Shown piece by piece: positions 1 through 64,000 of a stretch of DNA of 64,000 nucleotides. The number at the start of each line of letters is the position of its first letter. Within the stretch, counting starts at the first letter, position 1. A program made the translations under genes and the position numbers. The notes beneath the pieces are model-generated. The model was not told the origin of the DNA. It saw nothing but the letters and a program-made list of their open reading frames with translations, and did not search any database. Source of the stretch: Methanothrix sp. (lineage in GTDB: Archaea; Halobacteriota; Methanosarcinia; Methanotrichales; Methanotrichaceae); the NCBI GenBank assembly GCA_963682135.1, contig OY821645.1, forward strand, positions 2,432,001 to 2,496,000. Reading direction: 5' to 3'.

Positions 1-632
1 GAAAGATGCTCATCCCCCGTCGGGAGGAGCTGCGCCATGTGGGAATGCTGCCGCCGCTACGTACGGCTCATCACCCAATAAACTCAAAATCAGAATCGCT
101 CAAGATTGGCGAGTTTCGCGTCGGAGCAGTCGTTGAAAGCGTCGGATCTGATAGCGGCGTCTGGGTGGAAATCGGAATCAATCGCCCAATTCCCCTTCGC
201 ACCGAAAGTAGGTACTCGGTAGGGCAGCGCCTGAATGTCAGAATCTTTTCGCAGCAGCCGCTCGCCGCTGAGCCTGTGGACCCGAAGGATATCCCTCATT
301 ACTGGGGATACGAGACCGAGATAGTGGAGAGCCTGGAGAGCTACCTTGCTGCAAAGCATGAGCAGAGTGGCTACGTGGTTCTTACTTCTCGGCGCGGAAA
401 AGGCATAACGCCTGAAATCCTCTCCAACATGGGACACACTGGCTACCAGCGCGATCTTGCGGTCGTCTTCGGCTCACCAACACGGGGCGTAGATGCATTC
501 TTGAGCAAAGAGTCAATGGACAGATATGAAATGATCAACACCATTCCGCATCAAGGAACTGAGACGGTTCGCGTGGAAGAGGCTGTCTTTGCCACTTTAG
601 CCCTGCTCAACCTTATGCGTTTGGAGGACTAA
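1..632 (+). CDS. SPOUT-family RNA methyltransferase (DUF171/C9orf114-like), 5'-partial
   Basis: C-terminal NTIPHQGTETVRVEEA motif and VVFGSP; lies upstream of rpl3, as is usual in archaea. Confidence 0.85.
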   Translation, partial: KMLIPRREELRHVGMLPPLRTAHHPINSKSESLKIGEFRVGAVVESVGSDSGVWVEIGINRPIPLRTESRYSVGQRLNVRIFSQQPLAAEPVDPKDIPHYWGYETEIVESLESYLAAKHEQSGYVVLTSRRGKGITPEILSNMGHTGYQRDLAVVFGSPTRGVDAFLSKESMDRYEMINTIPHQGTETVRVEEAVFATLALLNLMRLED

Positions 633-1637
633 ATGGCAACAATACACCGACCAAGACGAGGTTCGCTGGCCTACAGCCCGAGAAAGAGGGCCAAGAGCGA
701 AGTCCCCAGAATCAGAAGCTGGCCCGATGAGGATAAGGCCAGGATGGCAGGCTTTGCCGGTTATAAGGCCGGCATGACCCACATCATGATGATCGACGAC
801 AGACCGCGCAGCCTCACCGAGGGCGTGGAGATCTCCATGCCCGTAACAGTTCTGGAGGTGCCCCCCATGAATGTGGTGGCTGTGCGCGCCTACGAGAACT
901 ACAACGGCGGCCTGCGGCCTGCTGGCGAGGCCTGGTCTGAGAACCTGAGTCCCGATCTAGCTCGCGCTCTGACCGTCCCCAAAAAGACTCACGGAACCTC
1001 AGCAGACGACCTGCGGGCTCTGGGCGACGATATCGTAGATGTTAGAGTACTGGTTCACACCAATCCCATGCTCATAACCGGAATTCCCAAGAAGACTCCT
1101 GAGCTCATGGAGATGCCCATCAATGGCGGCTCCATGCTGGACCGTCTCGCTTTTGCCCAGAAATTGCTGGGCCAGCAGGTTCCAATCTCCAGCGTATTTG
1201 AGCTGGGTGATCTTCTGGATGCATCTGCCGTCACCAAAGGCAAGGGTACCCAGGGTCCAGTACGACGCTGGGGAATTGCCATCGCCAAGAGAAAGCACGC
1301 CCGTACCGGCAAGCTGCGGCACGTAGGCAACCTCGGTCCCTGGCATCCATCTCATATCAGCTGGCGCGTACCGCAGCTGGGCCAGATGGGCTACCACCAG
1401 AGGACAGAGTTCAATAAAAGACTCATGTTCATCGGAAATGACAGCGCACAAATTAATCCGCAAGGCGGATTTCCCGGCTATGGCTTGGTAAGAAACCAAT
1501 ATATCCTGATCAAGGGAAGCGTTCCCGGTCCCATCAAGAGGATGGTCAGAATAAGACACGCCATAAGACCCGGAAAGAACTTCGTGAAAGTGCCTGAGTT
1601 TCTCTATGTGAGCCAAGAGTCCAAGCAGGGGGTCTAG
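633..1637 (+). CDS. rpl3: 50S ribosomal protein L3
   Basis: HRPRRGSLAYSPRKRA, GYKAGMTH, GQMGYHQRTE motifs. Confidence 0.98.
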   Translation: MATIHRPRRGSLAYSPRKRAKSEVPRIRSWPDEDKARMAGFAGYKAGMTHIMMIDDRPRSLTEGVEISMPVTVLEVPPMNVVAVRAYENYNGGLRPAGEAWSENLSPDLARALTVPKKTHGTSADDLRALGDDIVDVRVLVHTNPMLITGIPKKTPELMEMPINGGSMLDRLAFAQKLLGQQVPISSVFELGDLLDASAVTKGKGTQGPVRRWGIAIAKRKHARTGKLRHVGNLGPWHPSHISWRVPQLGQMGYHQRTEFNKRLMFIGNDSAQINPQGGFPGYGLVRNQYILIKGSVPGPIKRMVRIRHAIRPGKNFVKVPEFLYVSQESKQGV

Positions 1638-2414
1638 ATGATGTTGGCAAATATCATTGATCTATCAGGAAACGCAAACGGCCAGATACAGCTGCCTCCC
1701 GTCTTCGAGGAGGAATACCGGCCGGATATCATCAAGAGGGCCGTCCTAGCCGCACAGGCAAACAGGCTCCAGGCCTATGGACCTCACTTCTATGCTGGCA
1801 TGAATACCTCTGCCCTGTCCTGGGGTCCGGGACACGGCGTCTCCAGGGTTCCCAGATTGAAGAACGGCAGGAAAGCTGCAGGCGTACCAATGGCCGTAGG
1901 CGGCCGCAGGTCTCACGCTCCCCAGCCTAATGCAGACTATACCGAAAAGGTCAACAAAAAGGAGAGGCGCAAGGCCATCCGCTCTGCGATCGCCGCTACT
2001 GCATCTTCGGGATTAGTCGAGGCAAGAGGCCACAGGTTTACAAGAGAGCTGCCCGTTGTAGCTAAAAACGAGCTGGAATCCTTGAGCAAGACCACAGACG
2101 TCATCAAGTTCCTGGTGGCTGCGGGCCTCTGGGATGACGTTCAGAGAGCAAAGGATGGAAGACATATTCGTGCAGGCAAGGGCAAACTGCGGGGAAGGAA
2201 ATATAAAGGCCGCAAGAGCCTGCTCATTGTCGCCGGAAACGATAAGGGCCTCGGAAAAGCTGCCCGCAATCTTCCCGGTGTGGACTTCGTAACCGTAGAG
2301 AAGCTTAATGCTGAGCTGCTTGCGCCTGGGACCAAAGCCGGAAGGCTGACCGTCTGGACTGAGTCTTCCCTGGAGAAGCTGGCCAAGAAGAGCGGAGCGG
2401 AGGCAGTACAATGA
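1638..2414 (+). CDS. rpl4: 50S ribosomal protein L4
   Basis: [35 protein letters not shown]. Confidence 0.97.
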
Positions 2415-2659
2415 TTATCAAGAGCCCCTACGTCACAGAAAAGGTCACCGGCATGATCGACTCCAATGATACCCTGGAGTTTCTGGTGAACATGAAATCC
2501 ACCAAGCCGGAGATCAAGAAAGCCCTGGAAGATCTTTACGATATCGATATCCTGGCAGTCAGGACCATGATAACCTCCCGGGGAGAAAAGAAGGCCATTG
2601 TGAAACTGGCGAAAGAGGGTAGTGCGAACGAGCTTGCCACAAGGCTAGGACTGCTGTAG
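2411..2659 (+). CDS. rpl23: 50S ribosomal protein L23
   Basis: [19 protein letters not shown]; operon position. Confidence 0.96.
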
Positions 2660-2669
2660 GTGGGTAAAT

Positions 2670-3383
2670 ATGGGACATCGAATCATATCTCAGAATAGAG
2701 GTGCAGGTGGTCCAACGTATCGGGCACCCTCTCACAGGTACAGGGCGGACATCAAGCACATCAAAGTCGATAGCGATGAGACAATAAGCGGCGTGGTCCA
2801 GGAAATAGTGCGTGACCCCGCGAGAACAGCTCCCGTTGCGCTCATAGCCTTGAGCAACGGTGAGACGAGATACATCCTGGTTCCCGAGGGTATGTATGTG
2901 GGCCAGGAAGTCTCATGCGGCATATCGGCCCCCATAGAGCCGGGAAACACTCTGCATCTGGCGGAGATCCCCGAGGGCATACCGATCTGCAACGTCGAAT
3001 CGCAGCCGGGTCACGGTGGCCAGTTTGCGAGAGCTTCGGGAGTGTGCGCCATTCTCGTAGCTCATGATGCAGGTCAAACCGTCGTCCAGTTGCCCAGTGG
3101 TGAGATGAAGTGGCTCTCCCCGAAATGCATGGCGACCATAGGGGTCGTTGCCGGGGGAGGCCGTTTGGACAAACCTCTGGTCAAAGCAGGTAAGAGCTTC
3201 TTTAAGTTCCAGTCCAAGGCCAAGAAGTGGCCCATCGTAAGAGGCGTTGCAATGAACGCCGTAGACCACCCCTTCGGTGGCGGTGGACGCCAGCATCCAG
3301 GACGGCCCAAGACAGTCAGCAGGAATACGCCTCCTGGCCGAAAAGTAGGTTCAATTGCCGCAAGAAGAACCGGTAAGCGCTAG
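2670..3383 (+). CDS. rpl2: 50S ribosomal protein L2
   Basis: RGVAMNAVDHPFGGG, PPGRKVGSIAARRTG. Confidence 0.98.
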   Translation: MGHRIISQNRGAGGPTYRAPSHRYRADIKHIKVDSDETISGVVQEIVRDPARTAPVALIALSNGETRYILVPEGMYVGQEVSCGISAPIEPGNTLHLAEIPEGIPICNVESQPGHGGQFARASGVCAILVAHDAGQTVVQLPSGEMKWLSPKCMATIGVVAGGGRLDKPLVKAGKSFFKFQSKAKKWPIVRGVAMNAVDHPFGGGGRQHPGRPKTVSRNTPPGRKVGSIAARRTGKR

Positions 3384-3393
3384 GTGATAGGTT

Positions 3394-3804
3394 TTGGCTA
3401 AAAAAGCAGGATCCAAGCTTCCTAAGAGAAAGGAAGAATTCTTGTATCGGGGCCGGAAGGTTGCCGACCTCGCCAAGTTGAGTGTAGAGGAGCTTGCCGG
3501 GCTCTTACCAGCGCGGCAACGCAGAACGATCAAGAGAGGCCTTGTCAAGGATAACAAAAAACTCATGACAAGCCTGAAGAACAAGGACTCGGTTCGAACC
3601 CACATCAGGAATATGATAGTTATGCCTGATATGGTGGGCAAGAATCTCGAGATCTACAACGGCAAGAGCTTTGAAAAGGTAGAGGTCATGCCCGAGATGA
3701 TCGGACACTTCTTCGGCGAGTTTTCGCTCACGCGCGGTCGCGTGCAGCACGGTGCCGCAGGCGTGGGCGCTACCAGATCAAGCAAATATGTGCCGCTGAA
3801 GTGA
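3394..3804 (+). CDS. rps19: 30S ribosomal protein S19
   Basis: RTHIRNMIVMPDMVG, GHFFGEFSLTR, GVGATRSSKYVPLK. Confidence 0.97.
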   Translation: MAKKAGSKLPKRKEEFLYRGRKVADLAKLSVEELAGLLPARQRRTIKRGLVKDNKKLMTSLKNKDSVRTHIRNMIVMPDMVGKNLEIYNGKSFEKVEVMPEMIGHFFGEFSLTRGRVQHGAAGVGATRSSKYVPLK

Positions 3805-3813
3805 GGTGTGAGA

Positions 3814-4275
3814 TTGGGCAGATTGAATTATTCGCTTACGCCTGCAGGACGCTCTTCAAGGGCCATGGGGATGGAGCTTCACATCTCACCGAAAGCAGCC
3901 CACGAGATCTGCAGGACGCTAAAAGGCATGAGGGCTAACCTCGCCCGAGCCTATCTGGAAGATGTAATCGCCTTGAAGAGGTCTATTCCCTTCAAGCGCT
4001 ACAGAAGAAATGTGGCCCACAAACATGGCCTGGTGGGATGGGATGCCGGCAGATTTCCGCAGAAGGCTGCCAGGGCAGTCTTGGTCGTCCTTGATAATGC
4101 GCTTGCCAATGCCGAGTACAAGGGAATGGAATCCGAGAAGATGAGGATCTTCCATGCCGGTACTAAGAAGGGCAGGACCATCCAGGGATGGATGCCTCGC
4201 GCCATGGGAAGAGCCACACCCAAGAACACAGAGACGGTCTCCGTTGAGATGGTCCTCACCGAGGTGAAGAGCTGA
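3814..4275 (+). CDS. rpl22: 50S ribosomal protein L22
   Basis: [18 protein letters not shown]; TTG start at 3814 after GAGGTG (GTG 3808 is an alternative). Confidence 0.96.
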
Positions 4276-5105
4276 TGTCCGTAGAAAAGAAGTTCGTAGC
4301 AGAGGGCCTCTCCAAAGCACTCGTAAATGAGTATCTGGCAGAAGAGCTGGAACGCGCCGGATACGGCGGCATGGTCATGAATCGTACTCCCATGGGCACT
4401 CAGATTACCGTCTATGCGGAAAAGCCGGGCATGGTCATCGGAAAAGGCGGCAAATTGATCCGCAAGATCACCCGCGACCTGGATCGCAAATTCCATCTGG
4501 ATAATCCCCAGATAGATGTACAGGATGTGGGCCGTGGCGATTTGAACGGCAGAGTTGTAGCCAATCGTCTGGCATCCTCTTTGGAGCGTGGCTGGTACTT
4601 CCGAAAGGCAGGTCAGTCCATGATGAGAAGAGTGATGGACGCCGGGGCATTGGGTTGTGAGATTGTCATCAGCGGCAAGCTAACCGGCCCGCGCTCCCGA
4701 ACCGAGAAATTCATTTCCGGTTATATCAAGCACTCTGGAAAGCCAGCCATCGATCTCGTTGATAAGGGCTACTCCGTAGCCGTTAAGAAACTGGGTGTAA
4801 TTGGCTGTCAGGTCAGGATCATCCCGCCCGACGTGCGACTTCCTGATGACTTCCTGATTGAAAAGCCGCCGGTCGTGGCCCCAGTCGCGGAAACAAAGCC
4901 CGCAAAGGGTCCTGTAGCACCGGCGCCAGTGGCAACGCCCGCTCCCGAGAAGAAGAGCGATCTGGATCAGCTCTTAGAGTCTGAACCCGTGGCTGCGCCG
5001 TCACCTCTGGATGAGTCAAGTGTGAAGGGCAGCGAGGGCGTGGCAGAGGATGCGCCTCTCCCCGAAGAGATGGCTGATATTGAGCCCTGCGCCAAGGAAG
5101 AGTGA
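4275..5105 (+). CDS. rps3: 30S ribosomal protein S3 with Pro/Ala-rich acidic C-terminal tail
   Basis: [11 protein letters not shown] motif, [10 protein letters not shown]. Confidence 0.97.
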
Positions 5106-5111
5106 TCCGGT

Positions 5112-5342
5112 ATGGCGATCTTTAAGATTGATGAGATCAGAAACATGAACGCGGAGGAGATTGCAGAGGAGCTGAGAAAGCTTCAAACCGAACTCATCCG
5201 AGAGAGAGGCATCGTAACTGCAGGTGGCGCCCCGGAAAAGCCTGGGAGAATCAGAGACCTGCGCAGAACGGTGGCCAGGATCAAAACGGTTCAAACGGAG
5301 CGAAGCGGATCAAGACGATCCAAGCGGAGCGAAGTTTTGTGA
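5112..5342 (+). CDS. rpl29: 50S ribosomal protein L29
   Basis: [16 protein letters not shown]. Confidence 0.95.
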
Positions 5343-5632
5343 ACCTGAATCCTGAAAGCCTGGCAAGGCACGAGCTTATCGGCCTTGAGGTAGCGGTTGC
5401 TGCGAGCAGCAACCCCAGCCAGATCGGGCTTAAGGCCCTGGTTGTGGATGAGACCAGGAATACATTCCTTTTGGAGACGAAATCCAAGGTCTTGCGCCTT
5501 GCCAAAAAGGATACAAACCTGATCTTCACATTGCCCGATGGACAGAATGTGAGTGTCTTCGGCACAATGTTGATCTCACAACCAGAGAACAGAATTAGCA
5601 AGAGAATGCAAAAAACGAGGTGGAAGTTATGA
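5339..5632 (+). CDS. rnp1: Ribonuclease P protein component 1 (Rpp29/POP4)
   Basis: [22 protein letters not shown]; standard position between L29 and S17. Confidence 0.93.
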
Positions 5633-5949
5633 GGGATATCGGACTGGACGTTAGCGCTCCGCAAAAGGAATGCAATGATCCTAAGTGTCCCTTCCATGGT
5701 AGCCTGCCCGTACGTGGCCAGGTCTTTAGTTGCACCGTGGTCAGCGACAAGATGGACAGTACCGTGGTAGTAATGCGTAAGTTCGAGAAGAAAGCAACGA
5801 AGTATGAACGATTCGAGAAGAGGCAGTCCAAGATCCATGCGCACAATCCCCCATGCATTGATGCCAAGGCAGGGGATCGTGTCAAGATAGCGGAGTGTAG
5901 GCCCCTTTCCAAGACCAAATCCTATGTAGTGGTGGAGGTCCTGAAATGA
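5629..5949 (+). CDS. rps17: 30S ribosomal protein S17
   Basis: [28 protein letters not shown]. Confidence 0.97.
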
Positions 5950-6344
5950 AAGGACAAAAGGCCAAGATCCCAAGGGCGATCAACACTGGCGCATACCTGG
6001 ATTGTGTAGACAATACAGGTGCGCGGACGCTACACGTCATCGCTGTTAAGAACTATCGAGGCGTGAAAAATAGACAGCCCTGCGCAGGGATTGGGGATGT
6101 AGTCGTAGTATCTGTAAAAAAGGGAAGTCCGGAGATGAGAAAGCAGATCTTTAAAGCTGTCATCATCCGCCAGAGAAAGGAGTTTCGCAGGCCCGATGGC
6201 CTCAGGGTCAAATTCGAGGATAATGCCGCCGTTATAGTAGATGACGAGGGCGTTCCCAAGGGTTCTGAGGTCAAGGGACCTGTGGCCCGCGAGGTAGCAG
6301 AAAGATTTAGCAAGATTGCTTCCGCGGCATCCATGATTGTGTGA
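5946..6344 (+). CDS. rpl14: 50S ribosomal protein L14
   Basis: [24 protein letters not shown]. Confidence 0.97.
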
Positions 6345-6709
6345 TGATTATGATTACAAAACAGCCAAGGAAGCAGCGGAAGGCGAGGTATACCGCACCG
6401 CTGCACAAGCGTCAAAAGTACATGCATGCACCCTTGAGCAAAGCTTTGCGTGAGGAGCTGAAGAGGCGCAATGCACAGCTTCGCAAGGGCGATACCGTCA
6501 AGGTCATGCGCGGCGATCACGCCGGCACCGAAGGAGAGGTCGAAGATGTAGACCTTAAGAGGTGCACCATCAAAGTGGCAGGCGTGAGCAACTACCGGGC
6601 TGACGGAACTGAAGTGCCGAGAACTATCCACCCCTCCAATGTCATGATAATCAAGCTCGTTCTTGAAGACTCCGAGAGGGAAAAGATTTTCGCGAGGCGA
6701 TCAGAATGA
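6341..6709 (+). CDS. rpl24: 50S ribosomal protein L24
   Basis: [25 protein letters not shown]. Confidence 0.97.
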
Positions 6710-7410
6710 GCAGACATCAAAAGAGAATAACGGTTCCCGTAAGCTGGCCCATTGCAAAAAAAACTCATGTATGGGTTGCCAAGACCAGTCCCGGGCCTCA
6801 TTCCGCTGGGAATAGCATACCTCTCGTGGTAGTAATCCGAGACATGCTTAAGCTGGTAGATAATGCCCGCGAGGCAAAGAGGGTTCTGTATGAGGGTAAG
6901 GTATTGGTGGACGGAAAAATCCAGAAGGATTACAAGCTTCCTATCGGCATATTCGATGTCATAGCCGTTCCTTCAAACAACCAGCAATACAGAATGCTCA
7001 AGGATGAGAAGGGAATGTTTTATCTCAGCTCTCTTGAGGCTGGCAATATAAGAAAGCTGGCTCGAATTGAGAATAAAACCTTCCTTAAGGGCAAAAAGCA
7101 GCAGCTCAATCTGTCCGACGGATCCAATAAGCTGGCAGAAGGCGACTATAAGGTTGGCGACTCGCTGGTCCTCTCACTGCCGAAAAAAGATATCGAAGAT
7201 AAGATCGGCTTCGAGATAGGCAATCTGGCAATGGTCGTAGGTGGAAAGCATTCCGGCCAAACGGGGAAGATCAAAGAGATCATAACCGTGAAGAGCTCCC
7301 AGCATAATCGCATCATAATCTCGGGAGACGAGGAGTTTGAGACCATCAAGGATTACGTTTACATGATCGGAATAGATCAGCCTGTCATCAAGCTGGGGGC
7401 CGTTAGATGA
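6706..7410 (+). CDS. rps4e: 30S ribosomal protein S4e
   Basis: [27 protein letters not shown]. Confidence 0.97.
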
Positions 7411-7922
7411 ATGCCAATCTAATTCCCCGCATCGACAAGATTGTCGTGCATGTAGGCGTAGGAGAGAGCGGTCAGAGGCTGGTAAATGCTGAATCTATCA
7501 TGAAGGCCATTACCAAACAGCAGCCCGTTCGTTCTATTGCTAAAAAGACTCTGCCTACCTTCGGCATTAAAAAGAATGAGCCCATCGGTGCAAAGCTTAC
7601 CTTGCGAGGCAAAGCGGCTGAGGATTTTCTGGTCATAGCCCTTAAGGCTGCCGGAAATACCTTAAGAAAGAGCCAGTTTGACATGCAGGGCAACTTCTCT
7701 TTCGGTATTGAGGAGCACACCGACTTTCCAGGAATGCGATACGATCCCGAAATAGGAATATTCGGAATGGATGTGTCCGTTGCCTTGAAGAGGGCCGGCT
7801 ATAGGATTGCAATGCGGCGCGTGGCGCAAAAGAAACTTCCCAGCCGGCAGAGGCTGAATAAAGACGACTCTGTGGAGTTTGTCTCAAAGAAGTTCGGCAT
7901 TGAGATCTTGGAGGCAGCATGA
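7407..7922 (+). CDS. rpl5: 50S ribosomal protein L5
   Basis: [22 protein letters not shown]. Confidence 0.97.
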
Positions 7923-8071
7923 AGAAAGGAAAAAAGGTCTTCGGAAGAGGGTCAAACCCGTGCAAGCGCTGTGGAAACAAAAACGGCCTGATAAGAAAGT
8001 ACGGGATATACGTTTGCCGTCAGTGCTTCCGAGAGATCGCCCCTGAGATGGGTTTTGAAAAATATTCATAG
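7919..8071 (+). CDS. rps14: 30S ribosomal protein S14 (Zn-binding type), 50 aa, absent from the ORF track
   Basis: Hand translation: [50 protein letters not shown]. Confidence 0.97.
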
Positions 8072-8080
8072 GTGGCTACT

Positions 8081-8470
8081 ATGTTATTGGATCCACTGGC
8101 CGATGCCCTATCCGTAATTAAGAATGCGGAGAGCGTAGGCAAGCCTGAATGTATCATTCATCCCGCCTCCAAGCTCATTGGAAGAGCTCTGAAGGTTATG
8201 GCGGATAGAGGATATATAGGCGAGTTCGAATTTGTTGACGACGGAAAGTCGGGAATGTTCCGAGTGAAGCTCCTGGGAAGGATCAACCGATGCGGCGTGA
8301 TTAAGCCCCGGTTTTCAACCAAGGTGGCCGAGATGGAGAAATGGGAGAAGCGATTTCTACCCGCCAGAAACTTCGGTGTTCTTATATTGAGCACCAGTAA
8401 GGGAGTCATGGCCCATTCTGATGCCAGGAACCAATTCCTGGGCGGTCAGCTCCTGGCTTACGTATATTAG
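8081..8470 (+). CDS. rps8: 30S ribosomal protein S8
   Basis: [25 protein letters not shown]. Confidence 0.97.
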
Positions 8471-8479
8471 GTGGTCGCA

Positions 8480-9010
8480 ATGGTCAAAGAGATTGCACGA
8501 GCGGTAGAGATCCCTGAAGGAGTTGCCGTAACCGTAGACGGGAGTAGCGTCACGGTTAAAGGACCCAAAGGTGAGGTTCGCAGGCAGCTTTGCTATCCTA
8601 TGATAGATATCACTAAAGAGGATTCTCAACTGATCGTGAATTCCAGGCTCGATAGAAAGCAGCACCGGGCAATGGTGGGAACACTGGCCGCGCACATCAG
8701 CAATATGATTGCAGGCGTAAGCCGGGGTTATGAGTACAAGATGAAGGTCGTGTACTCTCACTTTCCCATACAGCTCAAGGAAGCTTCCAACGAGCTCATC
8801 ATAAACAATTTCCTGGGCGAAAGGAAGTCTCGGTCCGCCAAGATCCTTCCGGGCGCCAAGGTCGAGATAGGCAAAGATGAAGTAACGATCACAGGCATCG
8901 ACAAGGAGCAGGTTGGCCAGACCATGGCCAATATTGAGCAGGCTACCAGGGTGCATGGTTTCGATATCAGGATATTCCAAGACGGAATTTACCTGGTGGA
9001 CAAGAGGTGA
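8480..9010 (+). CDS. rpl6: 50S ribosomal protein L6
   Basis: VYSHFPI, NFLGER, DIRIFQDGIY. Confidence 0.97.
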   Translation: MVKEIARAVEIPEGVAVTVDGSSVTVKGPKGEVRRQLCYPMIDITKEDSQLIVNSRLDRKQHRAMVGTLAAHISNMIAGVSRGYEYKMKVVYSHFPIQLKEASNELIINNFLGERKSRSAKILPGAKVEIGKDEVTITGIDKEQVGQTMANIEQATRVHGFDIRIFQDGIYLVDKR

Positions 9011-9015
9011 CGAGG

Positions 9016-9390
9016 ATGGCAGAGAGGTTGCTGAGAGTAAGAACCAGGCAGAAATCTAAAAAGCCTGAGTTCACCTTTCATGATTCACATAAAAAGAAGC
9101 GTCTGACCACCAGCTGGCGAAAGCCTCGCGGCCTGCACAACAAACTCCGGCAGCAGATTGCTGCCAAAGGCAAGCTGGTTAGAGTGGGCTATGGAAGCCC
9201 TAAGGCTGTCAAGGGATTTCATCCCTGTGGCCTTCCTGAAGTGCTGGTTAATAACGTCGCAGAGGTGCAAAAAGCGCAGGGATCTGTGGTACGTATAGCA
9301 GCGGGTGTTGGCATGAAGAAGCGCCTGGAGATGCAGGCAAAAGCAGCTGAGTCAGGCATTAGGGTGCTAAATCCCAAGGGTGGTGCCTAG
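9016..9390 (+). CDS. rpl32e: 50S ribosomal protein L32e
   Basis: WRKPRGLHNKLR, GYGSPK, HPCG. Confidence 0.96.
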   Translation: MAERLLRVRTRQKSKKPEFTFHDSHKKKRLTTSWRKPRGLHNKLRQQIAAKGKLVRVGYGSPKAVKGFHPCGLPEVLVNNVAEVQKAQGSVVRIAAGVGMKKRLEMQAKAAESGIRVLNPKGGA

Positions 9391-9392
9391 AT

Positions 9393-9854
9393 ATGCCGGG
9401 TTTAACAACTCAGCGGCGCCTGGCAGCATCCGAGCTGAAAATCGGCGAGAGCCGGGTCTGGATCGATCCCGATCCAGAGGTAGCAAGCGAGCTTTCCGAT
9501 GCCATTACCCGGGAGGACATTCGCTCCCTGATAGATGCCGGAAAGATCAAGGCCAAGCCTAAGAAGGGTAACAGCCGGGGCAGAATTAGGGCTCGGGCAA
9601 TAAAGCGAGCCTACGGACACTGCAAAGGTGCGGGACATAGAAGAGGAGCCAAGGGTGCTCGGTCCCCGAGAAAAGAGCAGTGGATGACCAAAATCCGGGC
9701 TCTAAGAAAGAAGCTTAGGGAGCTTCGTGAAGGCGGCCAGATAGATCGCCATGCTTACCGCTTGCTCTACCGCAAATCCAAGGGCGGCGAGTACCGAAGC
9801 CTCGCGCACATGAACTCATTCATCAAGGCTAAGGGCCTTGCCAGGGGTGAATAA
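9393..9854 (+). CDS. rpl19e: 50S ribosomal protein L19e
   Basis: QRRLAA, RVWIDP, WMTKIRALR, YRKSKGG. Confidence 0.97.
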   Translation: MPGLTTQRRLAASELKIGESRVWIDPDPEVASELSDAITREDIRSLIDAGKIKAKPKKGNSRGRIRARAIKRAYGHCKGAGHRRGAKGARSPRKEQWMTKIRALRKKLRELREGGQIDRHAYRLLYRKSKGGEYRSLAHMNSFIKAKGLARGE

Positions 9855-9856
9855 AC

Positions 9857-10366
9857 TTGGCTACAGGACCGAGATATAGAGTCCCCTTCCGAAGAAGAAG
9901 AGAGGGCAAGACCAACTATCACGTTAGATACAAGCTAATACTATCGAAGAAACCCCGTGTTGTTGTCAGAAAGAGCAATGCCAACACATTGCTGCAATTA
10001 GTGGTAGCGGAGCAGAAAGGCGATAAAACGCTCCTGACGGTCAATTCACGAGAGCTGCAAAGCTATGGATATACCTTTAGCAAGAGCAACATACCTGCAG
10101 CCTATCTCACAGGCCTTCTCTTCGGCAAGAAGATGCTGGCCCTGGGCATTGACGAGGGAATCGCAGATATTGGTCTGCATGCATCTACCAAAGGCAACCG
10201 AATTTATTCTGCTATTAAAGGCATCGTAGATGCAGGTGTAAATGTGCCCCATGGCGAGGAGATCTTACCTGATGAGAAGAGAATTCGCGGCGAGCACATA
10301 AAGAAGTACACGGGAGCAGATATCGTGGCCCAATTCGAGCAGGTCCGAGAGAAGATACTGGGGTGA
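9857..10366 (+). CDS. rpl18: 50S ribosomal protein L18
   Basis: [26 protein letters not shown]. Confidence 0.97.
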
Positions 10367-10370
10367 ACTT

Positions 10371-10994
10371 ATGGATCGGAAAAAGAAGCGTGATTTTTAC
10401 CAGGAAGAGTGGGTCCCCAGGACAAGGCTGGGCAAGCTCGTCTTTGAGGGCCAAGTAACTTCCTTCGATGAAGCAATTGCCTCAGGTCTGCCTATTAAGG
10501 AGGCTGGCCTGATAGATGTACTGATACCGGGACTTGAGGATGAGGTTCTGGATATCAACATGGTTCAGAGGATGACGGACTCCGGAAGGAGGGTCAAATT
10601 CAGAACTACGGTAATTGTTGGAAATAGAGATGGATACATCGGCTTGGGCGAAGGAAAAGATGTCCAGGTTGGCAAAGCCATCAAGAAGGGCATCGATAGT
10701 GCCAAGCGCAATATCATGAAGGTAAAGCGAGGCTGCGGTAGCTGGGAATGCGGCTGCGGCCAGGCGCACACTGTGCCATACCAGGTAGTCGGAGAATCGG
10801 GAAGCGTCAGGGTCGTACTTATCCCGGCGCCTCGCGGGCTTGGGATAGCAGCCGGTGACACATCCAAGAAGGTCATGGACATGGCAGGCATCAAGGATGT
10901 CTGGACAAGAACGGCAGGATCGACCAGGACGACTATCAACTTCGCCAAGGCCACCTACAATGCACTCATCAATACTGTAACTGTGAGGGCTTGA
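10371..10994 (+). CDS. rps5: 30S ribosomal protein S5
   Basis: [26 protein letters not shown]. Confidence 0.97.
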
Positions 10995-11452
10995 AGATGT
11001 TTGCCATAGTGAGATTGAGAGGCGAGCTGAACCTTCGGCCGGATATCAAGTCCACTTTAGCCATGTTGCACATAAATCGAGTCAACCACTGCATCGTCGT
11101 CCGAGAGGATGAACATTACCGGGGCATGATCCAGAAAGTAAAGGACTATGTAGCCTGGGGCAAGATAGACGATGACACGCTGGCTCTGCTCCTCGAGAAG
11201 CGGGGACGACTGAGTGCCAACCGGCGGCTGACAGAGCAGTTTCTGAAGGAGAATACATCCTACGGCTCCTTCAAGGAATTGGCCAGTGCCATCACATCCG
11301 GCAAAGCAAGCCTGAAGGATCTGGAAATTAAACCCATATTCCGGCTCCATCCGGCCCGGAAGGGTTTGAAGACCATCAAGAAGACCGCGCAACAGGGCGG
11401 AGATCTGGGCTTTCGCACAGACTTGACGGATCTTATCAAGAGGATGAGGTAA
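10991..11452 (+). CDS. rpl30: 50S ribosomal protein L30 (archaeal long form)
   Basis: [25 protein letters not shown]. Confidence 0.95.
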
Positions 11453-11458
11453 GAAACC

Positions 11459-11836
11459 ATGGTTAGACCAAATGGAAAAGACAAGAGAGGGCATAGAACC
11501 TATCACGGCAAGCACAAGAATGCGCGCGGAGGCGGGTCTCGCGGCGGTCGTGGCGATTCTGGGAAGTGCAAACATCACTTCATGCGCTCTATGCTTCTTG
11601 GAACTCAGATGGGCAAGCACGGATTCGTTAAGCTGCCCCTTTCTGTGGAGCTTGAGGTGGTCAACGTGGACGTGCTAGACCAGATGGCAGGCCCGGATGG
11701 CAAGATTGAGCTTTCCGAGATGAAGGTGCTGGGTCGCGGCAAAGTAACCAGAACGCTTAACGTTAGCGCGGCTGAATTCACTGCGACAGCAAAGAGCAAA
11801 ATTGAGGCTGCTGGTGGTCAGGCAGTAGTAGTATGA
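11459..11836 (+). CDS. rpl15: 50S ribosomal protein L15
   Basis: RGGGSRGGRG, GKHGF, KVLGRG, KIEAAGG. Confidence 0.95.
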   Translation: MVRPNGKDKRGHRTYHGKHKNARGGGSRGGRGDSGKCKHHFMRSMLLGTQMGKHGFVKLPLSVELEVVNVDVLDQMAGPDGKIELSEMKVLGRGKVTRTLNVSAAEFTATAKSKIEAAGGQAVVV

Positions 11837-13443
11837 ACCAGCAGAGTTTCTTTTATGCGATAGAGCCCTTTGTGCGCCGGCTCCCCTCCGTGGAGCGGCC
11901 CACTGGGCACGTCCATTTTAAGAGAAAGCTAAGCTGGACTCTGGCCATACTGCTGCTTTACTTTACCCTGGGAAATATACCCCTCTTTGGGCTTTCCACA
12001 GCATCCATTGATATATTCAGTGCTTATCGTGCCTTTTTTGCCGGTTCCTTCGGCTCGATGATGCTCCTTGGCATAGGTCCAATTGTCACTGCATCCATCG
12101 TGTTGCAGCTTCTCGTGGGTGCTCAGATCATCAAGCTCAATCTGAGCGAACCTCGCGATCAGGCCATTTATCAGGGCACGCAAAAAGCTCTGGTGTTTGT
12201 CATGGTCGCGGTTGAGGCTCTGCCGCAGGTGTTGGGGGGCTATCTGCTTCCTGATGCAGGTTTGGCCAGTACGCTGGGCACCTCCCTGGGCATGATATCA
12301 TTATTGATCTTTATTCAGGTCTTCGTAGGCGGATCTCTCATCGTTTATATGGATGAGGTAGTCTCAAAATGGGGCGTCGGTTCGGGTGTGGGGCTATTTA
12401 TCGTAGCAGGAATTAGCCAGCAGCTGGTCACGGGCATCATCAATCCGGCCAGTGGCGACGCTGGGCTTCCTGTGGGCATCATACCAAAATGGATCGATAT
12501 CATTCGGCTACAGCTGATCAGCTTCGATACTCTCTTCACATCGGAGGGGCTGAGATTCATTCTGGTCACGGGCGGAATTCTGGCGCTCATATCTACCATA
12601 ATGATAATTTTGCTGGTCGTCTTTGTGGAGTCCACGAGAATTGAGATACCACTGGCCCACAGCCGCGTGCGGGGCGCGCGGGGACGTTTTCCCGTCAAGC
12701 TGGTTTATGCCTCAGTTCTTCCCATGATCCTGGTGCGGGCCATTCAAGCCAACATCGAGATGATCGGAGCGTTGCTGGCAGCCAAGCTTGGCACGGTAAC
12801 TTCGGCCACGATAACCGGCCAGGGAGTTACCACTATTTATACCGGCTACTCCAGCATTCTGGGAACATTTGTCTCAGAAGCCAAAATCAATTCTGCTACG
12901 GGCGCTGCTATGAGTGGCTCGTCGCCTCAACCGGTTTCGGGCTTGATGTATTATCTGTCAGCTCTGCGGGGTCCCAGTGACTGGATGCCGGGAATGGTGC
13001 AGCCCCATGCAGGCATGACGGAATTGGGCTTTTCGGCTCTGGCCGGCTGGCAGATATTTCTGCATGTGGTTGTGGACGCTTCCTTCCTGATCATCGGCGG
13101 CATTATCTTCGCTATCTTCTGGATTGAAACCACGGGCATGGGCCCCAAGAGCGTGGCTGCCAAGATCCACAACTCAGGTCTACAGGTTCCGGGCTACAGA
13201 AGAAATCCGGCCTCCATTGAGAAGCTGATGGAGAGGTATATCCCCAAGGTGACCGTTATTGGCGGCGTGATCATAGGCGTTCTAACTCTGATAGCCAGCC
13301 TCTTGGGCACACTGGGAGGAGCGGGCGGCACGGGTTTGCTCCTGGCTGTGAGCATTGTCTATCGGCTCTATGAGCAGGTAGCCAGCGAGCAGATTCAGGA
13401 GATGTATCCCATGATGCAGAAGTTCTTCGGAGCATCGGCATGA
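11833..13443 (+). CDS. secY: Preprotein translocase subunit SecY
   Basis: LGIGPIVTASIVLQLL, KWGVGSGVGLFI, GTGLLLAVSI. Confidence 0.97.
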   Translation: MNQQSFFYAIEPFVRRLPSVERPTGHVHFKRKLSWTLAILLLYFTLGNIPLFGLSTASIDIFSAYRAFFAGSFGSMMLLGIGPIVTASIVLQLLVGAQIIKLNLSEPRDQAIYQGTQKALVFVMVAVEALPQVLGGYLLPDAGLASTLGTSLGMISLLIFIQVFVGGSLIVYMDEVVSKWGVGSGVGLFIVAGISQQLVTGIINPASGDAGLPVGIIPKWIDIIRLQLISFDTLFTSEGLRFILVTGGILALISTIMIILLVVFVESTRIEIPLAHSRVRGARGRFPVKLVYASVLPMILVRAIQANIEMIGALLAAKLGTVTSATITGQGVTTIYTGYSSILGTFVSEAKINSATGAAMSGSSPQPVSGLMYYLSALRGPSDWMPGMVQPHAGMTELGFSALAGWQIFLHVVVDASFLIIGGIIFAIFWIETTGMGPKSVAAKIHNSGLQVPGYRRNPASIEKLMERYIPKVTVIGGVIIGVLTLIASLLGTLGGAGGTGLLLAVSIVYRLYEQVASEQIQEMYPMMQKFFGASA

Positions 13444-14048
13444 ACGCCCAGCTGACCAAGTCCCTGGACAAAGCCGCCATGGCGGTGGGCTTTGTCCTTT
13501 TTTTTGGGGTAATGATCAGCACCGAATTAAGGACCGGCCTGGGAGTGGCTACCGGCCATTTGCTGGGGTGGCTACCTGAAATGCTTCCATTCCATGTGGT
13601 GCTCTTCATTTTAGCAGCAGTCACCGGTCTGTATGCCAGCCTGATTCAGAAGTACACTATGGACTGGGAGTACATGCGCAGTTCCCAAGAGAAGATGAAG
13701 ACACTGCAAAGAAGAATGAAAGAAGCGCAGCTTTCCGGTGATCAGGCCAGAATTCAAGCCATGCAAAACGAGCAGATGAAGGCGGTAGCCGATCAGGGTA
13801 AGATGATGCAGATGCAGTTTAAACCCATGCTCTACATAGGCATTGTTTCCATACCGCTCTTCATGTGGGCTTATAGTTTTATAGCCGCTAACCCGGAATT
13901 TACGATGACTTTTCCTTTCTGGGGGACGCATCTCATCCATTCCACGGTCTTGGGGCCGATCCTTTACTGGTTCTACTGGTACTTTATCTGTTCACTACCC
14001 GTATCGCAGATCATTCGTAAGGCTCTGGACATCGGGAGCATGAGCTAG
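13440..14048 (+). CDS. DUF106 / EMC3-TMCO1 (Oxa1 superfamily) membrane protein
   Basis: TM, coiled coil, then FKPM motif and WYFICS; conserved position after secY. Confidence 0.88.
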   Translation: MNAQLTKSLDKAAMAVGFVLFFGVMISTELRTGLGVATGHLLGWLPEMLPFHVVLFILAAVTGLYASLIQKYTMDWEYMRSSQEKMKTLQRRMKEAQLSGDQARIQAMQNEQMKAVADQGKMMQMQFKPMLYIGIVSIPLFMWAYSFIAANPEFTMTFPFWGTHLIHSTVLGPILYWFYWYFICSLPVSQIIRKALDIGSMS

Positions 14049-14050
14049 AG

Positions 14051-14575
14051 ATGATAATAACTATCAGCGGTGCGCCGGGAACGGGCACCTCAACACTGGC
14101 TCGTTCTCTTTCCCAGCAGCTAAAACTGCGCTGGGTTAACTCCGGGGATCTCTTTCGCAAGATCGCTGCCGAGAAGAATATTACCGTCCGGGAGATGAAC
14201 CGTCTGGCAGAGAAAGGTCCGGAGATCGATTATCTCATTGATGATGCTCAGAAGGTCCTGGCCAGGGATGGGGGCGGAATCTTTGAGGGTCGGCTGTCCG
14301 GGCATCTGTTGCCGGCGGATTTGAAGGTCCTTTTAAAGGCTGACCTTCGCACAAGAGCCGAGCGGATCGCCAAACGCGAGGCAAAGCTGACTGAAGATGC
14401 TATGCAGGAGACGCGCGCTCGAGAGGAGAGCGAATCCCGGCGGTATAAGATGTACTACAACATTGATATAAGCGACTTTTCCGCTTATGATCTGGTAGTG
14501 GATAGCGGAAAGTTCGATGAAGCGGCGACGCTGGCAATTGTGCTCGCCGGCGTGAGGGTCTGCTCGTGTCCGTGA
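14051..14575 (+). CDS. cmk: Cytidylate kinase (archaeal type)
   Basis: ITISGAPGTGTST, EGRLSG, RYKMYYNIDI. Confidence 0.92.
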   Translation: MIITISGAPGTGTSTLARSLSQQLKLRWVNSGDLFRKIAAEKNITVREMNRLAEKGPEIDYLIDDAQKVLARDGGGIFEGRLSGHLLPADLKVLLKADLRTRAERIAKREAKLTEDAMQETRAREESESRRYKMYYNIDISDFSAYDLVVDSGKFDEAATLAIVLAGVRVCSCP

Positions 14576-15744
14576 TCCATCGCGCTGATCGGGCAGAGAA
14601 GACATCCGACCGCAGAACCGGGCGCCCGAGCTCAGGCTCGTCTGTAGCCCCTTCCTCATCGACTTCATCGTCTTCTCCATTGTCTTCGTCCTCAAATGGC
14701 GGCACATATCCTCAAATTCTTCCTTCCGACAAGGCTCGGTCTGTGCTGGTAAAGAGAAGCGGCAAGACCAACCCTGCTTACGGCACCCCGCCCGAGAAGC
14801 GCAGTATCGAGATGCACATGTCATTGGGGGCCATCAATTTGGACAAGACCTCCGGGCCAACCAGCCACGAGATCGCGGCCTGGGTGAAACGCATCCTGGA
14901 AGTAGAGAAAGCAGGCCACAGCGGTACCCTGGACCCCAAGGTGACGGGAATCTTGCCCGTTCTCCTGGGAGACGCGACCAGGATTATGGACACTCTTCTC
15001 CTGGCAGGAAAGGAATATATCTGCCTCATGCGGGTGCATAAGCCCCAGCCCAAGAAGCGTCTCCTTGATGTCTGCAAAGAATTCATGGGACCCATCTTCC
15101 AGAAGCCTCCTCTGAAGAGTTCGGTGGTAAAGGAACTGCGCATTCGCACCATCTATTATCTGGATGTTCTGGAGATTGAGGAGCAGCGCGTGCTCATGCG
15201 CGTGGGCTGCCAGGCGGGCACCTACATGCGCAAACTTTGTTTTGATATAGGTCTTGCTTTAGGCACAGGTGCAAACATGGAGGAGCTGCGCCGCACGCGA
15301 GCCGGTCCCTTCCGGGAGGATGAGACGCTGGTCACGCTGCACCAACTGACGGATGCCTATGCAGCCTGGAAGGAGACGGGCGATGAGACCGGCCTGAGGC
15401 GCTGCATACTGCCTGTGGAGGCGGCCTTGCGGCATCTTCCCCGGCTGGTCATCGCTGATAATAGCGTGGATGCCGTCTGTCACGGCGCGCCCCTGGCTCT
15501 GCCCGGGCTGCTTCGCCTGGAGACAGACATAAGCAAGGGCGATATTGTGGCTCTCTTTACCTTAAAAGGCGAAGCAGTGGCCATTGGCCGGGCTGATATG
15601 AATAGCCGGCAGATGCTTGACGGCAAGACGGGAATTGCCGTTCTGACCGAAAGGGTAATAATGGAGCCGGGCACGTATCCCAAGGCGTGGAAGCTGGCCG
15701 AGAGGGATGCTTCCCGGGCAGCAAAAATAGCTGCCAAGCGCTAA
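14566..15744 (+). CDS. cbf5: H/ACA pseudouridine synthase Cbf5 (TruB family); start uncertain
   Basis: GPTSHE, GHSGTLDPKVTG, GTYMRKLC, ELRRTRAG, PUA domain. Confidence 0.95.
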   Translation: MSVIHRADRAEKTSDRRTGRPSSGSSVAPSSSTSSSSPLSSSSNGGTYPQILPSDKARSVLVKRSGKTNPAYGTPPEKRSIEMHMSLGAINLDKTSGPTSHEIAAWVKRILEVEKAGHSGTLDPKVTGILPVLLGDATRIMDTLLLAGKEYICLMRVHKPQPKKRLLDVCKEFMGPIFQKPPLKSSVVKELRIRTIYYLDVLEIEEQRVLMRVGCQAGTYMRKLCFDIGLALGTGANMEELRRTRAGPFREDETLVTLHQLTDAYAAWKETGDETGLRRCILPVEAALRHLPRLVIADNSVDAVCHGAPLALPGLLRLETDISKGDIVALFTLKGEAVAIGRADMNSRQMLDGKTGIAVLTERVIMEPGTYPKAWKLAERDASRAAKIAAKR

Positions 15745-15763
15745 AACCTGAAACCTAATCTAT

Positions 15764-15862
15764 GCCGAGGTCGTCTAGCGGTAGGGCGCCAGCCTGGAGT
15801 GAGTTCTCCTGGATAGCTGGTGATCCGCAAGGGTCTCGTGAGTTCGAATCTCACCCTCGGCG
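15764..15862 (+). tRNA. tRNA-Ser(GGA) with ~15-nt intron (about 15800-15814)
   Basis: Acceptor GCCGAGG/CCTCGGC, anticodon stem CCAGC/GCTGG around CT-GGA-G plus an insert, long variable arm, GTTCGAATC T-loop. Confidence 0.9.
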
Positions 15863-15948
15863 CTTTATAATTAACAATTTCATGGCAGTTATTTTTTGAG
15901 GCATAAGTAGTTGGCAAAAAGTCTTTATCATAATCTTGCTGGTTATCA

Positions 15949-16443
15949 ATGATTGAGGCGCAAGTTATGGTCGAGATCGGAGATGTAGCTCCCCAATTCT
16001 GTCTGCCCGGCGATAGTGAGCAGGATATTTGTCTCAAGGACTTTCTGGGAAAATGGCTGGTGCTTTACTTTTATCCCAAGGACAATACCAGCGGCTGCAC
16101 TCGTGAAGCGGCGGATTTTACCGCCGCCCTTCCCGTCCTGCTGGATTTGGGTGCAGTGGTCCTGGGCATCAGTCGCGATTCGCCAGCCAGCCACAGGAAA
16201 TTTGCCGAGAAGCATGGCCTGAAGGTGATGCTGGCCAGCGATCAGGACCACAGGGTTACCGAAGCTTACGCAGCCTGGGCTCTCAAGAAAATGTACGGCA
16301 AAGAGAACTATGGCGTTATCAGGACGACTTTTCTCATCGATACGCAGGGAAAGATCGCCCACATCTGGAAGAAGGTTGCTGTAAAAGGGCATGCTGACGC
16401 AGTAGTCAAGAAGCTGCAGGAGCAGCTGCAAGAAACGCCATAG
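15949..16443 (+). CDS. bcp: Peroxiredoxin Bcp/PrxQ
   Basis: YFYPKDNTSGCTREA, RTTFLID. Confidence 0.93.
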   Translation: MIEAQVMVEIGDVAPQFCLPGDSEQDICLKDFLGKWLVLYFYPKDNTSGCTREAADFTAALPVLLDLGAVVLGISRDSPASHRKFAEKHGLKVMLASDQDHRVTEAYAAWALKKMYGKENYGVIRTTFLIDTQGKIAHIWKKVAVKGHADAVVKKLQEQLQETP

Positions 16444-16489
16444 ACAAGGACCAATCCTTATTTAACATCACAGGCAAGTTTTTCGATTG

Positions 16490-17695
16490 ATGAAAGTCCT
16501 ACTCTTCGATCCCAGTGCCGGAGCCTCCGGAGATATGATTATGGCATCTCTTCTGGACCTGGGGGCAGATCTCGACACAGTTCGAGATGCTGTCGAGTCC
16601 ACAGGGTGCACCCTGGAGGTCTCCCGTCAGGAGAAGAGCCACATCATGGCCTGCCGGGCTCGCATCATCTCGGACAGGAGATTTCAGTCCTTGAGTGATG
16701 CCGTATCCATACTCAACAATTCCAGCTTGCAGGGCAAAGCCCTGGAAAATGCTCTTACTGCCCTGAACATCCTGGCCGAAGCTGAGAGCAGGGTGCATGG
16801 CATGGCCGCAGAGCAGGTTCGATTTCATGAGATCGGCGCTCTGGATGCACTGGCCGACATCGCCGGATCCTGTGCCGCGCTGCGGAGCCTGGCCGTGGAG
16901 CGGGTTCTCTCCCGGCCGGTATCTGTGGGCGGGGGCTTTGTTCAGTCGGCGCACGGGCTGCTTGCTGTACCCGGCCCGGCGGCCCTGGAGATATTGAGAT
17001 CGCATGAAATACCCTGGAAGGGGGGGCCGGTAGACGAGGAGCTATTTACCCCCACGGGTGCGGCCCTGCTGGCAACTTTGGTCGATGAATTTGTGCCCGA
17101 ATTTCCCCTTATTCAGGCGAAGAGGGTGGGCTACGGGGCAGGCAAAAGAGAGCTTATCCTGCCCAATGTTCTGCGGTCCATGGTCGCGGAAACTCTCTCG
17201 GCACCTGAGGCGGCAGCAAAGCACATGTCGCATGGGAACCGAATTGTGCAGCTTGAGACCAATGTGGACGATGTGACCGGCGAGGTGCTGGGCCATTTGA
17301 TCGAGCTGCTCATGCAGGCCGGGGCCCTGGATGTCTCCGTTCTGCCGGCCTTGATGAAGAAGGGGCGTGCAGGGTCTGTGATCCGGGCTATTGCCGGGCA
17401 GGAAGATATGGAATTGCTGGCCAAAGTAATGATGCGAGAGACGGGGTCGTTGGGAGTACGCATCTTTCCCAGCATCCATCGTCTGGTGGCGGAGAGGGAG
17501 CAGAGAGGTGTGCAGGTGGATATATGCGGCGAAATCTTCACCGCACAGGTGAAAGAAAGCCGCCTGGATGGCGAGCTTCTAAGCATCAAGCCTGAGTATG
17601 AGGATTGCAGGAGAATAGCCTGTGAGACAAATCAGCCTCTGCGCATGGTTATCAAAAAAGTGGAAGAGGCTGGTTGGCGTGGGGCAGCTTTATAA
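16490..17695 (+). CDS. larC: Nickel-pincer cofactor biosynthesis protein LarC (Ni insertase)
   Basis: GASGDM, FHEIGALDALADI, TPTGAA, ETNVDD, MKKGR, KPEYEDC. Confidence 0.92.
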   Translation: MKVLLFDPSAGASGDMIMASLLDLGADLDTVRDAVESTGCTLEVSRQEKSHIMACRARIISDRRFQSLSDAVSILNNSSLQGKALENALTALNILAEAESRVHGMAAEQVRFHEIGALDALADIAGSCAALRSLAVERVLSRPVSVGGGFVQSAHGLLAVPGPAALEILRSHEIPWKGGPVDEELFTPTGAALLATLVDEFVPEFPLIQAKRVGYGAGKRELILPNVLRSMVAETLSAPEAAAKHMSHGNRIVQLETNVDDVTGEVLGHLIELLMQAGALDVSVLPALMKKGRAGSVIRAIAGQEDMELLAKVMMRETGSLGVRIFPSIHRLVAEREQRGVQVDICGEIFTAQVKESRLDGELLSIKPEYEDCRRIACETNQPLRMVIKKVEEAGWRGAAL

Positions 17696-17892
17696 CTCGT
17701 GCCATCCCTTCTAACATATTTATTATATTATTACTAAGCTACCTGACCAATTCGCCTCTATTTCCTCATTGATTTTTCTTACTAACTTATAATACTAATA
17801 TAGTTAGGATTGTAGCCGATATTATATATACTTTTCGTAAATAATAATAGTAACAGCATGCTGGGGATTGAATGGGCATCTGTATATAACGA

Positions 17893-17900
17893 TTTATAAA
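17893..17900 (+). promoter_or_regulatory. Putative TATA box for the hem operon
   Basis: TTTATAAA in an AT-rich intergenic region about 60 nt upstream of the hemL ATG. Confidence 0.4.
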
Positions 17901-17962
17901 GAATACTGATGATGCGCTGGCTCGCAAGTTTGATTAATCTGCCCCGCAGGGTATCTCTTCTC

Positions 17963-19231
17963 ATGCAAATTGACTCATCCATCCGGCTCTTTGATTGCGC
18001 CAAAAAGCTGATGCCCGGCGGCGTATCCAGCCCTGTGCGCGCCATCTCTCCCTGCCCCTTTTACACGGCCCGAGCAGATGGCCCCTATCTATGGGATGCG
18101 GACGCGAACCGGTATATCGATTACTGCCTGGCTTATGGGCCCATGATCCTGGGTCACTGCCATCCGGCCATCGTTCGGGCTGTAGCCGATCAGATGACCC
18201 GCGGCTGGCTCTATGGGACTCCCTCCTTGCTGGAGGTTGCGGCGGCAAAGAGAATATCTCGACTCTATCCCAGCATGGAGATGCTCCGTTTCGTCAGCTC
18301 CGGCACGGAAGCCACCATGGCGGCCATTCGCGTGGCGCGCGGCGCTACGGGTCGCGATAAAATCATCAAGATAGAGGGCGGCTTTCATGGAGCACATGAC
18401 AGCGTACTGGTGAAGGCCGGTTCAGGGGCCACGACTCTGAGCACTCCTGATTCAAAGGGCGTGCCTTTTGACACGGCTAAGAATACCTTGCAAGTGCCCT
18501 ACAACGACCTGGCTGCCCTGGAGAGCGTCCTCACGAGCCATCCTGGTCAGATAGCCTGTCTGATCATGGAACCTGTCCTGGGCAATATCGGCCCTATCCT
18601 GCCCCAGCCTGGCTACCTGGAGGGCGTGCGCCGCCTCACAAAGGAGCATGATGTGCTTCTCATCTTCGACGAGGTGATAACCGGTTTCAGGCTGTCACTG
18701 GGCGGAGCGCAAGAGCTCTTCGGAGTTATGCCGGATCTTACCACTCTGGGCAAGATCATTGGTGGGGGCTTTCCGGTGGGCATCTTTGGCGGTCGGCGCG
18801 ATCTAATGGAGCAGGTGGCGCCCGGCGGGGGCATCTATCAGGCAGGAACCTTCAACGGCAGTCCCGTCTCACTTGCCTGCGGCATGGCCACCCTGGACGT
18901 CATGGAAAAGGAAAAGGTTCTTGAGAAGCTCAATATCACAGGAAAGCATATGAGAGAAGGGCTGCAGGAGATTGTAGACGACCTGGGATTGGGCTACCAT
19001 GTGGTTGGCATAGCCTCCATGTTCAAGATCTTCTTTGGGGAGGAGCCCCATGATTATAATCAGGCCCTCAAATGTGACAAGAATGGCTATCTGGCCTTCT
19101 TCCGTCGCATGCTCAGTGCCGGCATCTTCCTTACTCCCAGCCAGTATGAGACCGATTTCATCTCGGCTGCTCACAGCCCGCAAGTCATAGAAACCACCCT
19201 GGAGGCAACTCTATCCTGTCTGAAAAGCTGA
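17963..19231 (+). CDS. hemL: Glutamate-1-semialdehyde 2,1-aminomutase
   Basis: [35 protein letters not shown]; ATG 17963 preferred over 17909. Confidence 0.96.
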
Positions 19232-20154
19232 TCGTGGGTAGCCGGGGTAGCCCTCTGGCAATGCGTCAGACCCAAATTGTGCAGGATGAGCTTCTGTCTC
19301 AAGGCATAGAGACGCAACTGACCCTGGTCAAGACCAGCGGGGATGTCTTCCTGGACAAGCCTTTGCACCAGCTCACCGGTTTTGGCGTCTTCGTGGCGGA
19401 GATAGATGAGCGCATGCTAAGCGGCGAGATCGATCTGGCCGTGCATAGTATGAAGGACCTCCCCACAAAAAGGCCGGAAGAGTTGATTATCTCCGCGATC
19501 TTGAAACGCGACTCGCCTTATGATATTATGCTTTGCCGGGACGGATCAGTAAAACGCCTGGAAGAGCTGAAAGAAGGTGCAATTGTGGGTACTTCCAGCA
19601 TGCGGCGCACGGCGCAGCTTCGCAGGGCTCGGCCCGATCTCAATATATCTAACTTGCGAGGAAATCTGCAGACTAGGATGCGCAAACTGGATGAGGGCAA
19701 CTATGATGCTATAGTCCTTGCCAAAGCAGGCCTCGAGAGGATGGGTCTGAAAAATAATTACGTGCGACTGGATGATGAGTGGTTTGTTCCCTCTGCCAAC
19801 CAGGGAACCATAATCGTCGTGGCCAAGAAGGGGTCAAAGGCAGAATCTTATTCCCGATTACTGGATGATGCACCCACCAGAACTGAGACCATGATTGAGC
19901 GCAAGATCCTGGAAACGGTGGGCGGAGGCTGCGTGGTGCCCATGGCAGTGCACGCCGTTGTCTCCAGCGAAAAGGTGCGTGTCCTGGCCGAGGTCCTCTC
20001 CTTAGATGGCAAGAGGTTTGTGCGATTGGATGAGAATATCTCTTTACTTGAAGAAGATCCTTTGAGCCGGGCAGAGGATATGGGGCATAGGCTCATGAAG
20101 ATGGGGGGAAGAGAGTTGGTGGACGAGGCGGTGAAGGAATTTGGCACGCGGTAA
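19216..20154 (+). CDS. hemC: Porphobilinogen deaminase (start possibly CTG 19216, otherwise GTG 19234)
   Basis: [39 protein letters not shown]. Confidence 0.95.
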
Positions 20155-21601
20155 AGTATATCTGGTGGGAGCCGGCCCTGGTGACCCCGAGCTCATGACC
20201 TTGAAGGCGAAAAGGCTGCTAGGCGATGCGGATGTGGTCTTATTCGATAGGCTGCTTGACCCCAGGATGCTGGAAGGAGTAAAGGCGGAATTAATCGACG
20301 TAGGAAAGAATGCCGGCAGGCATAAGCTGAATCAGGAAGGAATCAATTCGCTTCTTATCGAGAAGGCGCAGGCCGGAAATATTGTGGTTCGGCTGAAGGG
20401 TGGAGACCCCTACCTCTTTGGCCGGGGCGGGGAAGAGGCACTGGCCTTGCAAGAAAAAGGCATACCTTTTGAGGTTGTGCCCGGTGTGACATCTTCCATT
20501 GCCGCTCCTGAGCTCGCTGGAATTCCCGTGACCCATCGGGGTGTGGCCTCTTCGCTGGTCATTGTCACCGGTCACGAGGAGCCGGGAAAAGAGACCCCAT
20601 TGGACTGGGCGGCCATTGCCGCCCTGGGCGGAACTCTGGTTGTCCTGATGGGCGTCTCCCGTCTGGAGCAAAATGCAGCGGCCCTGATTGAAGCGGGAAA
20701 ATCGCCCCAGACTCCGGCGGCAATGGTGGAAAAGGGCGGCTGGCCGGAGCAGAGGATGATTAGCGCAACTCTGGCAGATATCGCAGAAAAGGCCAAAGAG
20801 GCAAGGATCGAGTCGCCGGCAATATTGGTAGTAGGCGAGGTGGTCTTGCTGGCTGAGAAATTAGGAAAAAAGAGAATCGCCATTCTTCGGCCTGCTGCTC
20901 AGCAAAAGGAGTCGGCAGCTCTTGCTGAAAGCTACGGTTTCTCACCTATCTCTGCCCCAGCTATTGCTCTTGCGAAAAAACCACTGCCGGATGATCTGCT
21001 GGAGAGGCTAAGCAAAGCAGAATGCGTGGCTTTTACCAGCGCTAATGGCGTGAATATGGCGCTGCACAGTCCCGACCTTCGAAAGGCATTGGCGGAGAAG
21101 ATGATCGTGGCCATTGGTCCCAAGACTGCCCAGGCTCTGGCTGTGCAGGGCTTGACTGCCCTGGTGCCTGAGGAGTACAGCTCGGAAGGAATGGAGAAAT
21201 TGCTGCGGGCAAGATGCAGGAGCATTCTCTTCCTGCGCAGCGCTCAGGGTAGCCTTTACCTCTCGGAAGGCTTGAAAGCGGCGGGGCTTAATGTTGATGA
21301 CATTGCCCTTTACGAGGTTGTACCATCCGGCGATCCCCTGCTGGACGAGCTGATAAAGAGGGCGAATAGCGTGGACATCTTTGCCTTCACCAGCTCATCG
21401 ACGGCTCGCTTTTTGATCGAAAGGGCAGGAGCGATGGGCCTGGAAAAGCAGCTTCGTCTGGCGCTCGCTGCCGGCACGGTGGCTGCTATCGGCAAGCCCA
21501 CTGCAGATGAGCTGGCCCGGCTGGGGGTGGAAGTGGACATAATGCCGGATAATTTCACATTTGAAGCTATGCTTGCTGTTTTGAGGGAGTTGACCCGATA
21601 A
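20141..21601 (+). CDS. cobA: Uroporphyrinogen-III C-methyltransferase / uroporphyrinogen-III synthase fusion (CobA-HemD)
   Basis: LVGAGPGDPEL, RLKGGDPYLFGRGGEE; C-terminal HemD motifs FTSANGV and AIGKPTA. Confidence 0.94.
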   Translation: MARGKVYLVGAGPGDPELMTLKAKRLLGDADVVLFDRLLDPRMLEGVKAELIDVGKNAGRHKLNQEGINSLLIEKAQAGNIVVRLKGGDPYLFGRGGEEALALQEKGIPFEVVPGVTSSIAAPELAGIPVTHRGVASSLVIVTGHEEPGKETPLDWAAIAALGGTLVVLMGVSRLEQNAAALIEAGKSPQTPAAMVEKGGWPEQRMISATLADIAEKAKEARIESPAILVVGEVVLLAEKLGKKRIAILRPAAQQKESAALAESYGFSPISAPAIALAKKPLPDDLLERLSKAECVAFTSANGVNMALHSPDLRKALAEKMIVAIGPKTAQALAVQGLTALVPEEYSSEGMEKLLRARCRSILFLRSAQGSLYLSEGLKAAGLNVDDIALYEVVPSGDPLLDELIKRANSVDIFAFTSSSTARFLIERAGAMGLEKQLRLALAAGTVAAIGKPTADELARLGVEVDIMPDNFTFEAMLAVLRELTR

Positions 21602-21602
21602 A

Positions 21603-22763
21603 ATGATAATATTCTCCAAAGCCCTGGCGGATCAGGCCACTGTTTGGGAAGCACTGCGCGCCTCTGAGTCGTGCCAGAATCTGCCGCCTGATTTGCTGCG
21701 GTTCTCGGCCCAGTCAAAACCTGTGGTGATGTGGAATTTGACAGCGCACTGCAATCTGGCCTGCCGGCATTGCTACATGGATGCCAGCCGCGAGGCCCGG
21801 GAGGAGATGTCTCTGGAAGAGGGCATACATCTGGTGGATGAACTGGCGGATATGAAGGTGCCCATCCTTATCTTTACCGGAGGAGAGCCCCTTCTCAGTC
21901 GCAATTTCTACGCCCTGGCCTTCCATGCCCGTGAGGTGGGGCTACGCACTGTCATCTCCACCAATGGAACCTTGATCACCCCGGAGGTGGCCAGGCTCCT
22001 GGCGGAGGCCAAGATCAGATACGTGGGAGTGAGCCTGGACGCGGCTAAGCCGGAGCAGCACGATGCCTTTCGGGGCGTGGCAGGAGCGCATGCCCGGGCC
22101 TTGCAGGGCATCAAAAACGCCCGCGATGCCGGACTGAAGACCGGGCTACGCATCACACTCACACGCGACAACTGGCAGGATGTTCCTGCTCTGCTCAGTC
22201 TGGCATTGCAGGAGGGTATCCCCAGATTCTGTCTTTATCACCTTGTCCCAACGGGCCGGGGAGCGGGCATGGCCGACAGGGACGTCACGCCCGAACAAAG
22301 ACGCAGCGTTATCCGTCTGCTGGCTGAGGCGGCAGAGGAGCTGAAAGGCGAAAACATCGAGATTCTGACCACTGACTCGCCTATGGATGGGGCCTATTTG
22401 CTGGAACTCTTAAAGGATGATCCCCGCAGCGAGAACGTGAGAAAGCTGCTCACCAATGCCGGAGGCTGCTCCACGGGAGTAAAGGTTGCCAATATCAATC
22501 AGCGAGGTGATGTGCATCCCTGTCATTTCATGCCTCAGGTGGTGGTGGGCAATGTGCGGGAGCGTACCTTCCGGGATATCTGGATAGATCATCCAACACC
22601 CGAGCTGCAGGGGCTGCGGGATATCAAGTCCAGACTCAAAGGCGCCTGTGGAAGTTGCCAGTACCTGGATTTGTGCGGAGGATGCCGCCAGAAGGCTTAC
22701 CACTATCATGGAGACATATTGGCCGAGGATCCTACCTGCATTCTGGAGCAGAAGAGCCTCTGA
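21603..22763 (+). CDS. ahbC: Radical SAM/SPASM enzyme of the alternative heme (Ahb) pathway, AhbC-like
   Basis: PVVMWNLTAHCNLACRHCY, RFCLYHLVPTGRG, SPASM CxxC..CGGCR; located in the hem cluster. Confidence 0.75.
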   Translation: MIIFSKALADQATVWEALRASESCQNLPPDLLRFSAQSKPVVMWNLTAHCNLACRHCYMDASREAREEMSLEEGIHLVDELADMKVPILIFTGGEPLLSRNFYALAFHAREVGLRTVISTNGTLITPEVARLLAEAKIRYVGVSLDAAKPEQHDAFRGVAGAHARALQGIKNARDAGLKTGLRITLTRDNWQDVPALLSLALQEGIPRFCLYHLVPTGRGAGMADRDVTPEQRRSVIRLLAEAAEELKGENIEILTTDSPMDGAYLLELLKDDPRSENVRKLLTNAGGCSTGVKVANINQRGDVHPCHFMPQVVVGNVRERTFRDIWIDHPTPELQGLRDIKSRLKGACGSCQYLDLCGGCRQKAYHYHGDILAEDPTCILEQKSL

Positions 22764-22840
22764 TCAATTTCTATTTTTTTTCTATCGTTAACCGTAAGTT
22801 ATAATTATGATCAGCAGTTATAATAAATGGGGGCTGTAAA

Positions 22841-22960
22841 TTGACGCACCATGAAGAAAAGAAACCGAAGAAGGATGAGCCAGAAGCGAAGGTAGATCCA
22901 ATCAAGCTCGGTGATAAGAGGGGCGGAAAGAAGAAGGGCCTGCTCGATACATGCGAATAA
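22841..22960 (+). CDS. Putative 39-aa small basic protein
   Basis: TTG start, MTHHEEKKPKKDEPEAKVDPIKLGDKRGGKKKGLLDTCE*; preceded by TATA-like TTATAA tracts and GGGG, followed by a T-tract. Confidence 0.45.
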   Translation: MTHHEEKKPKKDEPEAKVDPIKLGDKRGGKKKGLLDTCE

Positions 22961-23029
22961 ACGATTTTACGCCAGTATAATTTTTTGCTTTCTCGTGAAT
23001 CTCTAAGATATTATCAATAAAAATTGTTT

Positions 23030-23296
23030 TTACGCCTCTATTTCGTCGACCTGCTTATGTGCATTAGGTAGAAAGTCATGAACGCTATCATTTCCTCTTA
23101 TATTTTCCACATCATATCCGGTTTCTATTGGAACCTTCGATTTCTTAATCCATCTCACGTTCGTTCGTTCGTACGTTTCTCCGGTCGAATAACACCTGAC
23201 CATTGGTGCGCCAATAAATTCTACCCGCAAGCCGCATAACGGGCAAATGGCTATCTCAGCTTCTCCCTTTTCATTCTTGCATTCTGTATTAAACAA
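23030..23296 (-). CDS. Small hypothetical protein with a CPLC motif
   Basis: ORF with AAGGAG upstream of TTG; Cys-containing, possible Zn ribbon. Confidence 0.45.
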   Translation of the reverse strand: MFNTECKNEKGEAEIAICPLCGLRVEFIGAPMVRCYSTGETYERTNVRWIKKSKVPIETGYDVENIRGNDSVHDFLPNAHKQVDEIEA

Positions 23297-23647
23297 GTTT
23301 TATTCTCCTTGACGTACTTTTCGTGTGGTGTTTCTAATGAGATACTTCAAAGCAGAAATCACCCAAAGATTTGATCACAATGCATATTCTGCATATTTTC
23401 TATTTAAGTTTGTTTATGAAAGATTCATAACTTTTCATAACGATCGTCTGTCATGGTTTTTTTATCAGCCTCAGCACGTAAGTATCTGATTATTTTTTCA
23501 TAATTTCGTCGTTGCTCGAAACAAGCTGCAACTTAGCTCGAATTGATTTAAAAACGATGACAATATACAAACCATTATAATGAATTTGTGAAATTTAGTA
23601 TACGTGCTACAAATACTGATAAACTGAAATACTAGCGAATAATTCAT

Positions 23648-24256
23648 ACAGATGGCCGCATATTTGTTGTAGGCGATAAGCCCAGGCGAAAAAGCCGCAA
23701 GCGTGCCGATTACCTGCTTTGCTTTACACGTGATTTCAAGATCGCCGTTGTCGAAGCTAAAGCAAAATACAAGAGCCCAAGCGAAGGGCTGCAGCAAGCC
23801 AAAGAGTATGCACTGATGCTGGGGCTGAAATTCGCCTATGCCACCAACGGAGAAGGTATCGTCGAATTCGACTTCACCACTGGAAAGGAATGTTTTAGGG
23901 AAGCATTTCCTTCCCCGCAGGAGCTGTGGTCGCGATATTGCCGGGCATCAAAAATTGAGGACGAGCAGACCAAAGGACGAATTCTATCCCCCTACTACCA
24001 CTCGCCGGGAAAGGCTGCTCGCTACTACCAGGAGATTGCTATCAATCGATCGATTGAGGCCATACTGCAGGGCAAAAAGCGCGTTCTTCTGACCATGGCC
24101 ACGGGAACCGGCAAGACCTTCGTGGCCTTCCAGATCTGCTGGAAGCTTTGGGAGTCCGGCTGGAATGCGCGGGCCGAGAAGCGACGCCCTAGAATTCTCT
24201 ATCTGGCAGACAGGAATATTCTCATCGATGATCCCAAGGACAAGACTTTCACGCCC
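23648..24256 (+). pseudogene. hsdR: Type I restriction subunit HsdR (EcoAI/EcoEI-like) remnant, truncated at both ends
   Basis: TDGRI..RADYLL..AVVEAK..GLQQAKEYA nuclease motif, RYYQEIAI, MATGTGKT Walker A, LYLADRN; no start codon; breaks off at DDPKDKTFTP. Confidence 0.9.
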
Positions 24257-24342
24257 TCAAGCGCCAACATGGCAAGACCGCCGCCGCCCTGGATGCGCTC
24301 CTGCCAGCTGTGCTGGAGAGGGCCTTTCGGGGCGAGCTCTAG
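24251..24342 (+). repeat. hsdS 3'-end repeat, copy A1
   Basis: Encodes ALKRQHGKTAAALDALLPAVLERAFRGEL*; near-identical to 24637-24732 and 26605-26697. Confidence 0.93.
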
Positions 24343-24364
24343 GCCAAGATGCGGATATATAACC

Positions 24365-24634
24365 ATGAGGACTGAAATATCCATGATGAGTGAAGATGCC
24401 AGCATCGTCATCACAGTCGATGACATAAAGACATTTGAAAGGCTAAAGCTCATCTCACAGATGGCTCCTGTCAAAGAAATAATCAACTCCTTTAAGAGGA
24501 AGTACGGCTGCGGCCTCAAAGCATTCGAGGATCGAATAGCACGCCTTCCGGAGGACTTCGAGCGCTGGGACGATTTTATTGAGTGGAAGGCCTATGCAGA
24601 CAGCTTGAGAGATCTTGAAAAGAGAGAAATATAA
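24365..24634 (+). CDS. Small antitoxin-like protein (cassette A-1), possibly 3'-truncated
   Basis: ATG 24365 in the frame of the chimeric 23816 ORF; FKRKYG..FE..EDFERWDDFIEWKA motif typical of small archaeal TA partner proteins. Confidence 0.6.
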   Translation: MRTEISMMSEDASIVITVDDIKTFERLKLISQMAPVKEIINSFKRKYGCGLKAFEDRIARLPEDFERWDDFIEWKAYADSLRDLEKREI

Positions 24635-24636
24635 GG

Positions 24637-24732
24637 CTCGACGCCCTCAAGCGCCACCAGGCACAGACCGCCGCCGAGCTGGACGCGCTCCTTCCGGCTG
24701 TACTGGAGAGGGCCTTTCGGGGCGAGCTTTGA
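24637..24732 (+). repeat. hsdS 3'-end repeat, copy A2
   Basis: Encodes LDALKRHQAQTAAELDALLPAVLERAFRGEL*. Confidence 0.93.
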
Positions 24733-24779
24733 GGAAAAAGCTTACATCTTGCATTTGATGATACTATTACGAGGATCTC

Positions 24780-26078
24780 ATGGTTGAAGGAATCACGCGC
24801 ATCTCTGTGAAGGGTTTTAAGTCCCTGGCTGAAGAATGCTCCCTTGAAATTCGCCCTCTGACGATATTGGCAGGTGCTAACAGCTCAGGTAAGTCGAGCA
24901 TAATGCAGCCGCTCTTGATGATGAAGCAGACTCTGGAAGCGAGTTACGATCCAGGCCCGCTCTTGCTTGACGGTCCCAATGTTCGCTTCACATCAGCAGA
25001 TCAGTTTCTTTCTCGATCGGGTGGCCAAAACCAGGGGCAATTTAGCGTGGGGCTTGAGATCGATGGCGCGATTTCATTTTACGAAACCTTCATTCGCAAG
25101 GCGCAAGAAGGAATGGAGATCGCTGAAATATCATATAAAGTTAATAGCAAGACCACCATCCTACGGCCTGAAATGACACGAGACGTGATTATATCTCATC
25201 AACAGGAGAGAGGATTGCCTAAAGATTATCAAAATAAAAAGTCAGAGTTTCTTAGGGGCTCTCTTAAAATAGAACGGGATAGATGCTTTTTGGAGCAAAA
25301 ATTGAGAGGAGATATAGTATTAAGTTTTCGTGATTGTAATTTAAGATTAAATTTTTTTGGGTCGATTTTAAGTCTCGTTCATTTGCCCGCACTGCGAGGC
25401 AACCCCGAAAGAAACTATAAAAGGACCTCTGTTGGCCCCAGGTTTCCAGGAACCTTTGAGATTTATGCCGCCAGTATAATTCACAACTGGCAATCAACCA
25501 AAGATCCACGACTCAATTATATGGGAGCTGCCCTTGAATTACTGGGTTTGACCTGGAAGGTCGGCTCAAGACAGGTCGATGATGTGAGTTTTGAGGTGAT
25601 GGTCGGCCGTCTCATTCATCAAGAAGGAAAAGATACCAATGATTTAGTTAGCATTGCAGATGTTGGATTTGGTGTATCCCAAACCTTGCCGATTCTTGTC
25701 GCACTTCTTGCAGCAGAGCCTGGCCAGATGGTCTACATCGAACAGCCCGAGATTCACCTGCACCCGCGCGCCCAGATGGCAATGGCTCAGATCCTGGCGG
25801 AGGCTGCTAACCGGGGCGTCCGAGTCGTGGCGGAAACACATAGTTCCCTATTGCTCCTGGGCGTTCAATCTCTTGTAGCCGAAGGCAAGCTCTCTCCAGA
25901 TAAGGTCAAGCTTCATTGGTTTAAGAGAAGGCCGGAGGACGGCATTACAGAAGTCTCCAGCGCTGACTTAGACAAAGCAGGTGCCTTTGGCGATTGGCCG
26001 GAGGATTTCTCCTCGGCGGAGATGGACGCAGATACTCGTTATATTCATGCCGCGGAAACGAGACTGGAGTCCAATTGA
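24780..26078 (+). CDS. ABC-type AAA ATPase (AAA_15/AAA_21, DUF3696-like C-terminus), defence-associated (cassette A-2)
   Basis: Walker A GANSSGKS, GFGVSQTLP signature, IEQPEIHLHP, ETHS, C-terminal WPEDF. Confidence 0.88.
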   Translation: MVEGITRISVKGFKSLAEECSLEIRPLTILAGANSSGKSSIMQPLLMMKQTLEASYDPGPLLLDGPNVRFTSADQFLSRSGGQNQGQFSVGLEIDGAISFYETFIRKAQEGMEIAEISYKVNSKTTILRPEMTRDVIISHQQERGLPKDYQNKKSEFLRGSLKIERDRCFLEQKLRGDIVLSFRDCNLRLNFFGSILSLVHLPALRGNPERNYKRTSVGPRFPGTFEIYAASIIHNWQSTKDPRLNYMGAALELLGLTWKVGSRQVDDVSFEVMVGRLIHQEGKDTNDLVSIADVGFGVSQTLPILVALLAAEPGQMVYIEQPEIHLHPRAQMAMAQILAEAANRGVRVVAETHSSLLLLGVQSLVAEGKLSPDKVKLHWFKRRPEDGITEVSSADLDKAGAFGDWPEDFSSAEMDADTRYIHAAETRLESN

Positions 26079-26602
26079 TGTCATCTGGGGATTCAAAGCG
26101 GTTGGTCATTGACGCCTCCGTTGCTACATCTACTGGCGAGAGAGGTGTGCGGGGAGAACGGTGCCAGGCCTTCCTGAGGATTATGATTGATGATACATAC
26201 CATCGCTTGGTGATGACGCGAGAGATCGGTGCTGAATGGGATATACATTCTCATCCCTTTGCTCGCCGCTGGCGAAGAAGCATGAATGCCAAGAGAAGAG
26301 TCGATCGGCCAAATGTCGATCATGATGACGTATTTTGCCTGAAGATTGAAAGAGCAAGTCAAACTGAAAAGGCACTTTGCGCTATGAAGAAGGATCTTCA
26401 TCTCATACAAGCTGCAAAAACAACAGACAAACGTGTTATTTCTCTGGACGATACTGCCAGAAACTATTTTTCTGAAGTCTCAATCCAGGTGGGCGAGCTG
26501 AGGGACATTCTGTGGGTAAATCCTGTTAATGATGACGAGACGCCGACAAAATGGTTGACGGACGGGGCTCCGAACGAGGAGCAACGACGACTTGGCACAT
26601 GA
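26078..26602 (+). CDS. PIN-like protein translationally coupled to the ATPase (cassette A-2)
   Basis: TGATG overlap; LVIDASV N-terminus, KDLHLIQAA..VISLDD acidic PIN-type pattern. Confidence 0.65.
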   Translation: MSSGDSKRLVIDASVATSTGERGVRGERCQAFLRIMIDDTYHRLVMTREIGAEWDIHSHPFARRWRRSMNAKRRVDRPNVDHDDVFCLKIERASQTEKALCAMKKDLHLIQAAKTTDKRVISLDDTARNYFSEVSIQVGELRDILWVNPVNDDETPTKWLTDGAPNEEQRRLGT

Positions 26603-26604
26603 CC

Positions 26605-26697
26605 GACGCTCTCAAGCGCCACCAGTCCGAGACCGCCGCCGCCCTGGATGCGCTCCTGCCGGCTGTGCTGGAGAGGGCCTTTCGGGGCGAGCTTTGA
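26605..26697 (+). repeat. hsdS 3'-end repeat, copy A3
   Basis: Encodes DALKRHQSETAAALDALLPAVLERAFRGEL*. Confidence 0.93.
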
Positions 26698-26803
26698 AGT
26701 AGCCGCTCGCATCATTTTGCATTTCCGGGATTACTCCGCAAGAAGAATACTTTCGCCCGGCACGCGGTGAGCTTTTATGGCATTAACTCACTTGTCCCTT
26801 TGA

Positions 26804-27346
26804 ATGTTAAAACAAATGCAGCGAGACGCCATTTTGCTCTCGCTGATGAATGAGATGAGAGCAAAAGGCAGTTGGTGCGGCGAGACTCACATCCAGAAAT
26901 CTGTGTATCTCCTGCAAGAACTGCTGGATGTACCAATGAATCTCGAGTTCATACTCTACAAGCATGGACCTTACTCATTCGATCTGGCCGATGCAGTCAC
27001 CGCCATGCGGGCGGATAACCTGCTTGAGTATAAATTGCGTCGTCCCTACGGGCCAAGCCTTATCCCTACAAAAACAGGCCAGAATTTCCTGAATCAGTAC
27101 CCTAAGACGCAGGAGAAATACGCCGAAAGAGCGCAATTTGTTGCCGAGAAGATCGGGAAGATAGGTGTTGCAGAGCTGGAGCGTCTGGCCACTGCCCTTT
27201 ACGTCACACTCAACGAGAAATGTGCAGGAAATTCACGAGCAATCTTGATTACGAAGCTGAAGCCTCATATCAAAATCGAAGAGGCCGAAAAAGCTCTGGA
27301 AAACGTTGATGCCATGATAAAAGAGGTTGCTGAAAAAGGATTGTGA
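26804..27346 (+). CDS. YwgA/SocA(Panacea)-like wHTH protein (cassette A-3)
   Basis: ETHIQKSVYLLQE..FILYKHGPYSFDL..ELERLAT pattern. Confidence 0.6.
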   Translation: MLKQMQRDAILLSLMNEMRAKGSWCGETHIQKSVYLLQELLDVPMNLEFILYKHGPYSFDLADAVTAMRADNLLEYKLRRPYGPSLIPTKTGQNFLNQYPKTQEKYAERAQFVAEKIGKIGVAELERLATALYVTLNEKCAGNSRAILITKLKPHIKIEEAEKALENVDAMIKEVAEKGL

Positions 27347-27360
27347 AGTGGGCTGCATAC

Positions 27361-27571
27361 ATGAATTTCATGGTTGTTCTTTAGGAAGCAGAAGATGGTG
27401 GCTACATAGTAAGCTGCCCGGCACTTCCCGGATGCCGCTCCCAGGGCGATAGCATTGGAAGAAGCCTTGGAGAACATCAAAGAGGTGATAGAAGGCTGCG
27501 TGCAGTCTCTGGCGGAAGAGCGAACGAGGCTGCTGGGCGCTCCTGGTAGAATCGTAGAAGTAGCAGTCTGA
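27361..27571 (+). pseudogene. hicB: HicB-family antitoxin pseudogene
   Basis: MNFMVVL*EAEDGGYIVSCPALPGCRSQGDS, then a frameshift, then EEALENIKEVIEG..; one internal TAG and one frameshift. Confidence 0.8.
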
Positions 27572-27772
27572 TTTCCGATGCTGAAAATGGCAGACGCTGA
27601 TTCCTCCGAGATTTATATTGACTACAGGCCGTATTTCTTTCGCGTCTCGCTCCATGCCTTCTCTCTTGCGGTTTCCAGCTCCATCAGGTCATCCTTGGTA
27701 AGGGAAAGCTCCTCCTTGCATCTCTGAAGGATCACAGATATATCCTATTGCTGCCATAACGTCACCTTAGTT

Positions 27773-28351
27773 ATGTATGCAATCATTGCTTGCGGCATCT
27801 TTGAAAAGGAGATCGAAGCTCTGCGCAGAGAGCTGGGATTTCCCTTTGAGGCCCACTATCTGGGAGCAGGCCTGCACGTAGACTTCGACGATCTCAAAGG
27901 AGCTCTGGTGGCAGAGCTGGAGAAGTGCCGGAAAAATGGAAATGAGGGCATGATAGTAGTATACGGCCAGTGCCACCCAAATATTGAAGAAATCTTAAGG
28001 CCCTACCATGCGTCGCTTGTAGCGTGCCAGAATTGTGTGGACGCCTTCATCACCCGCAAGGGAATGGAGACGAAGGCCAGGGATGGGCTCTTCTTCTACC
28101 TCTCTCCCGGCTGGCTGGATGCCTGGAAGGACATCTTCCGCCGCCTGAACTGGGACCAGGAGGCAGCCAGGATGCAGATGGGCTCATTTCGGGGATTTGT
28201 TTACCTCGACACTCTGAAAGATGCGCAAGAACGCGAGGAAGAGCTATTGGAATTCTTTGATTTCACTAACCTGCCCTTCGAGATTATGCCCGTAGATCTG
28301 GGCTACTTCAAATCCCTCATAGTCAAGGCCAAAGAAAGATTGGAGGATTGA
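27773..28351 (+). CDS. DUF1638-family protein
   Basis: IIACGIFEKE, GLHVD, YGQCHP, NCVDAF, YLSPGW. Confidence 0.75.
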   Translation: MYAIIACGIFEKEIEALRRELGFPFEAHYLGAGLHVDFDDLKGALVAELEKCRKNGNEGMIVVYGQCHPNIEEILRPYHASLVACQNCVDAFITRKGMETKARDGLFFYLSPGWLDAWKDIFRRLNWDQEAARMQMGSFRGFVYLDTLKDAQEREEELLEFFDFTNLPFEIMPVDLGYFKSLIVKAKERLED

Positions 28352-28761
28352 GCTTGGACGAGTTGGAAGAGATAAAGAGGAAGAAAATGGAGCAGATGAA
28401 AAAAGAGATGAGCGCACCCGCTAAACCGACCGTAGAGCTGCCTGATAAACCCGTCGTTGTCACTGACGCGACTATTGATGCAGCAGCCAGCCAGTATCCT
28501 ATCTTCATCCTGGACTGCTGGGCGGAGTGGTGCGGACCATGTCGCACCATCGGGCCGATTATCGAGCAACTCGCTAAGGAGATGAAGGGAAAGGTCGTCT
28601 TCGGCAAGCTGAACATCGATGAGAATATGCAAACCGCCAACAAGTACAGGATCTCGGCGATTCCTACTCTGATGGTCTTCAAGGATGGCAAACTCATCGA
28701 TAAGCTAGTGGGGGCCTATCCCAAGCCGGCATTGGCTGCAAAAATTCAAAGGTTCCTCTGA
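28348..28761 (+). CDS. trxA: Thioredoxin
   Basis: WAEWCGPC active site, IPTLMVFKDG. Confidence 0.95.
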   Translation: MSLDELEEIKRKKMEQMKKEMSAPAKPTVELPDKPVVVTDATIDAAASQYPIFILDCWAEWCGPCRTIGPIIEQLAKEMKGKVVFGKLNIDENMQTANKYRISAIPTLMVFKDGKLIDKLVGAYPKPALAAKIQRFL

Positions 28762-28831
28762 AAGGTCTGAGAGCTTTCCTTTCGAGGATCCTCTCTTCGA
28801 TTACCTTTATGGCATTTTTCTTCTTTTTCCA

Positions 28832-29422
28832 TCAAGGTATGCTATTTACAGTCTTGATATTGGGATAGCCGGAGATGCTGTAAACCGGTTTGGACGAAAT
28901 AGTGCCGGGTACTTCGTAAAGGGGCTTGGTTCTTGAGTATTGACTGATATTGTAAAGGGGCTTATAATTGTCGGTGTTATAGGTGAATTGAGATACATTT
29001 CCCAGGCGCGAGCTTACATCAAATGGGGCGCTTTGGGATGCACGAAATGGTATATTGTATGTGGATTTGTTGCCGTACACATCCAGATTGTTTACGGGCT
29101 TGGTCTTCTCGAAGCCTGCCCGAAGAACCTTGCTGTGAGTGGGGGCGTTTCCAGTACCCAATTGGGTGGCGGCGGGGGCGCTTTCTGGGCTATCATCTGC
29201 AGGCTTGGTTATTGTAGCATTGGGGGTAGCAGCCGGCACCAGGCTCTCAGTGAGATTCGTTGTCGCATTTAGCATGATGCTGGTCGTGGCGTTTTGTGTC
29301 CCGTTTTGCGTTGTGTTCGCGGTGGCATTCTGACTTTCTTCTGCAGTTGTGGCCGGCATTAAAAATACCAGCAGCGCTAGCATGCAGATAAGACTAACAA
29401 GGTTTTTTTGCATGGTATTCAT
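28832..29422 (-). CDS. Secreted Thr/Asn-rich hypothetical protein
   Basis: Signal peptide, many N-x-T/S sequons. Confidence 0.7.
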   Translation of the reverse strand: MNTMQKNLVSLICMLALLVFLMPATTAEESQNATANTTQNGTQNATTSIMLNATTNLTESLVPAATPNATITKPADDSPESAPAATQLGTGNAPTHSKVLRAGFEKTKPVNNLDVYGNKSTYNIPFRASQSAPFDVSSRLGNVSQFTYNTDNYKPLYNISQYSRTKPLYEVPGTISSKPVYSISGYPNIKTVNSIP

Positions 29423-30465
29423 CTCTTTCTCCTAAGAAATACAATCATGAGCATTGCTAATGCTGCAGCCCCAGCCGGAAAGCTTGCCTTCTTTGCCGTA
29501 TCTGTGGCATTGCTCCTCACCAGTGGCTTGGCTTCAATCACATTCTCCTCCAAATCCATAACTGCGCCGCCCTGGTCGAGTAAAACCGTGCGCAGCATAT
29601 AAATGCCCGGCTCGAGAGTCTTATTCCAGGTAATCTCTACCGTCTCATCGTCTCCCGTAAGAAGCACCGGCGTTGTCTTCTCGGTGGTATTGAGAACTTT
29701 GCCGTTTTGAGATAGAATAAAGCGCAAAGATCCTTCAAAGGGAACGCGAGAGTTGCCTATGACTGTAGCGCTGGCACCGGTCTCATCCTGGTAGGTCTCG
29801 GTGATCTTGGCATCATCCACAGCCAAAAAGGAGTTCATGAAAGACCTTGTTTGGTTGTGATTCAATTCAACGATCTTCACCCTGCCGGCATACTCATGTC
29901 CGCTTTCCAGGATCTGCTTCCAAGCATAGTCTTTGGTAATCGGCATTGCAAAGCTTCCTGAGATCGGTACCACCTGCTCTCGGGTGATATAAGCTGCCTT
30001 GTTCCCATCTATCAGCATGTAGTAAATATCCACGACGGTAGGATCACTGGCACTTATGGCAAGGTGCATGCCCCGAGAATCGGCCCGAAAATCGCGCACA
30101 TCAAACCTTATGGGCTCCACTCCACCGTAAAAGAAGTTGTAACATTTCCTGGAGACGGTTGTCCCGTTCTTTATTAAGAGCGCGCAGACATCATAGCTGC
30201 CTTTCTCGGCTAATAGCTTCGGCCAGCGAACGATCCAGGTACCTGCACCATCCAGCGACAGATTCCGGCTGGTGAGCAGCCTTCCATCATCGATCAGATC
30301 CAGCTGCAAAGCCATGCCGGCCACGTTTCCTTCCACCGTAACATCTGCGGATTCGATGTTGGAGTAGAGGTCTGCAATCTCCGAAGAATGGGCAGTGCCC
30401 GCCATTGCCAGTAGGACTGCCAGGGCCACCAGGACCGCTAAATGCCAAACCGCGCTTTTTCTCAT
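29419..30465 (-). CDS. Cell-surface protein with C-terminal membrane anchor (archaeosortase-like tail)
   Basis: Signal peptide; C-terminal SFPAG, hydrophobic segment, then RRKR. Confidence 0.75.
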   Translation of the reverse strand: MRKSAVWHLAVLVALAVLLAMAGTAHSSEIADLYSNIESADVTVEGNVAGMALQLDLIDDGRLLTSRNLSLDGAGTWIVRWPKLLAEKGSYDVCALLIKNGTTVSRKCYNFFYGGVEPIRFDVRDFRADSRGMHLAISASDPTVVDIYYMLIDGNKAAYITREQVVPISGSFAMPITKDYAWKQILESGHEYAGRVKIVELNHNQTRSFMNSFLAVDDAKITETYQDETGASATVIGNSRVPFEGSLRFILSQNGKVLNTTEKTTPVLLTGDDETVEITWNKTLEPGIYMLRTVLLDQGGAVMDLEENVIEAKPLVRSNATDTAKKASFPAGAAALAMLMIVFLRRKR

Positions 30466-30568
30466 AAGGTTACCTTACCTGCCAGCAATTGCCATTGTTG
30501 CCATTGTAGTCATTTTATTCTGTTTTATCCTAATAGGTTTAAAACTAACGTGTCGAAAAAAAAGGAAC

Positions 30569-32221
30569 TCAAATAGTCAGCCAATTGGTGAATGGCGCGA
30601 CCAGGGTTATAAGCAGGGATGTCAGCACCAACCAGGTGAGAATGGCCACTGTGGTCTTGGTGAATCTTTCTGCCTCTTTGGGCCGGACAATCTTCTCAAA
30701 GCCGGACTGCACCAGATCCCTGAAGATGTGTCCGCCATCCAATGGCACCGCGGGAAGGCAGTTGAACAGGCCGGCATAAAGGTTGATCCAGCCGATCCAG
30801 AGCAGGAGATTGGCAATCCAGAATAATTTGCCGCCCAGAGGCTCAGCCCATCCACTGGGTTCAAAGACGGCAGTCAGCCAGCCGCTAAAACCGGGAAAGC
30901 CCTTCTGGGTGAATCCCGGTATACCCGAAAAAGGCAGGCTGAGCATTAAGTGGAAACCCGTTATGCCCATGCTGGGTATATCCTTGAGTGTCTGCAAGAA
31001 TTGCCTGGCAGGAACCTCCTGAAAGAGTGCGCCTCCTGATAAAACCGCATTCCCGGAGATGCCGATGCCTATGAATCCACCGCTATCTTCCTTGGCCCCG
31101 GTCTCTTTCTTAGTCAAATTGACCTGGTAGGTATTCCCCTGGCCGGTTGTAATGGCGATGATTTGGCCGGGGTGAGTGGTGTTCATCAGCTTTCGAAAGC
31201 CCTCCAGATTTACGATCTTTATCCCGTCAATTTCTGTAATCAAGCTCTTGGAAGGAAGGCCGGAAGATTCGGCGGACGAGCCCTTGAAGGTAGATGCAAC
31301 CATGATGCCACGCATAGGCTCGCCGGAGAGTGGCAAGATCTCTTCTCTGTCGTCAAAAAACACATTTACGTTGTTCGTAGAACTGCCCAGATGGCTGTAA
31401 AGCTGCTCGAGATTGCTATCTTTGTTGCCATTTACATCCAATAGCACCATGCCACTCTCAAAACCAGCCTTATCTGCAGCTGAGCCATCCTGAACATCGA
31501 CTGCGATCAGCTTGTCCATGGGTGATATGGCACCGATAACCGGCCCGAAGAAGAGGGCCATAGCCACCGCTGCCACAATGAAATTGGAGATGACGCCCGC
31601 CGATAGGATCCTGATTCTTGCACCCTTGCTTACCTTTGCCGGTACATCTTTGCTGCCGAAGAGGTCCACATCATCCGGTTCCACAAAAGCTGCTATTGGG
31701 GCAAATAAAACGGCGACAATTCCCATAGACTTGACGCGCACGCCCTCGACACGGCTGAGTATGCCGTGCGCGAACTCGTGCACCACCATGGTCACAAAGA
31801 GCGCAATCCAGCCCCAAACGAAGGGTATGTACTCATTTAAGCCGGGAATGAGGAGAATGTTTCTCGGAGCATTATAGCTGCTGGGCATGGGCGGCTCCTG
31901 AATCATAAAATAGGTCATGGCCAGAACCAGTATCAAAAAATAGGTCATGCTCAAGACGACCAGTGGTATGCCGGCAGAGGCCACAATCCTCCAGAAACTC
32001 TTGGGACGGGCCAGATTGTCTAGAAGATTCAGGCCCCTGGTGGTACGCAAGAATATAGCGAGAGGAATGCCAAACAAGCTTCCTACTGAGATTCCCCGGC
32101 TTTTCCATTTTTCGCTATCTTTCAGAGGCAAGAGTAGAATGGAATACAGGCCGATCAGTGCCACAGCTATGAGCAGCCAATCAACGAATTCCAGCTGAAA
32201 CTGCAAGGACAAAAAATCCAA
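30569..32221 (-). CDS. Site-2 protease (M50) with PDZ domains
   Basis: HEFAH, AGVISN, NCLPAVPLDGGH. Confidence 0.93.
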   Translation of the reverse strand: MDFLSLQFQLEFVDWLLIAVALIGLYSILLLPLKDSEKWKSRGISVGSLFGIPLAIFLRTTRGLNLLDNLARPKSFWRIVASAGIPLVVLSMTYFLILVLAMTYFMIQEPPMPSSYNAPRNILLIPGLNEYIPFVWGWIALFVTMVVHEFAHGILSRVEGVRVKSMGIVAVLFAPIAAFVEPDDVDLFGSKDVPAKVSKGARIRILSAGVISNFIVAAVAMALFFGPVIGAISPMDKLIAVDVQDGSAADKAGFESGMVLLDVNGNKDSNLEQLYSHLGSSTNNVNVFFDDREEILPLSGEPMRGIMVASTFKGSSAESSGLPSKSLITEIDGIKIVNLEGFRKLMNTTHPGQIIAITTGQGNTYQVNLTKKETGAKEDSGGFIGIGISGNAVLSGGALFQEVPARQFLQTLKDIPSMGITGFHLMLSLPFSGIPGFTQKGFPGFSGWLTAVFEPSGWAEPLGGKLFWIANLLLWIGWINLYAGLFNCLPAVPLDGGHIFRDLVQSGFEKIVRPKEAERFTKTTVAILTWLVLTSLLITLVAPFTNWLTI

Positions 32222-32224
32222 TCC

Positions 32225-32767
32225 TCAGAGTAAGCCTTGCTCCCTCAGTTCTCCCTTGGCCAGCTCTTGATGTTTCTTCTCCAGGAAGCTATAGACATTC
32301 CCATGCGGAGCACCATCAAGCAGCATCTCAATGGCTGTACGCGCCACTCGCATCTGCTCCGGATTGCCCAATATGGCTACTGTCTTGCCGTAAACAGATA
32401 CCTTGGCGCCGGAGAGCCTCTCCATGATCTCGCGCGACCGTCCGTCTTTGCCGATGATGCGGCCCTTGATGCGTTCCATATCGCTCTTGGTGCCTGCCAT
32501 CTTGGATAGGTCCATCACATCGAGCATCAACATCTCGTCATCAAGAATGGACAGAGCTCTCTCCGGTGAGAAGCCCCTTCCGATAGCCTTTACCAGGTCT
32601 AATACTCGCAGGCCCTGCAATGGGTCCTCTGCCGATGCAATGGAGACCGCACCGGTCTCGCTGTCTATCTCAAGGGTGGTCTTGGTCTTCTCTTCGATAA
32701 AGCGTTTCATGGACCCGCCCGGTCCCACCAGCACACCTACGCGCTCCTCTGGAATCTTGATATCCAA
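32225..32767 (-). CDS. KH-domain rRNA processing protein (Dim2/Pno1)
   Basis: GVLVGPGG, AIGRGFSPE, KGRIIGKDG, GAPHGNVY. Confidence 0.92.
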   Translation of the reverse strand: MDIKIPEERVGVLVGPGGSMKRFIEEKTKTTLEIDSETGAVSIASAEDPLQGLRVLDLVKAIGRGFSPERALSILDDEMLMLDVMDLSKMAGTKSDMERIKGRIIGKDGRSREIMERLSGAKVSVYGKTVAILGNPEQMRVARTAIEMLLDGAPHGNVYSFLEKKHQELAKGELREQGLL

Positions 32768-32772
32768 TTTAA

Positions 32773-33579
32773 TCAGCCTTCTTTTTTGTTTATCTCTTCG
32801 ATCTCTTCTTTGTCTTTGCGTAGCTTCTCCCAGATCTCTTCTGGAGAGCCCACATCATATTTTTTCTTAAAATAGTGGGCCACGTTGGCTATATCGCGCT
32901 CCAGAAATCTTCTGGCCATGGGATGGTCCAGCGTGACAGACTGCCCCATATCTATTATCACAGGATCGCCTTCGTCATAGAGTATATTAAACTCGCTCAG
33001 ATCGGCATGAACGAGCTGTGCGCGATTATAGAGCACAGAGATATATTCCACGATTTTATCAAAAATCCGCTTGGCGTCCTCCGTCTCCAGTTCCACGTCT
33101 TTTAGCTGGGGAGCAACATTCTCGCCTTTGCCTATAAGATCCATAACCAGTATGTTTTCTCTCATGGCTATGGGATGAGGTACGGCTATACCTACCTCCT
33201 GCGCACGTGTCAGATTTCGAAATTCCTTTCTGGTCCAGGCAGCGACGATAGATCTCTTTGTGCCCTTTACATTTCCAAATCTCGGATCGCCATGCAAGTA
33301 ATCCTGCATTACATTGAAATTACTGGTAGAGATGCGATAAATCTTCAGGGCCAGCTCTTTTTCGCCCACGATGGCCCTAAAAATGTTGGCTTCTTTGCCG
33401 GTGCAGATGGACCCACCCAGAGCATCAATTACGCCCTTGCTGGCCAAGCTGTAAAGGTCCATAAGAGTGCGCTTATCGAACACCGCATCCTGGACGTTTA
33501 AATCATCGGAGTCCTTAATCCTGGTACGAATAACATCGATCTTGGTATCGAAATCTTCGTCCTTGGTACGCCTGCTCAT
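32773..33579 (-). CDS. rio1: Rio1 serine kinase
   Basis: TGKEANIF, KIYRIST, LVHADLSEFNIL, IDMGQSV. Confidence 0.94.
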   Translation of the reverse strand: MSRRTKDEDFDTKIDVIRTRIKDSDDLNVQDAVFDKRTLMDLYSLASKGVIDALGGSICTGKEANIFRAIVGEKELALKIYRISTSNFNVMQDYLHGDPRFGNVKGTKRSIVAAWTRKEFRNLTRAQEVGIAVPHPIAMRENILVMDLIGKGENVAPQLKDVELETEDAKRIFDKIVEYISVLYNRAQLVHADLSEFNILYDEGDPVIIDMGQSVTLDHPMARRFLERDIANVAHYFKKKYDVGSPEEIWEKLRKDKEEIEEINKKEG

Positions 33580-33604
33580 AATGTGCCTTTCAAGAAGATT
33601 CCCA

Positions 33605-33928
33605 TCAAGAGGTTCCTTTCAGGAATCCCTTACGTTGCAGCCAGTCCACCTGGGGACCGGTGTATCTCCAGACTACATCGGCTTTTTCATTCTCGATTTC
33701 CCAGGGAATGACAATGACCACATCACCCTGTCTGATCCAGATTCTCTTCTTCATCTTGCCAGGTATGCGGCCCATCCTGGTAACGCCATCGATGCATCTC
33801 ACTTTAATGCGATTAGCTCCAAGCAGACTTTCCACATGACCGAATATTTCTCGATCCTGTTTGCGGGGGAGACGGACCCTGGTAATTACAGCTCCTTCTT
33901 CTTCCCTGCCACGACCTCTATTATACAG
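33605..33928 (-). CDS. eif1a: Translation initiation factor aIF-1A (probable CTG start)
   Basis: [40 protein letters not shown]; the frame is open to CTG 33928, with GAGGTGA 4 nt upstream. Confidence 0.93.
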
Positions 33929-34071
33929 CTTATCACCTCAAATAATAATTATGGACCTAATATTCATGGAATCTTCGGGGCCGCTTGCCCCGAGTAGCCA
34001 AAGTATTTCTTTCGCCCTTGCGCTAAAAACTACGCTTAAATAGTTAAAGCTTGTGTCGGCCAAAATACAAA

Positions 34072-34145
34072 TGGGCCCGACGCGATTCGAACGCGTGATC
34101 CCCGCCGTGTGAAGGCGATGTCATAACCAGCTAGACCACAGGCCC
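34072..34145 (-). tRNA. tRNA-Val(CAC)
   Basis: Reverse complement GGGCCTGTGGTCTAGCTGG..TCGCC-TTCACAC-GGCGG..GTTCGAATC..GGGCCCA. Confidence 0.92.
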
Positions 34146-34267
34146 TGAAGGTATGCAAGTAAGTCATCAGCTATTTGTATCTTGCCCTTGGGAAGAGAAT
34201 GGCAAATTCATATTTGTCCTGAGCAAAGGAATTATTTAAATAGTAATTCGCGAAGCTAATTAAACGA

Positions 34268-35053
34268 ATGAGTTTCATCTTGAGAAACCCTGCCTACATC
34301 TTTTATGAGCGGCTCTTAAAGTCACGCATTCTTGCCGGAGTTCCGGTGGAGCATGTGGCCATTATCCAGGATGGAAACCGCAGATATGCCCAGCAAAAAG
34401 GCCTTTCTCGATTCCTGGGGCACAGTCTTGGAGCCGACACCTCGGAGAAGGTCTCGGATTGGTGCCTGGAGGTCGGCATCAAACATCTCACTCTTTATGC
34501 TTTTTCTACTGAGAACTTCAATAGGGATGATACAGAGAAGCGCTATCTCTTTGATCTGATCAAAAACAAGTTTATGGAGCTGTGCAACTCCAAAAAGATT
34601 CATGCCAATGGTGTTCGGGTGAGGGCCATAGGCAGAGTGGAGATGCTGCCGCAAGACCTGCAAGAACAGATCAGTCGCACAGAGGAGGCCACGCGAAAAT
34701 ATGCGACCATGTACCTGAACGTGGCCCTGGCTTACGGCGGACAGCGCGAACTGGTTGACGCGGCGCGATCCCTGGCGCGCCAGGTTTCCGAGGGAATGAT
34801 AAGGGCGGCAGAGGTAGATGAGAATCTGATCGCCCAACATCTCTATCCGCAAGATGGAACCTCCGTGCCAAAAGTGGATCTGATTATCAGGACGGGCGGG
34901 GACTGTCGCACCTCCAACTTCCTGCCCTGGCAGGCTAACGGCAATGAGTGCGCCGCATACTTTTGCGCGCCCTACTGGCCGGAGTTTAGGAAGATAGACT
35001 TTCTGCGAGCCATTCGTACCGCCCAAACCCGGGGATCTGGCCAACAAGCTTAA
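34268..35053 (+). CDS. uppS: cis-prenyltransferase (UppS family)
   Basis: HVAIIQDGNRR, YAFSTENF, YGGQRE, IRTGG..RTSNFLPWQ. Confidence 0.95.
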   Translation: MSFILRNPAYIFYERLLKSRILAGVPVEHVAIIQDGNRRYAQQKGLSRFLGHSLGADTSEKVSDWCLEVGIKHLTLYAFSTENFNRDDTEKRYLFDLIKNKFMELCNSKKIHANGVRVRAIGRVEMLPQDLQEQISRTEEATRKYATMYLNVALAYGGQRELVDAARSLARQVSEGMIRAAEVDENLIAQHLYPQDGTSVPKVDLIIRTGGDCRTSNFLPWQANGNECAAYFCAPYWPEFRKIDFLRAIRTAQTRGSGQQA

Positions 35054-35083
35054 TTACCTGAAGCATGCCATGAGGGATGTTTT

Positions 35084-35172
35084 GTCCCGATGGGGTAGTG
35101 GACATCCCGGAGGCCTGCGGAGCCAAAAAGCGCAGAGAGCCTTCAACCCGGGTTCGAATCCCGGTCGGGACG
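35084..35172 (+). tRNA. tRNA-Arg(GCG) with 17-nt intron (35121-35137)
   Basis: Acceptor GTCCCGA/TCGGGAC; GAGGC-CTGCGG[intron]A-GCCTT; bulge-helix-bulge central helix TGCG/CGCA. Confidence 0.9.
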
Positions 35173-35292
35173 TTAGGTTGCTGGTAATGGAAACGCGGTT
35201 TTTTCATCTAAATCGCATCATACCAGTCAACTGCAACGACTCAAGAAGAGCTAGGTTTCACGAGGGTCATCGCTTTTATTACATCTGGAGTG

Positions 35293-35993
35293 CGGAGGGT
35301 CACGAATACCCCAACCTTCAGGTTGGGGATGAAGTGAACCCTCGCCGTTTTTTGCGTTAATTCATATCGATCAACCGTTGCTTCTTTTAAAATGAAATCG
35401 TATTTGGCACTTTAGCCACAGGTGGTGCCACCCACCTATGGCTAGGATGTGATAAGCGTTGGAATTGCGCAGTTTTAGCCATGGCTATGGTCAAATTACC
35501 TACCACATCGTACTGGTGCCAAAGTATCGATACAAGATATTCTATGATAAGCGAGTTAAAAAGGATTGCGAGCTAATTCTCATCAATATTTGCATGGAGC
35601 AAGGCTATAAAATTCATGCAATGGAAATTGTAGACGATCATGTTCACTTGTTTCTGGAATTCCACCCGAGCTCTTCTCTATCAAGAGTCGTTCAATTTTT
35701 GAAAGGAGGTAGTTCATATAGAATGTTCAAGCTTCATCCCGAATTGAAAAAAAGATATTGGGGCGGAAGCTTGTGGTCAAGTGGCAAATTCTTTCGATCC
35801 GTCGGAAATGTGACTGCTGACACAATAAAGCACTATATTAAGGAATCTCAGGGGAAAACAAAAGCAGAATCGCAATTTTGCAGATCAAAGGAATCTGGGC
35901 AAAGAAGGCTCGATGATTTCTGATCTCCAGCTAACTGGGCGTGCGTGCGGCCCGAAGCATACCCCATCCCTTTAGGGTGGGGTGGCCGCACGC
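35293..35993 (+). mobile_element. IS200/IS605-family element carrying tnpA only
   Basis: Subterminal hairpins ACCCCAACC-TTCA-GGTTGGGG (~35308-35328) and TGCGTGCGGCC..ACCCCATCCC-TTTA-GGGTGGGGT..GGCCGCACGCA (~35942-35993) flank tnpA; exact ends uncertain. Confidence 0.75.
35459..35923 (+). CDS. tnpA: Y1 (HUH) transposase TnpA
   Basis: YHIVLVPKYR, DHVHL HUH motif, LKGGSS, LWSSGKF, IKHYIKESQ. Confidence 0.95.
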   Translation: MELRSFSHGYGQITYHIVLVPKYRYKIFYDKRVKKDCELILINICMEQGYKIHAMEIVDDHVHLFLEFHPSSSLSRVVQFLKGGSSYRMFKLHPELKKRYWGGSLWSSGKFFRSVGNVTADTIKHYIKESQGKTKAESQFCRSKESGQRRLDDF

Positions 35994-36226
35994 AGTTTGA
36001 TTTTACCTAGGGCGTGCAATCAGCTCGGGCAAGCAACATCCTTCCCATTAGTGAATATTTGTCGCATCCCAACATGTCCATATAGGCAGCAATTTTGAGG
36101 ATTCGCTTCGGTCTCTTCTTGACCACATCACGGTTATATCACGACTTAAGATGCGGTGTAGTCCATCGCGTACCATCTAATGAGTTGGAAATCCTAATAA
36201 TCTCTGCAACGAGCTCAGTTCCTCTC

Positions 36227-37732
36227 CTATTCATCCACCGTAAAATACTCCGTCAGGATCTGACGATCATTTCGGGTAACATCTACATGAAATTCGTCAG
36301 ACGGAAGTTCCAGGTCCCACGTATCTCCATACAAGGTGCGGGTGTCTATGGAACACCAGATATTGTAGGATGGCCAATAACCTCCGCTTGGATTGGGGGG
36401 TATATCAATGGGGCCAACTCTATACGAGCTGCCATCTGGAGAATACCAGTACCAATAGAATGAAGCAGGTCCTGCATTGGCGAGGCTCACCCAGGAGTAG
36501 ACCTTGCTGTCGGTACTAAGGAAGAATCTGTCCGTTCTTGTGATCGGGCTGCGGGTGGCCTCGTCAATGTTGCTGGCCGTGCTATGATCAAGAATGCTGG
36601 TGCTGGATGTCTGTTCCTCATAACCGTTTTCGAGAGTAAATTGTTCCGTCAATTGCGTTACATAGGTAGGACCGATCAGGTAGACATTTACCTTCCAGTT
36701 TCCTGACAGGTAAGGCTCATCTGGTATATCTGCAATATCGATATAATACCAGATATTGTAAGTGGGCCAATGATCACCGTTGGGATTGGTAGGAATATCC
36801 GCAGAACCTGTCTTGTATAGGTTGCCATCCGGTGAATACCAATACCATTCTACTCTGCCGGGGGCAATATTTGCGAGGCTCACCCAGGAGTAAGCCTTAC
36901 TGTCGGCAGTGGTGAAATTGTAGGTTCTTGTGATCGGAATATGATTGGATTCGTCAACACTGCTTGCCATGCAGTGATCAAGAATGTGGGTGACAGGTGT
37001 GGCACTTGGGCTGCTGGTGGTCGTGTTGATCAAAGAGTGCATCCGTGTTGCCGTAGTCTCGGCCACCTCAGACTCTTCGCTGCCCAGGGCCTTTAGAGCA
37101 TCAGCTTTGCCGTTCCAGGCCTGCCAGATGTCGGCATTGTAGGGATCCAACCTGATAGCCTCATCGTAAGCGGTAATGGCCTCATCGTACTTGCCTTGAT
37201 TGTAGAGCTCAAGGCCTTCATTGATGCTCGTGGTTAAGTTTGTGCCAGGTGTAGCAATCGGACGGCCATTTAGTGTAATGGTCGCAGGCCTCCAGGTAGA
37301 GCCGCCAAATCCCAGCTCCTTTGCCCTGGTATAGGCCGCATCGGACTCGTTAGTTCGACCAAGTGCCTTTAGAGCATCGCCTTTGTAAGCCCAGGGGATG
37401 GCATTATTTGGCCATAGCTCTATGGCTTTATCATATGCTAAAATGGCCTGGTCGTATTTGCCCAGGCCATAGAGTGCATCGCCTTTGCCATTCCAGGCCT
37501 GCCAGGTCTGGGTACTGTTGGGATCTAGCTTGATCGCTGCATCGTAAGCGTTGATGGCCTCGTTGTATTTGCACTGATTGTAGAAATCGAGCGCTGTGTT
37601 AAGGGCCTTGTTGTATTGGGCTGAATTATCAAGATCAAAGCCGCTGAGGGTCCAGGTATTAGCAGTTGGCTGACATTGTGTGGGTACCATCAATACCAGC
37701 ATGAGAATAAAAACTATGCAGATCCCTCTCAT
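36227..37732 (-). CDS. Secreted TPR protein with two duplicated C-terminal beta-rich domains
   Basis: Signal peptide, TPR repeats (YDEAI.AYD.AI.LDP, WNGKG.AL), two copies of ILDH..PITRT..DSK.YSWVSLAN..WYWYSPDG..YNIW. Confidence 0.85.
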   Translation of the reverse strand: MRGICIVFILMLVLMVPTQCQPTANTWTLSGFDLDNSAQYNKALNTALDFYNQCKYNEAINAYDAAIKLDPNSTQTWQAWNGKGDALYGLGKYDQAILAYDKAIELWPNNAIPWAYKGDALKALGRTNESDAAYTRAKELGFGGSTWRPATITLNGRPIATPGTNLTTSINEGLELYNQGKYDEAITAYDEAIRLDPYNADIWQAWNGKADALKALGSEESEVAETTATRMHSLINTTTSSPSATPVTHILDHCMASSVDESNHIPITRTYNFTTADSKAYSWVSLANIAPGRVEWYWYSPDGNLYKTGSADIPTNPNGDHWPTYNIWYYIDIADIPDEPYLSGNWKVNVYLIGPTYVTQLTEQFTLENGYEEQTSSTSILDHSTASNIDEATRSPITRTDRFFLSTDSKVYSWVSLANAGPASFYWYWYSPDGSSYRVGPIDIPPNPSGGYWPSYNIWCSIDTRTLYGDTWDLELPSDEFHVDVTRNDRQILTEYFTVDE

Positions 37733-37886
37733 AGGAACGAAGAAGTGTCTAGAGTAGATAATATTTTCGATGACGATGTAGATGAAAGAACTGAATTGGC
37801 ATACCGAAAGACCTAATTACCTTAGTAGCGAAATAAAAGACATCCGTAGCTGCAAATCGCAGCGAAATTTAGTGTGATGGAGCGAG

Positions 37887-38621
37887 ATGGTTTTGGCATT
37901 ACAAAGCAGCAAATTTCCCAGGTCCAAGTCAGGCGTACCTGGATATGACGAACTGGTTGATGGCGGTTTTCACAAAGGGACAGTAAACACCGTCACCGGG
38001 TCTTCCGGTACGGGCAAGACCGTCTTTGCCTGCCAGTTTATAAATTACGGCATTAAGATGGGTGAGAAGGGAATGATCATCACTCCTTCCGAGAGTGCAG
38101 AGTACCTGAAGCGAGAGATGATGTCCTCTTTTGGCTGGGATTTCACTAAACTGGAAAACGATGGAAAACTGGCTATTGTCGATGTAACCGATCCGGTTTT
38201 GCGCCTGCAAAAGAGCATCGATGTCGATCCGGTGGATTTTCTTATAAACTTCAGAAAGCTGGTAGAGAGAAAGCTGGAGGAGGTAAAGCCCGACCGGCTT
38301 TTCATCGACGATCTCACTGCCTTCTTTATGGCTGTGGAGGCCCCATTCAAGGTTCGCTCTCTGACCGATGATCTCTTCGGCACCATTCGAGCCAGCGGCG
38401 TCACATCCCTGGTGACTATCGGCACGGCTTTTGGTACCAACCAGTTCCTGGAGTACGGAGCCGACTCGGCCACTATGCTCAGCCGTGAGCGCATCGGCAA
38501 TACATTAATCAGGTCGATATATATTATGAAGATGCGCGGCTCGAAGATTGCCAATAGCATCAGGGTCTTGGACATCACCGACGAGGGAATCGCTGTATCC
38601 TCGCTCTCGCCTTATTCCTGA
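37887..38621 (+). CDS. KaiC-like/RAD55 ATPase (single domain)
   Basis: SGVPGYDELVDGG, GSSGTGKT, FIDD, MKMRGS. Confidence 0.88.
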   Translation: MVLALQSSKFPRSKSGVPGYDELVDGGFHKGTVNTVTGSSGTGKTVFACQFINYGIKMGEKGMIITPSESAEYLKREMMSSFGWDFTKLENDGKLAIVDVTDPVLRLQKSIDVDPVDFLINFRKLVERKLEEVKPDRLFIDDLTAFFMAVEAPFKVRSLTDDLFGTIRASGVTSLVTIGTAFGTNQFLEYGADSATMLSRERIGNTLIRSIYIMKMRGSKIANSIRVLDITDEGIAVSSLSPYS

Positions 38622-38665
38622 TCGGATGAGTAGGTGAAGATCGGGAAATCAGAAGGTGCAAAAAA

Positions 38666-40450
38666 ATGATAGAAAGATGGATCGTCCTGGCGGCAGAGGA
38701 AGCAGGTCCCGTCTCGAATAAGATGGGCGGCATCTGGAATGTGGTGGATGCAGAGGCTACAATGCTGGCCCGGCTCGTAGCACAAGGCGATATTGAAAGC
38801 GGCCTGCATATTCTGGTGGCAGGTCCCAACTATGTTACCTCCGGTTCAGACTGGAATACAGGCAGAAACCGGGTCACAGATCTCACTGGATTCGAGAAAC
38901 TGGAGATGGGGCCGCAGCTAAGGGACGTTCTGGCAGCACTGAATGCGTCCGGCATTGAGACCGTCACCGGGCAAAGAATAGTAGAAGGCGTTCCTGTCGG
39001 CTATGTGCTCTTTAATACCAATTATTATCAGTCCCATATGGTGCGCTGGAATAATCTGGAGATGACACAGAATAACGCCATCAAGACCGAGGCATTTGAT
39101 TTGGTGGGCCTTGATTCCATGAACTTTGAGAGAGCTCACTATGGCTCGGAGTACAACCACTACCTAAATCTCTCCTATGCCGTATCTGAGCTGGTTAGGG
39201 GTCTGGCCCGCGCACCGGAAGAGATGGCGCAAAAGTACACTGACAGGGCAGTCTCGGAATTTGCCAAGTCGGTAATGCCCAAAGTTAGAGTTTGCATGCA
39301 CTGCCATGAGTTTGGAGTCTTCTATGCGGCAGCCAGGCTCAAGAAATTGGGAGTTCCTGTTAGAATGGTCTGCACATTGCACGCTACCGTTCCCGGTCGC
39401 ACGGCAGGCTATAAGTCTCTGCAAAAGATCGCCCAAAGCGACTCAAAGATGGAGCCGGGCACACCCCTCGGCTTTGCTACCTTAGAGGCTCTGGCACGCT
39501 ATGCCGATGCCGTTACATTCGTGGGCGATTCGACCATGAAAGAAGCCATGCTCTTTTACCGCTTGAAGGGCATTGTCATCAGAAATGGAATTGACGTTGA
39601 GACACAGGAGATCGACTGGGATAAGAAAGAACGCTGTCGTGCCAGGATTCAGCAATTTTTAACTGAAAACCTCTACAAATACTGCGATGGTAAATGCGTA
39701 AAATCCGAGAACTTAATTCCGGTCTTCACCATCTCCCGCATAGAGATCGAGAATAAAGGGTACATTCATCTTCTTGATGCCCTGGTGCTTCAAGACCACC
39801 TGCTCAAGCATAGATTGACCGGTCAGCGTCATGCCGAGGAGACCAGGGTGGTATGCTTCCTTATAGCCTCGCACGGTCCCAAAGATAAGGAGAAACTGCC
39901 TGATGGATTTCCCATTAACCTCACGCCGGAGGTTTTAGTGGGTGAGGAGATTCGCCTGGAGAATATGATCAAGGAGCGCGGCCTGGATGAATCCGAGCTG
40001 ATCTCCGGCAAACGAATGGTCGCAGCATTGCTCTATCCTCAGTGGGTGGGACCGGATGACGGCGGCCTGGGAATGAGCGTGGATGAGATCATGGCCGGCT
40101 GCGTTGCCGGGATATTTCCCTCTCAATATGAGCCCTTTCTTCTCACCGCCCTGGAAGCAGGCCGGGAAGGCACACCCAATATCGTCAGTCGGGCGGCAGG
40201 ATACAGCGATGCTCTAAAGAAGATCAAACGTCGCGTGCCGGGCCTGGGGGGCGTGGTAATTGTGGACAACATTGAGGCGCAGCGCCAGGAGACCGTACTG
40301 GATTATGCCCTGGCTCTGGACTACTTCACCTGGACCTATCTGGATGATGAGGTCAAATACCGGCTGCTCTGCGAAGAGTCATTCTCTTTGGCTAGGCAGT
40401 TTAGCTGGAAGGAGCCGGTACTGGAGTATTACAAGAATCTGGTAGCTTAG
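38666..40450 (+). CDS. Glycogen synthase-like glycosyltransferase (GT3-like)
   Basis: NKMGGIWNV, HCHEF, TLHATVPGR, SRIEIENKG, FPSQYEPF. Confidence 0.75.
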   Translation: MIERWIVLAAEEAGPVSNKMGGIWNVVDAEATMLARLVAQGDIESGLHILVAGPNYVTSGSDWNTGRNRVTDLTGFEKLEMGPQLRDVLAALNASGIETVTGQRIVEGVPVGYVLFNTNYYQSHMVRWNNLEMTQNNAIKTEAFDLVGLDSMNFERAHYGSEYNHYLNLSYAVSELVRGLARAPEEMAQKYTDRAVSEFAKSVMPKVRVCMHCHEFGVFYAAARLKKLGVPVRMVCTLHATVPGRTAGYKSLQKIAQSDSKMEPGTPLGFATLEALARYADAVTFVGDSTMKEAMLFYRLKGIVIRNGIDVETQEIDWDKKERCRARIQQFLTENLYKYCDGKCVKSENLIPVFTISRIEIENKGYIHLLDALVLQDHLLKHRLTGQRHAEETRVVCFLIASHGPKDKEKLPDGFPINLTPEVLVGEEIRLENMIKERGLDESELISGKRMVAALLYPQWVGPDDGGLGMSVDEIMAGCVAGIFPSQYEPFLLTALEAGREGTPNIVSRAAGYSDALKKIKRRVPGLGGVVIVDNIEAQRQETVLDYALALDYFTWTYLDDEVKYRLLCEESFSLARQFSWKEPVLEYYKNLVA

Positions 40451-40468
40451 CCTGGATGTGAGAAAATA

Positions 40469-41707
40469 ATGAGAATTGCCTACTTGAGCCTGGAGTTTCC
40501 GCCCAGGATCTTCGGCGGCCTGGGTGTGTACGTCGATGAAATATCCCGCGAAATGGTCCGCCTGGGTGAGAGTATCTCGGTATTTACCCTGGGAGACGGC
40601 AAACTGAAACGATATCAGGAGATGAACGGGGTCGAAGTATTCAGAATGTATCCCGTTCCCATCCGGGACGGGCTTGATGTATTCTTCTCTATCCAGACTC
40701 TCTCCTGGGGAGAAGGACTGCGTTTCCTTGAGGATCTCATCAGTCTAAACCAGCTGTGTGCGGCAAGCGTTATGGAGAATGGACCTTTCCATCTCTGTGT
40801 AGCCCACGACTGGCTCGGCTTGCTGGGCGCTATGGCTGTTAAGAGGGAAGGAATTCCCATGATCTATCACGTACATGGCCTGGAGATCGGTCGAACGGAT
40901 ACTCCTAATCCGCAGCTCGTGACTCTGGAAAAGATGGGCGCCGAAGTAGCAGATCTGGTCATTACCGTTTCACAGGCCATGAAGCAGCAGTTGGTCGGCC
41001 TGGGAGTCAGCCAGGAAAAGGTTCGCGTCTGCTACCATGGTGTGGACGCCTCATTTTTCAATCCCGACCGGGCAGATGCCAAGCGCTTGGCGGAGTTGAA
41101 GGAGAGATACGGCTTTGCGCCGGATGATCTCATCGTCCTCTTCATGGGTCGGCTGGAGAGTGTAAAAGGGGTTGTACAGCTCTTTTCTGCCATCCCACAG
41201 GTCTTGGCAAAGCATCCCAGGGTGAAGCTGCTGGTAGTGGGCAAAGGCAGCCTGGAGAGCTGGGCGGCATCGGAGGCAAAGCGGCTTGGCTGCGTCACGC
41301 TGGTCACTGATTTTCTGGACGGCGAAGAGAAGATGCTCACTTATGCTCTGGCGGACCTGTGCGTATTTCCCAGCATCTATGAGCCCTTTGGCATAGTCGC
41401 TCTCGAGGCGGCGGCCATGGGCAAGGTGGCAGTAGTGGGCGCCTCCGGCACATCCGGTCTGGCAGAGATTGTGAAGAACCCAGGAGATGAGCGGCCTACG
41501 GGTGTTCATGTCAATGCTCGTGATCCCCAGGATATCGCCTGGGGCATTAATCTCGCCCTGGAGGACATGGACCGCCTAAGATCCTGGGGAGAGAATGCCA
41601 GGGCAAGAGTGCTGGAGGAGTTCACCTGGCAGAAGGCGGCGGAGAGAACCCGGGAGATTTATGAGGAATTGACCGGAAGGGAAGCTGCTGGAAAAAAGGA
41701 AACGTGA
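40469..41707 (+). CDS. GT4-family glycosyltransferase
   Basis: EFPPRIFGGLG, AHDWL, FPSIYEPFGIVALEA. Confidence 0.9.
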   Translation: MRIAYLSLEFPPRIFGGLGVYVDEISREMVRLGESISVFTLGDGKLKRYQEMNGVEVFRMYPVPIRDGLDVFFSIQTLSWGEGLRFLEDLISLNQLCAASVMENGPFHLCVAHDWLGLLGAMAVKREGIPMIYHVHGLEIGRTDTPNPQLVTLEKMGAEVADLVITVSQAMKQQLVGLGVSQEKVRVCYHGVDASFFNPDRADAKRLAELKERYGFAPDDLIVLFMGRLESVKGVVQLFSAIPQVLAKHPRVKLLVVGKGSLESWAASEAKRLGCVTLVTDFLDGEEKMLTYALADLCVFPSIYEPFGIVALEAAAMGKVAVVGASGTSGLAEIVKNPGDERPTGVHVNARDPQDIAWGINLALEDMDRLRSWGENARARVLEEFTWQKAAERTREIYEELTGREAAGKKET

Positions 41708-41711
41708 GGTC

Positions 41712-42707
41712 ATGACGGAGCTAAGGAGACATTATTTCCTGGATGAATACTGCATCATTTCCCCAACGCGCGGGAAGAGGCCGTCTGATTTCCAGATAGA
41801 GAAGGCGGGCCCTGGAGACGAGGCAGCTTGCCCGTTTTGTCCGGGAAACGAGGAGATGACCCCGCCATCTGATGCCGTCTACACCAAGCAAGGGGTATTA
41901 TCTGATGGCCCGGCGAGGATCTCCGGCTGGGAGATGCGTGTCTTTCCCAATGTTTTTGCTGCCATGGTCCCATGCCCTGGGCCCGCCACTACAGAATGGA
42001 TAGCTCTGCCCGGGAAAGGCTTTCACGAGGTGATTGTAGACAGTCCGCGCCACAGAGAAAATCCGGCAGACTTCAGCCAGGAGCACATGGAAAAGCTCAT
42101 CATGGTCTACAAGGATCGCTATGTCCATTACTCGGGAAATGGCCTTGTGAAATATGTATCCATCTTCAAGAATTGGGGCAAGGAGGCGGGAGCATCGTTA
42201 TCTCACAGCCATTCCCAGCTCATCACCCTCCCTATTCTTCCCCCACGGATCAAAAGAGAGCTGGATGTCATCAGCCGTGCTTCGCGCTGTCCGTTCTGCA
42301 ATATCGTAGAGCAAGAGAAGAAGTCATGCCGGCTTGTCGGCGAGAACGAAGACTGGATTCTAATTGCACCCTTCTATTCTCTGGCACCCTATGAGACCTG
42401 GATCTTGCCTAAGAGGCATTTTTCCAACCTGGGAGAGATGCATGAGGCGGAAGGCAAAAGCCTGGCAGCTCTATTAAAGCAGGCCCTGGTGAGCATGCGA
42501 TCCGTCTTGAACGATCCGCCCTCAAACTCCATGATCTTCCAGCTTCCTCTCGGCTATCATCTCAATATCAGAATTCAGCCGGCTATTTCCAGGATCGCGG
42601 GTTTTGAGAGGGGTACCGGTGTTTACATCAACTCCGTTGCCCCGGAGTATGCAGCCGCACAGCTTTCGGCATTAGCAAAAAGTGATCTAATAGCGCCGAA
42701 AAGTTAA
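41712..42707 (+). CDS. galT: Galactose-1-phosphate uridylyltransferase-like (GalT/HIT) protein
   Basis: RGKRP, CPFCPGNE, FKNWGKEAGASLSHSHSQ, GFERGTG. Confidence 0.85.
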   Translation: MTELRRHYFLDEYCIISPTRGKRPSDFQIEKAGPGDEAACPFCPGNEEMTPPSDAVYTKQGVLSDGPARISGWEMRVFPNVFAAMVPCPGPATTEWIALPGKGFHEVIVDSPRHRENPADFSQEHMEKLIMVYKDRYVHYSGNGLVKYVSIFKNWGKEAGASLSHSHSQLITLPILPPRIKRELDVISRASRCPFCNIVEQEKKSCRLVGENEDWILIAPFYSLAPYETWILPKRHFSNLGEMHEAEGKSLAALLKQALVSMRSVLNDPPSNSMIFQLPLGYHLNIRIQPAISRIAGFERGTGVYINSVAPEYAAAQLSALAKSDLIAPKS

Positions 42708-42831
42708 TCAATTATCCGACCCTAATAATCTGTAATTTGCCTATTTCATTCCTAATGTATTTCATGAAGCGTATCGTATGGATGAAAGATCAATAACAAT
42801 AGCTGCAGAGCAAGAAAATACCGGTGAATAG

Positions 42832-44007
42832 ATGCGAATTGGAATGCTCTCCTGGGAGAGTCTATACTCAATAAAGGTCGGCGGGGTGGCCCCCCACGTC
42901 TCGGAGATCTCGGAAGCGCTGGCCAGAAGGGGCCATGAAGTACACATCTTTACGCGCAGAGGTGATTTTGAATCTTATGACAAGATCAACGGCGTCCATT
43001 ACCAAAGGGTCGATGTAGATAGTTCGGGAGATGTTCTGGCTCAGATGAACCGCATGTGTGATGCACTCTATGAGCGCTTCGCAGCAGTGCAAAAGCTCTT
43101 CGGCAAATTCGACATAGTTCATGGTCATGATTGGCATCCGGTGTGCGCGTTGACCCGCATAAAGGAGGACTATGGCTTGCCATTCCTCCTGACCATGCAT
43201 AGCTCGGAATGGGGCCGGAATGGAAATCACTTCGGTTACGGCATATCTCAGGAGATCTCCCATCGTGAGTGGCTGGGCTGTTACGAAGCCTCCCAGGTGA
43301 TTGTGACCACCAGGCGCATGCAAGACGAGCTGATGTGGATATACAGCCTGCCTGAAGACAAAATTCGCATCATACCAAACGGCATCATTATGGGAAAGAT
43401 GAGAAAGGGGCGGGACGCCGGCCGGGTCAAGGAGAAATACGGCATTCACCCCATGTCTCCAATGGTGCTCTTCTGCGGCAGGATGAGCATCCAGAAGGGA
43501 CCGGACCTGCTGGTTGAGGCGGTGCCTCATATCTTGAGAAACAGATCCGATGTTCATTTTGTCTTCATGGGGGAGGGAGGCATGAGGCCGGACTGCGAGA
43601 GGAGGGCTCGCGAGCTTGGTGTAGCGGATGCCTGCCGATTCCTGGGATACACATCCAGCGCCGAGAAAGAGGAACTGGTCAATGCTTGCGATCTGATGTG
43701 CGTTCCCAGCAGGAACGAGCCTTTTGGCGTTGTGGTCCTGGAGGCCTGGGATGCCTGCAAGCCGGTGGTAGCGACGGAGGCGGTGAGCATAATAAACAAT
43801 TTTGAGGACGGTCTCCTGGCCTATATTCAACCGGAGTCCATCGCCTGGTGCATAAACCGGCTGTTGGCCAATCCCGAAGAGATGACGAAGTTAGCCCGAG
43901 CAGGATGCAGCCGGATTGATACCGAGTTTAGCTGGGATCGTATTGCCAAGAGGACGGAAGACGTTTACGAAGAGGCGAGAAGACATAACCAACCGAAAGG
44001 TTCTTGA
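42832..44007 (+). CDS. GT4-family glycosyltransferase
   Basis: SWESLYSIKVGG, HGHDWH, PSRNEPFGVVVLEAW. Confidence 0.9.
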   Translation: MRIGMLSWESLYSIKVGGVAPHVSEISEALARRGHEVHIFTRRGDFESYDKINGVHYQRVDVDSSGDVLAQMNRMCDALYERFAAVQKLFGKFDIVHGHDWHPVCALTRIKEDYGLPFLLTMHSSEWGRNGNHFGYGISQEISHREWLGCYEASQVIVTTRRMQDELMWIYSLPEDKIRIIPNGIIMGKMRKGRDAGRVKEKYGIHPMSPMVLFCGRMSIQKGPDLLVEAVPHILRNRSDVHFVFMGEGGMRPDCERRARELGVADACRFLGYTSSAEKEELVNACDLMCVPSRNEPFGVVVLEAWDACKPVVATEAVSIINNFEDGLLAYIQPESIAWCINRLLANPEEMTKLARAGCSRIDTEFSWDRIAKRTEDVYEEARRHNQPKGS

Positions 44008-44035
44008 AGGGTGAGCAGCACAAGGGGCTCTTGGC

Positions 44036-44109
44036 GCCTCGATAGCTTAGCCCGGTATAGCGCGTCCTTGGTAAGGACGAGGTCGCGGGTTCGAATCCCG
44101 TCCGAGGCT
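44036..44109 (+). tRNA. tRNA-Thr(GGT)
   Basis: GCCTCGATAGCTTAG..CGTCC-TTGGTAA-GGACG..GGTTCGAATCCC..CGAGGC; A7-C66 mismatch. Confidence 0.9.
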
Positions 44110-44154
44110 TTAATTTTTTTTTGTTTTGATTGGCTTTATAGTGGGGGAGTTGAT

Positions 44155-44580
44155 ATGGATAAGAAATGCATATTGATTATTGACGATGATAGAGGCATAC
44201 TCGAGGGCTTCAAGCTAATCTTAGAGCGGAAAGGTTATCTAACTGATACGGCAGAGACCGGCAGTGAAGCCATAGAAAAGGTGCAAAGCAATTATTTTAA
44301 CCTGGCATTAATCGATACCAAGCTTCCTGATATGGATGGTACTGCTCTTCTCTCGGAATTTCGCCAGCTTAATCCGGAGATGAAAAAGATCATCATTACG
44401 GGTTTTTCCACTCGAGAAAATGCCATTCTATGCCTGAACCTGGGGGCAGACGCATATTTAGAAAAGCCTGTAACTCCTGGAAAATTGCTGGAGTTCGTTG
44501 CAGCGAAATTGGCAGAACAGGAATATGAGATCAAGTATCATGAGGATACTGTGAATAAGTTGCTCCAATCTCGCAAGTAA
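44155..44580 (+). CDS. Single-domain response regulator (receiver)
   Basis: ILIIDDD, LIDTKLPDMDG, ITG, KP; ATG 44155 after GGGGGAG (the track start overlaps the tRNA). Confidence 0.9.
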   Translation: MDKKCILIIDDDRGILEGFKLILERKGYLTDTAETGSEAIEKVQSNYFNLALIDTKLPDMDGTALLSEFRQLNPEMKKIIITGFSTRENAILCLNLGADAYLEKPVTPGKLLEFVAAKLAEQEYEIKYHEDTVNKLLQSRK

Positions 44581-44606
44581 TTTTATTAACCTAAATAATA
44601 TACAAA

Positions 44607-44786
44607 TCCTCCGTCAGCCCATAAAGCCGGGACCCCGTCGATCAGCCCGTCCGTGGCCTCGATCTGGCGCAGCAGGGCAGTTTTTTCGTGAGGAGTGCCG
44701 GCTTGGGGGAGCCGCTTGTGCGAGAAGCGAGCAATCTCTGCACCAGGGAGACCATGCGGTCATGACGAGCGATGTCGGCGGGATCC
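44607..44786 (-). repeat. Type IIG R-M 3'-end repeat, copy B1 (distal, truncated)
   Basis: CCGTCAGCCC..TCGATCAGCCCGTCCGTGGCCTCGATC..GGCAGTTTTTTCGTGAGG..CACCAGGGAGACCATGCG core shared with B2-B7. Confidence 0.9.
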
Positions 44787-44844
44787 TCCAATAGTTTAAA
44801 ATTATTTTTTAAGGTAGGATATAACTCTCTCTGCCCTGATCAAA

Positions 44845-46575
44845 CCCAACCTCCCGGATCAAGTAGACACATTAACCGGTCGATCTCAATTATAAAGCTC
44901 CTATTTTGAAAAACAACCCTGACTAAGCCCACTTAGCGAAAGATATTTATACTATATGCGCCTACTATTATTGAGGCGCATAATGCAAACCACTCGACGA
45001 ATCAAAGTGAAAAATGGGATCGAATATTGGTACGAAGAAACACCTTACTATGACAAGGAGAAAAAACAGATCAGACATAAATCAAAATATTTAGGAAGAA
45101 ACGTAGATGGCCAGCCGGTCCGGATGCGTTCCGCCCCTGACGAGGTCAAAGAGAAGACGAAAAAGAAAACAGAGGCGATCAAGTCATCATTTGATTATGG
45201 CTCCATATTCGTTCTTCAGTCAATTATGGAAGAGCTTCATATGGATCGCTATCTGGAAGTTTTGTTGTCTCCTTCGGAAGTGTCCATGGTTCGCGCATTG
45301 GCATTTAACCGGATTATACGACCTACTGCAATGAGGAATGTAGATTCATGGTACGAAGGAACCTCTCTTGCCCTCGAATCTCCGCAAATCAATCTTACCA
45401 GTCAGCGAGTAAGTGAGCTTCTCGGTCGATTGGGTGAAAGCAATATTCCAGACAGATTCATGTCCCAGCTTATCGAAGGAACCGGTACGAAAGACACACT
45501 CATTTACGATATTACGAGCCTGTCAAGTTACTCTCAACTCATCAATATTCTTGAGTACGGGTACAATCGTGATGGCGAGTCTCTTCCGCAAATCAATCTG
45601 TCCCTGATTCTGGATAAGGATAAAGGGATACCCGTGATGTATGACATCTTCCCCGGCAGTATTTCCGATGTCAGTACGCTTTCCGGCACTCTAAAAAAGA
45701 TAAAAGCGCATGGCATCCAAAATTATGTTGCTGTGATGGATTGTGGATTTTTCAGCTTGAGCAACCTTCGCGAGCTGATGACGAATAAAATCTCATTTAT
45801 TATGGCGGCCAGATTGCAGTTGAATGATTTGAAGCACCTGCTGACGGAAGTGCAAAAGGATCTTGATGATGTAAAATATCTCCACAAGTTTAACAAGGAT
45901 CCCATTTTTGCCAAACCAATTTCATATATTATTGATTCAATTGAAATCAGGGGGTATGTTTATTATGATCCCAAATTAGAGCAAACCGAGAAGCAGACAC
46001 TCCTAAGCAGACTCTATGATATTCGTGAAGAGTTGCTCAAGGTGCGCTTGAATAAGAACAGTAACCCCCACGTAGTTTTCAAAGATAAAGCACACGGATT
46101 TGGAAACTTCTTCGACTGGAATGTTATGGATAATCGCTTTGAAGTTACGATAAAACAAAACGCAGTTGCACAAAGAATGAACAAAATGGGCAAGTATATT
46201 ATATTCTACTCAGGAAACTTTGACGAGATGAAGTGCCTTTCTCTCTATCGCGAACGCGATGAAATTGAAAAGAGCTTCAAGGCATTGAAAAGCGAAATTG
46301 ACATCCTTCCATTGAATACTCATGGCGAAGAGACAACAAGAGGATTCATTTTTATCGCTTTCCTGAGTCTGATTATAAGGTCACGACTGATAAATATGAT
46401 GAAGGATGCAGAGATACTAGACAAATATTCTGTTGAACTTCTTCTGCTGCAATTGGAGAAATTAAGAAAAATTGCTCTTGCAGACGGACAGATAATAGTC
46501 ACCGAAATGACAAAAAAACAGAGGGAAATTCTTCAGGCGCTAGACTTGTGCGCCTGAACTTTTCGGGAGGTTGGG
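44845..46575 (+). mobile_element. IS1634-family insertion sequence
   Basis: Perfect 12-bp TIR CCCAACCTCCCG (44845-44856 / 46564-46575) and 6-bp TSD ATCAAA (44839-44844 / 46576-46581). Confidence 0.92.
44956..46557 (+). CDS. IS1634-family DDE transposase (start may be 44983)
   Basis: YDITS, YGYNRD..LPQIN, D.GF, YRERDEIEKSFKALK. Confidence 0.9.
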   Translation: MRLLLLRRIMQTTRRIKVKNGIEYWYEETPYYDKEKKQIRHKSKYLGRNVDGQPVRMRSAPDEVKEKTKKKTEAIKSSFDYGSIFVLQSIMEELHMDRYLEVLLSPSEVSMVRALAFNRIIRPTAMRNVDSWYEGTSLALESPQINLTSQRVSELLGRLGESNIPDRFMSQLIEGTGTKDTLIYDITSLSSYSQLINILEYGYNRDGESLPQINLSLILDKDKGIPVMYDIFPGSISDVSTLSGTLKKIKAHGIQNYVAVMDCGFFSLSNLRELMTNKISFIMAARLQLNDLKHLLTEVQKDLDDVKYLHKFNKDPIFAKPISYIIDSIEIRGYVYYDPKLEQTEKQTLLSRLYDIREELLKVRLNKNSNPHVVFKDKAHGFGNFFDWNVMDNRFEVTIKQNAVAQRMNKMGKYIIFYSGNFDEMKCLSLYRERDEIEKSFKALKSEIDILPLNTHGEETTRGFIFIAFLSLIIRSRLINMMKDAEILDKYSVELLLLQLEKLRKIALADGQIIVTEMTKKQREILQALDLCA

Positions 46576-46900
46576 ATCAAAGCATCCTGAGACATTGAAG
46601 ACAAACCACTGATCGAATCGTCATAATCAGCTCTATTACGATGATTTCGCAAACGCCTTAATTCTAAGGCCAGTTTCCTTCCATTACTTCTTTTGCCCAA
46701 GCAGTAGAGCTGGCTAATGACATAACTATGGACGCTTTCATCGGGAATGATCTTATGCTCCTCATCTCTAAGATGGTTTCTAGCGGTACAAAAGGCCGCG
46801 TAGTATGCCCTGCTGATTGATGAGCGAAGCCTTGCCTCATCTTTCTCGTCGGATGATGCCAGACTTTTTGCCAGGCTCAAGTAGCGACACCATTCGAAGC

Positions 46901-47233
46901 CTATTCGTACTCCACCTGGATGAGCAGCTTAGAGTCTGACGCATCTGAGACATTGAGCAACCAATTATCGTCCAGTTGATCCAATTTATCAATGGCATCT
47001 TGCGGTGATAGATCGGTGCAGATATAGACGACCAACTGTTTGTCGCCGATCTCGTCTGGATCAGTCACTACTTCTAAGAATAGGATCTCTGAAGGGAAAA
47101 AATTTCGTATTCGACTGTAGGCCTCCATTAGCAAAGGCAAAAGATGCGGATTGCTGCCAACAAAGTCGTACACATCTGCCGCGGTCTTCAGTGTATACTT
47201 GTTATTTAGGTGTACCATGTCATGATTTCGCAT
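46901..47233 (-). CDS. Hypothetical partner protein upstream of HEPN (antitoxin-like)
   Basis: ATG 47233 after GAGGAG; directly abuts the HEPN gene. Confidence 0.65.
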   Translation of the reverse strand: MRNHDMVHLNNKYTLKTAADVYDFVGSNPHLLPLLMEAYSRIRNFFPSEILFLEVVTDPDEIGDKQLVVYICTDLSPQDAIDKLDQLDDNWLLNVSDASDSKLLIQVEYE

Positions 47234-47358
47234 GGTATCTCCTCGGTCTCCAACATCCGCCTCAGTGATCATCAGAATTCCTCTTCGTCGGCATGAAATA
47301 AATAGATTTCATCGGCAAATCAGTCTGCCATATCCAGGGTGTCTACCTGGGACTTCCG

Positions 47359-47514
47359 CTTCCCCAATCCCGATCTCCTCTTCCGGCAGACCGTAAAGCT
47401 GGTCTCCCGTCGATCAGCCCGTCCGTGGCCTCGATCCGGCGCTGCATGGCAGTTTTCTCGTGAGGCTTGGCAGCTTCGGGGAGCTGTTTGTGCGAGAGCG
47501 AGCATTTTATCCAC
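47359..47514 (-). repeat. Type IIG R-M 3'-end repeat, copy B2
   Basis: Same core; reads DKMLA.., frameshifted. Confidence 0.9.
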
Positions 47515-47590
47515 TTTGGATTATCATTTTAACGATCGCAAGGTTAAAATTGCTGCAACCCATTAGTAGGAATAGGGGGAATAGTGCACT

Positions 47591-47851
47591 GTGCCGTTTA
47601 CCAAAGTTGATGAAAAAGGCAGAATGGTTCTACCTAATGAAATCAGGCGCAAGATGAAGATCTCACCTGGTGATGAATTTGTTGTGGACGAGGTCGGGCC
47701 GGACACAATTCTAATTAGAAAAGTGGATGTAAGATCCATGATTCATGATGCGATTGAGCGTGCCAAGTCTGTAGACCTCGATAAGCTCCAAAAAGAGATG
47801 GACGAAGAGGGAAACAGAGTTGCCAGAAAGATGTACAAGGTTCTTGATTGA
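47591..47851 (+). CDS. AbrB/MazE-family antitoxin (VapB)
   Basis: TKVDEKGRMVLPNEIRRKMKISPGDEF. Confidence 0.9.
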   Translation: MPFTKVDEKGRMVLPNEIRRKMKISPGDEFVVDEVGPDTILIRKVDVRSMIHDAIERAKSVDLDKLQKEMDEEGNRVARKMYKVLD

Positions 47852-48233
47852 CTCCAATCTATTTATTGCGGCGGTAAAGAGCGGTTGGACGAATAGTTCA
47901 AAGCTTCTCTCTGTCCTCCTGGATGGCTCTTTCGAATTGGTTGCAAACAAATCTTTGTTTGCGGAGTATGAGAAGTATGCTCAGCAACTTGATGCACAAT
48001 ATATCTTCTATTACATGAAAAGCAGGATTATTTTGACTGATCAGTCCGAAAACGAGGTGCAGAGATGCAAGCCATTCTTTCCTGAAAGTCAGGCCGCTGA
48101 TGTGGTTCATGCTGCAACCTGTCTTCATACCGCAGCGGTCTTAATCACAAATGATAAACATTTTGATAAAATAAGAGATGCAGGCCTCATAAGAGTTTGG
48201 AGCATCTCCGAGGCTATTAAGAATCTACTTTGA
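47820..48233 (+). CDS. PIN-domain toxin (VapC); start may be TTG 47844
   Basis: FLIDSNLF, ADVVHAATCL, LITNDKHF. Confidence 0.88.
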   Translation: MPERCTRFLIDSNLFIAAVKSGWTNSSKLLSVLLDGSFELVANKSLFAEYEKYAQQLDAQYIFYYMKSRIILTDQSENEVQRCKPFFPESQAADVVHAATCLHTAAVLITNDKHFDKIRDAGLIRVWSISEAIKNLL

Positions 48234-48265
48234 ATATCTCAAACTGAATTATCTTCAACCATGTT

Positions 48266-48500
48266 CTATCCTGCATCTTCCACAATCCTGATCTCCTCTT
48301 CAGTCAGCCCGTATAGCTCGTAGACCAGCGCGTCGATCTGTCCGTCCGTGGCCTCGATCTGCCGCTGCAGGGCAGTTTTTTCGTGAGGCATGGCAGCTTC
48401 GAGGAGCTGTTTATGCAGGGCGAGCATCTTCTCCACCAGGGAGACAAGCGAATCGTGGCGGGCGACGTCGGCGGGGTCGGAGAAAGCGATGGTGCGGATT
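48266..48500 (-). repeat. Type IIG R-M 3'-end repeat, copy B3 (longest, frame intact)
   Basis: IRTIAFSDPADVARHDSLVSLVEKMLALHKQL..EKTALQRQIEATDGQIDALVYELYGLTEEEIRIVE, the typical C-terminus of Eco57I/TaqI-like fused R-M enzymes. Confidence 0.92.
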
Positions 48501-48578
48501 AGGAAAATTTCTGCTTGAAATATTTCATGGGTCGCGTAGGTCCAGACTGTTGCAGTTCTCGGCAAGTTGGCAAAAGAA

Positions 48579-48872
48579 TTAGATTTTGAGCTTGCCCCTT
48601 GCCTCCAGCAAAGACACTAAACTCTCTGCTGACATAGGACATTCTATCAGATCATCGAGTTCGCGGATCGACTCAAGATGCAACTCTTTTTTCATAGCAT
48701 TCAAGAGTCGATCCTCGTATTCATCCAGGCCGTGACTGATCCAAGTAAATATGCTGGTCTTTTTTCCACTAACATATAATGTATATTTTATATGTTTTGA
48801 TTTGCCTTTTTTTGGAGAGAATCCTTTTTTCGTCAGAGATGCTACGATCTTCCTGGTCTTATACGCTGGCAT
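48579..48872 (-). CDS. HicA-like toxin
   Basis: SLTKKGF..SKHIKY..TWISHG.. dsRBD-like HicA pattern; overlaps the upstream gene. Confidence 0.7.
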   Translation of the reverse strand: MPAYKTRKIVASLTKKGFSPKKGKSKHIKYTLYVSGKKTSIFTWISHGLDEYEDRLLNAMKKELHLESIRELDDLIECPMSAESLVSLLEARGKLKI

Positions 48873-49923
48873 TTGACTTTTCTACTCCAAACGAGGCGAT
48901 CAATTCCTTTCGAAAATCCATAGCATCCCGGCTAAGCAGTTCGAGGCCGGTTTCCACATAATCTTCCCATAGAATTTCTATTTCTTCGTTCAAATCTTCA
49001 ATTGCAGCCTTGAGGGTCGAGCCATATCCTCGCAAATGGAACTTATCATTTGAGACCCAATATTGATCATCCTCGTAGATCACTTCAAGCAAAATAGGCA
49101 CCTTCAAATTCAGCGATCTTCCCTTCATTCTGATCTTATCCAACGGCACCAATTCCAGATACTCGATAGATTTTTCGTTCACCAGGCGGAGGGCATACTT
49201 GCCTCCCTTCTCCAGTGCCATTATGCCTCTAATGAGAACCAAACGACCAATATTTTCAATGATCCTGTCTTCAAGGTCTTGGGCATATGTACAGGTAACT
49301 ACGCCTTCAAAAGTATCTATTTGAAAGCTCCTTCTCTGATCTACCCTCACTTCCATCAGTCGTCCAACAACTGATTTCTCAACGTTTTCCGGCTGCCTGG
49401 AAAGCACATTTCGAAATACATGCTTATGAGATGGCTGCAACCTCATTATGTCATGTTTTCCAAAGCCAAGACCAACATTATATTCAGATTGCTCATCCGG
49501 CCATATCGCATCAAGCTCATGAAGTACTCTAGTAAGCCGATGCTCATTTTTCATAGTCTCTGAAAGCGCGTGGGCAATATCCCTCTCTTGGGAGACGTTG
49601 ACAAGGATTTTATCCGCGATCAAAAGTGCCTTTTCACCATAAGTCACACCGCCGGGAAGACACATCTGCGAATCCGAAATCATCAATTCAGCTTCGACGC
49701 TACCGATATGCATTCCACTGATGACCAGTTCAGCTTTCTCCTTAACACTGTTTGGGAAATCCCCTGCTTTGCGTGTAGGGTTTCCTTCCAGCTCATCAAT
49801 GATATAAAAAAGAATATTCTGCAATCTCTGAAATATTCCTGCTACAAAAAGGGCTGAAATTTGACCATTATTCCTGGTCTTTGACTCAACTAACAATTTT
49901 ATCCGTTTAGTTTCATCGCCCAT
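48859..49923 (-). CDS. 354-aa protein with C-terminal HicB-like domain
   Basis: C-terminal YWVSND..RGYGSTLKAAIEDLNEEI..WEDY resembles the HicB RNase-H-like core. Confidence 0.6.
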   Translation of the reverse strand: MGDETKRIKLLVESKTRNNGQISALFVAGIFQRLQNILFYIIDELEGNPTRKAGDFPNSVKEKAELVISGMHIGSVEAELMISDSQMCLPGGVTYGEKALLIADKILVNVSQERDIAHALSETMKNEHRLTRVLHELDAIWPDEQSEYNVGLGFGKHDIMRLQPSHKHVFRNVLSRQPENVEKSVVGRLMEVRVDQRRSFQIDTFEGVVTCTYAQDLEDRIIENIGRLVLIRGIMALEKGGKYALRLVNEKSIEYLELVPLDKIRMKGRSLNLKVPILLEVIYEDDQYWVSNDKFHLRGYGSTLKAAIEDLNEEIEILWEDYVETGLELLSRDAMDFRKELIASFGVEKSNASV

Positions 49924-50000
49924 AGGTCCACCGTTTATTTATGCCCTTATTTCTACATATCCTTATCGTTTCAGTTTCTGAAAGTTCTTTATTGAAGTTT

Positions 50001-50190
50001 CTACTTGTTCGCCTTCTCCACAATCCCGATCTCCTCTTCCGTCAGCCCGTAAAGCCGGAACCCCGTCGATCAGCCCGTGCGTGGCCTCGATCTGTCGCTC
50101 CAGGGCAGTTTTTTCGTGAGGCGTGGCAGCTTCGGGGAGCTGTTTATGCGAGAAGCGAGCATTCTCTCCACGAGGGAGACCATGCGATAT
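50001..50190 (-). repeat. Type IIG R-M 3'-end repeat, copy B4
   Basis: Same core; ends ..GLTEEEIGIVEKANK*. Confidence 0.9.
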
Positions 50191-50197
50191 GCCATTT

Positions 50198-50584
50198 TTA
50201 GTTCTGTTTTCCCACAGATCTCACAACATTGATAAAATCTTCGATTTGAATATTCGAGATGTCAAGCGCGGCAAGAAGCCCTTCATCATCCATTAAGCGC
50301 TTCATCAGCCGTCTCGTGACCTCTGAGTCGTATGCTTTATCGTGATGATCCAAATTTATAAACACGACGGCGTTTTCAAAAATTAAATAAACGACAACGA
50401 AGTGCTCTGAAATATGTAATGCTCTCAGTCCTCTGAGATTATGGCTCTTGGGCTCGCCTATCTCTGGATTTTGCCGAATACACTTCATTTTATTTATTAC
50501 TTGAAGCTTAAACGTTCTATTTTTACCAGTTAATTTAGAAAATTTCTTGTCAAAATAACCGGTAGTAATGGATTTAAATGCCAT
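50198..50584 (-). CDS. RelE/ParE-family toxin
   Basis: FDKKFSKL..NPEIGEPK..LRGLRALHI..FVVVY..LDHHDKAY. Confidence 0.85.
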   Translation of the reverse strand: MAFKSITTGYFDKKFSKLTGKNRTFKLQVINKMKCIRQNPEIGEPKSHNLRGLRALHISEHFVVVYLIFENAVVFINLDHHDKAYDSEVTRRLMKRLMDDEGLLAALDISNIQIEDFINVVRSVGKQN

Positions 50585-50603
50585 TTGTGATCAAAATTGA
50601 GAT

Positions 50604-50777
50604 TTATAGGCGCATCAAGTGGGCTTCCATCTCCTCGTCATCCTCAAAGACTGTGTAGCGTCCCCCAGCAAAATCCTTTAGACCTTTCACAATACCTTCA
50701 ATGAAGTCTTCCTCTTTCTTTGCTTCTTTATTTGGGATAACTTCCATTTCTGCATTAAGAGGATGTGAACATGCCAT
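50604..50777 (-). CDS. 57-aa putative RelB-like antitoxin (absent from the ORF track)
   Basis: MACSHPLNAEMEVIPNKEAKKEEDFIEGIVKGLKDFAGGRYTVFEDDEEMEAHLMRL*, directly upstream of relE. Confidence 0.7.
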   Translation of the reverse strand: MACSHPLNAEMEVIPNKEAKKEEDFIEGIVKGLKDFAGGRYTVFEDDEEMEAHLMRL

Positions 50778-50975
50778 GCTCTTATGATATCGTCATGATC
50801 GTATTTAAATCCATTGTGCTCTGAGGGCTTTGCTGCATCTCTCCCAATGTTATCCTTCTAGTTTATGCATCTGCAAATATTCGTATTGGAAACCAACATC
50901 ATCCTCATCAAGGCAATCTATTTCTTCCTTATCACGGCGTCGGTCTGTCGTGCCTCGTTTTTCATTGAGTCGCTT

Positions 50976-51157
50976 TCGCCTCCACAATCCCTATCTCCTC
51001 CTCCGTCAGCCCGTATAGCTCGTAGACCAGGGCATCGATCTGCCCGTCCGAGGCTTCGATCCGGCGCTGCAGGGCAGTTTTCTCGTGAGGCGTGGCAGCT
51101 TCGGGGAGCTGTTTATGCGAGATGCGAGAAATCTTTGCACCAGGAGGGCCATGAGAT
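50976..51157 (-). repeat. Type IIG R-M 3'-end repeat, copy B5
   Basis: Same core; ..GQIDALVYELYGLTEEEIGIVE. Confidence 0.9.
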
Positions 51158-51186
51158 CCGCTATCAATCGTTTCTCAAGTTCATAA

Positions 51187-51594
51187 TCATAATAGATTCA
51201 TCAGTTCTCTTGTGGTAAAAACTTTGACGACATCCTGCCTCTTGAAATGTCCATCGTTGCTCCAGATCGGACAGTCTAAATACATTGCCAGAGCCAGGAA
51301 TGGAGAGTCATCGATATCAATTTCAGACATCACTTCAATTGCACTATCTTTGAAGGGGGCCAAGTCTTCAAGAGGGATAAAACTGATTTTGCTGAAGATA
51401 AAATCTTTTAAATAATCAAAGGACTTTTCATCTAGCTTTGACTTGGATAATAATTCGTCTTTGTGTCTTTCTATCTCACGATTGGCATATTCAACTGTAT
51501 ACATTTTAAAAGGTGATACGGATATTATATCTCTGGTCAAACCATTCCTTAGGAGAGAAGATATCAGGATATTCGTATCCGGCACTATCTCCAT
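51187..51594 (-). CDS. PIN-domain toxin (VapC)
   Basis: VPDTNILISSL, DIDDSPFLALA, IWSNDGHF. Confidence 0.9.
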   Translation of the reverse strand: MEIVPDTNILISSLLRNGLTRDIISVSPFKMYTVEYANREIERHKDELLSKSKLDEKSFDYLKDFIFSKISFIPLEDLAPFKDSAIEVMSEIDIDDSPFLALAMYLDCPIWSNDGHFKRQDVVKVFTTRELMNLL

Positions 51595-51824
51595 CCTAAT
51601 TTCTCCATTATTTCCCGCTTCATCTTGTGGTCTAATTCATTCACGTCATCTTCAGAAAGATCGCTTTTTTCCAGGAGCGTGTCAAAAATTATTGAAATGA
51701 ATATATCATTTTTTATATCTTCTAGAATATCCCGCTCTATTCTTTTTCGCACTAGTGCATCCAAATCTCTGTTGGCCTTTATCGATAACTCAATCTCTCG
51801 GGGAAGCTCAACTTCTATCGACAT
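51585..51824 (-). CDS. Antitoxin (VapB-like)
   Basis: Acidic 79-aa ORF overlapping the PIN start; LLEKSDLSEDDVNELDHKMKR tail. Confidence 0.75.
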   Translation of the reverse strand: MSIEVELPREIELSIKANRDLDALVRKRIERDILEDIKNDIFISIIFDTLLEKSDLSEDDVNELDHKMKREIMEKLGWR

Positions 51825-51864
51825 TTTATTGCCCGTATCCTAAATGCTGGAAAAGAATATAAAA

Positions 51865-52062
51865 CTACTTGCTCGCCTTCTGCACAATCCCGATCTCCTC
51901 TTCCGTCAGCCCGTACAGCCGGTCCCCCGTCGATCTGCCCGTCCGTGGCCTCGATCTGGCGCTGCATGGCCGTCTTCTCATGAGGCGTGCTGGCTTGGGG
52001 GAGCTGCTTGTGCGAGAAGCGAGCAATCTCTGCACCAGGGAGACCATGCGATCATGACGGGC
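51865..52062 (-). repeat. Type IIG R-M 3'-end repeat, copy B6
   Basis: ARHDRMVSLVQRLLA..(shifted frame)..LYGLTEEEIGIVQKASK*. Confidence 0.9.
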
Positions 52063-52549
52063 TAGCATTCCAAAGACCTATCGTTTCCCGCGCATCTTTC
52101 AGCGATACAATTTTGAGCTGAAAGCCATATGGAACCTGATAGTTCAGAAGAATTTTGTCGGTGGTTATGAGGTAATTCATATTATACGCCAGAGCATAAC
52201 CAAGATGAGTACGATCAGTTGGCTGCAATCGATCTTTGCATTCGTCCACAAGATGCCAGCAGACTTCAGCTACCCTATTTGTAGGCGGCAGGAATCTGAT
52301 ATCAAGTTTCCTCCATAGCTCGATCAAAGAGGCAATCGTCTCCATTTTGTGAGGATCGCTTCCCTCTTTTTCGCGAGTCAGACTCTTAAAAACAGTTTCT
52401 GCAAGCACTGAGAATGGGACACAAAGCTCCAGCGTGGGGTGATTATCGATGTGGTCGAGAAGGCCGATTGCAAGCTGCGACTTTCTATCTTTTTTTTCAG
52501 TGCTAACAGAATAAAAGAAGATATCAGCGTCTATGGCAACGTGATTCAT
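52052..52549 (-). CDS. PIN-domain toxin
   Basis: VAIDADIF, E, DRTHLGYAL, LITTD. Confidence 0.85.
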   Translation of the reverse strand: MNHVAIDADIFFYSVSTEKKDRKSQLAIGLLDHIDNHPTLELCVPFSVLAETVFKSLTREKEGSDPHKMETIASLIELWRKLDIRFLPPTNRVAEVCWHLVDECKDRLQPTDRTHLGYALAYNMNYLITTDKILLNYQVPYGFQLKIVSLKDARETIGLWNASPS

Positions 52550-52704
52550 TTCTTGCCAAAAGCCTTCTCTATTCTTTCCTTCGTCGCCTTATCTTCTTCT
52601 TCGGTAACAGCCCATACGATCCTGCCGTTGATATCCACAGCACCGCCGTAAGGCAACTGATTCTTGTCCGAGTCATAGATCTGCCCGACTACATATTCTG
52701 CCAT
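52546..52704 (-). CDS. 52-aa putative antitoxin (absent from the ORF track)
   Basis: MAEYVVGQIYDSDKNQLPYGGAVDINGRIVWAVTEEEDKATKERIEKAFGKK*; ATGA overlap with the PIN gene. Confidence 0.65.
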   Translation of the reverse strand: MAEYVVGQIYDSDKNQLPYGGAVDINGRIVWAVTEEEDKATKERIEKAFGKK

Positions 52705-52776
52705 TCATTTCCTCGATCTGAGTTTGGCTTTTTTCGATAATATAGTTTTCGCCGGTTCATTTGTCTGCCTGCGATC

Positions 52777-52979
52777 CTTCTACGATTCTTATCTCCTATT
52801 CCGTCAGCCCGTACAGCTCGTAGACCAGGGCATCTATCTGCCCGTCCGTGGCTCGATCTGTCGCTACAGGGCAGTTTTTTCGTGAGGCGTGGCAGCTTCG
52901 GGGAGCTGTCTATGCAAGGCGAGCATCTTCTCCACCAGGGAGACAAGCGAATCGTGGCGGGCGACATCGGCGGGGTCGG
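52777..52979 (-). repeat. Type IIG R-M 3'-end repeat, copy B7 (proximal)
   Basis: DPADVARHDSLVSLVEKMLALHRQLPE..; degenerate, with stops and a frameshift. Confidence 0.9.
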
Positions 52980-53045
52980 TGCAGAATGGGAGCAGCTATG
53001 ATACGGGATCAAGAAATGGATATACAGACTTTCGACTATGATTTT

Positions 53046-53161
53046 ACCACAAAGGCACAAAGCTCACAAAGAACGCACAAAGACTAATCGGCAAAATATA
53101 TCCTAACCAGAATTTAATAATTTTCTTTGTGAGTCCTTTGTGCGCGTTGTGTCTTTGTGGT
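53046..53161. repeat. Imperfect inverted repeat built from tandem CACAAAG units (REP-like)
   Basis: ACCACAAAG-GCACAAAG-CTCACAAAG-AACGCACAAAG, ~40-nt spacer, then CTTTGTGAG-TCCTTTGTGCG-CGTTGTGT-CTTTGTGGT. Confidence 0.8.
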
Positions 53162-53259
53162 GATAGTAGTAGTAAGTACTAACACCCCATCCTGCCAAAA
53201 TATATTTGACAATTATGATACTAATTTCCTTCGACATCGACTGCCTCCTCCTCTTTGAC

Positions 53260-53481
53260 CTATCTCTTGTCGGCCCGGCATTCCTGCTTGTGGTAGACAT
53301 CCCAGCCCAGCGCCTCAAAAAAGGGATTGATGAACTCCGTTCTCAGCTCGGTCTCATTGTACTGACTGGATCGATAGATGTCCTGGTCACGCTCGAACTT
53401 CTCCATCAGCTCGAGGATCTTTGCTGGTGCCTGTGCTTGTGTCGGTGCCTCTGCCTGCAATTTCTTTGCCCTCCGGCGCAC
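53260..53481 (-). pseudogene. N-terminal remnant of a type IIG (Eco57I-like) R-M enzyme
   Basis: APAKILELMEKFERDQDIYRSSQYNETELRTEFINPFFEALGWDV, then a premature stop. Confidence 0.8.
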
Positions 53482-53676
53482 TCATTGACTGCTCTCCCGA
53501 AAAAGCTTCTGGCAGGAATGCAGAGAAAACGAGACTTGAGGCAAATCATCAAGTCTCAAGGCGGCATAGTCAGCTCAAAATTTTTAAAAATCCATACGGA
53601 TTCCCTAAGCTATTGCCAAAAGACCACAAAGCCGATATACCTCCTTATCTTAGCGCATATCGAAAGGCGAGATAAA

Positions 53677-55377
53677 ATGCTTATAGGAATTGATGTGGGC
53701 GGCACCACCACGGATGCCGTTGTCGTGGACGGCAATAAGGTGGTCAAGACCGCATATGTGCCGACAGATCACGATAACCTGTTGAAGTGCTTGCTTATGG
53801 CCTTGGACGAACTGGTGCAGGGCATCGACACCAGCAAGATCGAGCGAGTGGTTCTGAGCACTACTCTGATTACCAATATGATCGCCGAGGGCAAGACCGA
53901 TCCCGTGGCTCTGGTGCTCATACCGGGACCTGGAACCAATCCCCGAGACTACGCTCTGGGCGAGAGCGTCATCCTGGATGGAGCTATCGATTTTCGTGGC
54001 AAAGAGATTGATAGGCTAAAAGAGTCCCAGATCAAAGAGGCCGCCTCCCGCATCCGTGGCCAGGGCCTCTCCCGCGTGGCTGTGGTAGGCAAATTCTGCC
54101 AGAGAAATCATGCCCACGAGCTGAAGGTTGGCGAGATAATGGCCGCAACTCTGCCGGGCAGCAAGATTGAGCTGGGGCACAGAGTATCCGGCCAGCTCAA
54201 CTTCCCCCGCCGGGCAGCGACTACCATGCTCACCGCCGCAACCATTGACAGCTATGAGCTCTTTGCCGGAGATGTGGCTACAGCTCTCAAGGAGCGCAAG
54301 ATCAATTCACCAGTCTATATCCTCAAGGCGGACGGCGGGACACTACCCCTGGACAAATCCGTGCAAATGCCGGTGGAGACCATCTTCTCTGGGCCCGCCG
54401 CCAGCATCATGGGAGTAATGGCCCTGACGGACCCTGGCCAGAGCAGCGTGGTCGTGGACATCGGCGGCACCACCACCGACCTGGCTCTCATCCTCACCGG
54501 CAAGCCCCTACTCTCAGCTAAAGGGGCACGGGTCGGCTCTCTTCTCACCCACGTGCGGGCCTTTGCCGTCAAGTCGATAGCCATTGGTGGAGACAGCGCC
54601 GTTGCTGTCTGCGGCCAGAAGGACAGCGGCGAGGGCCGCGGCTGCGGCAGCCTGGCCGTCGGTCCCCACCGGGACGGACCGCCGATGTGCATGGGCGGAA
54701 ACGGACCCACGCCCACCGATGCCTTGCGGGTTTTGGGGCTATCTCAGATCGGCGATCTCGCCAAGGCTGAAAAGGCCATGCAGATCGTGGCACAGAGCCT
54801 GGGCTGCACTGCCAGAGAGGCGGCCCAAAAGGTGGTTGACGGCGTGGTGGACAAAATCGTCTTCGAGGTTAATGAGATGTTCCGGGAATGGGAACAGGAG
54901 CCCGCTTATCGCATCTGGGAGATCGTGAAGAGAGCGTCGCTCTCCGCTCAGAGCGTCGTGGGCGTAGGTGGAGGCGCTCCCCCCCTCGTGCCTCTGGTGG
55001 CCGCCCGGCTCAAAGCCGTGGCAATCGTGCCCCAGTATGCGAATGTGGCCAATGCCATTGGTGCTGCCGTGGCCCGGCCCACCTTAACCCTGAACCTGCA
55101 CATCGACACCGAGAACAAAGAGTATTCTGTGGCCGAAGATGGTCTAACCGGCAGAGTGACAGACCAAAAAATGACTCTAGAGGATGCACAGCGTCTGGCC
55201 CGCCGGCTATTAGCGGAACGGTCGGAGCTTCTCGGTATCAGCGAGTACGCCGCTGAGGCTGAAGTTACTTACAGCGAGGTTTTCAATATGATTCGAGGCT
55301 GGTCAACTGTGGGAAGACTGATGGACGTGCGAATGGAAATTCCGGCGGGTCTTCTACCTTCCTGGGGGAGGTGCTGA
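53677..55377 (+). CDS. Hydantoinase/oxoprolinase A-family protein
   Basis: IGIDVGGTTTDA, SGPAAS, DIGGTTTD, PTPTDA, ANAIGAA; true start ATG 53677 (the track extension to 53206 is antisense to the R-M remnant). Confidence 0.88.
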   Translation: MLIGIDVGGTTTDAVVVDGNKVVKTAYVPTDHDNLLKCLLMALDELVQGIDTSKIERVVLSTTLITNMIAEGKTDPVALVLIPGPGTNPRDYALGESVILDGAIDFRGKEIDRLKESQIKEAASRIRGQGLSRVAVVGKFCQRNHAHELKVGEIMAATLPGSKIELGHRVSGQLNFPRRAATTMLTAATIDSYELFAGDVATALKERKINSPVYILKADGGTLPLDKSVQMPVETIFSGPAASIMGVMALTDPGQSSVVVDIGGTTTDLALILTGKPLLSAKGARVGSLLTHVRAFAVKSIAIGGDSAVAVCGQKDSGEGRGCGSLAVGPHRDGPPMCMGGNGPTPTDALRVLGLSQIGDLAKAEKAMQIVAQSLGCTAREAAQKVVDGVVDKIVFEVNEMFREWEQEPAYRIWEIVKRASLSAQSVVGVGGGAPPLVPLVAARLKAVAIVPQYANVANAIGAAVARPTLTLNLHIDTENKEYSVAEDGLTGRVTDQKMTLEDAQRLARRLLAERSELLGISEYAAEAEVTYSEVFNMIRGWSTVGRLMDVRMEIPAGLLPSWGRC

Positions 55378-55379
55378 AG

Positions 55380-56744
55380 ATGTCGTCCCTTGGAAAGAAG
55401 GGCAGGACGGGCCTCATATTCTTCCCGGCCTTTGATTGGGCCATCTCACCCACCCACCCGGAACGGGAAGAGAGGCTGCTCTACACCCGTGACCAGATCT
55501 TTGAGGAAGGGCTGATGGACCTACCCCAAATTGAGGAGTACAAACCCCGCCTGGCCGAGAAAAAGGACGTGGCTCGGGCCCATTTCTGCGTTCCCGATGT
55601 GGAAAGTCAGGTAACGGAGGCCCACCTCATCGCCGCCGGCAGCACCCTTACTCTGGCTGACGCCCTGGAGAAGGGCGAGATCAGGAACGGCTTTGCGCTG
55701 GTCAGGCCGCCGGGCCACCACAGCATGCGCGTGGTGCACGGCAACCGCGGCTTTTGCAATATCAACAACATGGCCATCATGGTCGAGTACCTTAGAACCA
55801 AGTACGGCCACAAGAGGATCGCCGTTATCGATACCGATGTTCACCACGGCGACGGGACCCAGGAGATATTCTGGCACGACCCGGATGTGCTCTGCCTGTC
55901 CTTCCATCAGGACGGCCACACCCTCTATCCCGGCTCGGGCTTCGTCAACGAGATGGGTGGACCGCAGGCGCTGGCCCGCACCCTTAACGTTCCCCTGCCG
56001 CCGGGTACAACGGACGAGGGTATTCACTACGTCCTGGACAATCTCATCCTGCCCATCCTCGATGAATTTAAGCCTGATTTGATCTTGAATTCGGCAGGCC
56101 AGGACAATCACTACACGGATCCGCTGGCCAATATGCGCTTCTCAGCCAACGGCTATGCCCGGCTCAACGAAAAGCTGGCACCTGACCTTTGCGTCCTGGA
56201 GGGCGGCTATGCCGTGGAGACGGCCCTGCCCTACGTCAATACGGGCATCATCCAGGCTATGGCAGGTCTTGATTACTCTCATGTCAAGGAGCCGGACTAT
56301 GTGCCCGGTCGCTTCGAGCAGTCGCCGGCAATGGTGCGGGAGATCGAGCACACTGTCTCCCAGGTGCAGAAAATCTGGGATCAGAGAGATGAACTGGTAG
56401 AAGAAGCGCTGGCGGACTCTGGCGATTTCTACCGTCGCAAGAGACGCATCTTTTACGACACTGACATGATCAACGAGAACCAGGAAGAGGTAGTTCGCCT
56501 CTGCCCGGACTGCGCCGGATACATGACCATCACCACTTCAGCCCAGCGCGGCTACGGCATCCTGAACAGCGCCTTTTGCGTCTCTATTCCCCGCAAAGCC
56601 TGCTCCTCCTGCCGGGAAGACGCCAAAGAGGAGTATGCTGAGCATCTGGACGATAAGAGGATCGGTTATGTCTTGATGCAGGATAAGGACAAAGACAAGT
56701 TCAAGTTCTACAACAACATGACGAGGACGGAGAAAGGGTACTGA
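55380..56744 (+). CDS. Histone deacetylase-family protein with Cys-rich C-terminal extension
   Basis: HPEREERL, RPPGHH, GFC, DTDVHHGDGT, SAGQD, LEGGY; CPDC..CSSC tail. Confidence 0.92.
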   Translation: MSSLGKKGRTGLIFFPAFDWAISPTHPEREERLLYTRDQIFEEGLMDLPQIEEYKPRLAEKKDVARAHFCVPDVESQVTEAHLIAAGSTLTLADALEKGEIRNGFALVRPPGHHSMRVVHGNRGFCNINNMAIMVEYLRTKYGHKRIAVIDTDVHHGDGTQEIFWHDPDVLCLSFHQDGHTLYPGSGFVNEMGGPQALARTLNVPLPPGTTDEGIHYVLDNLILPILDEFKPDLILNSAGQDNHYTDPLANMRFSANGYARLNEKLAPDLCVLEGGYAVETALPYVNTGIIQAMAGLDYSHVKEPDYVPGRFEQSPAMVREIEHTVSQVQKIWDQRDELVEEALADSGDFYRRKRRIFYDTDMINENQEEVVRLCPDCAGYMTITTSAQRGYGILNSAFCVSIPRKACSSCREDAKEEYAEHLDDKRIGYVLMQDKDKDKFKFYNNMTRTEKGY

Positions 56745-56797
56745 GTCTTTAGTGGCGCAAAAAGCATCTTAACGGCTTCTTGCGCCAATTTCTATTT

Positions 56798-57208
56798 TCA
56801 ATATCCGCAATGCTCAGTTCTCTTGATGACAACGGTATCAGATATTCGATTGAATAGACGCTGCCTGTTCTCCCGAAAACCAAACCATCCGATAAGACAG
56901 TCGATGGGAAGCAGAAATGCTTTTCCAAATGCCTCAATAGCTGCGTCTCTAAACCGAATGCTCTCGCCAAGAGGGCCTGTTACAACTATGTTAAGGAGCA
57001 TCTTTCCCAGCGACTGACCTCTATAACCCTCCAATGCAGTCCAATAAATGAATAATATTGCTGCCAGAAGAAGGACTCCACCAATGCCCAGCGCATCCAT
57101 TTTTAGGACAATCGCAACTCTTGACCAGAGTATGCCCATGAGCAGTACATCGATCAGCCAGGCCCAGAAACGATCATTCCAGCTTGACAACACAATTTTC
57201 TCATCCAT
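56798..57208 (-). CDS. RDD-family membrane protein
   Basis: RFWAWLID, GQSLGK, QRLFN..DTVV. Confidence 0.88.
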   Translation of the reverse strand: MDEKIVLSSWNDRFWAWLIDVLLMGILWSRVAIVLKMDALGIGGVLLLAAILFIYWTALEGYRGQSLGKMLLNIVVTGPLGESIRFRDAAIEAFGKAFLLPIDCLIGWFGFRENRQRLFNRISDTVVIKRTEHCGY

Positions 57209-57261
57209 AAGAACTCCTTCTAGATTGCTTTATCACCCTAAAGGAGAAGGCCATGTGATGA

Positions 57262-58317
57262 TTAGCTGGCCTTCTTCTGTCTCTTTCGATATAAGTATCC
57301 ACCCGCTGCTATTATGATGACCAGGACAATTCCTGCAGGCAGAAGCAGTGATGTCGGGGCGGCCTTGACCACAACCGGTATCTTCATGCTCTCGGAGATG
57401 ACGCTGTCGCCATTCAGGTCGGTATACTTGATCTCGCTGTTGATCCCATATTCCTTGGGCGTGGCATCTGAGTCCACATCCAGCCGGAAGACCACGGTTT
57501 TCTCTTCCCCCGGCTGCAATGTGCCTATGAAGGCCTGGTCATCTGTGGATGAGAAGGGCTTGAAGATGGACAGCCTTGCCACTGCATCCTTGATAGGATC
57601 CTCACCGATATTCTTGTAGGTGGCAGAAATTGGCGCCTTTTTATCTCCGGCGGAGAGTTCTCCTGAGTTGTTCAGGATCTCAAAGTCTGCTTGCCTCTTG
57701 ACAATTACCATGATGGGCAGCGTCTGGTTGGCCTTCTGGTAGATATAGGATTCTCGGAAATTTGCCAGAGTGGGAGAGACACCGCTGGTGACAAGGGTCG
57801 AGGCGTAGACTCGAACATTATCCTGATAGTCGTAAGAGATATTCAGATTGAGCGGATATTTTCCGGCAGGAGCATGCTCTCCAATCTTCAGGGTGAACTT
57901 CAAGGGTGATTGGGTCTTATCTCCTGATTTGAGTGACTGTACCACCTGGTCGCCGGACTTAATGTCGATTTGCCGGTTTTCTGAGTTGAGGCTGGTGGTG
58001 ATACCCAAAGCAGTAGGCTTCTTATACTCCTCTTGCAGCTCAGCCGCAGCCAGTGCGAACTCTTTAGGGTTTTGGGGTGTCAGATCCTCTTTAAAGCCGA
58101 TGATTCTTCCATAGTTGGTCAGATCCAAGTAAAGTGCAACGGTATCTCCCCTCTCAAACTCATTTGTACCGGAAATGCTGGCTGAAAGATCCGGACTACC
58201 GTACATGGTATAATAATTGTCTCCACCTAGCTCATAGGGTATGTAGGTGTTCTGGGCCTGACTTGTAGCCAGAAGTGTCAACAAGATGGCTATGGTTATG
58301 GCAGATTTAATATCCAT
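57262..58317 (-). CDS. COG1361 S-layer-domain protein
   Basis: Signal peptide, Ig-like domains (YKNIGE..A.ARLS..PFSS.DD.AFIG.L.PGE), C-terminal TM plus basic tail. Confidence 0.82.
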   Translation of the reverse strand: MDIKSAITIAILLTLLATSQAQNTYIPYELGGDNYYTMYGSPDLSASISGTNEFERGDTVALYLDLTNYGRIIGFKEDLTPQNPKEFALAAAELQEEYKKPTALGITTSLNSENRQIDIKSGDQVVQSLKSGDKTQSPLKFTLKIGEHAPAGKYPLNLNISYDYQDNVRVYASTLVTSGVSPTLANFRESYIYQKANQTLPIMVIVKRQADFEILNNSGELSAGDKKAPISATYKNIGEDPIKDAVARLSIFKPFSSTDDQAFIGTLQPGEEKTVVFRLDVDSDATPKEYGINSEIKYTDLNGDSVISESMKIPVVVKAAPTSLLLPAGIVLVIIIAAGGYLYRKRQKKAS

Positions 58318-60634
58318 TGATTTTTCTCCCTGATTTGTTGTTGATTAACGAAATTGCTTTTTTAAGGTCCTGTTTAGCATTCTCAAATACTTCACGTTGA
58401 ATTTCCATTCGAATCGCTAAGACAACGAATACTGTGAAGGTGGTGATGAGAGCGAGTACTACTGACATCACAGTCACCACCCCGAAGTTGCTGATGATGT
58501 TGAAGGGCGATGCGATCAGGGCGGCAAAACCAAAGATCACGGTCATTCCCGACGCCATCAGAGCCGAACCTATACGGTTGGCAGTGATCTTCATTGCCTC
58601 ATAGGGGTCGCCGACATTGCCTAGCTCCTCATAGAAGCGTTCCATCATCAGTATGGCATACTCCGAGCCTACTCCCAGAACCAGAGCGCCTAACGTGGCC
58701 GTGAGAGGGGTGTACTTCATTCCGCCATAGTACATAACCAGGCCCATCCAGCCGATCACTACGAGCATGGGCAGCACAGGCAATAAGGCCTTGATGAGAT
58801 CTCTGTATATTATCAGGAGCAGGATGAATATCAGGACTAAGCCGAGCAGCGACATCTCCACTCTGCCTGATGTCAGAGCAGTCATGACCGTGGTCATAAG
58901 CACCGACTGGCCAGTTATCCTGACCGAAATCCCAGGTGGCGGGGTATTCCAGGCCAGGTCGTCTTCGTACGACGCGATCAATCGTGACATGCCCTCCGTA
59001 CCCAGATTGCTCTTGACATCGCCTATATTTACATCAACGACTGCGAGGTTATGGCCGCTCAGGTATGCATTGGTTACGGACGAAGGCAGAGTGGCAATTA
59101 TCTCCCTTATTCTCGTTTTATCATCCGGCAGCTCTCCACCATTGGCTGCTTTGACATAGGTGGCGATGCTTGTAGTTGCTTGCGTCCGGTCTTCTCTGGC
59201 TGTCAACAGGTAGCTCTGGAAATCATCTATCCACCTGAGATTTTCCGGGTCCGTAACATCGTCCGCCTGGATTAAAAAATTAATTGAGTCCGTCCCGCCA
59301 TAGATATTTTTCATATGTTTCAGATCAATCAGAGGGCCCAGGTCCTGGGGAATGTATTTCTCAGAATTCGTCTCTATGGGGACCAGTGTGTCTGCATAAT
59401 TTCCGGCAAGGGCGAAGATCAAAGCTACAGCCAGCACGGGTTTCCATTTTTCGATACTGTATGTTGCCATCTTCTGGACGATTGCCCCGAATGATGAGCC
59501 ATCCTCAGAATGGCCTCCCATCTTCTTCTTTCTGGGGGATCTTTTTTCTGACTGATAAAGGATTGTCACGTTCACAAAGAGGGCGGAGAGGTAGCACATG
59601 ATAAGGCCGATGATGCAGATCTTTCCGAAATCGTTGATCATAGGCACAGAGGAGCTGAGAAGCGAGACAAAGCCTGCCACAGTCACAGTCAGAGCGATTA
59701 TTACAGGAAATGCCACATGGTTTATGGTATTTATGGAAGCGTCTAGAATGGTTTCTCCTTTGCTCAACTCTTCATCTATCCGGTTGTGGAATTGTATGGC
59801 ATAGTCTATGCCTATTCCGATCATAATGGGAAACGCGGCAAATGTGACCATGCTCATCTTTATATGGAATAGACCCATGGCCCCGAAGGTCCAGATTATG
59901 CCCAGTAAGACTACGGGTATGGGAAGGAGAGACCATCTGACATGCCTGAAGAACAAAAGCAGAGCGACAACCATCAGCACCCCACACAGTGCAAGGATCG
60001 AGCCATTGCTACTGTTCATCAGCCCCGTAATTGATGCCTGGAAAGATGGGTCGCCCGTGACGATGGTGCTATACCCCGCAGGAAATTCTGCGAAATCTAG
60101 TGCATTATTTATTTCGAGGAGGAGCTTGCTTCGTTGTGCCTCAGAAAGGACGCCTGAAGTAGGCATGCCCACAATCATTCTGGAATGTTTGCGATCAGGC
60201 ATTAGGCTTTGGACAGCTGTGCCTGCGTTGGCCAGGATCTCGTCTATCCTCTCTTGAGAGGGGATACGGCGGATGCCGCTTATCTCATATTCCGCATCGG
60301 CTACGATGTCGGCTATGCTCGATACACCAGTAACATGTTCAACCTTCTTCATGTGATCGGACAGGCGCAGGCTGGCCGAAAGAACTTCGGCTTTTGCCAC
60401 ATCGTCGCCCTCTATCAGTATCATATTGCCATCAGAGCCGAAGTTTTCCTGATAGAGATGATCATATAGCTGATAGAGGGCCGAATCTTTTGACACAAAC
60501 GTCTCCGTAGTCATGCCCTGGCTCTCTATATTTTGTGCGTAGTGAAGAGAACCTAAAGTCATGAGAACTGTTATGGCTATGATTATTATCGGATTTCTGG
60601 TTATCCACGCACCTAATTGTTCCATGCCAATCAT
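58307..60634 (-). CDS. RND/MMPL (HAE3-like) transporter
   Basis: Two repeats with GIGIDYAIQF and GVGSEYAIL; start among ATGs at 60625-60685. Confidence 0.9.
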   Translation of the reverse strand: MIGMEQLGAWITRNPIIIIAITVLMTLGSLHYAQNIESQGMTTETFVSKDSALYQLYDHLYQENFGSDGNMILIEGDDVAKAEVLSASLRLSDHMKKVEHVTGVSSIADIVADAEYEISGIRRIPSQERIDEILANAGTAVQSLMPDRKHSRMIVGMPTSGVLSEAQRSKLLLEINNALDFAEFPAGYSTIVTGDPSFQASITGLMNSSNGSILALCGVLMVVALLLFFRHVRWSLLPIPVVLLGIIWTFGAMGLFHIKMSMVTFAAFPIMIGIGIDYAIQFHNRIDEELSKGETILDASINTINHVAFPVIIALTVTVAGFVSLLSSSVPMINDFGKICIIGLIMCYLSALFVNVTILYQSEKRSPRKKKMGGHSEDGSSFGAIVQKMATYSIEKWKPVLAVALIFALAGNYADTLVPIETNSEKYIPQDLGPLIDLKHMKNIYGGTDSINFLIQADDVTDPENLRWIDDFQSYLLTAREDRTQATTSIATYVKAANGGELPDDKTRIREIIATLPSSVTNAYLSGHNLAVVDVNIGDVKSNLGTEGMSRLIASYEDDLAWNTPPPGISVRITGQSVLMTTVMTALTSGRVEMSLLGLVLIFILLLIIYRDLIKALLPVLPMLVVIGWMGLVMYYGGMKYTPLTATLGALVLGVGSEYAILMMERFYEELGNVGDPYEAMKITANRIGSALMASGMTVIFGFAALIASPFNIISNFGVVTVMSVVLALITTFTVFVVLAIRMEIQREVFENAKQDLKKAISLINNKSGRKINGY

Positions 60635-60717
60635 GCCAATAAAACCTTCTATTCGGAGTTTGTAGAACGAACCGAATAAGCGCAAAATACTTAAACTTTG
60701 TGATCGATTAGCATAAT

Positions 60718-61242
60718 GTGAACGATGAAGAAAAGCTGGCGCTAAAGAAGCCCATCATTGATGCTTGCGTTAAATCCGCCCAAAAAAATGGGTGGAGCGA
60801 TGCGATGGGGATACTCAGGGGCACCCTTTTCCTGGAAAGCGAACCTGTGTCTCTCGATACACTGGCCGAGAAGACCGGCTACAGTAAAACGACAGTGCGC
60901 TCCAATATGAGCTATCTGGAAAACCTCGGCATGGTGCGACGCGTGGTAGGTCAGGCTGGCAAGCAGCACCGATATAAACAGCATCGTTATGCACTGGAGA
61001 CGGAAACGGAAGCAATGAGGCCGGTGGTTCTGTCTGCGGCAAAAGTGGAGGTCCAATCGGTTTTGCAGGCGCTTAATCAGATTGAGAAGAATCTAGAGGG
61101 CCATAGAGATGTGGCTGAAGAAATGAGCACCATCGTGCTAAAGACAAGGCAATTTTATGAGGAAATGGATAGAATTTTGCGCCTCATGGACCGGTACACT
61201 CTGAAAGAGCTGATTGAGATCTTAGAGAGAAATAAGAAATGA
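60718..61242 (+). CDS. GbsR/MarR-family transcriptional regulator
   Basis: G.LF..EPVSLDTLAEKTGYSKTTV..M..LE..GMV wHTH; divergent from the MMPL gene. Confidence 0.85.
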   Translation: MNDEEKLALKKPIIDACVKSAQKNGWSDAMGILRGTLFLESEPVSLDTLAEKTGYSKTTVRSNMSYLENLGMVRRVVGQAGKQHRYKQHRYALETETEAMRPVVLSAAKVEVQSVLQALNQIEKNLEGHRDVAEEMSTIVLKTRQFYEEMDRILRLMDRYTLKELIEILERNKK

Positions 61243-61878
61243 ATGGCTAACGCCGATAGAATGACCGACCGCGCCAAAGAGCTTGAGGCGGCAGCCAAGG
61301 ACATTAATCCGGCAACCTTGCAGGCGGCCAAAGCTGCTATCGATATAAACTGCCGGGAATATCTGCGCTGGGCTCTGCTCTTCTCCCGCCGCCTGGAGAC
61401 AATAAAACCTGAGGAGCTGCATAATTTCGCCCGCGCTTTGAGCCTCACAATGCTGGGCCACCTGCCCACCCGGCCTTCCACCTGTCCATTTTGCATCCAG
61501 TATGGACATGAAAAGAGCTGCAAGGGATGCGGCTATGCGGCCACGCACGGGCGCTGCGATGCAGACGATTCCGCTTTCAGCCTTTTCATCGAGGCTTTCC
61601 AGGAGCTGGGAAGGTTGATCTACCAGGATATGACTGCAAGCCAATCAGCATGCCTTCCAGTCGATACAAAGAGACTGCTATTTGCGCTCCTGCAAGCATC
61701 CCAAGAACTGGCAAGAGAGATGCAAGAAGATCTTCCATTATTCTCAGCCTTACAGCTCATGAGGCAAAAGCAAATTTACATAAATCGTATGATTTTGCAG
61801 CTGCCGTTATGTCTCTTCTCGGAAGATGTGCAAAAGCAGTGCAGCGTCTTGCAGTATCGTCTGGAAGGATACTGGTAA
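61243..61878 (+). CDS. Hypothetical protein with a CPFC-x8-CxxC-Y-x3-HGxC cluster
   Basis: Long ORF starting immediately after the regulator stop. Confidence 0.7.
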   Translation: MANADRMTDRAKELEAAAKDINPATLQAAKAAIDINCREYLRWALLFSRRLETIKPEELHNFARALSLTMLGHLPTRPSTCPFCIQYGHEKSCKGCGYAATHGRCDADDSAFSLFIEAFQELGRLIYQDMTASQSACLPVDTKRLLFALLQASQELAREMQEDLPLFSALQLMRQKQIYINRMILQLPLCLFSEDVQKQCSVLQYRLEGYW

Positions 61879-61952
61879 GTACTTTAAAAAAATAAAGAGG
61901 GAAACGTCAAGAACGGAGGAAGATGATGGAGCAATCTATTCTTGATCGCTCC

Positions 61953-62555
61953 TCATGCTGCATTTTCCAGATAGGCTCCCACCTCCTCTGATTCGGCGGC
62001 TTCAAAGCTAAGGTTAATTACAGACTCATAGCCTGCTTTGGACAAGCTCAATTCCCATGATCCGGGTGTTCCGCTGATGGCCGCAGCCCCGTTCGCATCT
62101 GTTATTGCGCTTATTTCGCTGCCGGCGGCATCTCGGCCCGTAATCTGAACGCCGGAAAGCTCGGTTCCATTCAAGCTTCCATCATAAACGTAGACTGTTA
62201 GCGTAATTGGCTGCGAAGATACCGTCTTTTTCAGATAAGCGGCAACTTCCTCGGTCTGCAGAGCATCATAAGACAGCTCGAGTGGCTGGTAGTTTGATTT
62301 TTCAAAGTCCAGCTGCCAGGTTCCGGGGCTGCCCTTAATAACGGCAACGCCGTCGGCGTCAGTTGTGGATGTCAGCGAATTTCCCTCTGCATCCTGACCT
62401 GTAATCCGGACGTCGGATAGCATAGTTCCGTTAAGATTGCCCTCGTGGACATAGATGCTTAGAGCGATCTCATCCTGAGCAGATGCAGCCAGCGCTGCAT
62501 AGCAGCCTATTAAGAGAAATGCCGCCAGCGCTGCCAGCAAGCGAAACGATTTCAT
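61953..62555 (-). CDS. Secreted protein with two tandem beta-sandwich (carboxypeptidase-regulatory-like) repeats
   Basis: Two copies of L..YV..G.LNGT.LS.V.ITG.DA.G.....TDA.G.A.I.G.PG.W.L...K..Y. Confidence 0.75.
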   Translation of the reverse strand: MKSFRLLAALAAFLLIGCYAALAASAQDEIALSIYVHEGNLNGTMLSDVRITGQDAEGNSLTSTTDADGVAVIKGSPGTWQLDFEKSNYQPLELSYDALQTEEVAAYLKKTVSSQPITLTVYVYDGSLNGTELSGVQITGRDAAGSEISAITDANGAAAISGTPGSWELSLSKAGYESVINLSFEAAESEEVGAYLENAA

Positions 62556-62567
62556 TTTAGTCCACCT

Positions 62568-63152
62568 TTATCTCCCGTGGTCCATCATCGACTTCATGGG
62601 CGGATGTTCTGGGAAATGCTTCTCATCCAAAGGCCTGAGAGGTCCGTTATGCATCTTATGATGCCAACCTTCCATCAGGGACTTCTTGGGGGGAACTTTC
62701 GAGTGATCATGGTCCATTATCGACCTATGCGGAGCATTTCCGTCGGGACCAGCGAAGCCGAAATTGGCGCCATCATGCTGCCCATCGCCCGGTTCGAGAT
62801 GCGACCAGGGGGCCGGTTCGTCATGCGGCGCGCCTTGCGTGCCTGGTTCATTACCTGATCCATCTGGTGCATCGGAAGGAGGCTTGATAGGACCTTTGGC
62901 AACCATATTCTGAGGGAGTGTATTGCAGCCTTTGAATTTGGGCGCATCAGGTGCCTGATCCTGCATCATGCCGTTGCCTTGACCGAAAGGCGCACCATTT
63001 CCCCCAGACATCATGGCATTATCCTGCCCTGGTCCCATATTGCTTCCCTGATTGCCATTTCGTCCATCTCTCTCGCCGCCTTGGGAAAAGGCTGGCGTGA
63101 CGAGAATGCACATGGCAACCATCATTAAAATGCACTTTGCTTTTGTTTCCAT
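62568..63152 (-). CDS. Secreted low-complexity Gly/Pro/Met/His-rich protein
   Basis: Signal peptide followed by a disordered region; SIMDH/SLMEG/SMMDH repeats. Confidence 0.65.
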   Translation of the reverse strand: METKAKCILMMVAMCILVTPAFSQGGERDGRNGNQGSNMGPGQDNAMMSGGNGAPFGQGNGMMQDQAPDAPKFKGCNTLPQNMVAKGPIKPPSDAPDGSGNEPGTQGAPHDEPAPWSHLEPGDGQHDGANFGFAGPDGNAPHRSIMDHDHSKVPPKKSLMEGWHHKMHNGPLRPLDEKHFPEHPPMKSMMDHGR

Positions 63153-63510
63153 TTTTCCACCACTCTCCTAAGATATGCTCTCCTTAATGGGGCGCATATC
63201 ACCTTTGCTGCTGCCACTGAACGATATATTAAGTTGTAACAGAACGAACGATAGATTTCGCCTAAAGCAAGAATCGAATATCAAAGGCAATTTATGCGCA
63301 AACATCTAAAAAGGAACATTTAGGAACCATTGGGCTGCATTTAGAACCATTAAACGGCTTATGAAAACATTCTTCACAAAATCAACCTCGGCTGGCATCG
63401 TATTCGAGCTAACGAGAAAACGACAACAAGCAAGTGCGCACTTAAATAGTCGATAGGCTCGTCGCAATGAGGCAAAAGGTTAATCCCCATGGCCTTCAAT
63501 TCAGAGATCA

Positions 63511-64000
63511 ATGAGTGCATGTCCCAGCCCAGACATCCGAAGGTGCGCCCTGGTCATCGCCACTTTGACCTCTTTCCTGCCGCCCTTCATGGCATCCTCC
63601 ATAAACATTGCTCTCCCCGCCATTGGAGACGAGTTCTCCATGGATGCCATCCTATTGAGCTGGATTGCCACCAGCTATCTGCTTTCTGCTGCAGTCTTCA
63701 TGGTGCCCTTCGGAAAAGTGGCTGACATCTACGGCATGAAGAAGGTCTTTTTCATAGGCCTTTTCATATTCACGGCATCATCCCTGGTCGCCTTCTTTGC
63801 TCCAACTTCCATGATCCTTATCGGCTCAAGGGTGTTGCAGGGCATCGGCAGCGCTATGATCTTCGGCACGGGAACTGCCATTCTGGTCAGCGTATTCCCC
63901 TTGCAGGAGCGGGGCAAGATATTGGGAATCAACGCCGCTTCCGTCTACCTGGGACTATCATTGGGGCCTTTCTTGGGGGGACTTCTCACCGAATATTTTG
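63511..64000 (+). CDS. MFS transporter (DHA2/EmrB-like), 3'-partial
   Basis: Hand translation: MSACPSPDIRRCALVIATLTSFLPPFMASSINIALPAIG..W..TSYLL..PFGKVADIYGMKKVF..SRVLQGIG..ERGKILG..LGPFLGG. Confidence 0.9.
   Translation, partial: MSACPSPDIRRCALVIATLTSFLPPFMASSINIALPAIGDEFSMDAILLSWIATSYLLSAAVFMVPFGKVADIYGMKKVFFIGLFIFTASSLVAFFAPTSMILIGSRVLQGIGSAMIFGTGTAILVSVFPLQERGKILGINAASVYLGLSLGPFLGGLLTEYF

Follow-up and report, generated by a model that had tools for sequence, protein, structure and literature searches.

In insertion with long target duplication, a block of genes is inserted without transposon or integrase features, and the direct repeats on either side of it, tens to hundreds of bases long, represent a duplicated piece of the target; this class of event is linked to restriction-modification (R-M) loci and occurs in many phyla, with the R-M genes as the inserted cargo and any host sequence as the target, according to the portion available to us of the study by Furuta, Abe and Kobayashi (2010; PMC2853133). 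In the loci described here, in contrast, the target that is repeated is supplied by the 3' end of the R-M gene itself, toxin-antitoxin or defence genes make up the cargo, and the unit is iterated to form arrays of up to 7-8 copies. The same class of insertion was reportedly described earlier by Nobusato et al. in 2000. The C-terminal displacement arrays of Rhs/CdiA with their orphan toxin-immunity modules, said to have been described by Jackson et al. in 2009, resemble our loci in that orphan modules stand behind a main gene in its own orientation, each with a piece of a conserved region that allows homologous exchange, and in that newer modules would push older ones downstream. In Rhs/CDI, however, variation affects the protein's own end together with its immunity gene, and an internal core is conserved, whereas here the protein is unchanged, independent downstream genes vary and conservation concerns the extreme 3' end.

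In the pneumococcal tvr locus, which encodes the type I R-M system SpnIV, circles excise between hsdS terminal repeats and re-integrate, and TRD-coding segments are shuffled for specificity in the presence of the locus's own tyrosine recombinase TvrR; direct repeats from hsdS ends and toxin-antitoxin homologues are common to that locus and ours, as judged from the accessible part of Kwun et al. (2018; PMC6265443). Our arrays, on the other hand, have neither TRDs between their tails nor a linked recombinase, and they may lack R-M genes altogether. Integron cassette arrays, archaeal ones included, were reportedly described by Ghaly et al. in 2022; like ours, they are built of small cassettes that mostly point the same way and end in a repeat, they contain many toxin-antitoxin genes and their order varies, but our arrays have no IntI, no attI and no hairpin attC, and their repeat is a fragment of coding sequence. 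RhuM, Fic/DOC and HEPN are linked to R-M genes, and in our loci RhuM, Fic, HEPN and AAA ATPases likewise adjoin R-M genes. PrrC in EcoprrI is such an accessory gene, embedded in an R-M operon (PMC12707154), but the duplicated R-M gene end that serves as a seam here goes unmentioned for PrrC-type loci in the accessible part of that article. No paper describing defence cassette arrays seamed by R-M tails was found in the literature searched.

The window, i.e. the whole stretch of 64,000 nucleotides analysed here, contains two arrays with the same layout, in which a 5' piece of an R-M gene is followed by co-oriented copies of an R-M gene tail and by cargo. Both appear to be stacks of defence-gene cassettes on the conserved 3' end of an R-M gene, where we take a cassette to run from just past the last conserved tail codons, via its own leader and cargo, to the next tail copy. 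Array A, on the plus strand, comprises the following features:

23648-24257, plus strand, 5' fragment of hsdR (type I R-M), approximately codons 45-240 of ~780 (Pfam ResIII, E 6.7e-16)
24251-24341, plus strand, HsdS tail copy A1, encoding ALKRQHGKTAAALDALLPAVLERAFRGEL and then a stop
24352-24634, plus strand, cargo 1, small ORF of ~90 aa (cluster a1/a36, no family)
24636-24732, plus strand, HsdS tail copy A2
24780-26078, plus strand, cargo 2a, NsnB-like AAA_21/AAA_15 ATPase (Pfam E 1.2e-26 and 1.2e-24; PADLOC NsnB E 1.2e-57)
25994-26602, plus strand, cargo 2b, partner protein of the cargo 2a ATPase (cluster a3, no family)
26604-26700, plus strand, HsdS tail copy A3
26804-27346, plus strand, cargo 3, 180-aa protein (cluster a4, no Pfam family)

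The three tail copies of ~95 nt (blastn) are 84-90% identical to one another, and each encodes ...ALKRHQ..TAA.LDALLPAVLERAFRGEL followed by a stop, which is the terminus of the intact 391-403-aa HsdS in relatives. The hsdR fragment is 75-89% identical to hsdR of the intact operons in loci L099, L094, L107 and L102, and its joint with tail A1 is an overlap of 5-7 nt. Cargo 1 has relatives whose partner is a TumE-family toxin gene, in L100 (9515-9868, E 1.6e-22) and L093, and relatives of cargo 3 are paired with an HD-domain protein; both partners are absent from array A. The cargo 3 region aligns to L094 10865-11377 at 75%, and its relative there matches DarG of PADLOC (E 3.3e-11). The pair of cargo 2a and 2b stands after an intact hsdS in L099.

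Array B, whose tails are on the minus strand, reads from its R-M end as follows:

~53225-53481, minus strand, 5' stump of ~85 codons from a type IIG R-M gene, interrupted by an in-frame stop (alignment to relatives)
52978-53224, minus strand, mini-cassette with no convincing gene and a long hairpin (arms 53046-53083 and 53124-53161)
52778-52977, minus strand, type IIG tail copy T1 (blastn, nhmmer)
52052-52549, minus strand, cargo, PIN-domain protein (cluster c4; Pfam PIN E 6.4e-7)
51881-52076, minus strand, tail copy T2, +2/-5 nt lineage (blastn, nhmmer)
51187-51824, minus strand, cargo, 79-aa protein and PIN_2 toxin (clusters c9 and c10; PIN_2 E 1.1e-26)
50980-51178, minus strand, tail copy T3, mosaic with the +2 insertion and without the -5 deletion (blastn, nhmmer)
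50198-50584, minus strand, cargo, ParE/RelE-type toxin (cluster c3; ParE_toxin E 2.3e-5)
50016-50194, minus strand, tail copy T4, +2/-5 nt lineage (blastn, nhmmer)
48579-49923, minus strand, cargo, 354-aa protein of no family and 97-aa HicA-like protein (HicA_toxin E 0.0064, under the Pfam cut-off)
48278-48499, minus strand, tail copy T5, the longest and the sole fully open copy, inside a 99-aa ORF (48266-48565)
47591-48233, plus strand (opposite to the tails), cargo, MazE/AbrB antitoxin and PIN toxin (clusters c12 and c11)
47360-47571, minus strand, tail copy T6, +2/-5 nt lineage (blastn, nhmmer)
44956-47272, both strands, cargo, 123-aa protein and weak-HEPN protein (minus; HEPN E 0.0031, weak) and an IS with DDE transposase (plus; DDE_Tnp_1 E 5.4e-14)
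44589-44785, minus strand, tail copy T7, 3'-truncated, at the distal end of the array (blastn, nhmmer)

The seven co-oriented tail copies of ~180-210 nt each (blastn E 9e-33 to 3e-77; nhmmer E 1e-54 to 1e-60) yield upon translation, with frameshifts or stops in most, the C-terminus ...HKQLPEAATPHEKTALQRQIEATDGQIDALVYELYGLTEEEIGIVE of the intact 1036-1069-aa type IIG enzymes of relatives, of which the one in L049 matches REase_MTase_IIG of PADLOC (E 1e-267). For T5 the matched unit itself spans 48278-48477. The 3' boundary of the copies is sharp, at ...GGGATTGTGGA (IVE). The flank beyond T7 is orthologous to L057. Family profile searches returned no family for four cargo ORFs across both arrays. 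The 5' stump, which has a weak HSDR_N match, shows 83-89% identity over the initial ~300 nt of intact genes; its alignments to the gene starts in L049, L050, L051 and L052 are at 84-89%. The preliminary description had this stump followed by the 3' end of its own gene; the stump itself is confirmed, but it abuts the mini-cassette, which is homologous to the post-stop sequence of the R-M gene in L050 and L054 and contains an inverted repeat (fold z -5.7). The two meet within a 20/29-nt patch of similarity between the 5' part of the gene (KEEEAVDVEG) and the tail (TEEEIGIVEG). A mutual comparison of the two repeat families gave no cross-match, in agreement with the earlier view that type I and type IIG loci, with repeats unrelated in sequence, converge on one design.

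In the same genus, apparently Methanothrix, the same tails follow type IIG genes and hsdR-hsdM-hsdS operons that are intact. Among genomes that are kin, so that counts within the genus are not independent, 2-7 type IIG tails occur in 11 of 16 mapped sources, five of which (L049, L050, L051, L053 and L055) have an intact 1036-1068-aa gene upstream, and HsdS-tail arrays with non-hsdS cargo, seen within Methanotrichaceae only, occur in 13 of 19; three of the latter (L094, with hsdS split into two ORFs, L099 and L102) stand behind hsdR-hsdM-hsdS operons. In a broad, non-random sample, composed of the 80 loci scoring best to a Methanothrix-derived profile, at least two co-oriented tails were found in 21 of 65 type IIG-family loci (Methanotrichaceae 7/10, other Archaea 3/9, Bacteria 11/46). 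Comparable arrays occur in many other genomes, and orphan tails with other cargo are found in distant bacteria. The conserved end of an R-M gene seems to be a recurrent docking point on which defence genes are stacked.

The anatomy and recurrence of the arrays, the specificity for the tail and its downstream side, the modularity of the cassettes, the concerted evolution of the tails and the deletion joints are, with somewhat better than even probability, explained by tail-anchored insertion or displacement of cassettes, followed by homologous shuffling and gene conversion between tails and then by loss of the R-M gene through microhomology deletion. DNA comprising a tail and a downstream gene would enter either in linear form, anchored by homology on one side and joined illegitimately on the other, or as a circle excised between two tails, and would recombine inside the resident tail, so that the R-M gene regains an intact 3' end and the former tail, now an orphan truncated at its 5' side, comes to lie further downstream; repeated events would stack the cassettes. 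Precedents for such steps are insertion with long target duplication (PMC2853133) and the circles that excise and re-integrate at hsdS terminal repeats (PMC6265443). The tails would then act as portable homology for excision, re-insertion, unequal exchange and gene conversion, by which cassettes could be reshuffled within and between R-M loci and tails homogenised within a genome. In this genome, microhomology-mediated deletions may later have destroyed the R-M genes, with the stacks left in place. The earlier proposal that recombination at R-M tails builds such arrays is thus supported in part: the anatomy, recurrence and tail specificity stand, while how insertion proceeds, which enzymes act and what selective part the cargo plays are what we infer.

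The duplication is confined to the tail and its downstream side, in support of the earlier proposal. Orphan tails lie downstream of the tail of the long ORF in 21 cases and upstream in none; of 38 loci with an intact gene, 13 have a further copy of the last 70 aa of the type IIG gene downstream, and none has one of five other 70-aa segments, downstream or upstream. The orphans are 3'-anchored, with the end of the model reached by 41 of 54 pieces and the starts spread. This bears on a rather unlikely alternative, namely that each orphan marks the place of a once complete R-M gene that had downstream genes of its own and was deleted later, in a serial turnover of R-M systems. The interior of an R-M gene has been deleted twice in the window and at two more loci of this genome, and HsdS orphans keep a coding-type substitution pattern with an excess at third positions (105:103:195 versus 25:8:57 in the tails of intact genes), as serial turnover would have it. 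This mark of coding ancestry also speaks for tail-anchored insertion, however, and random deletions should leave other parts of the gene as well as its last 70 aa. Moreover, within the genus no orphan extends beyond ~222 nt into the 3.2-kb type IIG gene, and no 5' stumps lie between type IIG tails in the 16 mapped sources.

Cassettes could also be the substrates of a site-specific recombinase, integron-like or of the Xer type, acting in trans at a core site within the tail. The sharp 3' boundary of the repeat, the regularity of the arrays and the small, promoter-bearing, reordered cassettes are in keeping with such an enzyme, and the hsdS terminal repeats of the pneumococcal tvr locus are acted on by such an enzyme, a tyrosine recombinase (PMC6265443). 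We nonetheless regard this as unlikely, since the four tyrosine-recombinase matches in the genome (at 912 and 1635 kb and, in two pieces, at 2807 kb) are all at least ~200 kb from any tail locus, no recombinase was seen among the scanned cargo or flanks, none of nine tails folds as single-stranded DNA better than its shuffles (z -0.23 to +1.20), orphans begin at scattered 5' positions, and mosaic tails break at differing places.

The modularity of the cassettes speaks for insertion or displacement at tails with later exchange between them: cassettes c4, c9+c10, c3, c11+c12 and c21 recur in varying order and at two chromosomal sites, told apart by their flanks (c5 versus c19/c20). The c4 cassette is also present in L049, L050, L051, L055 and L057, with its cargo-to-tail junctions conserved in five other genomes, c9+c10 in L049 and L051, and the MazE/AbrB-PIN cassette in L052 (91% identity) and L051 (86%). 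Among the genomes compared, no insertion event was caught and no near-identical pair differing by one cassette was found; L059 has both flanks of L051 but unrelated content and no empty site.

The tails follow a different pattern. They cluster by genome (24 changes versus 31.9 in shuffles, 0/500 shuffles as low) and co-vary neither with upstream cargo (18 versus 18.3 changes, 259/500 as low) nor with downstream cargo (15 versus 16.6, 64/500 as low), contrary to the earlier idea that each tail was freshly captured with its cargo. The codons after ...IVE, and the stop, do co-vary with the downstream cargo; the case for a tail arriving with its cargo thus comes from these few junction bases. Nor does every tail derive from a working R-M gene, since the frameshifted +2/-5 nt lineage is common to seven loci across species and many tails must have been copied as dead DNA. 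Both tail lineages are trans-specific. T3 of the window is a mosaic of the two, and a private signature is common to T1/T2 of L055 and T1/T2 of L016; like the clustering by genome, these features speak for recombination among tails. Clustering by genome and the same two indels in four of the seven window tails could suggest one ancestral tandem duplication amplified by slippage, with genes inserted at random between the copies. This scenario is very unlikely, as the same cargo and junctions recur in other species and array positions, two unrelated R-M families have the same design, orphan tails in distant bacteria have other cargo, and both lineages cross species boundaries.

It is extremely doubtful that the tails are parts of real small genes or selected regulatory or terminator elements for cargo expression, because, although T5 lies in an open ORF, all three array A HsdS tails retain an open frame and a stop, and many tails are followed by a motif that we take to be BRE/TATA-like, frameshifts or stops disrupt five to six of the seven copies in array B, 22 of 41 HsdS orphans have indels, no fold signal is seen, and no start codon precedes the array A HsdS tails.

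The cargo is broader than the toxin-antitoxin modules envisaged in the preliminary description: across loci it also includes Gabija, Mrr, an HD/DarG-like pair, RhuM, Fic and ApeA. The idea that the array persists after decay of the R-M gene, putatively through addiction to its toxin-antitoxin cargo, holds as far as retention goes: at four loci of this genome the R-M gene is lost and the array is kept.

Self-search of the window delineates two arrays, in which copies of the conserved 3' end of an R-M gene (the tail, or orphan where its gene is missing) are separated by cargo genes. They are composed as follows.

Array A (HsdS tails)
23648-24257 (+): fragment of hsdR, running directly into the first HsdS tail
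24251-24341, 24636-24732 and 26604-26700 (+): three copies (A1-A3) of the HsdS C-terminus, ~95 nt, found by self-search
Cargo: ~90-aa ORF
Cargo: AAA_21/AAA_15 ATPase (PADLOC NsnB, E 1e-57) and its partner of 202 aa
Cargo, 26804-27346: 180-aa protein

Array B (type IIG tails)
~53225-53481 (-): 5' stump of the type IIG gene (first ~85 codons, with an in-frame stop), upstream of the array in the coding sense
44589-52977 (-): seven co-oriented units (T1-T7) of ~180-210 nt (self-search E 9e-33 to 3e-77; nhmmer E 1e-54 to 1e-60), ending on translation in ...HKQLPEAATPHEKTALQRQIEATDGQIDALVYELYGLTEEEIGIVE
Cargo: PIN gene, in the minus-strand array
Cargo: 79-aa gene and PIN_2 gene
Cargo: ParE-type gene
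Cargo: 354-aa gene and a weak HicA match
Cargo: MazE/AbrB and PIN pair, on the opposite strand
Cargo: 123-aa gene and a weak HEPN match
Cargo: insertion sequence with a DDE transposase, a passenger in the last cassette

The HsdS-tail and type IIG-tail repeats show no cross-match, which agrees with the preliminary description of the two as unrelated in sequence. Of the type I R-M system the window retains only the hsdR fragment and the HsdS tails, and of the type IIG enzyme only the ~85-codon stump and the orphan tails. Only one of the seven type IIG tails (48278-48499) has a fully open frame, the remaining copies being frameshifted or interrupted by stops. Four of the seven combine a +2 insertion with a -5 deletion, and the tail at 50980-51178 carries the insertion without the deletion and is thus a mosaic.

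Analysis of same-genus genomes reveals the intact genes to which the tails belong. The type IIG tail ends enzymes of 1036-1069 aa, of which the one at locus L049 (1063 aa) matches PADLOC REase_MTase_IIG over residues 25-1055 (E 1e-267) and accordingly falls in the type IIG class, whose members combine nuclease, gamma-class methyltransferase and TRD domains in one chain of at least ~1000 aa. The HsdS tail ends intact HsdS proteins of 391-403 aa encoded in hsdR-hsdM-hsdS operons, e.g. at locus L099, with the order hsdR(781)-hsdM(513)-hsdS, where the 398-aa HsdS with the tail matches PF01420 (E 8.7e-17). The host genome is one 3.04-Mb contig (C1), and a search of it found no HsdS tails other than the three in the window and five more type IIG tails at three places outside it, a single one of which ends an intact gene, that of a 1308-aa paralogue. 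Two of these places, C1:1109117-1109966 and C1:1158771-1162609 (loci L016 and L017), each have a pair of orphan type IIG tails but lack an R-M gene; the flanks of the former match locus L055, which keeps an intact 1068-aa gene. As tails without their gene occur there too, this R-M family is gone from every site in the genome, with the tails kept.

The joints left by these losses differ between the arrays. In array A hsdR sequence passes into tail A1 with a 5-7-nt overlap, and here the layout proposed initially for both arrays (5' fragment, lost interior, 3' end of the gene or operon) holds; in array B it does not, as the stump meets DNA that normally lies 3' of the stop codon. The latter joint lies inside a 20/29-nt patch, in which KEEEAVDVEG of the 5' part of the gene resembles TEEEIGIVEG of the tail. 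Both losses look like microhomology-mediated deletions.

Within the genus the type IIG tail is matched in 21 of 24 genomes, and 2-7 co-oriented copies are present in 11 of 16 mapped sources (15 loci and the window), five of which (L049, L050, L051, L053 and L055) have an intact type IIG gene directly upstream. The left flank of the window's locus (a hydantoinase gene) is common to L049, L051, L054 and L059, and the right flank (response regulator, glycosyltransferases) to L057; array B therefore occupies an orthologous site from which the R-M gene has been lost. The order of cassettes varies between loci, as listed below with cargo clusters in brackets; "hairpin" denotes a gene-less mini-cassette.

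Window: hairpin / PIN (c4) / 79-aa and PIN_2 (c9c10) / ParE (c3) / hic / PIN and MazE/AbrB (c11c12) / hepn
L051: c3 / c4 / c9c10 / c11c12 / c21
L050: hairpin / c4 / c3
L052: c11c12 / Mrr / c21 / c3

The same cassettes are found also at a second chromosomal site with different flanks (L050, L052). Further cargo of the type IIG arrays in the genus comprises Mrr, MazF, a GNAT protein and IS605 TnpB. Direct repeats, 95-210 nt long, bound every cassette, and scans of the cargo detected no transposase or integrase belonging to the inserts, the insertion sequence of the window and the TnpB of L052 being passengers. A search for empty sites returned no bare-tail locus matching a filled one: L051 and L059 have both flanks in common, and the interior of L059 consists of ~4.8 kb of unrelated genes, so that the two are not a clean before/after pair.

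The HsdS tail is matched in 39 of 59 genomes of the genus, and in 17 of the 39 at least two co-oriented matches lie within 4 kb on one contig, three of these genomes being represented solely by a pair spaced 630-690 nt; pairs of this kind (spacing ~600-690 nt) were excluded because each may be what is left of a single decayed hsdS, namely its central and its distal conserved region. In 13 of 19 mapped sources there is non-hsdS cargo between the tails, namely:

NsnB-like ATPase pair
HD-domain protein and its DarG-like partner
Gabija (GajA, E 6e-168; GajB, E 4e-71), at locus L102
TumE-family pair
PIN_2

One site is common to six sources including the window; it has haem-synthesis genes on one side and a DUF1638/thioredoxin pair on the other. 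Beyond the family the HsdS tail turned up solely as scattered orphans in four further genera (twice in genome G261 and once each in G399, G151, G309 and G353); many double matches there correspond to two conserved regions, central and distal, of a single intact hsdS and were not counted as arrays. In the window the 180-aa DarG-like protein (26804-27346) stands alone 3' of tail A3, while its relatives in eight other loci follow the HD-domain protein (cluster a2), which is absent from the window; if the pair is a toxin-antitoxin-like module, a single half of it survives here.

Comparable arrays in other genomes, whose absence the preliminary description had named as refuting, do exist. A profile built from eight type IIG tails (profile A3) matches 164 of 401 genomes of the phylum, and intact genes followed by tail pairs occur in further genera and families too; the same layout is seen in 14/14 loci, all selected for showing tail pairs. 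A broader scan, with one genome per species, covered 80 mostly bacterial loci that are the best matches to the Methanothrix-derived profile and not a random sample. Downstream sequence of at least 1.5 kb is present at 65 of them; of these, 21 have at least two co-oriented tails including an orphan and eight have at least three; by group, multi-tail loci make up 7/10 in Methanotrichaceae, 3/9 in other Archaea and 11/46 in Bacteria. Orphans adjoining a tail within a long ORF lie downstream of it in 21 cases and upstream in none. Ten bacterial and archaeal cargo proteins were scanned, yielding RhuM (E 3e-112), ApeA-HEPN, DUF488 and Fic (E 2e-16), with weak matches to Swt1-HEPN and DuOB and no family match for four of the ten.

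Orphan tails could in principle be scars of random whole-gene deletion. Against this, the last 70 aa of the gene itself were found again downstream in 13 of 38 intact-gene loci and upstream in 0/38, while five other 70-aa segments of the same 38 genes were found again in 0/38 each, on either side. Moreover, the orphan pieces are anchored at the 3' end, with 41 of 54 extending to the end of the model, and their start positions are spread (17 at or before position 5, 23 at 6-30 and 14 beyond 30). Nor is there any sign of viruses carrying the cassettes, as none of 15 loci with a related tail on viral contigs has a second copy.

A single local duplication followed by gene insertion, named in the preliminary description as the alternative, disagrees with the phylogeny of 42 type IIG tails of the genus, in which a clade with 16 tails, drawn from seven loci, corresponds to the frameshifted lineage, and with the differing cassette orders. 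The clade indicates that dead tails have been copied and inherited across species. In this tree, of genomes that are kin, so that the clustering figures are descriptive, tails cluster by genome (24 changes vs a shuffled mean of 31.9; 0/500 shuffles as low) and show no clustering by upstream cargo (18 vs 18.3; 259/500) or downstream cargo (15 vs 16.6; 64/500). Tails T1/T2 of L055 and T1/T2 of L016 have a private signature in common although the ancestral cargo junction is kept, which indicates gene conversion. The bases past ...IVE, including the stop codon, vary with the downstream cargo, and the junction between c4 and the next tail is identical in five other genomes. Compared with the consensus, HsdS orphans differ at codon positions 1:2:3 in a ratio of 105:103:195 (25:8:57 for tails of intact genes), and 22 of 41 contain indels, so their divergence accumulated partly under coding constraint and partly through decay; these counts are confined to HsdS tails, since the type IIG profile carries the frameshifts of the window copies and its codon phases are unreliable. 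In four sequencing runs the assembled pieces are short and interrupted at the tails, none covering two cassettes; runs X19 and X21 are identical to unique segments and may derive from the source strain, and do not count as independent support. The few joints in the runs (e.g. 47441>48453, 50054>52791 and 47493>44727) were considered as evidence of excision, circles or variants and rejected, their sides being of 23-35 letters and inside repeats.

Among known systems, displacement arrays at Rhs loci have the same geometry as tail-anchored insertion. Rhs/CDI arrays, like R-M tails, have co-oriented downstream orphans that keep a conserved piece, but those orphans are swappable alternative protein ends, whereas between the R-M tails stand genes in their own right, among them PIN, ParE, Mrr and Gabija, and no alternative R-M domains. 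The geometry is shared also by insertion with long target duplication (PMC2853133): there the insert lacks a transposase, integrase and terminal inverted repeats of its own, as do the tail cassettes by the scans of their cargo, and it lies between repeats that exceed 30 bp and are single at the empty site; the cassettes here have 95-210-nt repeats on both sides, and the search for a corresponding empty site found none. What sets the present arrays apart is their target, the end of an R-M gene, their cargo of independent defence genes, and the repetition of the event. Phase-variable tvr/ivr hsdS loci possess alternative TRDs and a dedicated recombinase, whereas the 13 cargo-bearing HsdS arrays have neither TRD homology nor a recombinase between their tails; the pneumococcal tvr locus (PMC6265443) provides a worked example of excision/re-integration circles formed at repeats in hsdS ends. 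Integrons, which have an adjacent IntI tyrosine-recombinase gene and attC repeats forming imperfect hairpins, do not match the arrays: PF00589 (tyrosine-recombinase) matches occur genome-wide only at 912, 1635 and 2807 kb, no recombinase gene was detected among the cargo or flanks scanned, and 0/9 tails, taken as single-stranded DNA, fold more stably than shuffled versions (z -0.23 to +1.20). Literature searches, at the level of listings and abstracts, gave no account of repeated R-M tails acting as seams between cassettes, nor is the design described in passages of a 2025 review (PMC12707154).

The most economical account is tail-anchored insertion followed by homologous exchange and conversion among tails. 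Incoming DNA with a tail and a downstream gene would recombine in the resident tail, thereby restoring the end of the gene and displacing the old tail. We infer the insertion step, the enzymes involved and any stabilising role of the toxin-antitoxin cargo. A broader proposition, possible in our judgement, with its contrary somewhat the likelier, is that R-M genes, both type IIG and hsdS, serve through their conserved 3' ends in Archaea and Bacteria as a general integrase-free docking platform, with tail-bounded defence and toxin-antitoxin cassettes excising, spreading and re-inserting at homologous tails, and that many defence islands have been assembled, reshuffled and kept in register in this way, surviving the loss of the R-M gene from which they started.

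The assembly of defence islands is explained only in part by integrases, transposons and phage satellites. A recombination seam in R-M tails, if real, would be a simple host-driven way to stack and exchange defence genes. Its footprint, co-oriented orphan tails downstream of R-M genes, is searchable and could guide the discovery of new defence genes and the dating of an island's history. Tail arrays would also account for short scraps labelled "restriction enzyme, partial", which are common in genome annotations. The present case adds two unrelated R-M families converging on the same design in one genome, an internal control for the specificity to the tail and the downstream side, and arrays that persist though all founding R-M genes have decayed.

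Several further features of the arrays and their surroundings were observed. At L054 (G004:C1, oriented 4021-7062) the R-M gene is in two parts (784 + 218 aa) and ends in a tail of the +2/-5 frameshifted lineage; the working gene may here have been damaged by conversion from an orphan. About 20 nt past many tail stops, cassettes with different cargo have the semi-conserved motif CG(R)CGAAA(A/G)..CT.T(T/A)(T/A)A (e.g. window ~52740-52760(-), L050, L051, L052, L054, L055, L059). Since it resembles the archaeal BRE/TATA promoter consensus, each cassette may carry its own promoter.

The mini-cassette at 52978-53224 is occupied by a hairpin (53046-53161) with 38-nt arms, 87% complementary, and CACAAAG heptads (RNA fold z -5.7). 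The mini-cassette occurs also 3' of the R-M stop, once in L050 and twice in L054; the arm has 24 further sites in the genome, partly clustered at ~592-597, 938-939, 1436-1439 and 2814-2817 kb, and copies with different loops are seen in the run contigs. The hairpin may be a dispersed palindromic element. An Rfam scan found no RNA family in array A or B and elsewhere in the window only four tRNAs and a ribosomal leader. One tRNA gene (44036-44109 (+), 59.8 bits) and the distal end of array B are ~480 nt apart, with the response-regulator gene between them; because the ORF listed for the regulator (44011-44580) overlaps the tRNA gene, its true start is probably near 44155. Finally, unrelated to the arrays, a 501-aa ORF (36227-37732 (-)) contains direct repeats of three families (~60-130 nt, at spacings of 378-393 nt), which points to a protein with internal repeats of ~130 aa.

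Follow-up and report, generated by a model that had tools for sequence, protein, structure and literature searches.

Copies of the hsdS 3' end separate TA-type cargo genes in the archaeal genus Methanothrix

Payne et al. reportedly found that R-M loci host variable defence cargo. In Rhs arrays, each unit follows a piece of the parent gene's conserved 3' portion; circles were proposed, as was homologous recombination that shunts the old unit downstream with slow turnover, according to sections of Jackson et al. 2009 (PMC2935791). The arrays reported here, in which cargo genes alternate with copies of the 3' end of the type I gene hsdS (tails), may resemble Rhs arrays in this proposed process, and do resemble them in that every downstream unit is preceded by a 3' fragment of the parent gene and in that relatives differ in which units a given locus holds and in what sequence. 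They differ from Rhs, as described in those sections, in that the repeat includes the stop codon and the cargo consists of separate TA-type genes instead of a fused C-terminal tip, in that the fragments are narrowly 80-126 nt long whereas Rhs core fragments vary in length, and in that the parent gene may be gone. Insertions with long target duplication (Furuta, Abe & Kobayashi 2010, PMC2853133) likewise show a long direct duplication and no mobility gene, and the hsdS arrays share with them a duplication of >30 bp and an empty site in a relative. In those cases, the R-M genes are the insert, targets are arbitrary and events are single, whereas here the R-M end is the recurrent target, the arrays grow and the inserts are without R and M genes; no archaeal case passed the filter described there.

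The pneumococcal tvr (SpnIV) locus (Kwun et al. 2018, PMC6265443) is a type I hsdS locus that also contains direct repeats and a TA pair, and it undergoes excision and reintegration through circles, with some excision occurring without the recombinase. However, tvr shuffles target-recognition domains (TRDs) and encodes TvrR, whereas the present array has neither TRDs nor a recombinase and shuffles cargo instead of specificity. Sedentary chromosomal integrons, as outlined in part of Darracq et al. (10.1101/2024.07.02.601686), similarly hold compact, reorderable TA/defence units with one recombination repeat each; the hsdS arrays, in contrast, have no integrase and no hairpin attC, and their repeat is a gene fragment. 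Tail repeats are not described in the main text of Payne et al. (10.1101/2024.01.29.577857), where the words "recombination", "hsdS" and "duplication" are absent and "repeat" occurs once in an unrelated sense. Passages of another paper (PMC13617665) cover TA acquisition and erosion but not the tail route, and a literature search of listings and abstract openings, outside subscription journals and supplements, brought up no description of arrays in which R-M gene tails bound the cargo.

The sequence studied is a window of 64,000 nt, the whole stretch of DNA analysed, from contig OY821645.1 of Methanothrix sp., a methanogenic archaeon with a complete 3.04-Mb genome (GCA_963682135.1). Three direct repeats on its forward strand, R1 (24251..24342), R2 (24636..24732) and R3 (26604..26697), correspond to the final 92, 97 and 94 nt of hsdS. 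Their alignment at 88-92% pairwise identity confirmed the three-copy repeat claimed by an earlier, sequence-only reading, and a fourth copy is absent from the complete genome (blastn; next-best E 0.06). Each repeat translates to ..ALKR.....AA.LDALLPAVLERAFRGEL*, which that reading took for the C-terminus of type I HsdS, and rightly so, because intact hsdS genes of relatives finish with the repeat sequence. Its proposed HMM check succeeded for the full-length protein, since a 404-aa ORF (L006) that ends in the repeat matches PADLOC Specificity_I (E 2e-49) and Pfam Methylase_S, and failed for the 31-aa repeat peptide by itself, which has zero Pfam matches.

The genus-wide comparison covered 38 genomes and 77 tails, 10 of which are the end of an intact hsdS gene. 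Low-scoring tails (15, <40 bits) were excluded from the distance and boundary statistics, and the counts also leave out 15 tails from outside the genus as well as a duplicate match at a contig end. The tail of G093 was assigned to the category "on hsdS gene" and that of G108 was scored as an orphan of ~180 nt; class U14 was rejected as a junction, the sequence there being native hsdS. Sequencing runs (4 of 23) were compared as assembled contigs, of which run X3 is near-identical to the window.

The array begins, as the sequence-only reading had it, with an hsdR remnant (23647..24257, forward strand; PADLOC REase_I, E 1e-57), which is truncated at both ends (residues ~37-241) and fused to R1. 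The remnant aligns to residues 37-241 of a 780-aa relative, is the sole such match in the genome and is 89% identical to the intact hsdR of G095 and G093. Intact hsdR-hsdM-hsdS operons ending in the repeat are found in relatives, G095 carrying hsdRMS at this same locus; in the window, hsdM and hsdS are deleted, and of the components of a functional type I R-M system (hsdR, hsdM and a TRD-bearing hsdS) only the hsdR stub is present. The expectation that no TRD is left at the locus held, the nearest and only Methylase_S match of the genome lying ~475 kb away. The joint between the remnant and R1 sits on a 7-bp microhomology in the junction alignment; it is probably a secondary slip of ~60 bp of a G087-type deletion and was therefore excluded as independent evidence. 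On the left, the locus is flanked by a radical SAM/SPASM gene (21603..22763, forward; Pfam Radical_SAM and SPASM; synteny with G095 and G087) that is kept upstream of hsdR in relatives and that we take to close a hemC-cobA/hemD-type operon. The right flank is a DUF1638 gene (27773..28351, forward; Pfam).

All cargo genes up to the hicB pseudogene lie on the forward strand. Cassette A encodes a TumA-like antitoxin (24383..24634, the start inferred from homologues), whose homologues in G014, G082 and G100 are paired with the toxin TumE (PF20126, E 7e-22), in support of its earlier description as antitoxin-like; in the window, tumE has been deleted at the R2 junction, and this tumA/R2 junction is also present in G087. 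Cassette B consists of an ABC-type ATPase (24780..26078; AAA_21/AAA_15, weak DUF3696; best PADLOC match NsnB) and a PIN-fold protein (26078..26602) whose stop codon abuts R3. The latter falls in ESM Atlas PIN clusters (0.93-0.97), and its AlphaFold model (pLDDT 78) matches HARP/VapC PIN proteins in Foldseek (best E 3e-4, TM ~0.5), so that the proposed pair of an ATPase and a PIN-like protein stands, with the PIN fold as a prediction. The Menshen system is composed of NsnA, NsnB and NsnC; cassette B was rejected as Menshen since its ATPase matches NsnB (E 1e-57) but its partner has no PADLOC match and the third gene is absent.

Cassette C (26804..27346) encodes a 180-aa protein that matches the C-terminal half of DarG. 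Its relatives pair the homologue with an HD protein in place of DarT, and this upstream HD gene (~1.36 kb) is missing in the window. DarTG comprises a full DarG with macrodomain and the toxin DarT, and this assignment was rejected because only profile positions 169-314 of 338 are matched, at 43 bits against a cut-off of 250. The ORF, called YwgA/SocA-like in the sequence-only reading, has no Pfam match at E<=1, and the SocA-like reading of it is therefore unsupported. Behind it lie a hicB pseudogene (27362..27602), in which the predicted decay is seen as one stop and a frameshift and which includes ~30 nt resembling the sequence 3' of hicB in hicBA relatives, and a reverse-strand remnant (27607..27727; 80% over 121 nt) of a PIN_2/antitoxin cassette, of which G013 and G078 carry complete copies. 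The array of the window is eroding, with tumE, the HD gene and hicAB lost or broken, and the ATPase-PIN pair looks like its only complete cargo. Separate genes do lie between the tails; the sequence-only reading called them unrelated, and most are of TA type. Judged from its domain types, the cargo is TA/abortive-infection-type and probably selfish or defensive.

In relatives, intact hsdRMS operons are followed by chains of tail and cargo, as had been anticipated, and a comparison between strains revealed variation in content, number and order at the locus. Recurrent units between tails across the 38 genomes are HicBA, TumAE, AAA+PIN and HD+DarG-C-like; ten genomes carry ten different cargo strings at the window's locus, and unit B precedes C in G000, G084 and G093 whereas C precedes B in G005, G086 and G102. 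In G087, whose flanking core genes are 91-95% identical to those of the window, cassette B is missing and one tail links an R2-type left junction to an R3-type right flank, and the place taken by the lone R1 in the window is occupied by a pair of tails enclosing a hicBA unit. The window and G087 are thus reciprocal empty and filled sites. One landfill-metagenome contig likewise has a tail at R2 joined to the cassette-C flank. The same left junction recurs with several right flanks (PIN-end class, 10 tails with 6 flanks; HD-core, 7 with 6; hicA-end, 7 with 4; c19, 4 with 4), and such identical left junctions with differing right flanks, together with the empty/filled pairs, imply that crossovers inside tails are needed.

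We therefore favour, with a probability of about 0.7, the view that the locus was once an hsdR-hsdM-hsdS operon and that Rhs-like displacement by homologous recombination used its conserved hsdS 3' end for docking. A unit of tail plus cargo would first be excised through an illegitimate, microhomology-guided join between the cargo end and a point ~85-125 nt ahead of the hsdS stop. Microhomologies of 4-8 bp occur at junctions, at differing positions, and clear microhomology is absent at several (G087 hsdR, hicA end). The unit and any resident tail would then undergo a single homologous crossover, which would duplicate the tail and shift older cargo downstream. One unit would be lost whenever two tails cross over with each other, and no dedicated recombinase would be required. 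Repeated rounds would yield the arrays, which are seen to vary from species to species in how many units they hold and in what order; in the window genome, hsdM, hsdS and most of hsdR have been deleted. Permutation tests in three column windows tie the right half of the tail to the flank downstream of it (p 0.0003-0.002, values that overstate significance because the genomes are related). A linkage of the left half to the upstream flank (p 0.003-0.005) was dropped, as it vanished once junction-proximal columns were removed (p 0.10-0.11). Tail distances are 0.193 within and 0.237 between genomes (34 versus 1857 pairs), and the G076 tail has a native left part and a foreign right part followed by an OLD-type gene. 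Circles or deletion joints were not found in X3, which is represented by contigs broken at repeats; "goes back" joints are present in mixed metagenomes, where they are not assignable to a source. Other observations fit displacement less well. Most cargo families track core divergence (rho 0.87 for Ywg, 0.62 for tumA, 0.95 for c19), and exchange must therefore be slow; AAA identity, in favour of displacement, is uncoupled from it (rho 0.11, 72 non-independent pairs). Nor does the displacement model predict that tail lengths should fall in so narrow a range.

The tails could instead be passive scars of successive hsdRMS-plus-cargo islands, each reduced to its hsdS end. The loss of hsdR-M-S by deletion does account for first tails (in the window, G011, G087 and G108), and orphans keep a coding-type third-position mismatch bias (0.097/0.091/0.205); however, hsdR/M/S sequence lies directly upstream of 0/31 internal tails, and the recurring left junctions with different right flanks and the empty/filled pair largely refute this explanation, which we consider unlikely. 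It is also improbable that the tail is a selected cis-acting element (transcript boundary, protein-binding site or small translated HsdS helix) to whose edge deletions creep, even though this would suit the narrow start range, 80-126 nt before the stop in 49 of the 52 orphans that score well and likewise in 25 of 28 upstream classes, with only one orphan retaining >141 nt, and the in-frame ATG that the commonest junction sets across the PIN stop in some copies. The start zone also coincides with the point at which hsdS alleles become >90% alike; cutting at this homology edge by the mismatch endonuclease NucS was rejected, the genome being without a PF01939 match. A conserved tail peptide was rejected as well, given that 18/53 orphans are frameshifted and ATGs are no commoner in frame than in the other frames. 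Folding excess is absent (window copies, z -0.5 to +1.2; orphans about -0.1 for RNA and DNA, with DNA z<-2 in 1/53), no Rfam family is matched by the tails, and a TATA-like stretch predicted from the sequence lies after R1, not inside it. A sigma-70 promoter scan, with a model unsuited to an archaeon, gave chance-level counts. Least probable is that an XerA-like tyrosine recombinase, supplied in trans, recombines a short core (for example the ACGCCCT/AAGCTCG region) in the way of TvrR at the pneumococcal tvr locus or IntI at attC, since the 7-mer shared by the hsdR junction and, in some relatives, the site after the PIN stop, the 6-7 bp inverted pair bordering many tails, the GCTCG at the left edge of 22/53 orphans and the one stop-free PF00589 match among the four of the genome are outweighed by junction bases scattered over ~45 nt, by the absence of a recombinase match within 300 kb of the array and of a stable hairpin, and by the like behaviour of tails of other sequence in the same genome. 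With no integrase at the array and no attC-like hairpin found, an integron or CALIN was rejected, and "cassette" therefore denotes here a homology-bounded unit, not an integron cassette.

Those other tails belong to a type IIG R-M gene and to an EVE nuclease. On the reverse strand of the window, a second array (44573..53481) comprises a 5' remnant and seven tails of the IIG 3' end, with TA-type cargo (PIN/ParE/HicA/HEPN-like) and a DDE transposase; it has the architecture of the hsdS array, as the sequence-only reading had proposed. The EVE-nuclease tails of this genome follow the same layout, which also recurs at 14/64 bacterial loci.

Together, these observations point to integrase-free stacking and swapping of TA-type genes at hsdS ends. 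A broader proposal, which we put forward tentatively and hold to be possible rather than probable, is that the conserved 3' ends of genes for R-M and related defence systems form a general, still-active, integrase-free analogue of the integron. Tails of ~90-120 bp, kept up by conversion and by selection acting on mobile units, may then be universal docking sites at which TA/defence genes are captured, rearranged and passed from one species to another; such tails would persist after the R-M gene itself is lost and explain part of defence-island growth in archaea and bacteria. If the tails are slow scars only, the finding is an evolutionary footprint and not a system. The case adds an archaeal genus in which empty and filled sites are reciprocal, units stand in permuted order and a single genome carries three unrelated tail types. 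It also provides a sequence marker, as anything enclosed by a pair of R-M tails becomes a candidate for a mobile defence/TA unit, a principle that proved itself for integron cassettes, and the arrays offer a testable route by which TA and defence genes may build up beside R-M systems without mobility genes.

Three direct repeats, R1 (24251-24342), R2 (24636-24732) and R3 (26604-26697), are 88-92% identical, and each translates as ..ALKR.....AA.LDALLPAVLERAFRGEL*. Their G+C content is 69-70% versus 42-53% in the flanking sequence, and a search of the complete 3.04-Mb genome holding the window yielded no further copy. The sequence-only reading took the repeats for C-termini of HsdS behind an hsdR remnant; the remnant was confirmed as a stub located 5' of the repeats and truncated at both ends. 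The 31-aa repeat peptide alone gave no match in a Pfam search, and the HsdS assignment was borne out by relatives, which carry this peptide as the end of full-length HsdS (fetched locus L006). A 161-nt hsdS end, used as a query against 105 family genomes, matched 43 of them, including 33 of the 58 other genomes of the genus. The regions fetched around these matches and those of another search contain 93 hsdS 3'-end repeats (tails); 38 genomes of the genus account for 77 of them, of which 10 still form the end of an hsdS gene and 67 are orphans without one, and two to four tails occur at 23 of 46 loci. Since hsdR-hsdM-hsdS sits between the same flanking genes in the relative G095, and arrays at other loci likewise lie behind intact operons, the window locus is a former type I operon.

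The cargo follows the proposed order of an antitoxin-like ORF, an ATPase and PIN-like pair, and a hicB pseudogene. Cassette A (tumA) encodes the antitoxin partner of TumE (PF20126 in the relative G014), the toxin being deleted in the window. Cassette B comprises an AAA_21/AAA_15 ATPase, with NsnB as its best PADLOC match, and a PIN-fold protein; assignment to Menshen was ruled out, because no other component accompanies this match. The cassette C protein resembles the C-terminal half of DarG, and the HD gene that precedes it in relatives is missing in the window; a broken hicB and then part of a reverse-strand PIN_2/antitoxin unit lie 3' of it. Further cargo in relatives includes HicBA, OLD+UvrD and others. 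The ATPase gene (24780-26078) and its homologues have a conserved start and end and a swappable middle (blastn gaps at approximately query 1410-2040 in the relatives G017, G016 and G023), and ATPase identity between species is uncoupled from that of core genes. The HD-less form of cassette C occurs with an identical linker (26760-26803) in the window's genome and in G006, G081 and G084, and HD is kept in nearer relatives (G087; G085, G093), a pattern reflecting either lateral exchange or old polymorphism.

Cargo varies between relatives at the window locus, where ten genomes carry ten different strings of units. The string is hsdR'-T-hicBA-T-tumA-T-HD,C (T, tail) in G087, whose flanking core genes are 91-95% identical to those of the window, and hsdR'-T-tumA-T-B-T-C in the window. 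The last tail of G087 combines the left junction of R2 with the right flank of R3 and is therefore the empty site for cassette B, and the window, in turn, has an empty site where G087 carries its hicBA unit; the R2-to-C joint also occurs in one metagenome contig (another strain in a mixed sample). The base at which a given cargo end meets the tail is fixed and common across species, and the downstream sequence differs: in automatic clusters of right flanks, one of which (D0) lumps several units sharing a leader, six classes were observed for ten PIN-end tails, six for seven HD-core tails and four for seven hicA-end tails. Three genomes have cassette B ahead of C and another three have the reverse order, and thus deletion from a single ancestral order cannot account for all arrays. 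In comparisons inflated by related genomes, tails sharing a downstream flank are alike in their right half (p 0.0003-0.002), the left half is significantly associated with the upstream flank only when junction-proximal columns are kept, and tails within one genome are closer to each other than to those of others. One complex derived allele, in which a 3-bp deletion is combined with clustered changes that create a small palindrome, is common to tails with different flanks (G013, G015, G016, G024, G084, G093, G108), through either gene conversion or templated mutation. At the fetched loci L021-L108, chromosomal left and right flanks are mixed (e.g., a radical SAM gene paired with either DUF1638 or c57, and an HD gene with kdpA or trk), which suggests rearrangements there.

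Among joins with a known native continuation, short microhomology was detected for hsdR/R1 (7 bp), in G011 (4 bp) and at the antitoxin end (7 of 8), and others show none. Among well-scoring orphans, 49 of 52 start between 80 and 126 nt upstream of the stop codon's end, as do 25 of 28 upstream classes, which are not fully independent; about 4% would be expected in this zone if edges were spread evenly over a 1.2-kb gene. One orphan retains ~180 nt, and several in the sister genus begin near -140 to -150. Because the likeness of eight intact hsdS alleles rises from ~68% at -140 to -101 to 92-95% at -100 to -81, the orphan edges cluster where strong homology begins; recombination intermediates may break at that point, or else units below this length may fail to reintegrate while longer ones get trimmed. 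In the most likely mechanism (probability approximately 0.7), microhomology would first release a unit of tail plus cargo, and homologous crossover at any tail would insert it, duplicating the tail, or likewise remove it, with no dedicated enzyme involved. The footprints of this process are observed, and we infer its circles, rates and transfer route. Serial island decay leaving the tails as passive relics is improbable, since hsd sequence lies directly upstream of none of the 31 internal tails. Retention of the tail as a cis-functional element appears equally unlikely, given that a third of tails are frameshifted and that their folding is no better than that of shuffled sequences. A recombinase acting in trans is less probable still, as the differing join positions argue against one site-specific crossover and no tyrosine recombinase match was found within 300 kb of the array.

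The array works like Rhs C-terminal displacement (PMC2935791) and leaves the same footprint as insertion with long target duplication (PMC2853133). It belongs to neither, because its cargo forms no fusion with the parent protein, and the R-M gene serves as target rather than insert. Membership tests place it outside the integrons and outside the tvr-type shufflons (PMC6265443). No description of cargo arrays bounded by R-M tails was found in literature searches, and closed journals or supplements may hold one.

The cassette logic is shared, as proposed, with the array at 44.6-53.5 kb, in which seven tails and PIN/ParE/HicA/HEPN-like cargo accompany the 5' remnant of a type IIG gene. Inside this remnant, a 38-nt inverted repeat (53046-53161) is 87% complementary, and similar sequence occurs at 2814040 and 2817269 of the same genome (G000). 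More IIG tails lie elsewhere (G000:C1:1158773-1162609, 1109124-1109978 and 627738-627834; two in pairs), and TA-rich clusters at G000:C1:24000-36000 and 462000-465300 have short repeats of another kind. A third tail type was observed outside the window (G000:C1:1090795-1092892), where a 364-aa gene, presumably for an EVE-domain nuclease, precedes a RelE-like toxin/antitoxin pair, beyond which lies a 228-bp copy of the gene's 3' end (95% identical), a layout like that of other tails. A GTDB search with the HsdS end gave at least 79 loci (the best 80 of 121 confirmed); 64 of these 79 are bacterial, and 14 of the 64 have a second tail copy of 43-141 bp. Pfam matches in 5 of 14 intervening bacterial ORFs scanned were TIR, PIN7, AAA_33/Zeta, DUF4185 and amidohydrolase, and therefore the cargo is not defence alone. 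Overall, the repeats and their layout are confirmed, and the exchange of tail-bounded cargo on a former R-M locus is supported, with limits; on a bolder and more tentative reading, somewhat short of even odds, such arrays may be a live, general analogue of the integron that needs no integrase.

Follow-up and report, generated by a model that had tools for sequence, protein, structure and literature searches.

The Methanothrix sp. contig OY821645.1 contains an array of six two-gene putative toxin-antitoxin (TA) modules in which the 3' end of a type IIG restriction-modification (R-M) gene recurs seven times in one orientation, separating the modules. The locus is the remains of a single-chain type IIG R-M gene with a stack of cassettes behind its stop codon. 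Because the corresponding site in related genomes is occupied by different pairs in different orders, the R-M tail seems to be a re-usable docking site, and this part of the initial annotation stands. Its other part, an integron-like cassette system, finds no support as a dedicated machinery: the copies have no linked recombinase, attC-like fold or fixed 5' boundary, and their interiors are mosaic. The best reading is not a dedicated integron-like machine but "insertion with long target duplication" repeated in series, the cassettes probably being added, removed and rearranged as conserved R-M tails undergo general homologous recombination with one another.

Anatomy of the array and its repeat

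Positions refer to the window, the whole 64,000-nucleotide stretch analysed, unless prefixed G000:, G000 being the window's own genome (Table 1). The array is headed by an internally deleted R-M gene, and each TA pair is followed by one dead tail copy, the copies measuring 165-294 nt. A repeat search of the window returned four overlapping families, with 5, 5, 6 and 3 copies, which together cover seven sites. Using the last 330 nt plus 30 nt of the intact orthologous gene of a relative, G012, as the nhmmer query, we obtained seven minus-strand matches (E 6.6e-23 to 3.7e-52), whose coordinates agree with those of the seven co-oriented repeats annotated initially. As had also been proposed, one different two-gene module occupies each interval, giving six between the seven copies, and an N-terminal R-M remnant recognised by tblastn heads the array. 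This remnant has a weak Pfam HSDR_N match, and about aa 85-960 are missing; the window's own R-M gene is dead, with only aa 1-84 and the tail surviving.

Table 1. Features of the array, in window positions
Feature	Coordinates	Strand	Basis or content
tRNA-Thr gene	44036-44109		
R1, orphan R-M 3'-end copy	44605..44836	-	nhmmer, query 40-298, E 3.3e-29
IS transposase gene, DDE_Tnp_1	44956..46557	+	Pfam E 5.4e-14
Cassette 1	46533..47272	-	123-aa partner 46901-47272 + HEPN-like protein 46533-46880
R2, shortest orphan copy	47356..47520	-	nhmmer, query 151-319; alignment
Cassette 2	47591..48233	+	MazE/AbrB antitoxin 47591-47851 + PIN 47820-48233 (Pfam)
R3, orphan copy, in frame	48274..48513	-	nhmmer; inside 99-aa ORF 48266-48565
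Cassette 3	48579..49923	-	354-aa protein 48859-49923 + HicA-like protein 48579-48872
R4, orphan copy, 5-nt deletion type	49986..50188	-	nhmmer, alignment
Cassette 4	50198..50777	-	57-aa protein 50604-50777 + ParE/RelE toxin 50198-50584
R5, orphan copy, in frame across 5-nt indel	50973..51158	-	nhmmer, alignment
Cassette 5	51187..51824	-	79-aa protein 51585-51824 + PIN_2 51187-51594 (Pfam E 1.1e-26)
R6, orphan copy, 5-nt deletion type	51866..52064	-	nhmmer, alignment
Cassette 6	52052..52704	-	52-aa protein 52546-52704 + PIN 52052-52549 (Pfam)
R7, longest 3'-end copy	52746..53039	-	nhmmer, alignment
Inverted pair, dispersed ~38-nt CACAAAG-rich unit	53046..53165	.	sequence inspection
N-terminal R-M remnant, aa 1-84	53227..53481	-	tblastn, 86% identity to G012 enzyme

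The TA pairs are predicted. Four of the six toxins pass Pfam cut-offs (PIN, ParE, PIN_2 and PIN, with cassette 4 matching ParE_toxin at E 2.3e-5), and the HEPN match of cassette 1 (E 0.0031) and the HicA match of cassette 3 (E 0.0064) fall below them. Of the antitoxins, only MazE/AbrB gave a domain match in the searches of Pfam and NCBIfam; the 123-aa partner in cassette 1 has no match in either, and the 354-aa protein of cassette 3 has none in Pfam. Cassette 2 is inverted relative to the array. The first interval, between R1 and cassette 1, also holds the DDE_Tnp_1 gene, a later IS insertion outside the system; run X23 has very high contig depth over 45014-45627, inside this gene. An inverted pair of the ~38-nt unit, which has about 20 further sites in G000, occupies the place where the R-M gene was deleted, flanked by R7 and the N-terminal remnant. 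The R7 type is the copy found after the ~38-nt inverted-repeat element in G004 and G015.

As first annotated, the repeat derives from the 3' end of a fused R-M gene of the Eco57I/TaqI_C type. This agrees with the domain matches on the G012 orthologue, which has the type IIG architecture of nuclease, N6-adenine methylase and C-terminal specificity domain in one protein (HSDR_N, N6_Mtase/Eco57I/MmeI_Mtase and TaqI_C). The repeats begin at or after the TaqI_C end (aa ~942 of 1038) and the TaqI_C domain body is absent. Except for R1, the distal end of the array, which lacks the final ~30 nt in the alignment, the copies reach the end of the gene at the stop codon; their 5' ends vary between query positions 40 and 151 (nhmmer), and between 40 and 175 in the wider set of copies aligned. 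R3, R5 and R7 keep the reading frame across a 5-nt indel, R3 corresponding to aa 959-1037 of the G012 enzyme (81%). R1, R2, R4 and R6 are frameshifted by a 5-nt deletion and are thus pseudogene fragments, not small genes. Neither a hairpin (10 single-strand DNA folds, z -1.33 to +1.23 versus shuffles) nor terminal inverted repeats were found in the repeat. Across an alignment of six intact genes, amino acid identity starts at 0.7-0.9 (first ~650 columns), drops to 0.14-0.34 within the specificity region and recovers to 0.6-0.83 over the final ~60 columns, and codon identity peaks in the tail (0.62-0.72). The tail is a conserved stretch straight after a hypervariable specificity domain.

Scattering of the repeat across the genome, as for a simple MITE, had been named as evidence against a cassette system. 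The repeat is not scattered in this way: its 12 strong matches in G000 are confined to four loci (seven in the window, then two, two and one). Two of the four have an R-M gene or N-terminal remnant, and the tail copy at a third extends about 300 nt into the gene; copies at G000:1158769 and 1162443 stand at loci with no recognisable R-M gene. A relative of cassette 6 also stands behind an intact R-M paralogue, G000:627726-630818.

Turnover at the orthologous locus and spread beyond the genus

The locus is orthologous in G000, G012, G001, G004 and G010, where the array adjoins hydantoinase/deacetylase genes. In four congeners the R-M gene at this locus is intact (~1040 aa) and leads into differing arrays. 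It has 1038 aa in G012, and a full-length frame is also present in G001, G013, L036 and G015; the G013 contig is without the flank genes, and the G015 (C39) gene is another locus. G004 has gene-length N-to-C spacing at the site, where no frame of at least 900 aa ending in the tail was found.

Identical arrays in all relatives would likewise have spoken against cassettes, and here the arrays differ in both content and order. The orders are m-6-5-4-3-2(inv)-1 in G000, 4p-6-5-2(inv)-GNAT in G012, 6-5 in G001, 3 ... MazF-6 in G010, m-6-4p in G015, m-4p-m in G004 and 2(inv)/IS605-Mrr-PIN-4p in L038. Variable cassette content and order, an integron-type trait, is thus present in the five genomes sharing the flank genes. 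Relative to both 3 and 4p, cassette 6 comes first in some genomes and second in others, so that loss alone cannot account for the differences. Cassette 6 is also found in G001, G010, G012, G013, G015 and G016 (L010), and cassette 5 in G001, G011 and G012; cassette 2 (93% aa) is 4th in G012 and 1st in L038, in G010 (L018) cassette 3 (94-98% aa) comes immediately after the R-M remnant, and cassette 1 was found in no relative examined. G009 (L029) has the R-M gene with a single 3' end and no adjacent cassette; in G013 the gene is followed by cassette 6 and then a second tail of its own allele. As in long target duplication, the insert lies between direct repeats of more than 30 bp that are single-copy in G009, where the insert is missing.

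The layout is not peculiar to Methanothrix. In a broad sample whose taxa include Chloroflexi, Bacteroidetes and ANME-1, at least two tail copies were present at 24 of 80 loci, and a full gene followed by orphan tails at 17 of 80; the latter figure is no frequency, since query similarity guided the choice of loci and those with several copies were more likely to be drawn. All 36 orphans at these 17 loci lie downstream of the gene and co-oriented with it, and no multi-copy locus (n = 24) has more than one full gene. DNA-level repeats were confirmed in L048, L069 and L105. The bracketed cargo comprises PIN, MazF, Fic, RhuM, ApeA, SIR2 and the like. Of the 30 cargo ORFs scanned in other phyla, only 13 match Pfam at all, two of them below cut-off.

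Junctions, recombinases and the origin of the array

Junctions are cassette-specific: both junctions of cassette 6 are conserved in six aligned genomes, and both of cassette 4p per subtype, whatever the neighbours. Inside the repeats the sequence is mosaic: three indel markers scored over 33 copies show all four combinations for each marker pair (20/4/5/1, 14/11/3/2 and 15/7/4/1). None of the three markers agrees between the orthologous 6|5 repeats of G000 and G001, and within G000 R6 and R1 are nearly identical in the interior. Chimeric repeats occur in G013 (cassette 6) and L073 (cassette 4p). In their downstream copy, linkage to the cassette extends over the first ~45-50 nt, beyond which the sequence is that of the host's divergent allele, which is present on both flanks, as predicted by gap-repair or ends-in recombination, or by later conversion. 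Both chimeras switch allele within one conserved block (codons for DVARHD...MV), which is also the first identity stretch offered to homologous recombination and is missing from R2, R4, R5 and R6.

No integrase had been noticed in the window, and a PF00589 search gave no match there. G000 has five such matches, at 721, 912, 1635 and 2807 kb only, two of them broken; no tyrosine recombinase lies within 90 kb of any tail copy, the nearest to the array being 322 kb away, and no serine recombinase (PF00239) was found in G000. A Pfam search found no mobility gene among the window's 12 cassette ORFs, and no recombinase occurs among 30 ORFs lying between repeats in other phyla. Public runs were examined as contigs, which are broken at repeats. 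Runs X19 and X21 (0.89-0.97 of sampled words) reproduced the window cassettes without differences, and no recombination event was seen. Repeat-to-repeat joints were seen for R2-R3 (X19, X21), R4-R7 (X21), and R3-R7 and R2-back-to-R1 (metagenome X1), all with a shorter arm of only 23-35 nt; repeat mapping artefacts or other strains may account for them.

Homologous recombination would work here as follows. The conserved tail after the hypervariable domain would serve as a portable homology arm, and a tail-flanked cassette, or a circle or linear piece with tail-derived ends, could enter any related R-M 3' end through the cell's general homologous recombination, presumably by an ends-in/gap-repair route. 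Entry would regenerate the R-M gene and leave a duplicated tail behind, and recombination and gene conversion between tails would then delete, reorder and homogenise units. The cargo is dominated by TA and abortive-infection-type genes, and such addictive or defensive cargo would outlive frequent repeat-to-repeat deletions. In G000 the R-M gene would have been lost later and the TA stack retained.

An alternative is a dedicated site-specific system, with an att-like core in the tail and a recombinase elsewhere, or the R-M enzyme, acting in trans. Integron integrases act on attC, and ICE integrases mobilise integrase-less CIMEs. The constant stop-codon boundary (R1 excepted), the strict polarity of the 36 orphans and the allele switch of two independent chimeras in the same conserved block would suit such a system; the one inverted cassette fits it loosely, as integrons do not show inversion. 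Selection for an intact gene can, however, explain the constant 3' boundary, as a site-directed process would. The variable 5' ends, the four copies without the candidate block, interiors that recombine at several places, the lack of hairpins and the negative recombinase searches (within 90 kb of any copy for tyrosine recombinases, G000 for serine recombinases, and 30 cargo ORFs) make a dedicated system unlikely. Homology-independent duplication, in which widely staggered breaks at the gene end, possibly made by the type IIG enzyme cutting away from its site, would be joined to foreign DNA, filled in and later converted, agrees with inserts free of mobility genes and with the host's own allele in both flanking copies (G013, G000 locus b, L073), as in a true target duplication. 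Mobile-element-free insertions are described from several bacterial phyla in the portions of Furuta et al. 2010 (PMC2853133) that we draw on. We nevertheless regard this route as quite improbable: from one genome to another, a cassette keeps the adjoining 45-50 nt of its downstream copy together with the last codons and stop of its upstream copy, so that cassettes arrive already bearing tail sequence, which points to homology-guided entry.

The arrays might instead be debris of tandem complete R-M + TA modules, each R-M gene later deleted except for its 3' end. R-M decay does occur here, and an intact paralogous gene in G000 precedes a relative of cassette 6, but six independent deletions would be needed, each sparing only the last 165-290 nt. 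Cassette-to-tail junctions are moreover common to several species, a second full gene is absent from all 24 multi-copy loci, 17 of which have one with orphans, and intact-head arrays already carry 2-5 orphans (G012, G001, L105, L069); this origin is very unlikely. Least credible is a small non-autonomous MITE-like element derived from the R-M gene and landing between genes. Several copies per genome, some at loci with no recognisable R-M gene, are what it would give, but the repeat has no terminal inverted repeats or structure and has variable 5' ends, it is restricted to four G000 loci and within arrays is always co-oriented with the head gene, and the truly dispersed element at the locus is the different ~38-nt unit.

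Beyond homologous recombination as such, it is conceivable, though we hold it with reserve, that selection maintains the conserved tail of this widespread type IIG family as a docking platform that is active to this day. It would be a counterpart of the integron that needs no recombinase (or is stimulated by the R-M enzyme), capturing and stacking cassettes for TA, abortive infection and other defence functions and exchanging them among paralogous loci, among species and even across bacterial and archaeal phyla. If so, defence islands would be seeded around R-M genes.

Relation to known systems

Chromosomal integrons with TA cassettes have reportedly been treated by Richard and colleagues in 2024, and TA cassettes in integrons are thought to stabilise the array. 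The arrays described here resemble them in being ordered and polar from one end, with small cassettes, TA cassettes among them, and a recurring separator. Unlike integrons, they have no IntI, attI or folded attC; the separator is decayed coding sequence with variable 5' ends, and the cassettes are two-gene modules with their own orientation.

Direct repeats within an R-M locus are also known from the pneumococcal tvr locus, where, in the excerpts of Kwun et al. 2018 (PMC6265443) consulted, they guide circle excision and reinsertion; the shuffled units are hsdS specificity segments, and the locus-encoded tyrosine recombinase TvrR is required. TA homologues are a further shared element. Here, in contrast, the units are TA/defence genes, no recombinase is linked and the repeats hold no TaqI_C body. 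Allelic TRD substitution in a type IIG gene via conserved flanks, as outlined in part of Furuta et al. 2010 (PMC2853133), likewise involves a hypervariable specificity domain between conserved sequences that act as homology arms, but our repeats carry no alternative specificity domain and have unrelated genes between them.

Insertion with long and variable target duplication was reportedly described by Nobusato and colleagues in 2000. As presented in the main text of Furuta et al. 2010 (PMC2853133), such inserts have no mobility gene and lie between direct repeats of tens to hundreds of bp and variable length; the repeats are the single-copy target in insert-free genomes, may overlap a gene 3' end and are R-M-linked. 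Our arrays share the mobility-gene-free inserts, the variable direct repeats, the R-M link and the 3'-end target. There, however, the insert is the R-M system, whereas here an R-M tail receives TA/defence genes, and insertion is serial at one site, with exchangeable units in arrays of up to seven copies. The words 'toxin' and 'tandem' do not occur in that main text (PMC2853133), and we found no description of serial TA cassettes behind R-M tails in the literature searched. Relative to these known systems, the use of an R-M tail as a serial target for TA/defence inserts seems to be new.

Copies of an R-M gene end and the modules between them

A repeat search gave four families that overlap and together cover seven sites in the region 44.6-53.5 kb, all of them co-oriented minus-strand copies of one sequence. 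The same seven sites (R1, at the distal end of the array, to R7, nearest the gene remnant; see the table) were found, with E values of 6.6e-23 to 3.7e-52, when the query was a 360-nt sequence built from the end of the intact orthologous R-M gene in a related genome, G012. The seven-copy array with intervening modules described in the initial annotation is thus real. The 3' limit common to the copies is the stop codon of the source gene, the sole exception being R1, which is without the last ~30 nt; the 5' limits are unequal, at query positions 40-151. Because a 5-nt deletion in R1, R2, R4 and R6 shifts the frame ahead of the conserved LVYELYGLTEEEI peptide, these four copies are relics kept as DNA and not as protein. 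The GC content of the island (0.37-0.50) is lower than that of its flanks (0.52-0.65).

The two-gene modules between the copies (cassettes 1-6) were assigned with Pfam; NCBIfam gave no match for eight cassette proteins. In a public sequencing run, X23, the summed contig depth of the IS in the first interval exceeded that of most bins around it by a factor of tens to hundreds, and the IS is therefore multi-copy there or common to other organisms. A tRNA-Thr (GGT) gene at 44036-44109 (+) is separated by ~500 nt from the array's distal end. It is overlapped by a long called ORF (44011-44580), and given this overlap the response-regulator gene probably starts at an internal Met near 44155. The tRNA gene nearby might suggest that the island derives from an old integrative element; the response regulator stands between the tRNA-Thr gene and the island, and no integrase is present. 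Elsewhere in the window, at 148-241 (+), an L4-Archaeoglobi ribosomal-protein leader scores 52.3 bits in Rfam (gathering score 34.5).

Tail copies, cassettes and array contents (tail, R-M gene 3' end; G000, the genome holding the window; m, ~38-nt element with its own tail copy; 4p, ParE cassette of relatives)
Feature	Location	Strand	Detail
R1	44605-44836	-	G012 gene-end query
R2	47356-47520	-	G012 gene-end query
R3	48274-48513	-	G012 gene-end query
R4	49986-50188	-	G012 gene-end query
R5	50973-51158	-	G012 gene-end query
R6	51866-52064	-	G012 gene-end query
R7	52746-53039	-	G012 gene-end query
IS transposase gene	44956-46557	+	DDE_Tnp_1, 533 aa; within first interval
Cassette 1			HEPN-like protein (below Pfam cut-off) + 123-aa partner
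Cassette 2		opposite	MazE/AbrB + PIN
Cassette 3			HicA-like protein (below Pfam cut-off) + 354-aa protein
Cassette 4			ParE/RelE + 57-aa protein
Cassette 5			PIN_2 + 79-aa protein
Cassette 6			PIN + 52-aa protein
Tail copy	G000 627726-630818		at end of intact 1030-aa paralogous R-M gene, whose coordinates are given; relative of cassette 6 comes next
Two tail copies around ParE cassette	G000 1109113-1109987		adjoins tail copy reaching ~300 nt into gene
Two tail copies around 3.5 kb of small genes	G000 C1 1158769-1162609		L112
Array behind R-M gene	G000		m, 6, 5, 4, 3, 2 (inverted), 1
Array behind R-M gene	G012		4p, 6, 5, 2 (inverted), GNAT cassette
Array behind R-M gene	G001		6, 5
Array	G010		3 right after R-M remnant; second contig: MazF cassette, then 6, beside response-regulator flank
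Array behind R-M gene	G015, contig C39		m, 6, 4p; another locus
Array behind R-M gene	G004		m, 4p, m
Array	L038		2 (inverted) with IS605 insertion, Mrr, PIN, 4p
DNA-level repeats	L048		4 copies of 234 nt
DNA-level repeats	L105		5 copies of 191 nt
DNA-level repeats	L069		6-7 copies

The 73-aa ORF at 53260-53481, together with the sequence to 53227, corresponds to aa 1-84 of a protein of 1038 aa whose gene occupies the equivalent position in G012, and the repeats match aa ~942-1038 of that protein. Its domains, HSDR_N, N6_Mtase/Eco57I/MmeI_Mtase and TaqI_C, agree with the Eco57I/TaqI-like fused R-M identity given in the initial annotation, and the source gene is a single-chain type IIG enzyme. 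TaqI_C extends to aa 961, and the repeat therefore consists essentially of the tail that follows the specificity domain. The gene in the window lacks ~aa 85-960; the system here is a relic, with a dead head gene and a persisting TA stack. The missing part is replaced, at the deletion junction, by an inverted pair of a ~38-nt CACAAAG-rich unit (53046-53165). This unit occurs in ~20 other places in G000, singly or as inverted pairs and often several within a few kb (for example at 591825-596942, 938186-939461, 1436112-1439205 and 2814043-2817318). It lies, cassette-like, between two tail copies in the relatives G004 and G015, and the centre between the arms of the inverted pair is variable in metagenome runs.

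Six intact genes were compared, five of them from Methanothrix/Methanotrichaceae records and one from Methanolinea; their amino acid identity was 0.7-0.9 in the nuclease and methylase part, 0.14-0.34 in the specificity region and 0.6-0.83 in the last ~60 columns. Codon identity at identical residues also peaks in these last ~60 columns (0.62-0.72), where it barely exceeds that of the rest of the gene and so is weak evidence of synonymous-site homogenisation. Judged from these alignments, the tail is a short conserved island behind a hypervariable domain, an arrangement that allows specificity domains to be exchanged by recombination, as discussed by Furuta et al. (2010, PMC2853133). Conservation of the tail reaches far outside the genus: gene ends from bacterial and archaeal phyla share 54-75% identity with the 71-aa R3 peptide.

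Tail copies in the genome, the genus and beyond

A blastn search of the 3.04-Mb G000 genome with the seven copies and their flanks hit 32 places, 20 of which match only the R7 flank, that is, the 38-nt unit. The repeat proper occupies the seven window sites and five more. Pfam does not identify the small genes between the two copies at L112 as TA; among their products are three paralogous small proteins with WWQFW(K/R) ends and a weakly matching MarR-like HTH protein, and no R-M gene was recognisable near this locus. The repeat thus goes with R-M gene ends instead of being dispersed, in line with the cassette reading of the initial annotation.

Within the genus, the repeat is present in 15 of the 18 other genomes, and it was absent from all 12 genomes of other genera in the class; many of these genomes are incomplete. 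Orthologues of the locus, which adjoins the hydantoinase and deacetylase genes, are present in G012, G001, G004, G010, L036 and L033. The R-M gene at this locus is intact in G012 (1038 aa), and a full-length frame is also found in G001, L036, G013 (on a contig without the flank genes) and G015 (on contig C39, a different locus). N- and C-terminal R-M matches lie one gene length apart in G004, where no frame of at least 900 aa ending in the tail was found. There, at L015 8964-9220 (-), the copy that ends the head R-M gene has the variant with the 5-nt deletion, as is typical of orphan copies (tail copies without a gene); orphan copies may therefore convert the live gene and possibly damage it. 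The hydantoinase locus of G005 has neither the R-M gene nor the repeat, and the glycosyltransferase/response-regulator flank is not adjacent there, so that G005 does not provide a clean empty site for comparison.

Both the content and the order of cassettes differ among the relatives compared. Cassette 6 precedes cassette 3 in G000 and succeeds it in G010, and 4p precedes cassette 6 in G012 and succeeds it in G015. With these conflicting orders, differential loss from a single ancestral order cannot explain the arrays. Identical arrays throughout the relatives, which the initial annotation named as a refuting outcome, were thus not observed. The window cassette proteins were absent from a Methanolinea locus (L035) and from loci titled with another taxon, except for one HEPN match, which lies in L102, ~9 kb upstream of the tail copy of that locus. 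At L013 8115-8522 (-), in G012, a deletion fuses the PIN_2 gene of cassette 5 in frame to the last codons of the next tail (protein end ...LYGLTEAEIGIVEDAAMQNG); this is array erosion producing a chimeric ORF.

For a broader sample, we took the best 80 of 399 related stretches, from one-genome-per-species contigs with at most 10 kb of flank on each side; L032, L034 and L037 are the same contigs as G001, G012 and G009. At least two copies of the tail peptide are carried by 24 of these 80 loci, in a sample picked by similarity, in which multi-copy loci had more chances of selection. One full gene (an open frame of at least 500 aa containing a copy, with copies sorted by frame length) is followed by orphans in 17 of the 80. 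Four of the 17 are titled Methanothrix or Methanotrichaceae, and 13 are titled Methanolinea, Methanobacteriota, Methanomicrobia, Methanophagaceae, ANME-1, Chloroflexi/Anaerolineae (6), Coatesbacteria or Bacteroidetes. All 36 orphans of these 17 loci are downstream and co-oriented, and nearly all reach within a few residues of the C-terminal end of the tail, with variable 5' truncation.

A Pfam match at E <= 0.001 was obtained for 13 of 30 inter-repeat ORFs from multi-copy loci. The cargo comprises SIR2_2, RhuM, ApeA with HEPN_Apea, Fic, PIN, PemK/MazF, PIN_12, Schlafen AlbA_2, TPR, YhcG/DUF1016 and MqsA, with Swt1-type HEPN and DUF2254 both below the cut-off; no recombinase or transposase is among the matches of the 30 ORFs. 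In an Anaerolineales array, a 526-aa Swt1-HEPN-like cassette gene contains five tandem 54-nt (18-aa) repeats (L069 13816-14128). Short proteins of 39-125 aa matching the R3 peptide at E <= 1e-5 number 1149, only a hint of abundance, as many are on contigs of < 2 kb, where a cut gene looks alike.

Probable movement of cassettes

We aligned the junctions of cassette 6, with its flanks, from six genomes and of cassette 4p from eight places. Each cassette keeps both junctions wherever it is located. On the upstream side, the cassette-linked part comprises the final codons with the stop codon and ~25 nt after it; downstream, it is the point at which the truncated tail starts (query ~105 for cassette 6, ~135 for cassette 5, subtype-specific for 4p). 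The repeat interiors between the junctions do not track the cassettes. Three indel markers of 2, 3 and 5 nt, spread over ~115 nt, were scored in 33 aligned copies. The 3-nt marker also has an intermediate form of 2 nt, counted here as the deletion state. All four combinations were observed for each marker pair (20/4/5/1, 14/11/3/2 and 15/7/4/1). The repeat between cassettes 6 and 5 is unlike at all three markers in G000 and G001, though the cassette proteins are 92-100% identical, and R6 and R1, 7 kb apart in G000, have near-identical interiors. In G013 and L073, whose hosts carry a divergent R-M allele, the downstream copy starts with 45-50 nt of cassette-linked sequence before changing to the host allele; the upstream copy keeps the host type until the last codons.

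A cassette with tail-derived ends would enter a resident tail by ends-in recombination and gap repair, the short conserved coding tail beside the hypervariable specificity domain acting as a universal homology arm; alternatively, neighbouring copies may be converted later. The chimera pattern is expected from either, and both are homologous recombination. The finding that none of the 24 multi-copy loci among the best 80 of 399 has two full genes speaks against the arrays being debris of tandem complete modules.

General homologous recombination is probably what moved the units, and we prefer it because no tyrosine or serine recombinase lies near the copies, no fold was found, the 5' ends are variable, and several copies are without the block in which the two chimeras switch. 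The sharing of that one block by both chimeras, together with the constant boundary at the stop codon, speaks for some site preference; a trans-acting site-specific system we consider unlikely. PF00589 has five matches in G000 (two broken, one weak), at 721, 912, 1635 and 2807 kb, none within 90 kb of any repeat copy, and PF00239 has none in G000; these searches reject a linked tyrosine or serine recombinase in this genome, and the search for a co-occurring recombinase proposed in the initial annotation gave no linked candidate in either family. Folding like that of attC was also rejected, since ten single-strand DNA folds of repeat cores lay within the range of shuffles (-1.33 to +1.23 sd). 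Of the earlier interpretation, the role given to the repeat stands, and the special machinery is wrong or at least unsupported.

Public sequencing runs were compared as Logan contigs; 5 of the 24 listed hold at least half of the sampled words, and we used X19, X21, X23 and a metagenome, X1. X19 and X21 match the window cassettes without differences. Unitigs stop inside the repeats, and no listed piece from the four runs spans the full stretch. Repeat-to-repeat joints were observed at 47441>48453 (X19 and X21), 50054>52791 (X21), and 48445>52951 and 47493>44727 (X1); their shorter sides are within 23-35 nt, inside the repeat, and such short joints count neither for nor against excision or heterogeneity.

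Defence-island growth and known systems

Clusters of TA, Abi-type and other defence genes form around R-M genes, and to our knowledge little is understood of how such defence islands grow when mobile-element genes are lacking. The locus described here provides a concrete route for such growth, one that can be tested. Each use of the tail leaves a datable scar, the orphan tail, and the history of an island is therefore readable from its repeats. Among the best 80 of 399 stretches, orphan-tail scars are present in Chloroflexi, Bacteroidetes, Coatesbacteria, Methanomicrobia and ANME-1 records, so a census could show the share of defence-island growth that took the tail route. For annotation there is a warning: many small "hypothetical proteins" that match TaqI_C-family tails are gene relics.

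The layout is a widespread and apparently undescribed way for accessory defence genes to pile up behind one R-M family; full-text literature searches returned no account of R-M tail repeats between TA or defence cassettes. Chromosomal integrons are near in behaviour, and Richard et al. are said to have reported in 2024 that the TA cassettes of these integrons regulate cassette dynamics. Nearer still in behaviour is the pneumococcal tvr locus, where excision and reintegration are recombinase-driven according to the account of that locus by Kwun et al. (2018, PMC6265443). In form, the closest parallel is insertion with long target duplication, where R-M systems are the inserts; the words "toxin" and "tandem" are absent from the main text of the study that describes it (Furuta et al. 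2010, PMC2853133). The TA islets of Photorhabdus are proposed, in a 2026 study, to integrate by homologous recombination at flanking core genes, and the parts of that article on the islets do not mention such repeats (PMC13617665). In Microcystis, a TA pair is described as "fenced" by two 152-bp direct repeats behind a caspase-homologue gene, but as presented in that description its repeats lie outside the gene (PMC7935541).
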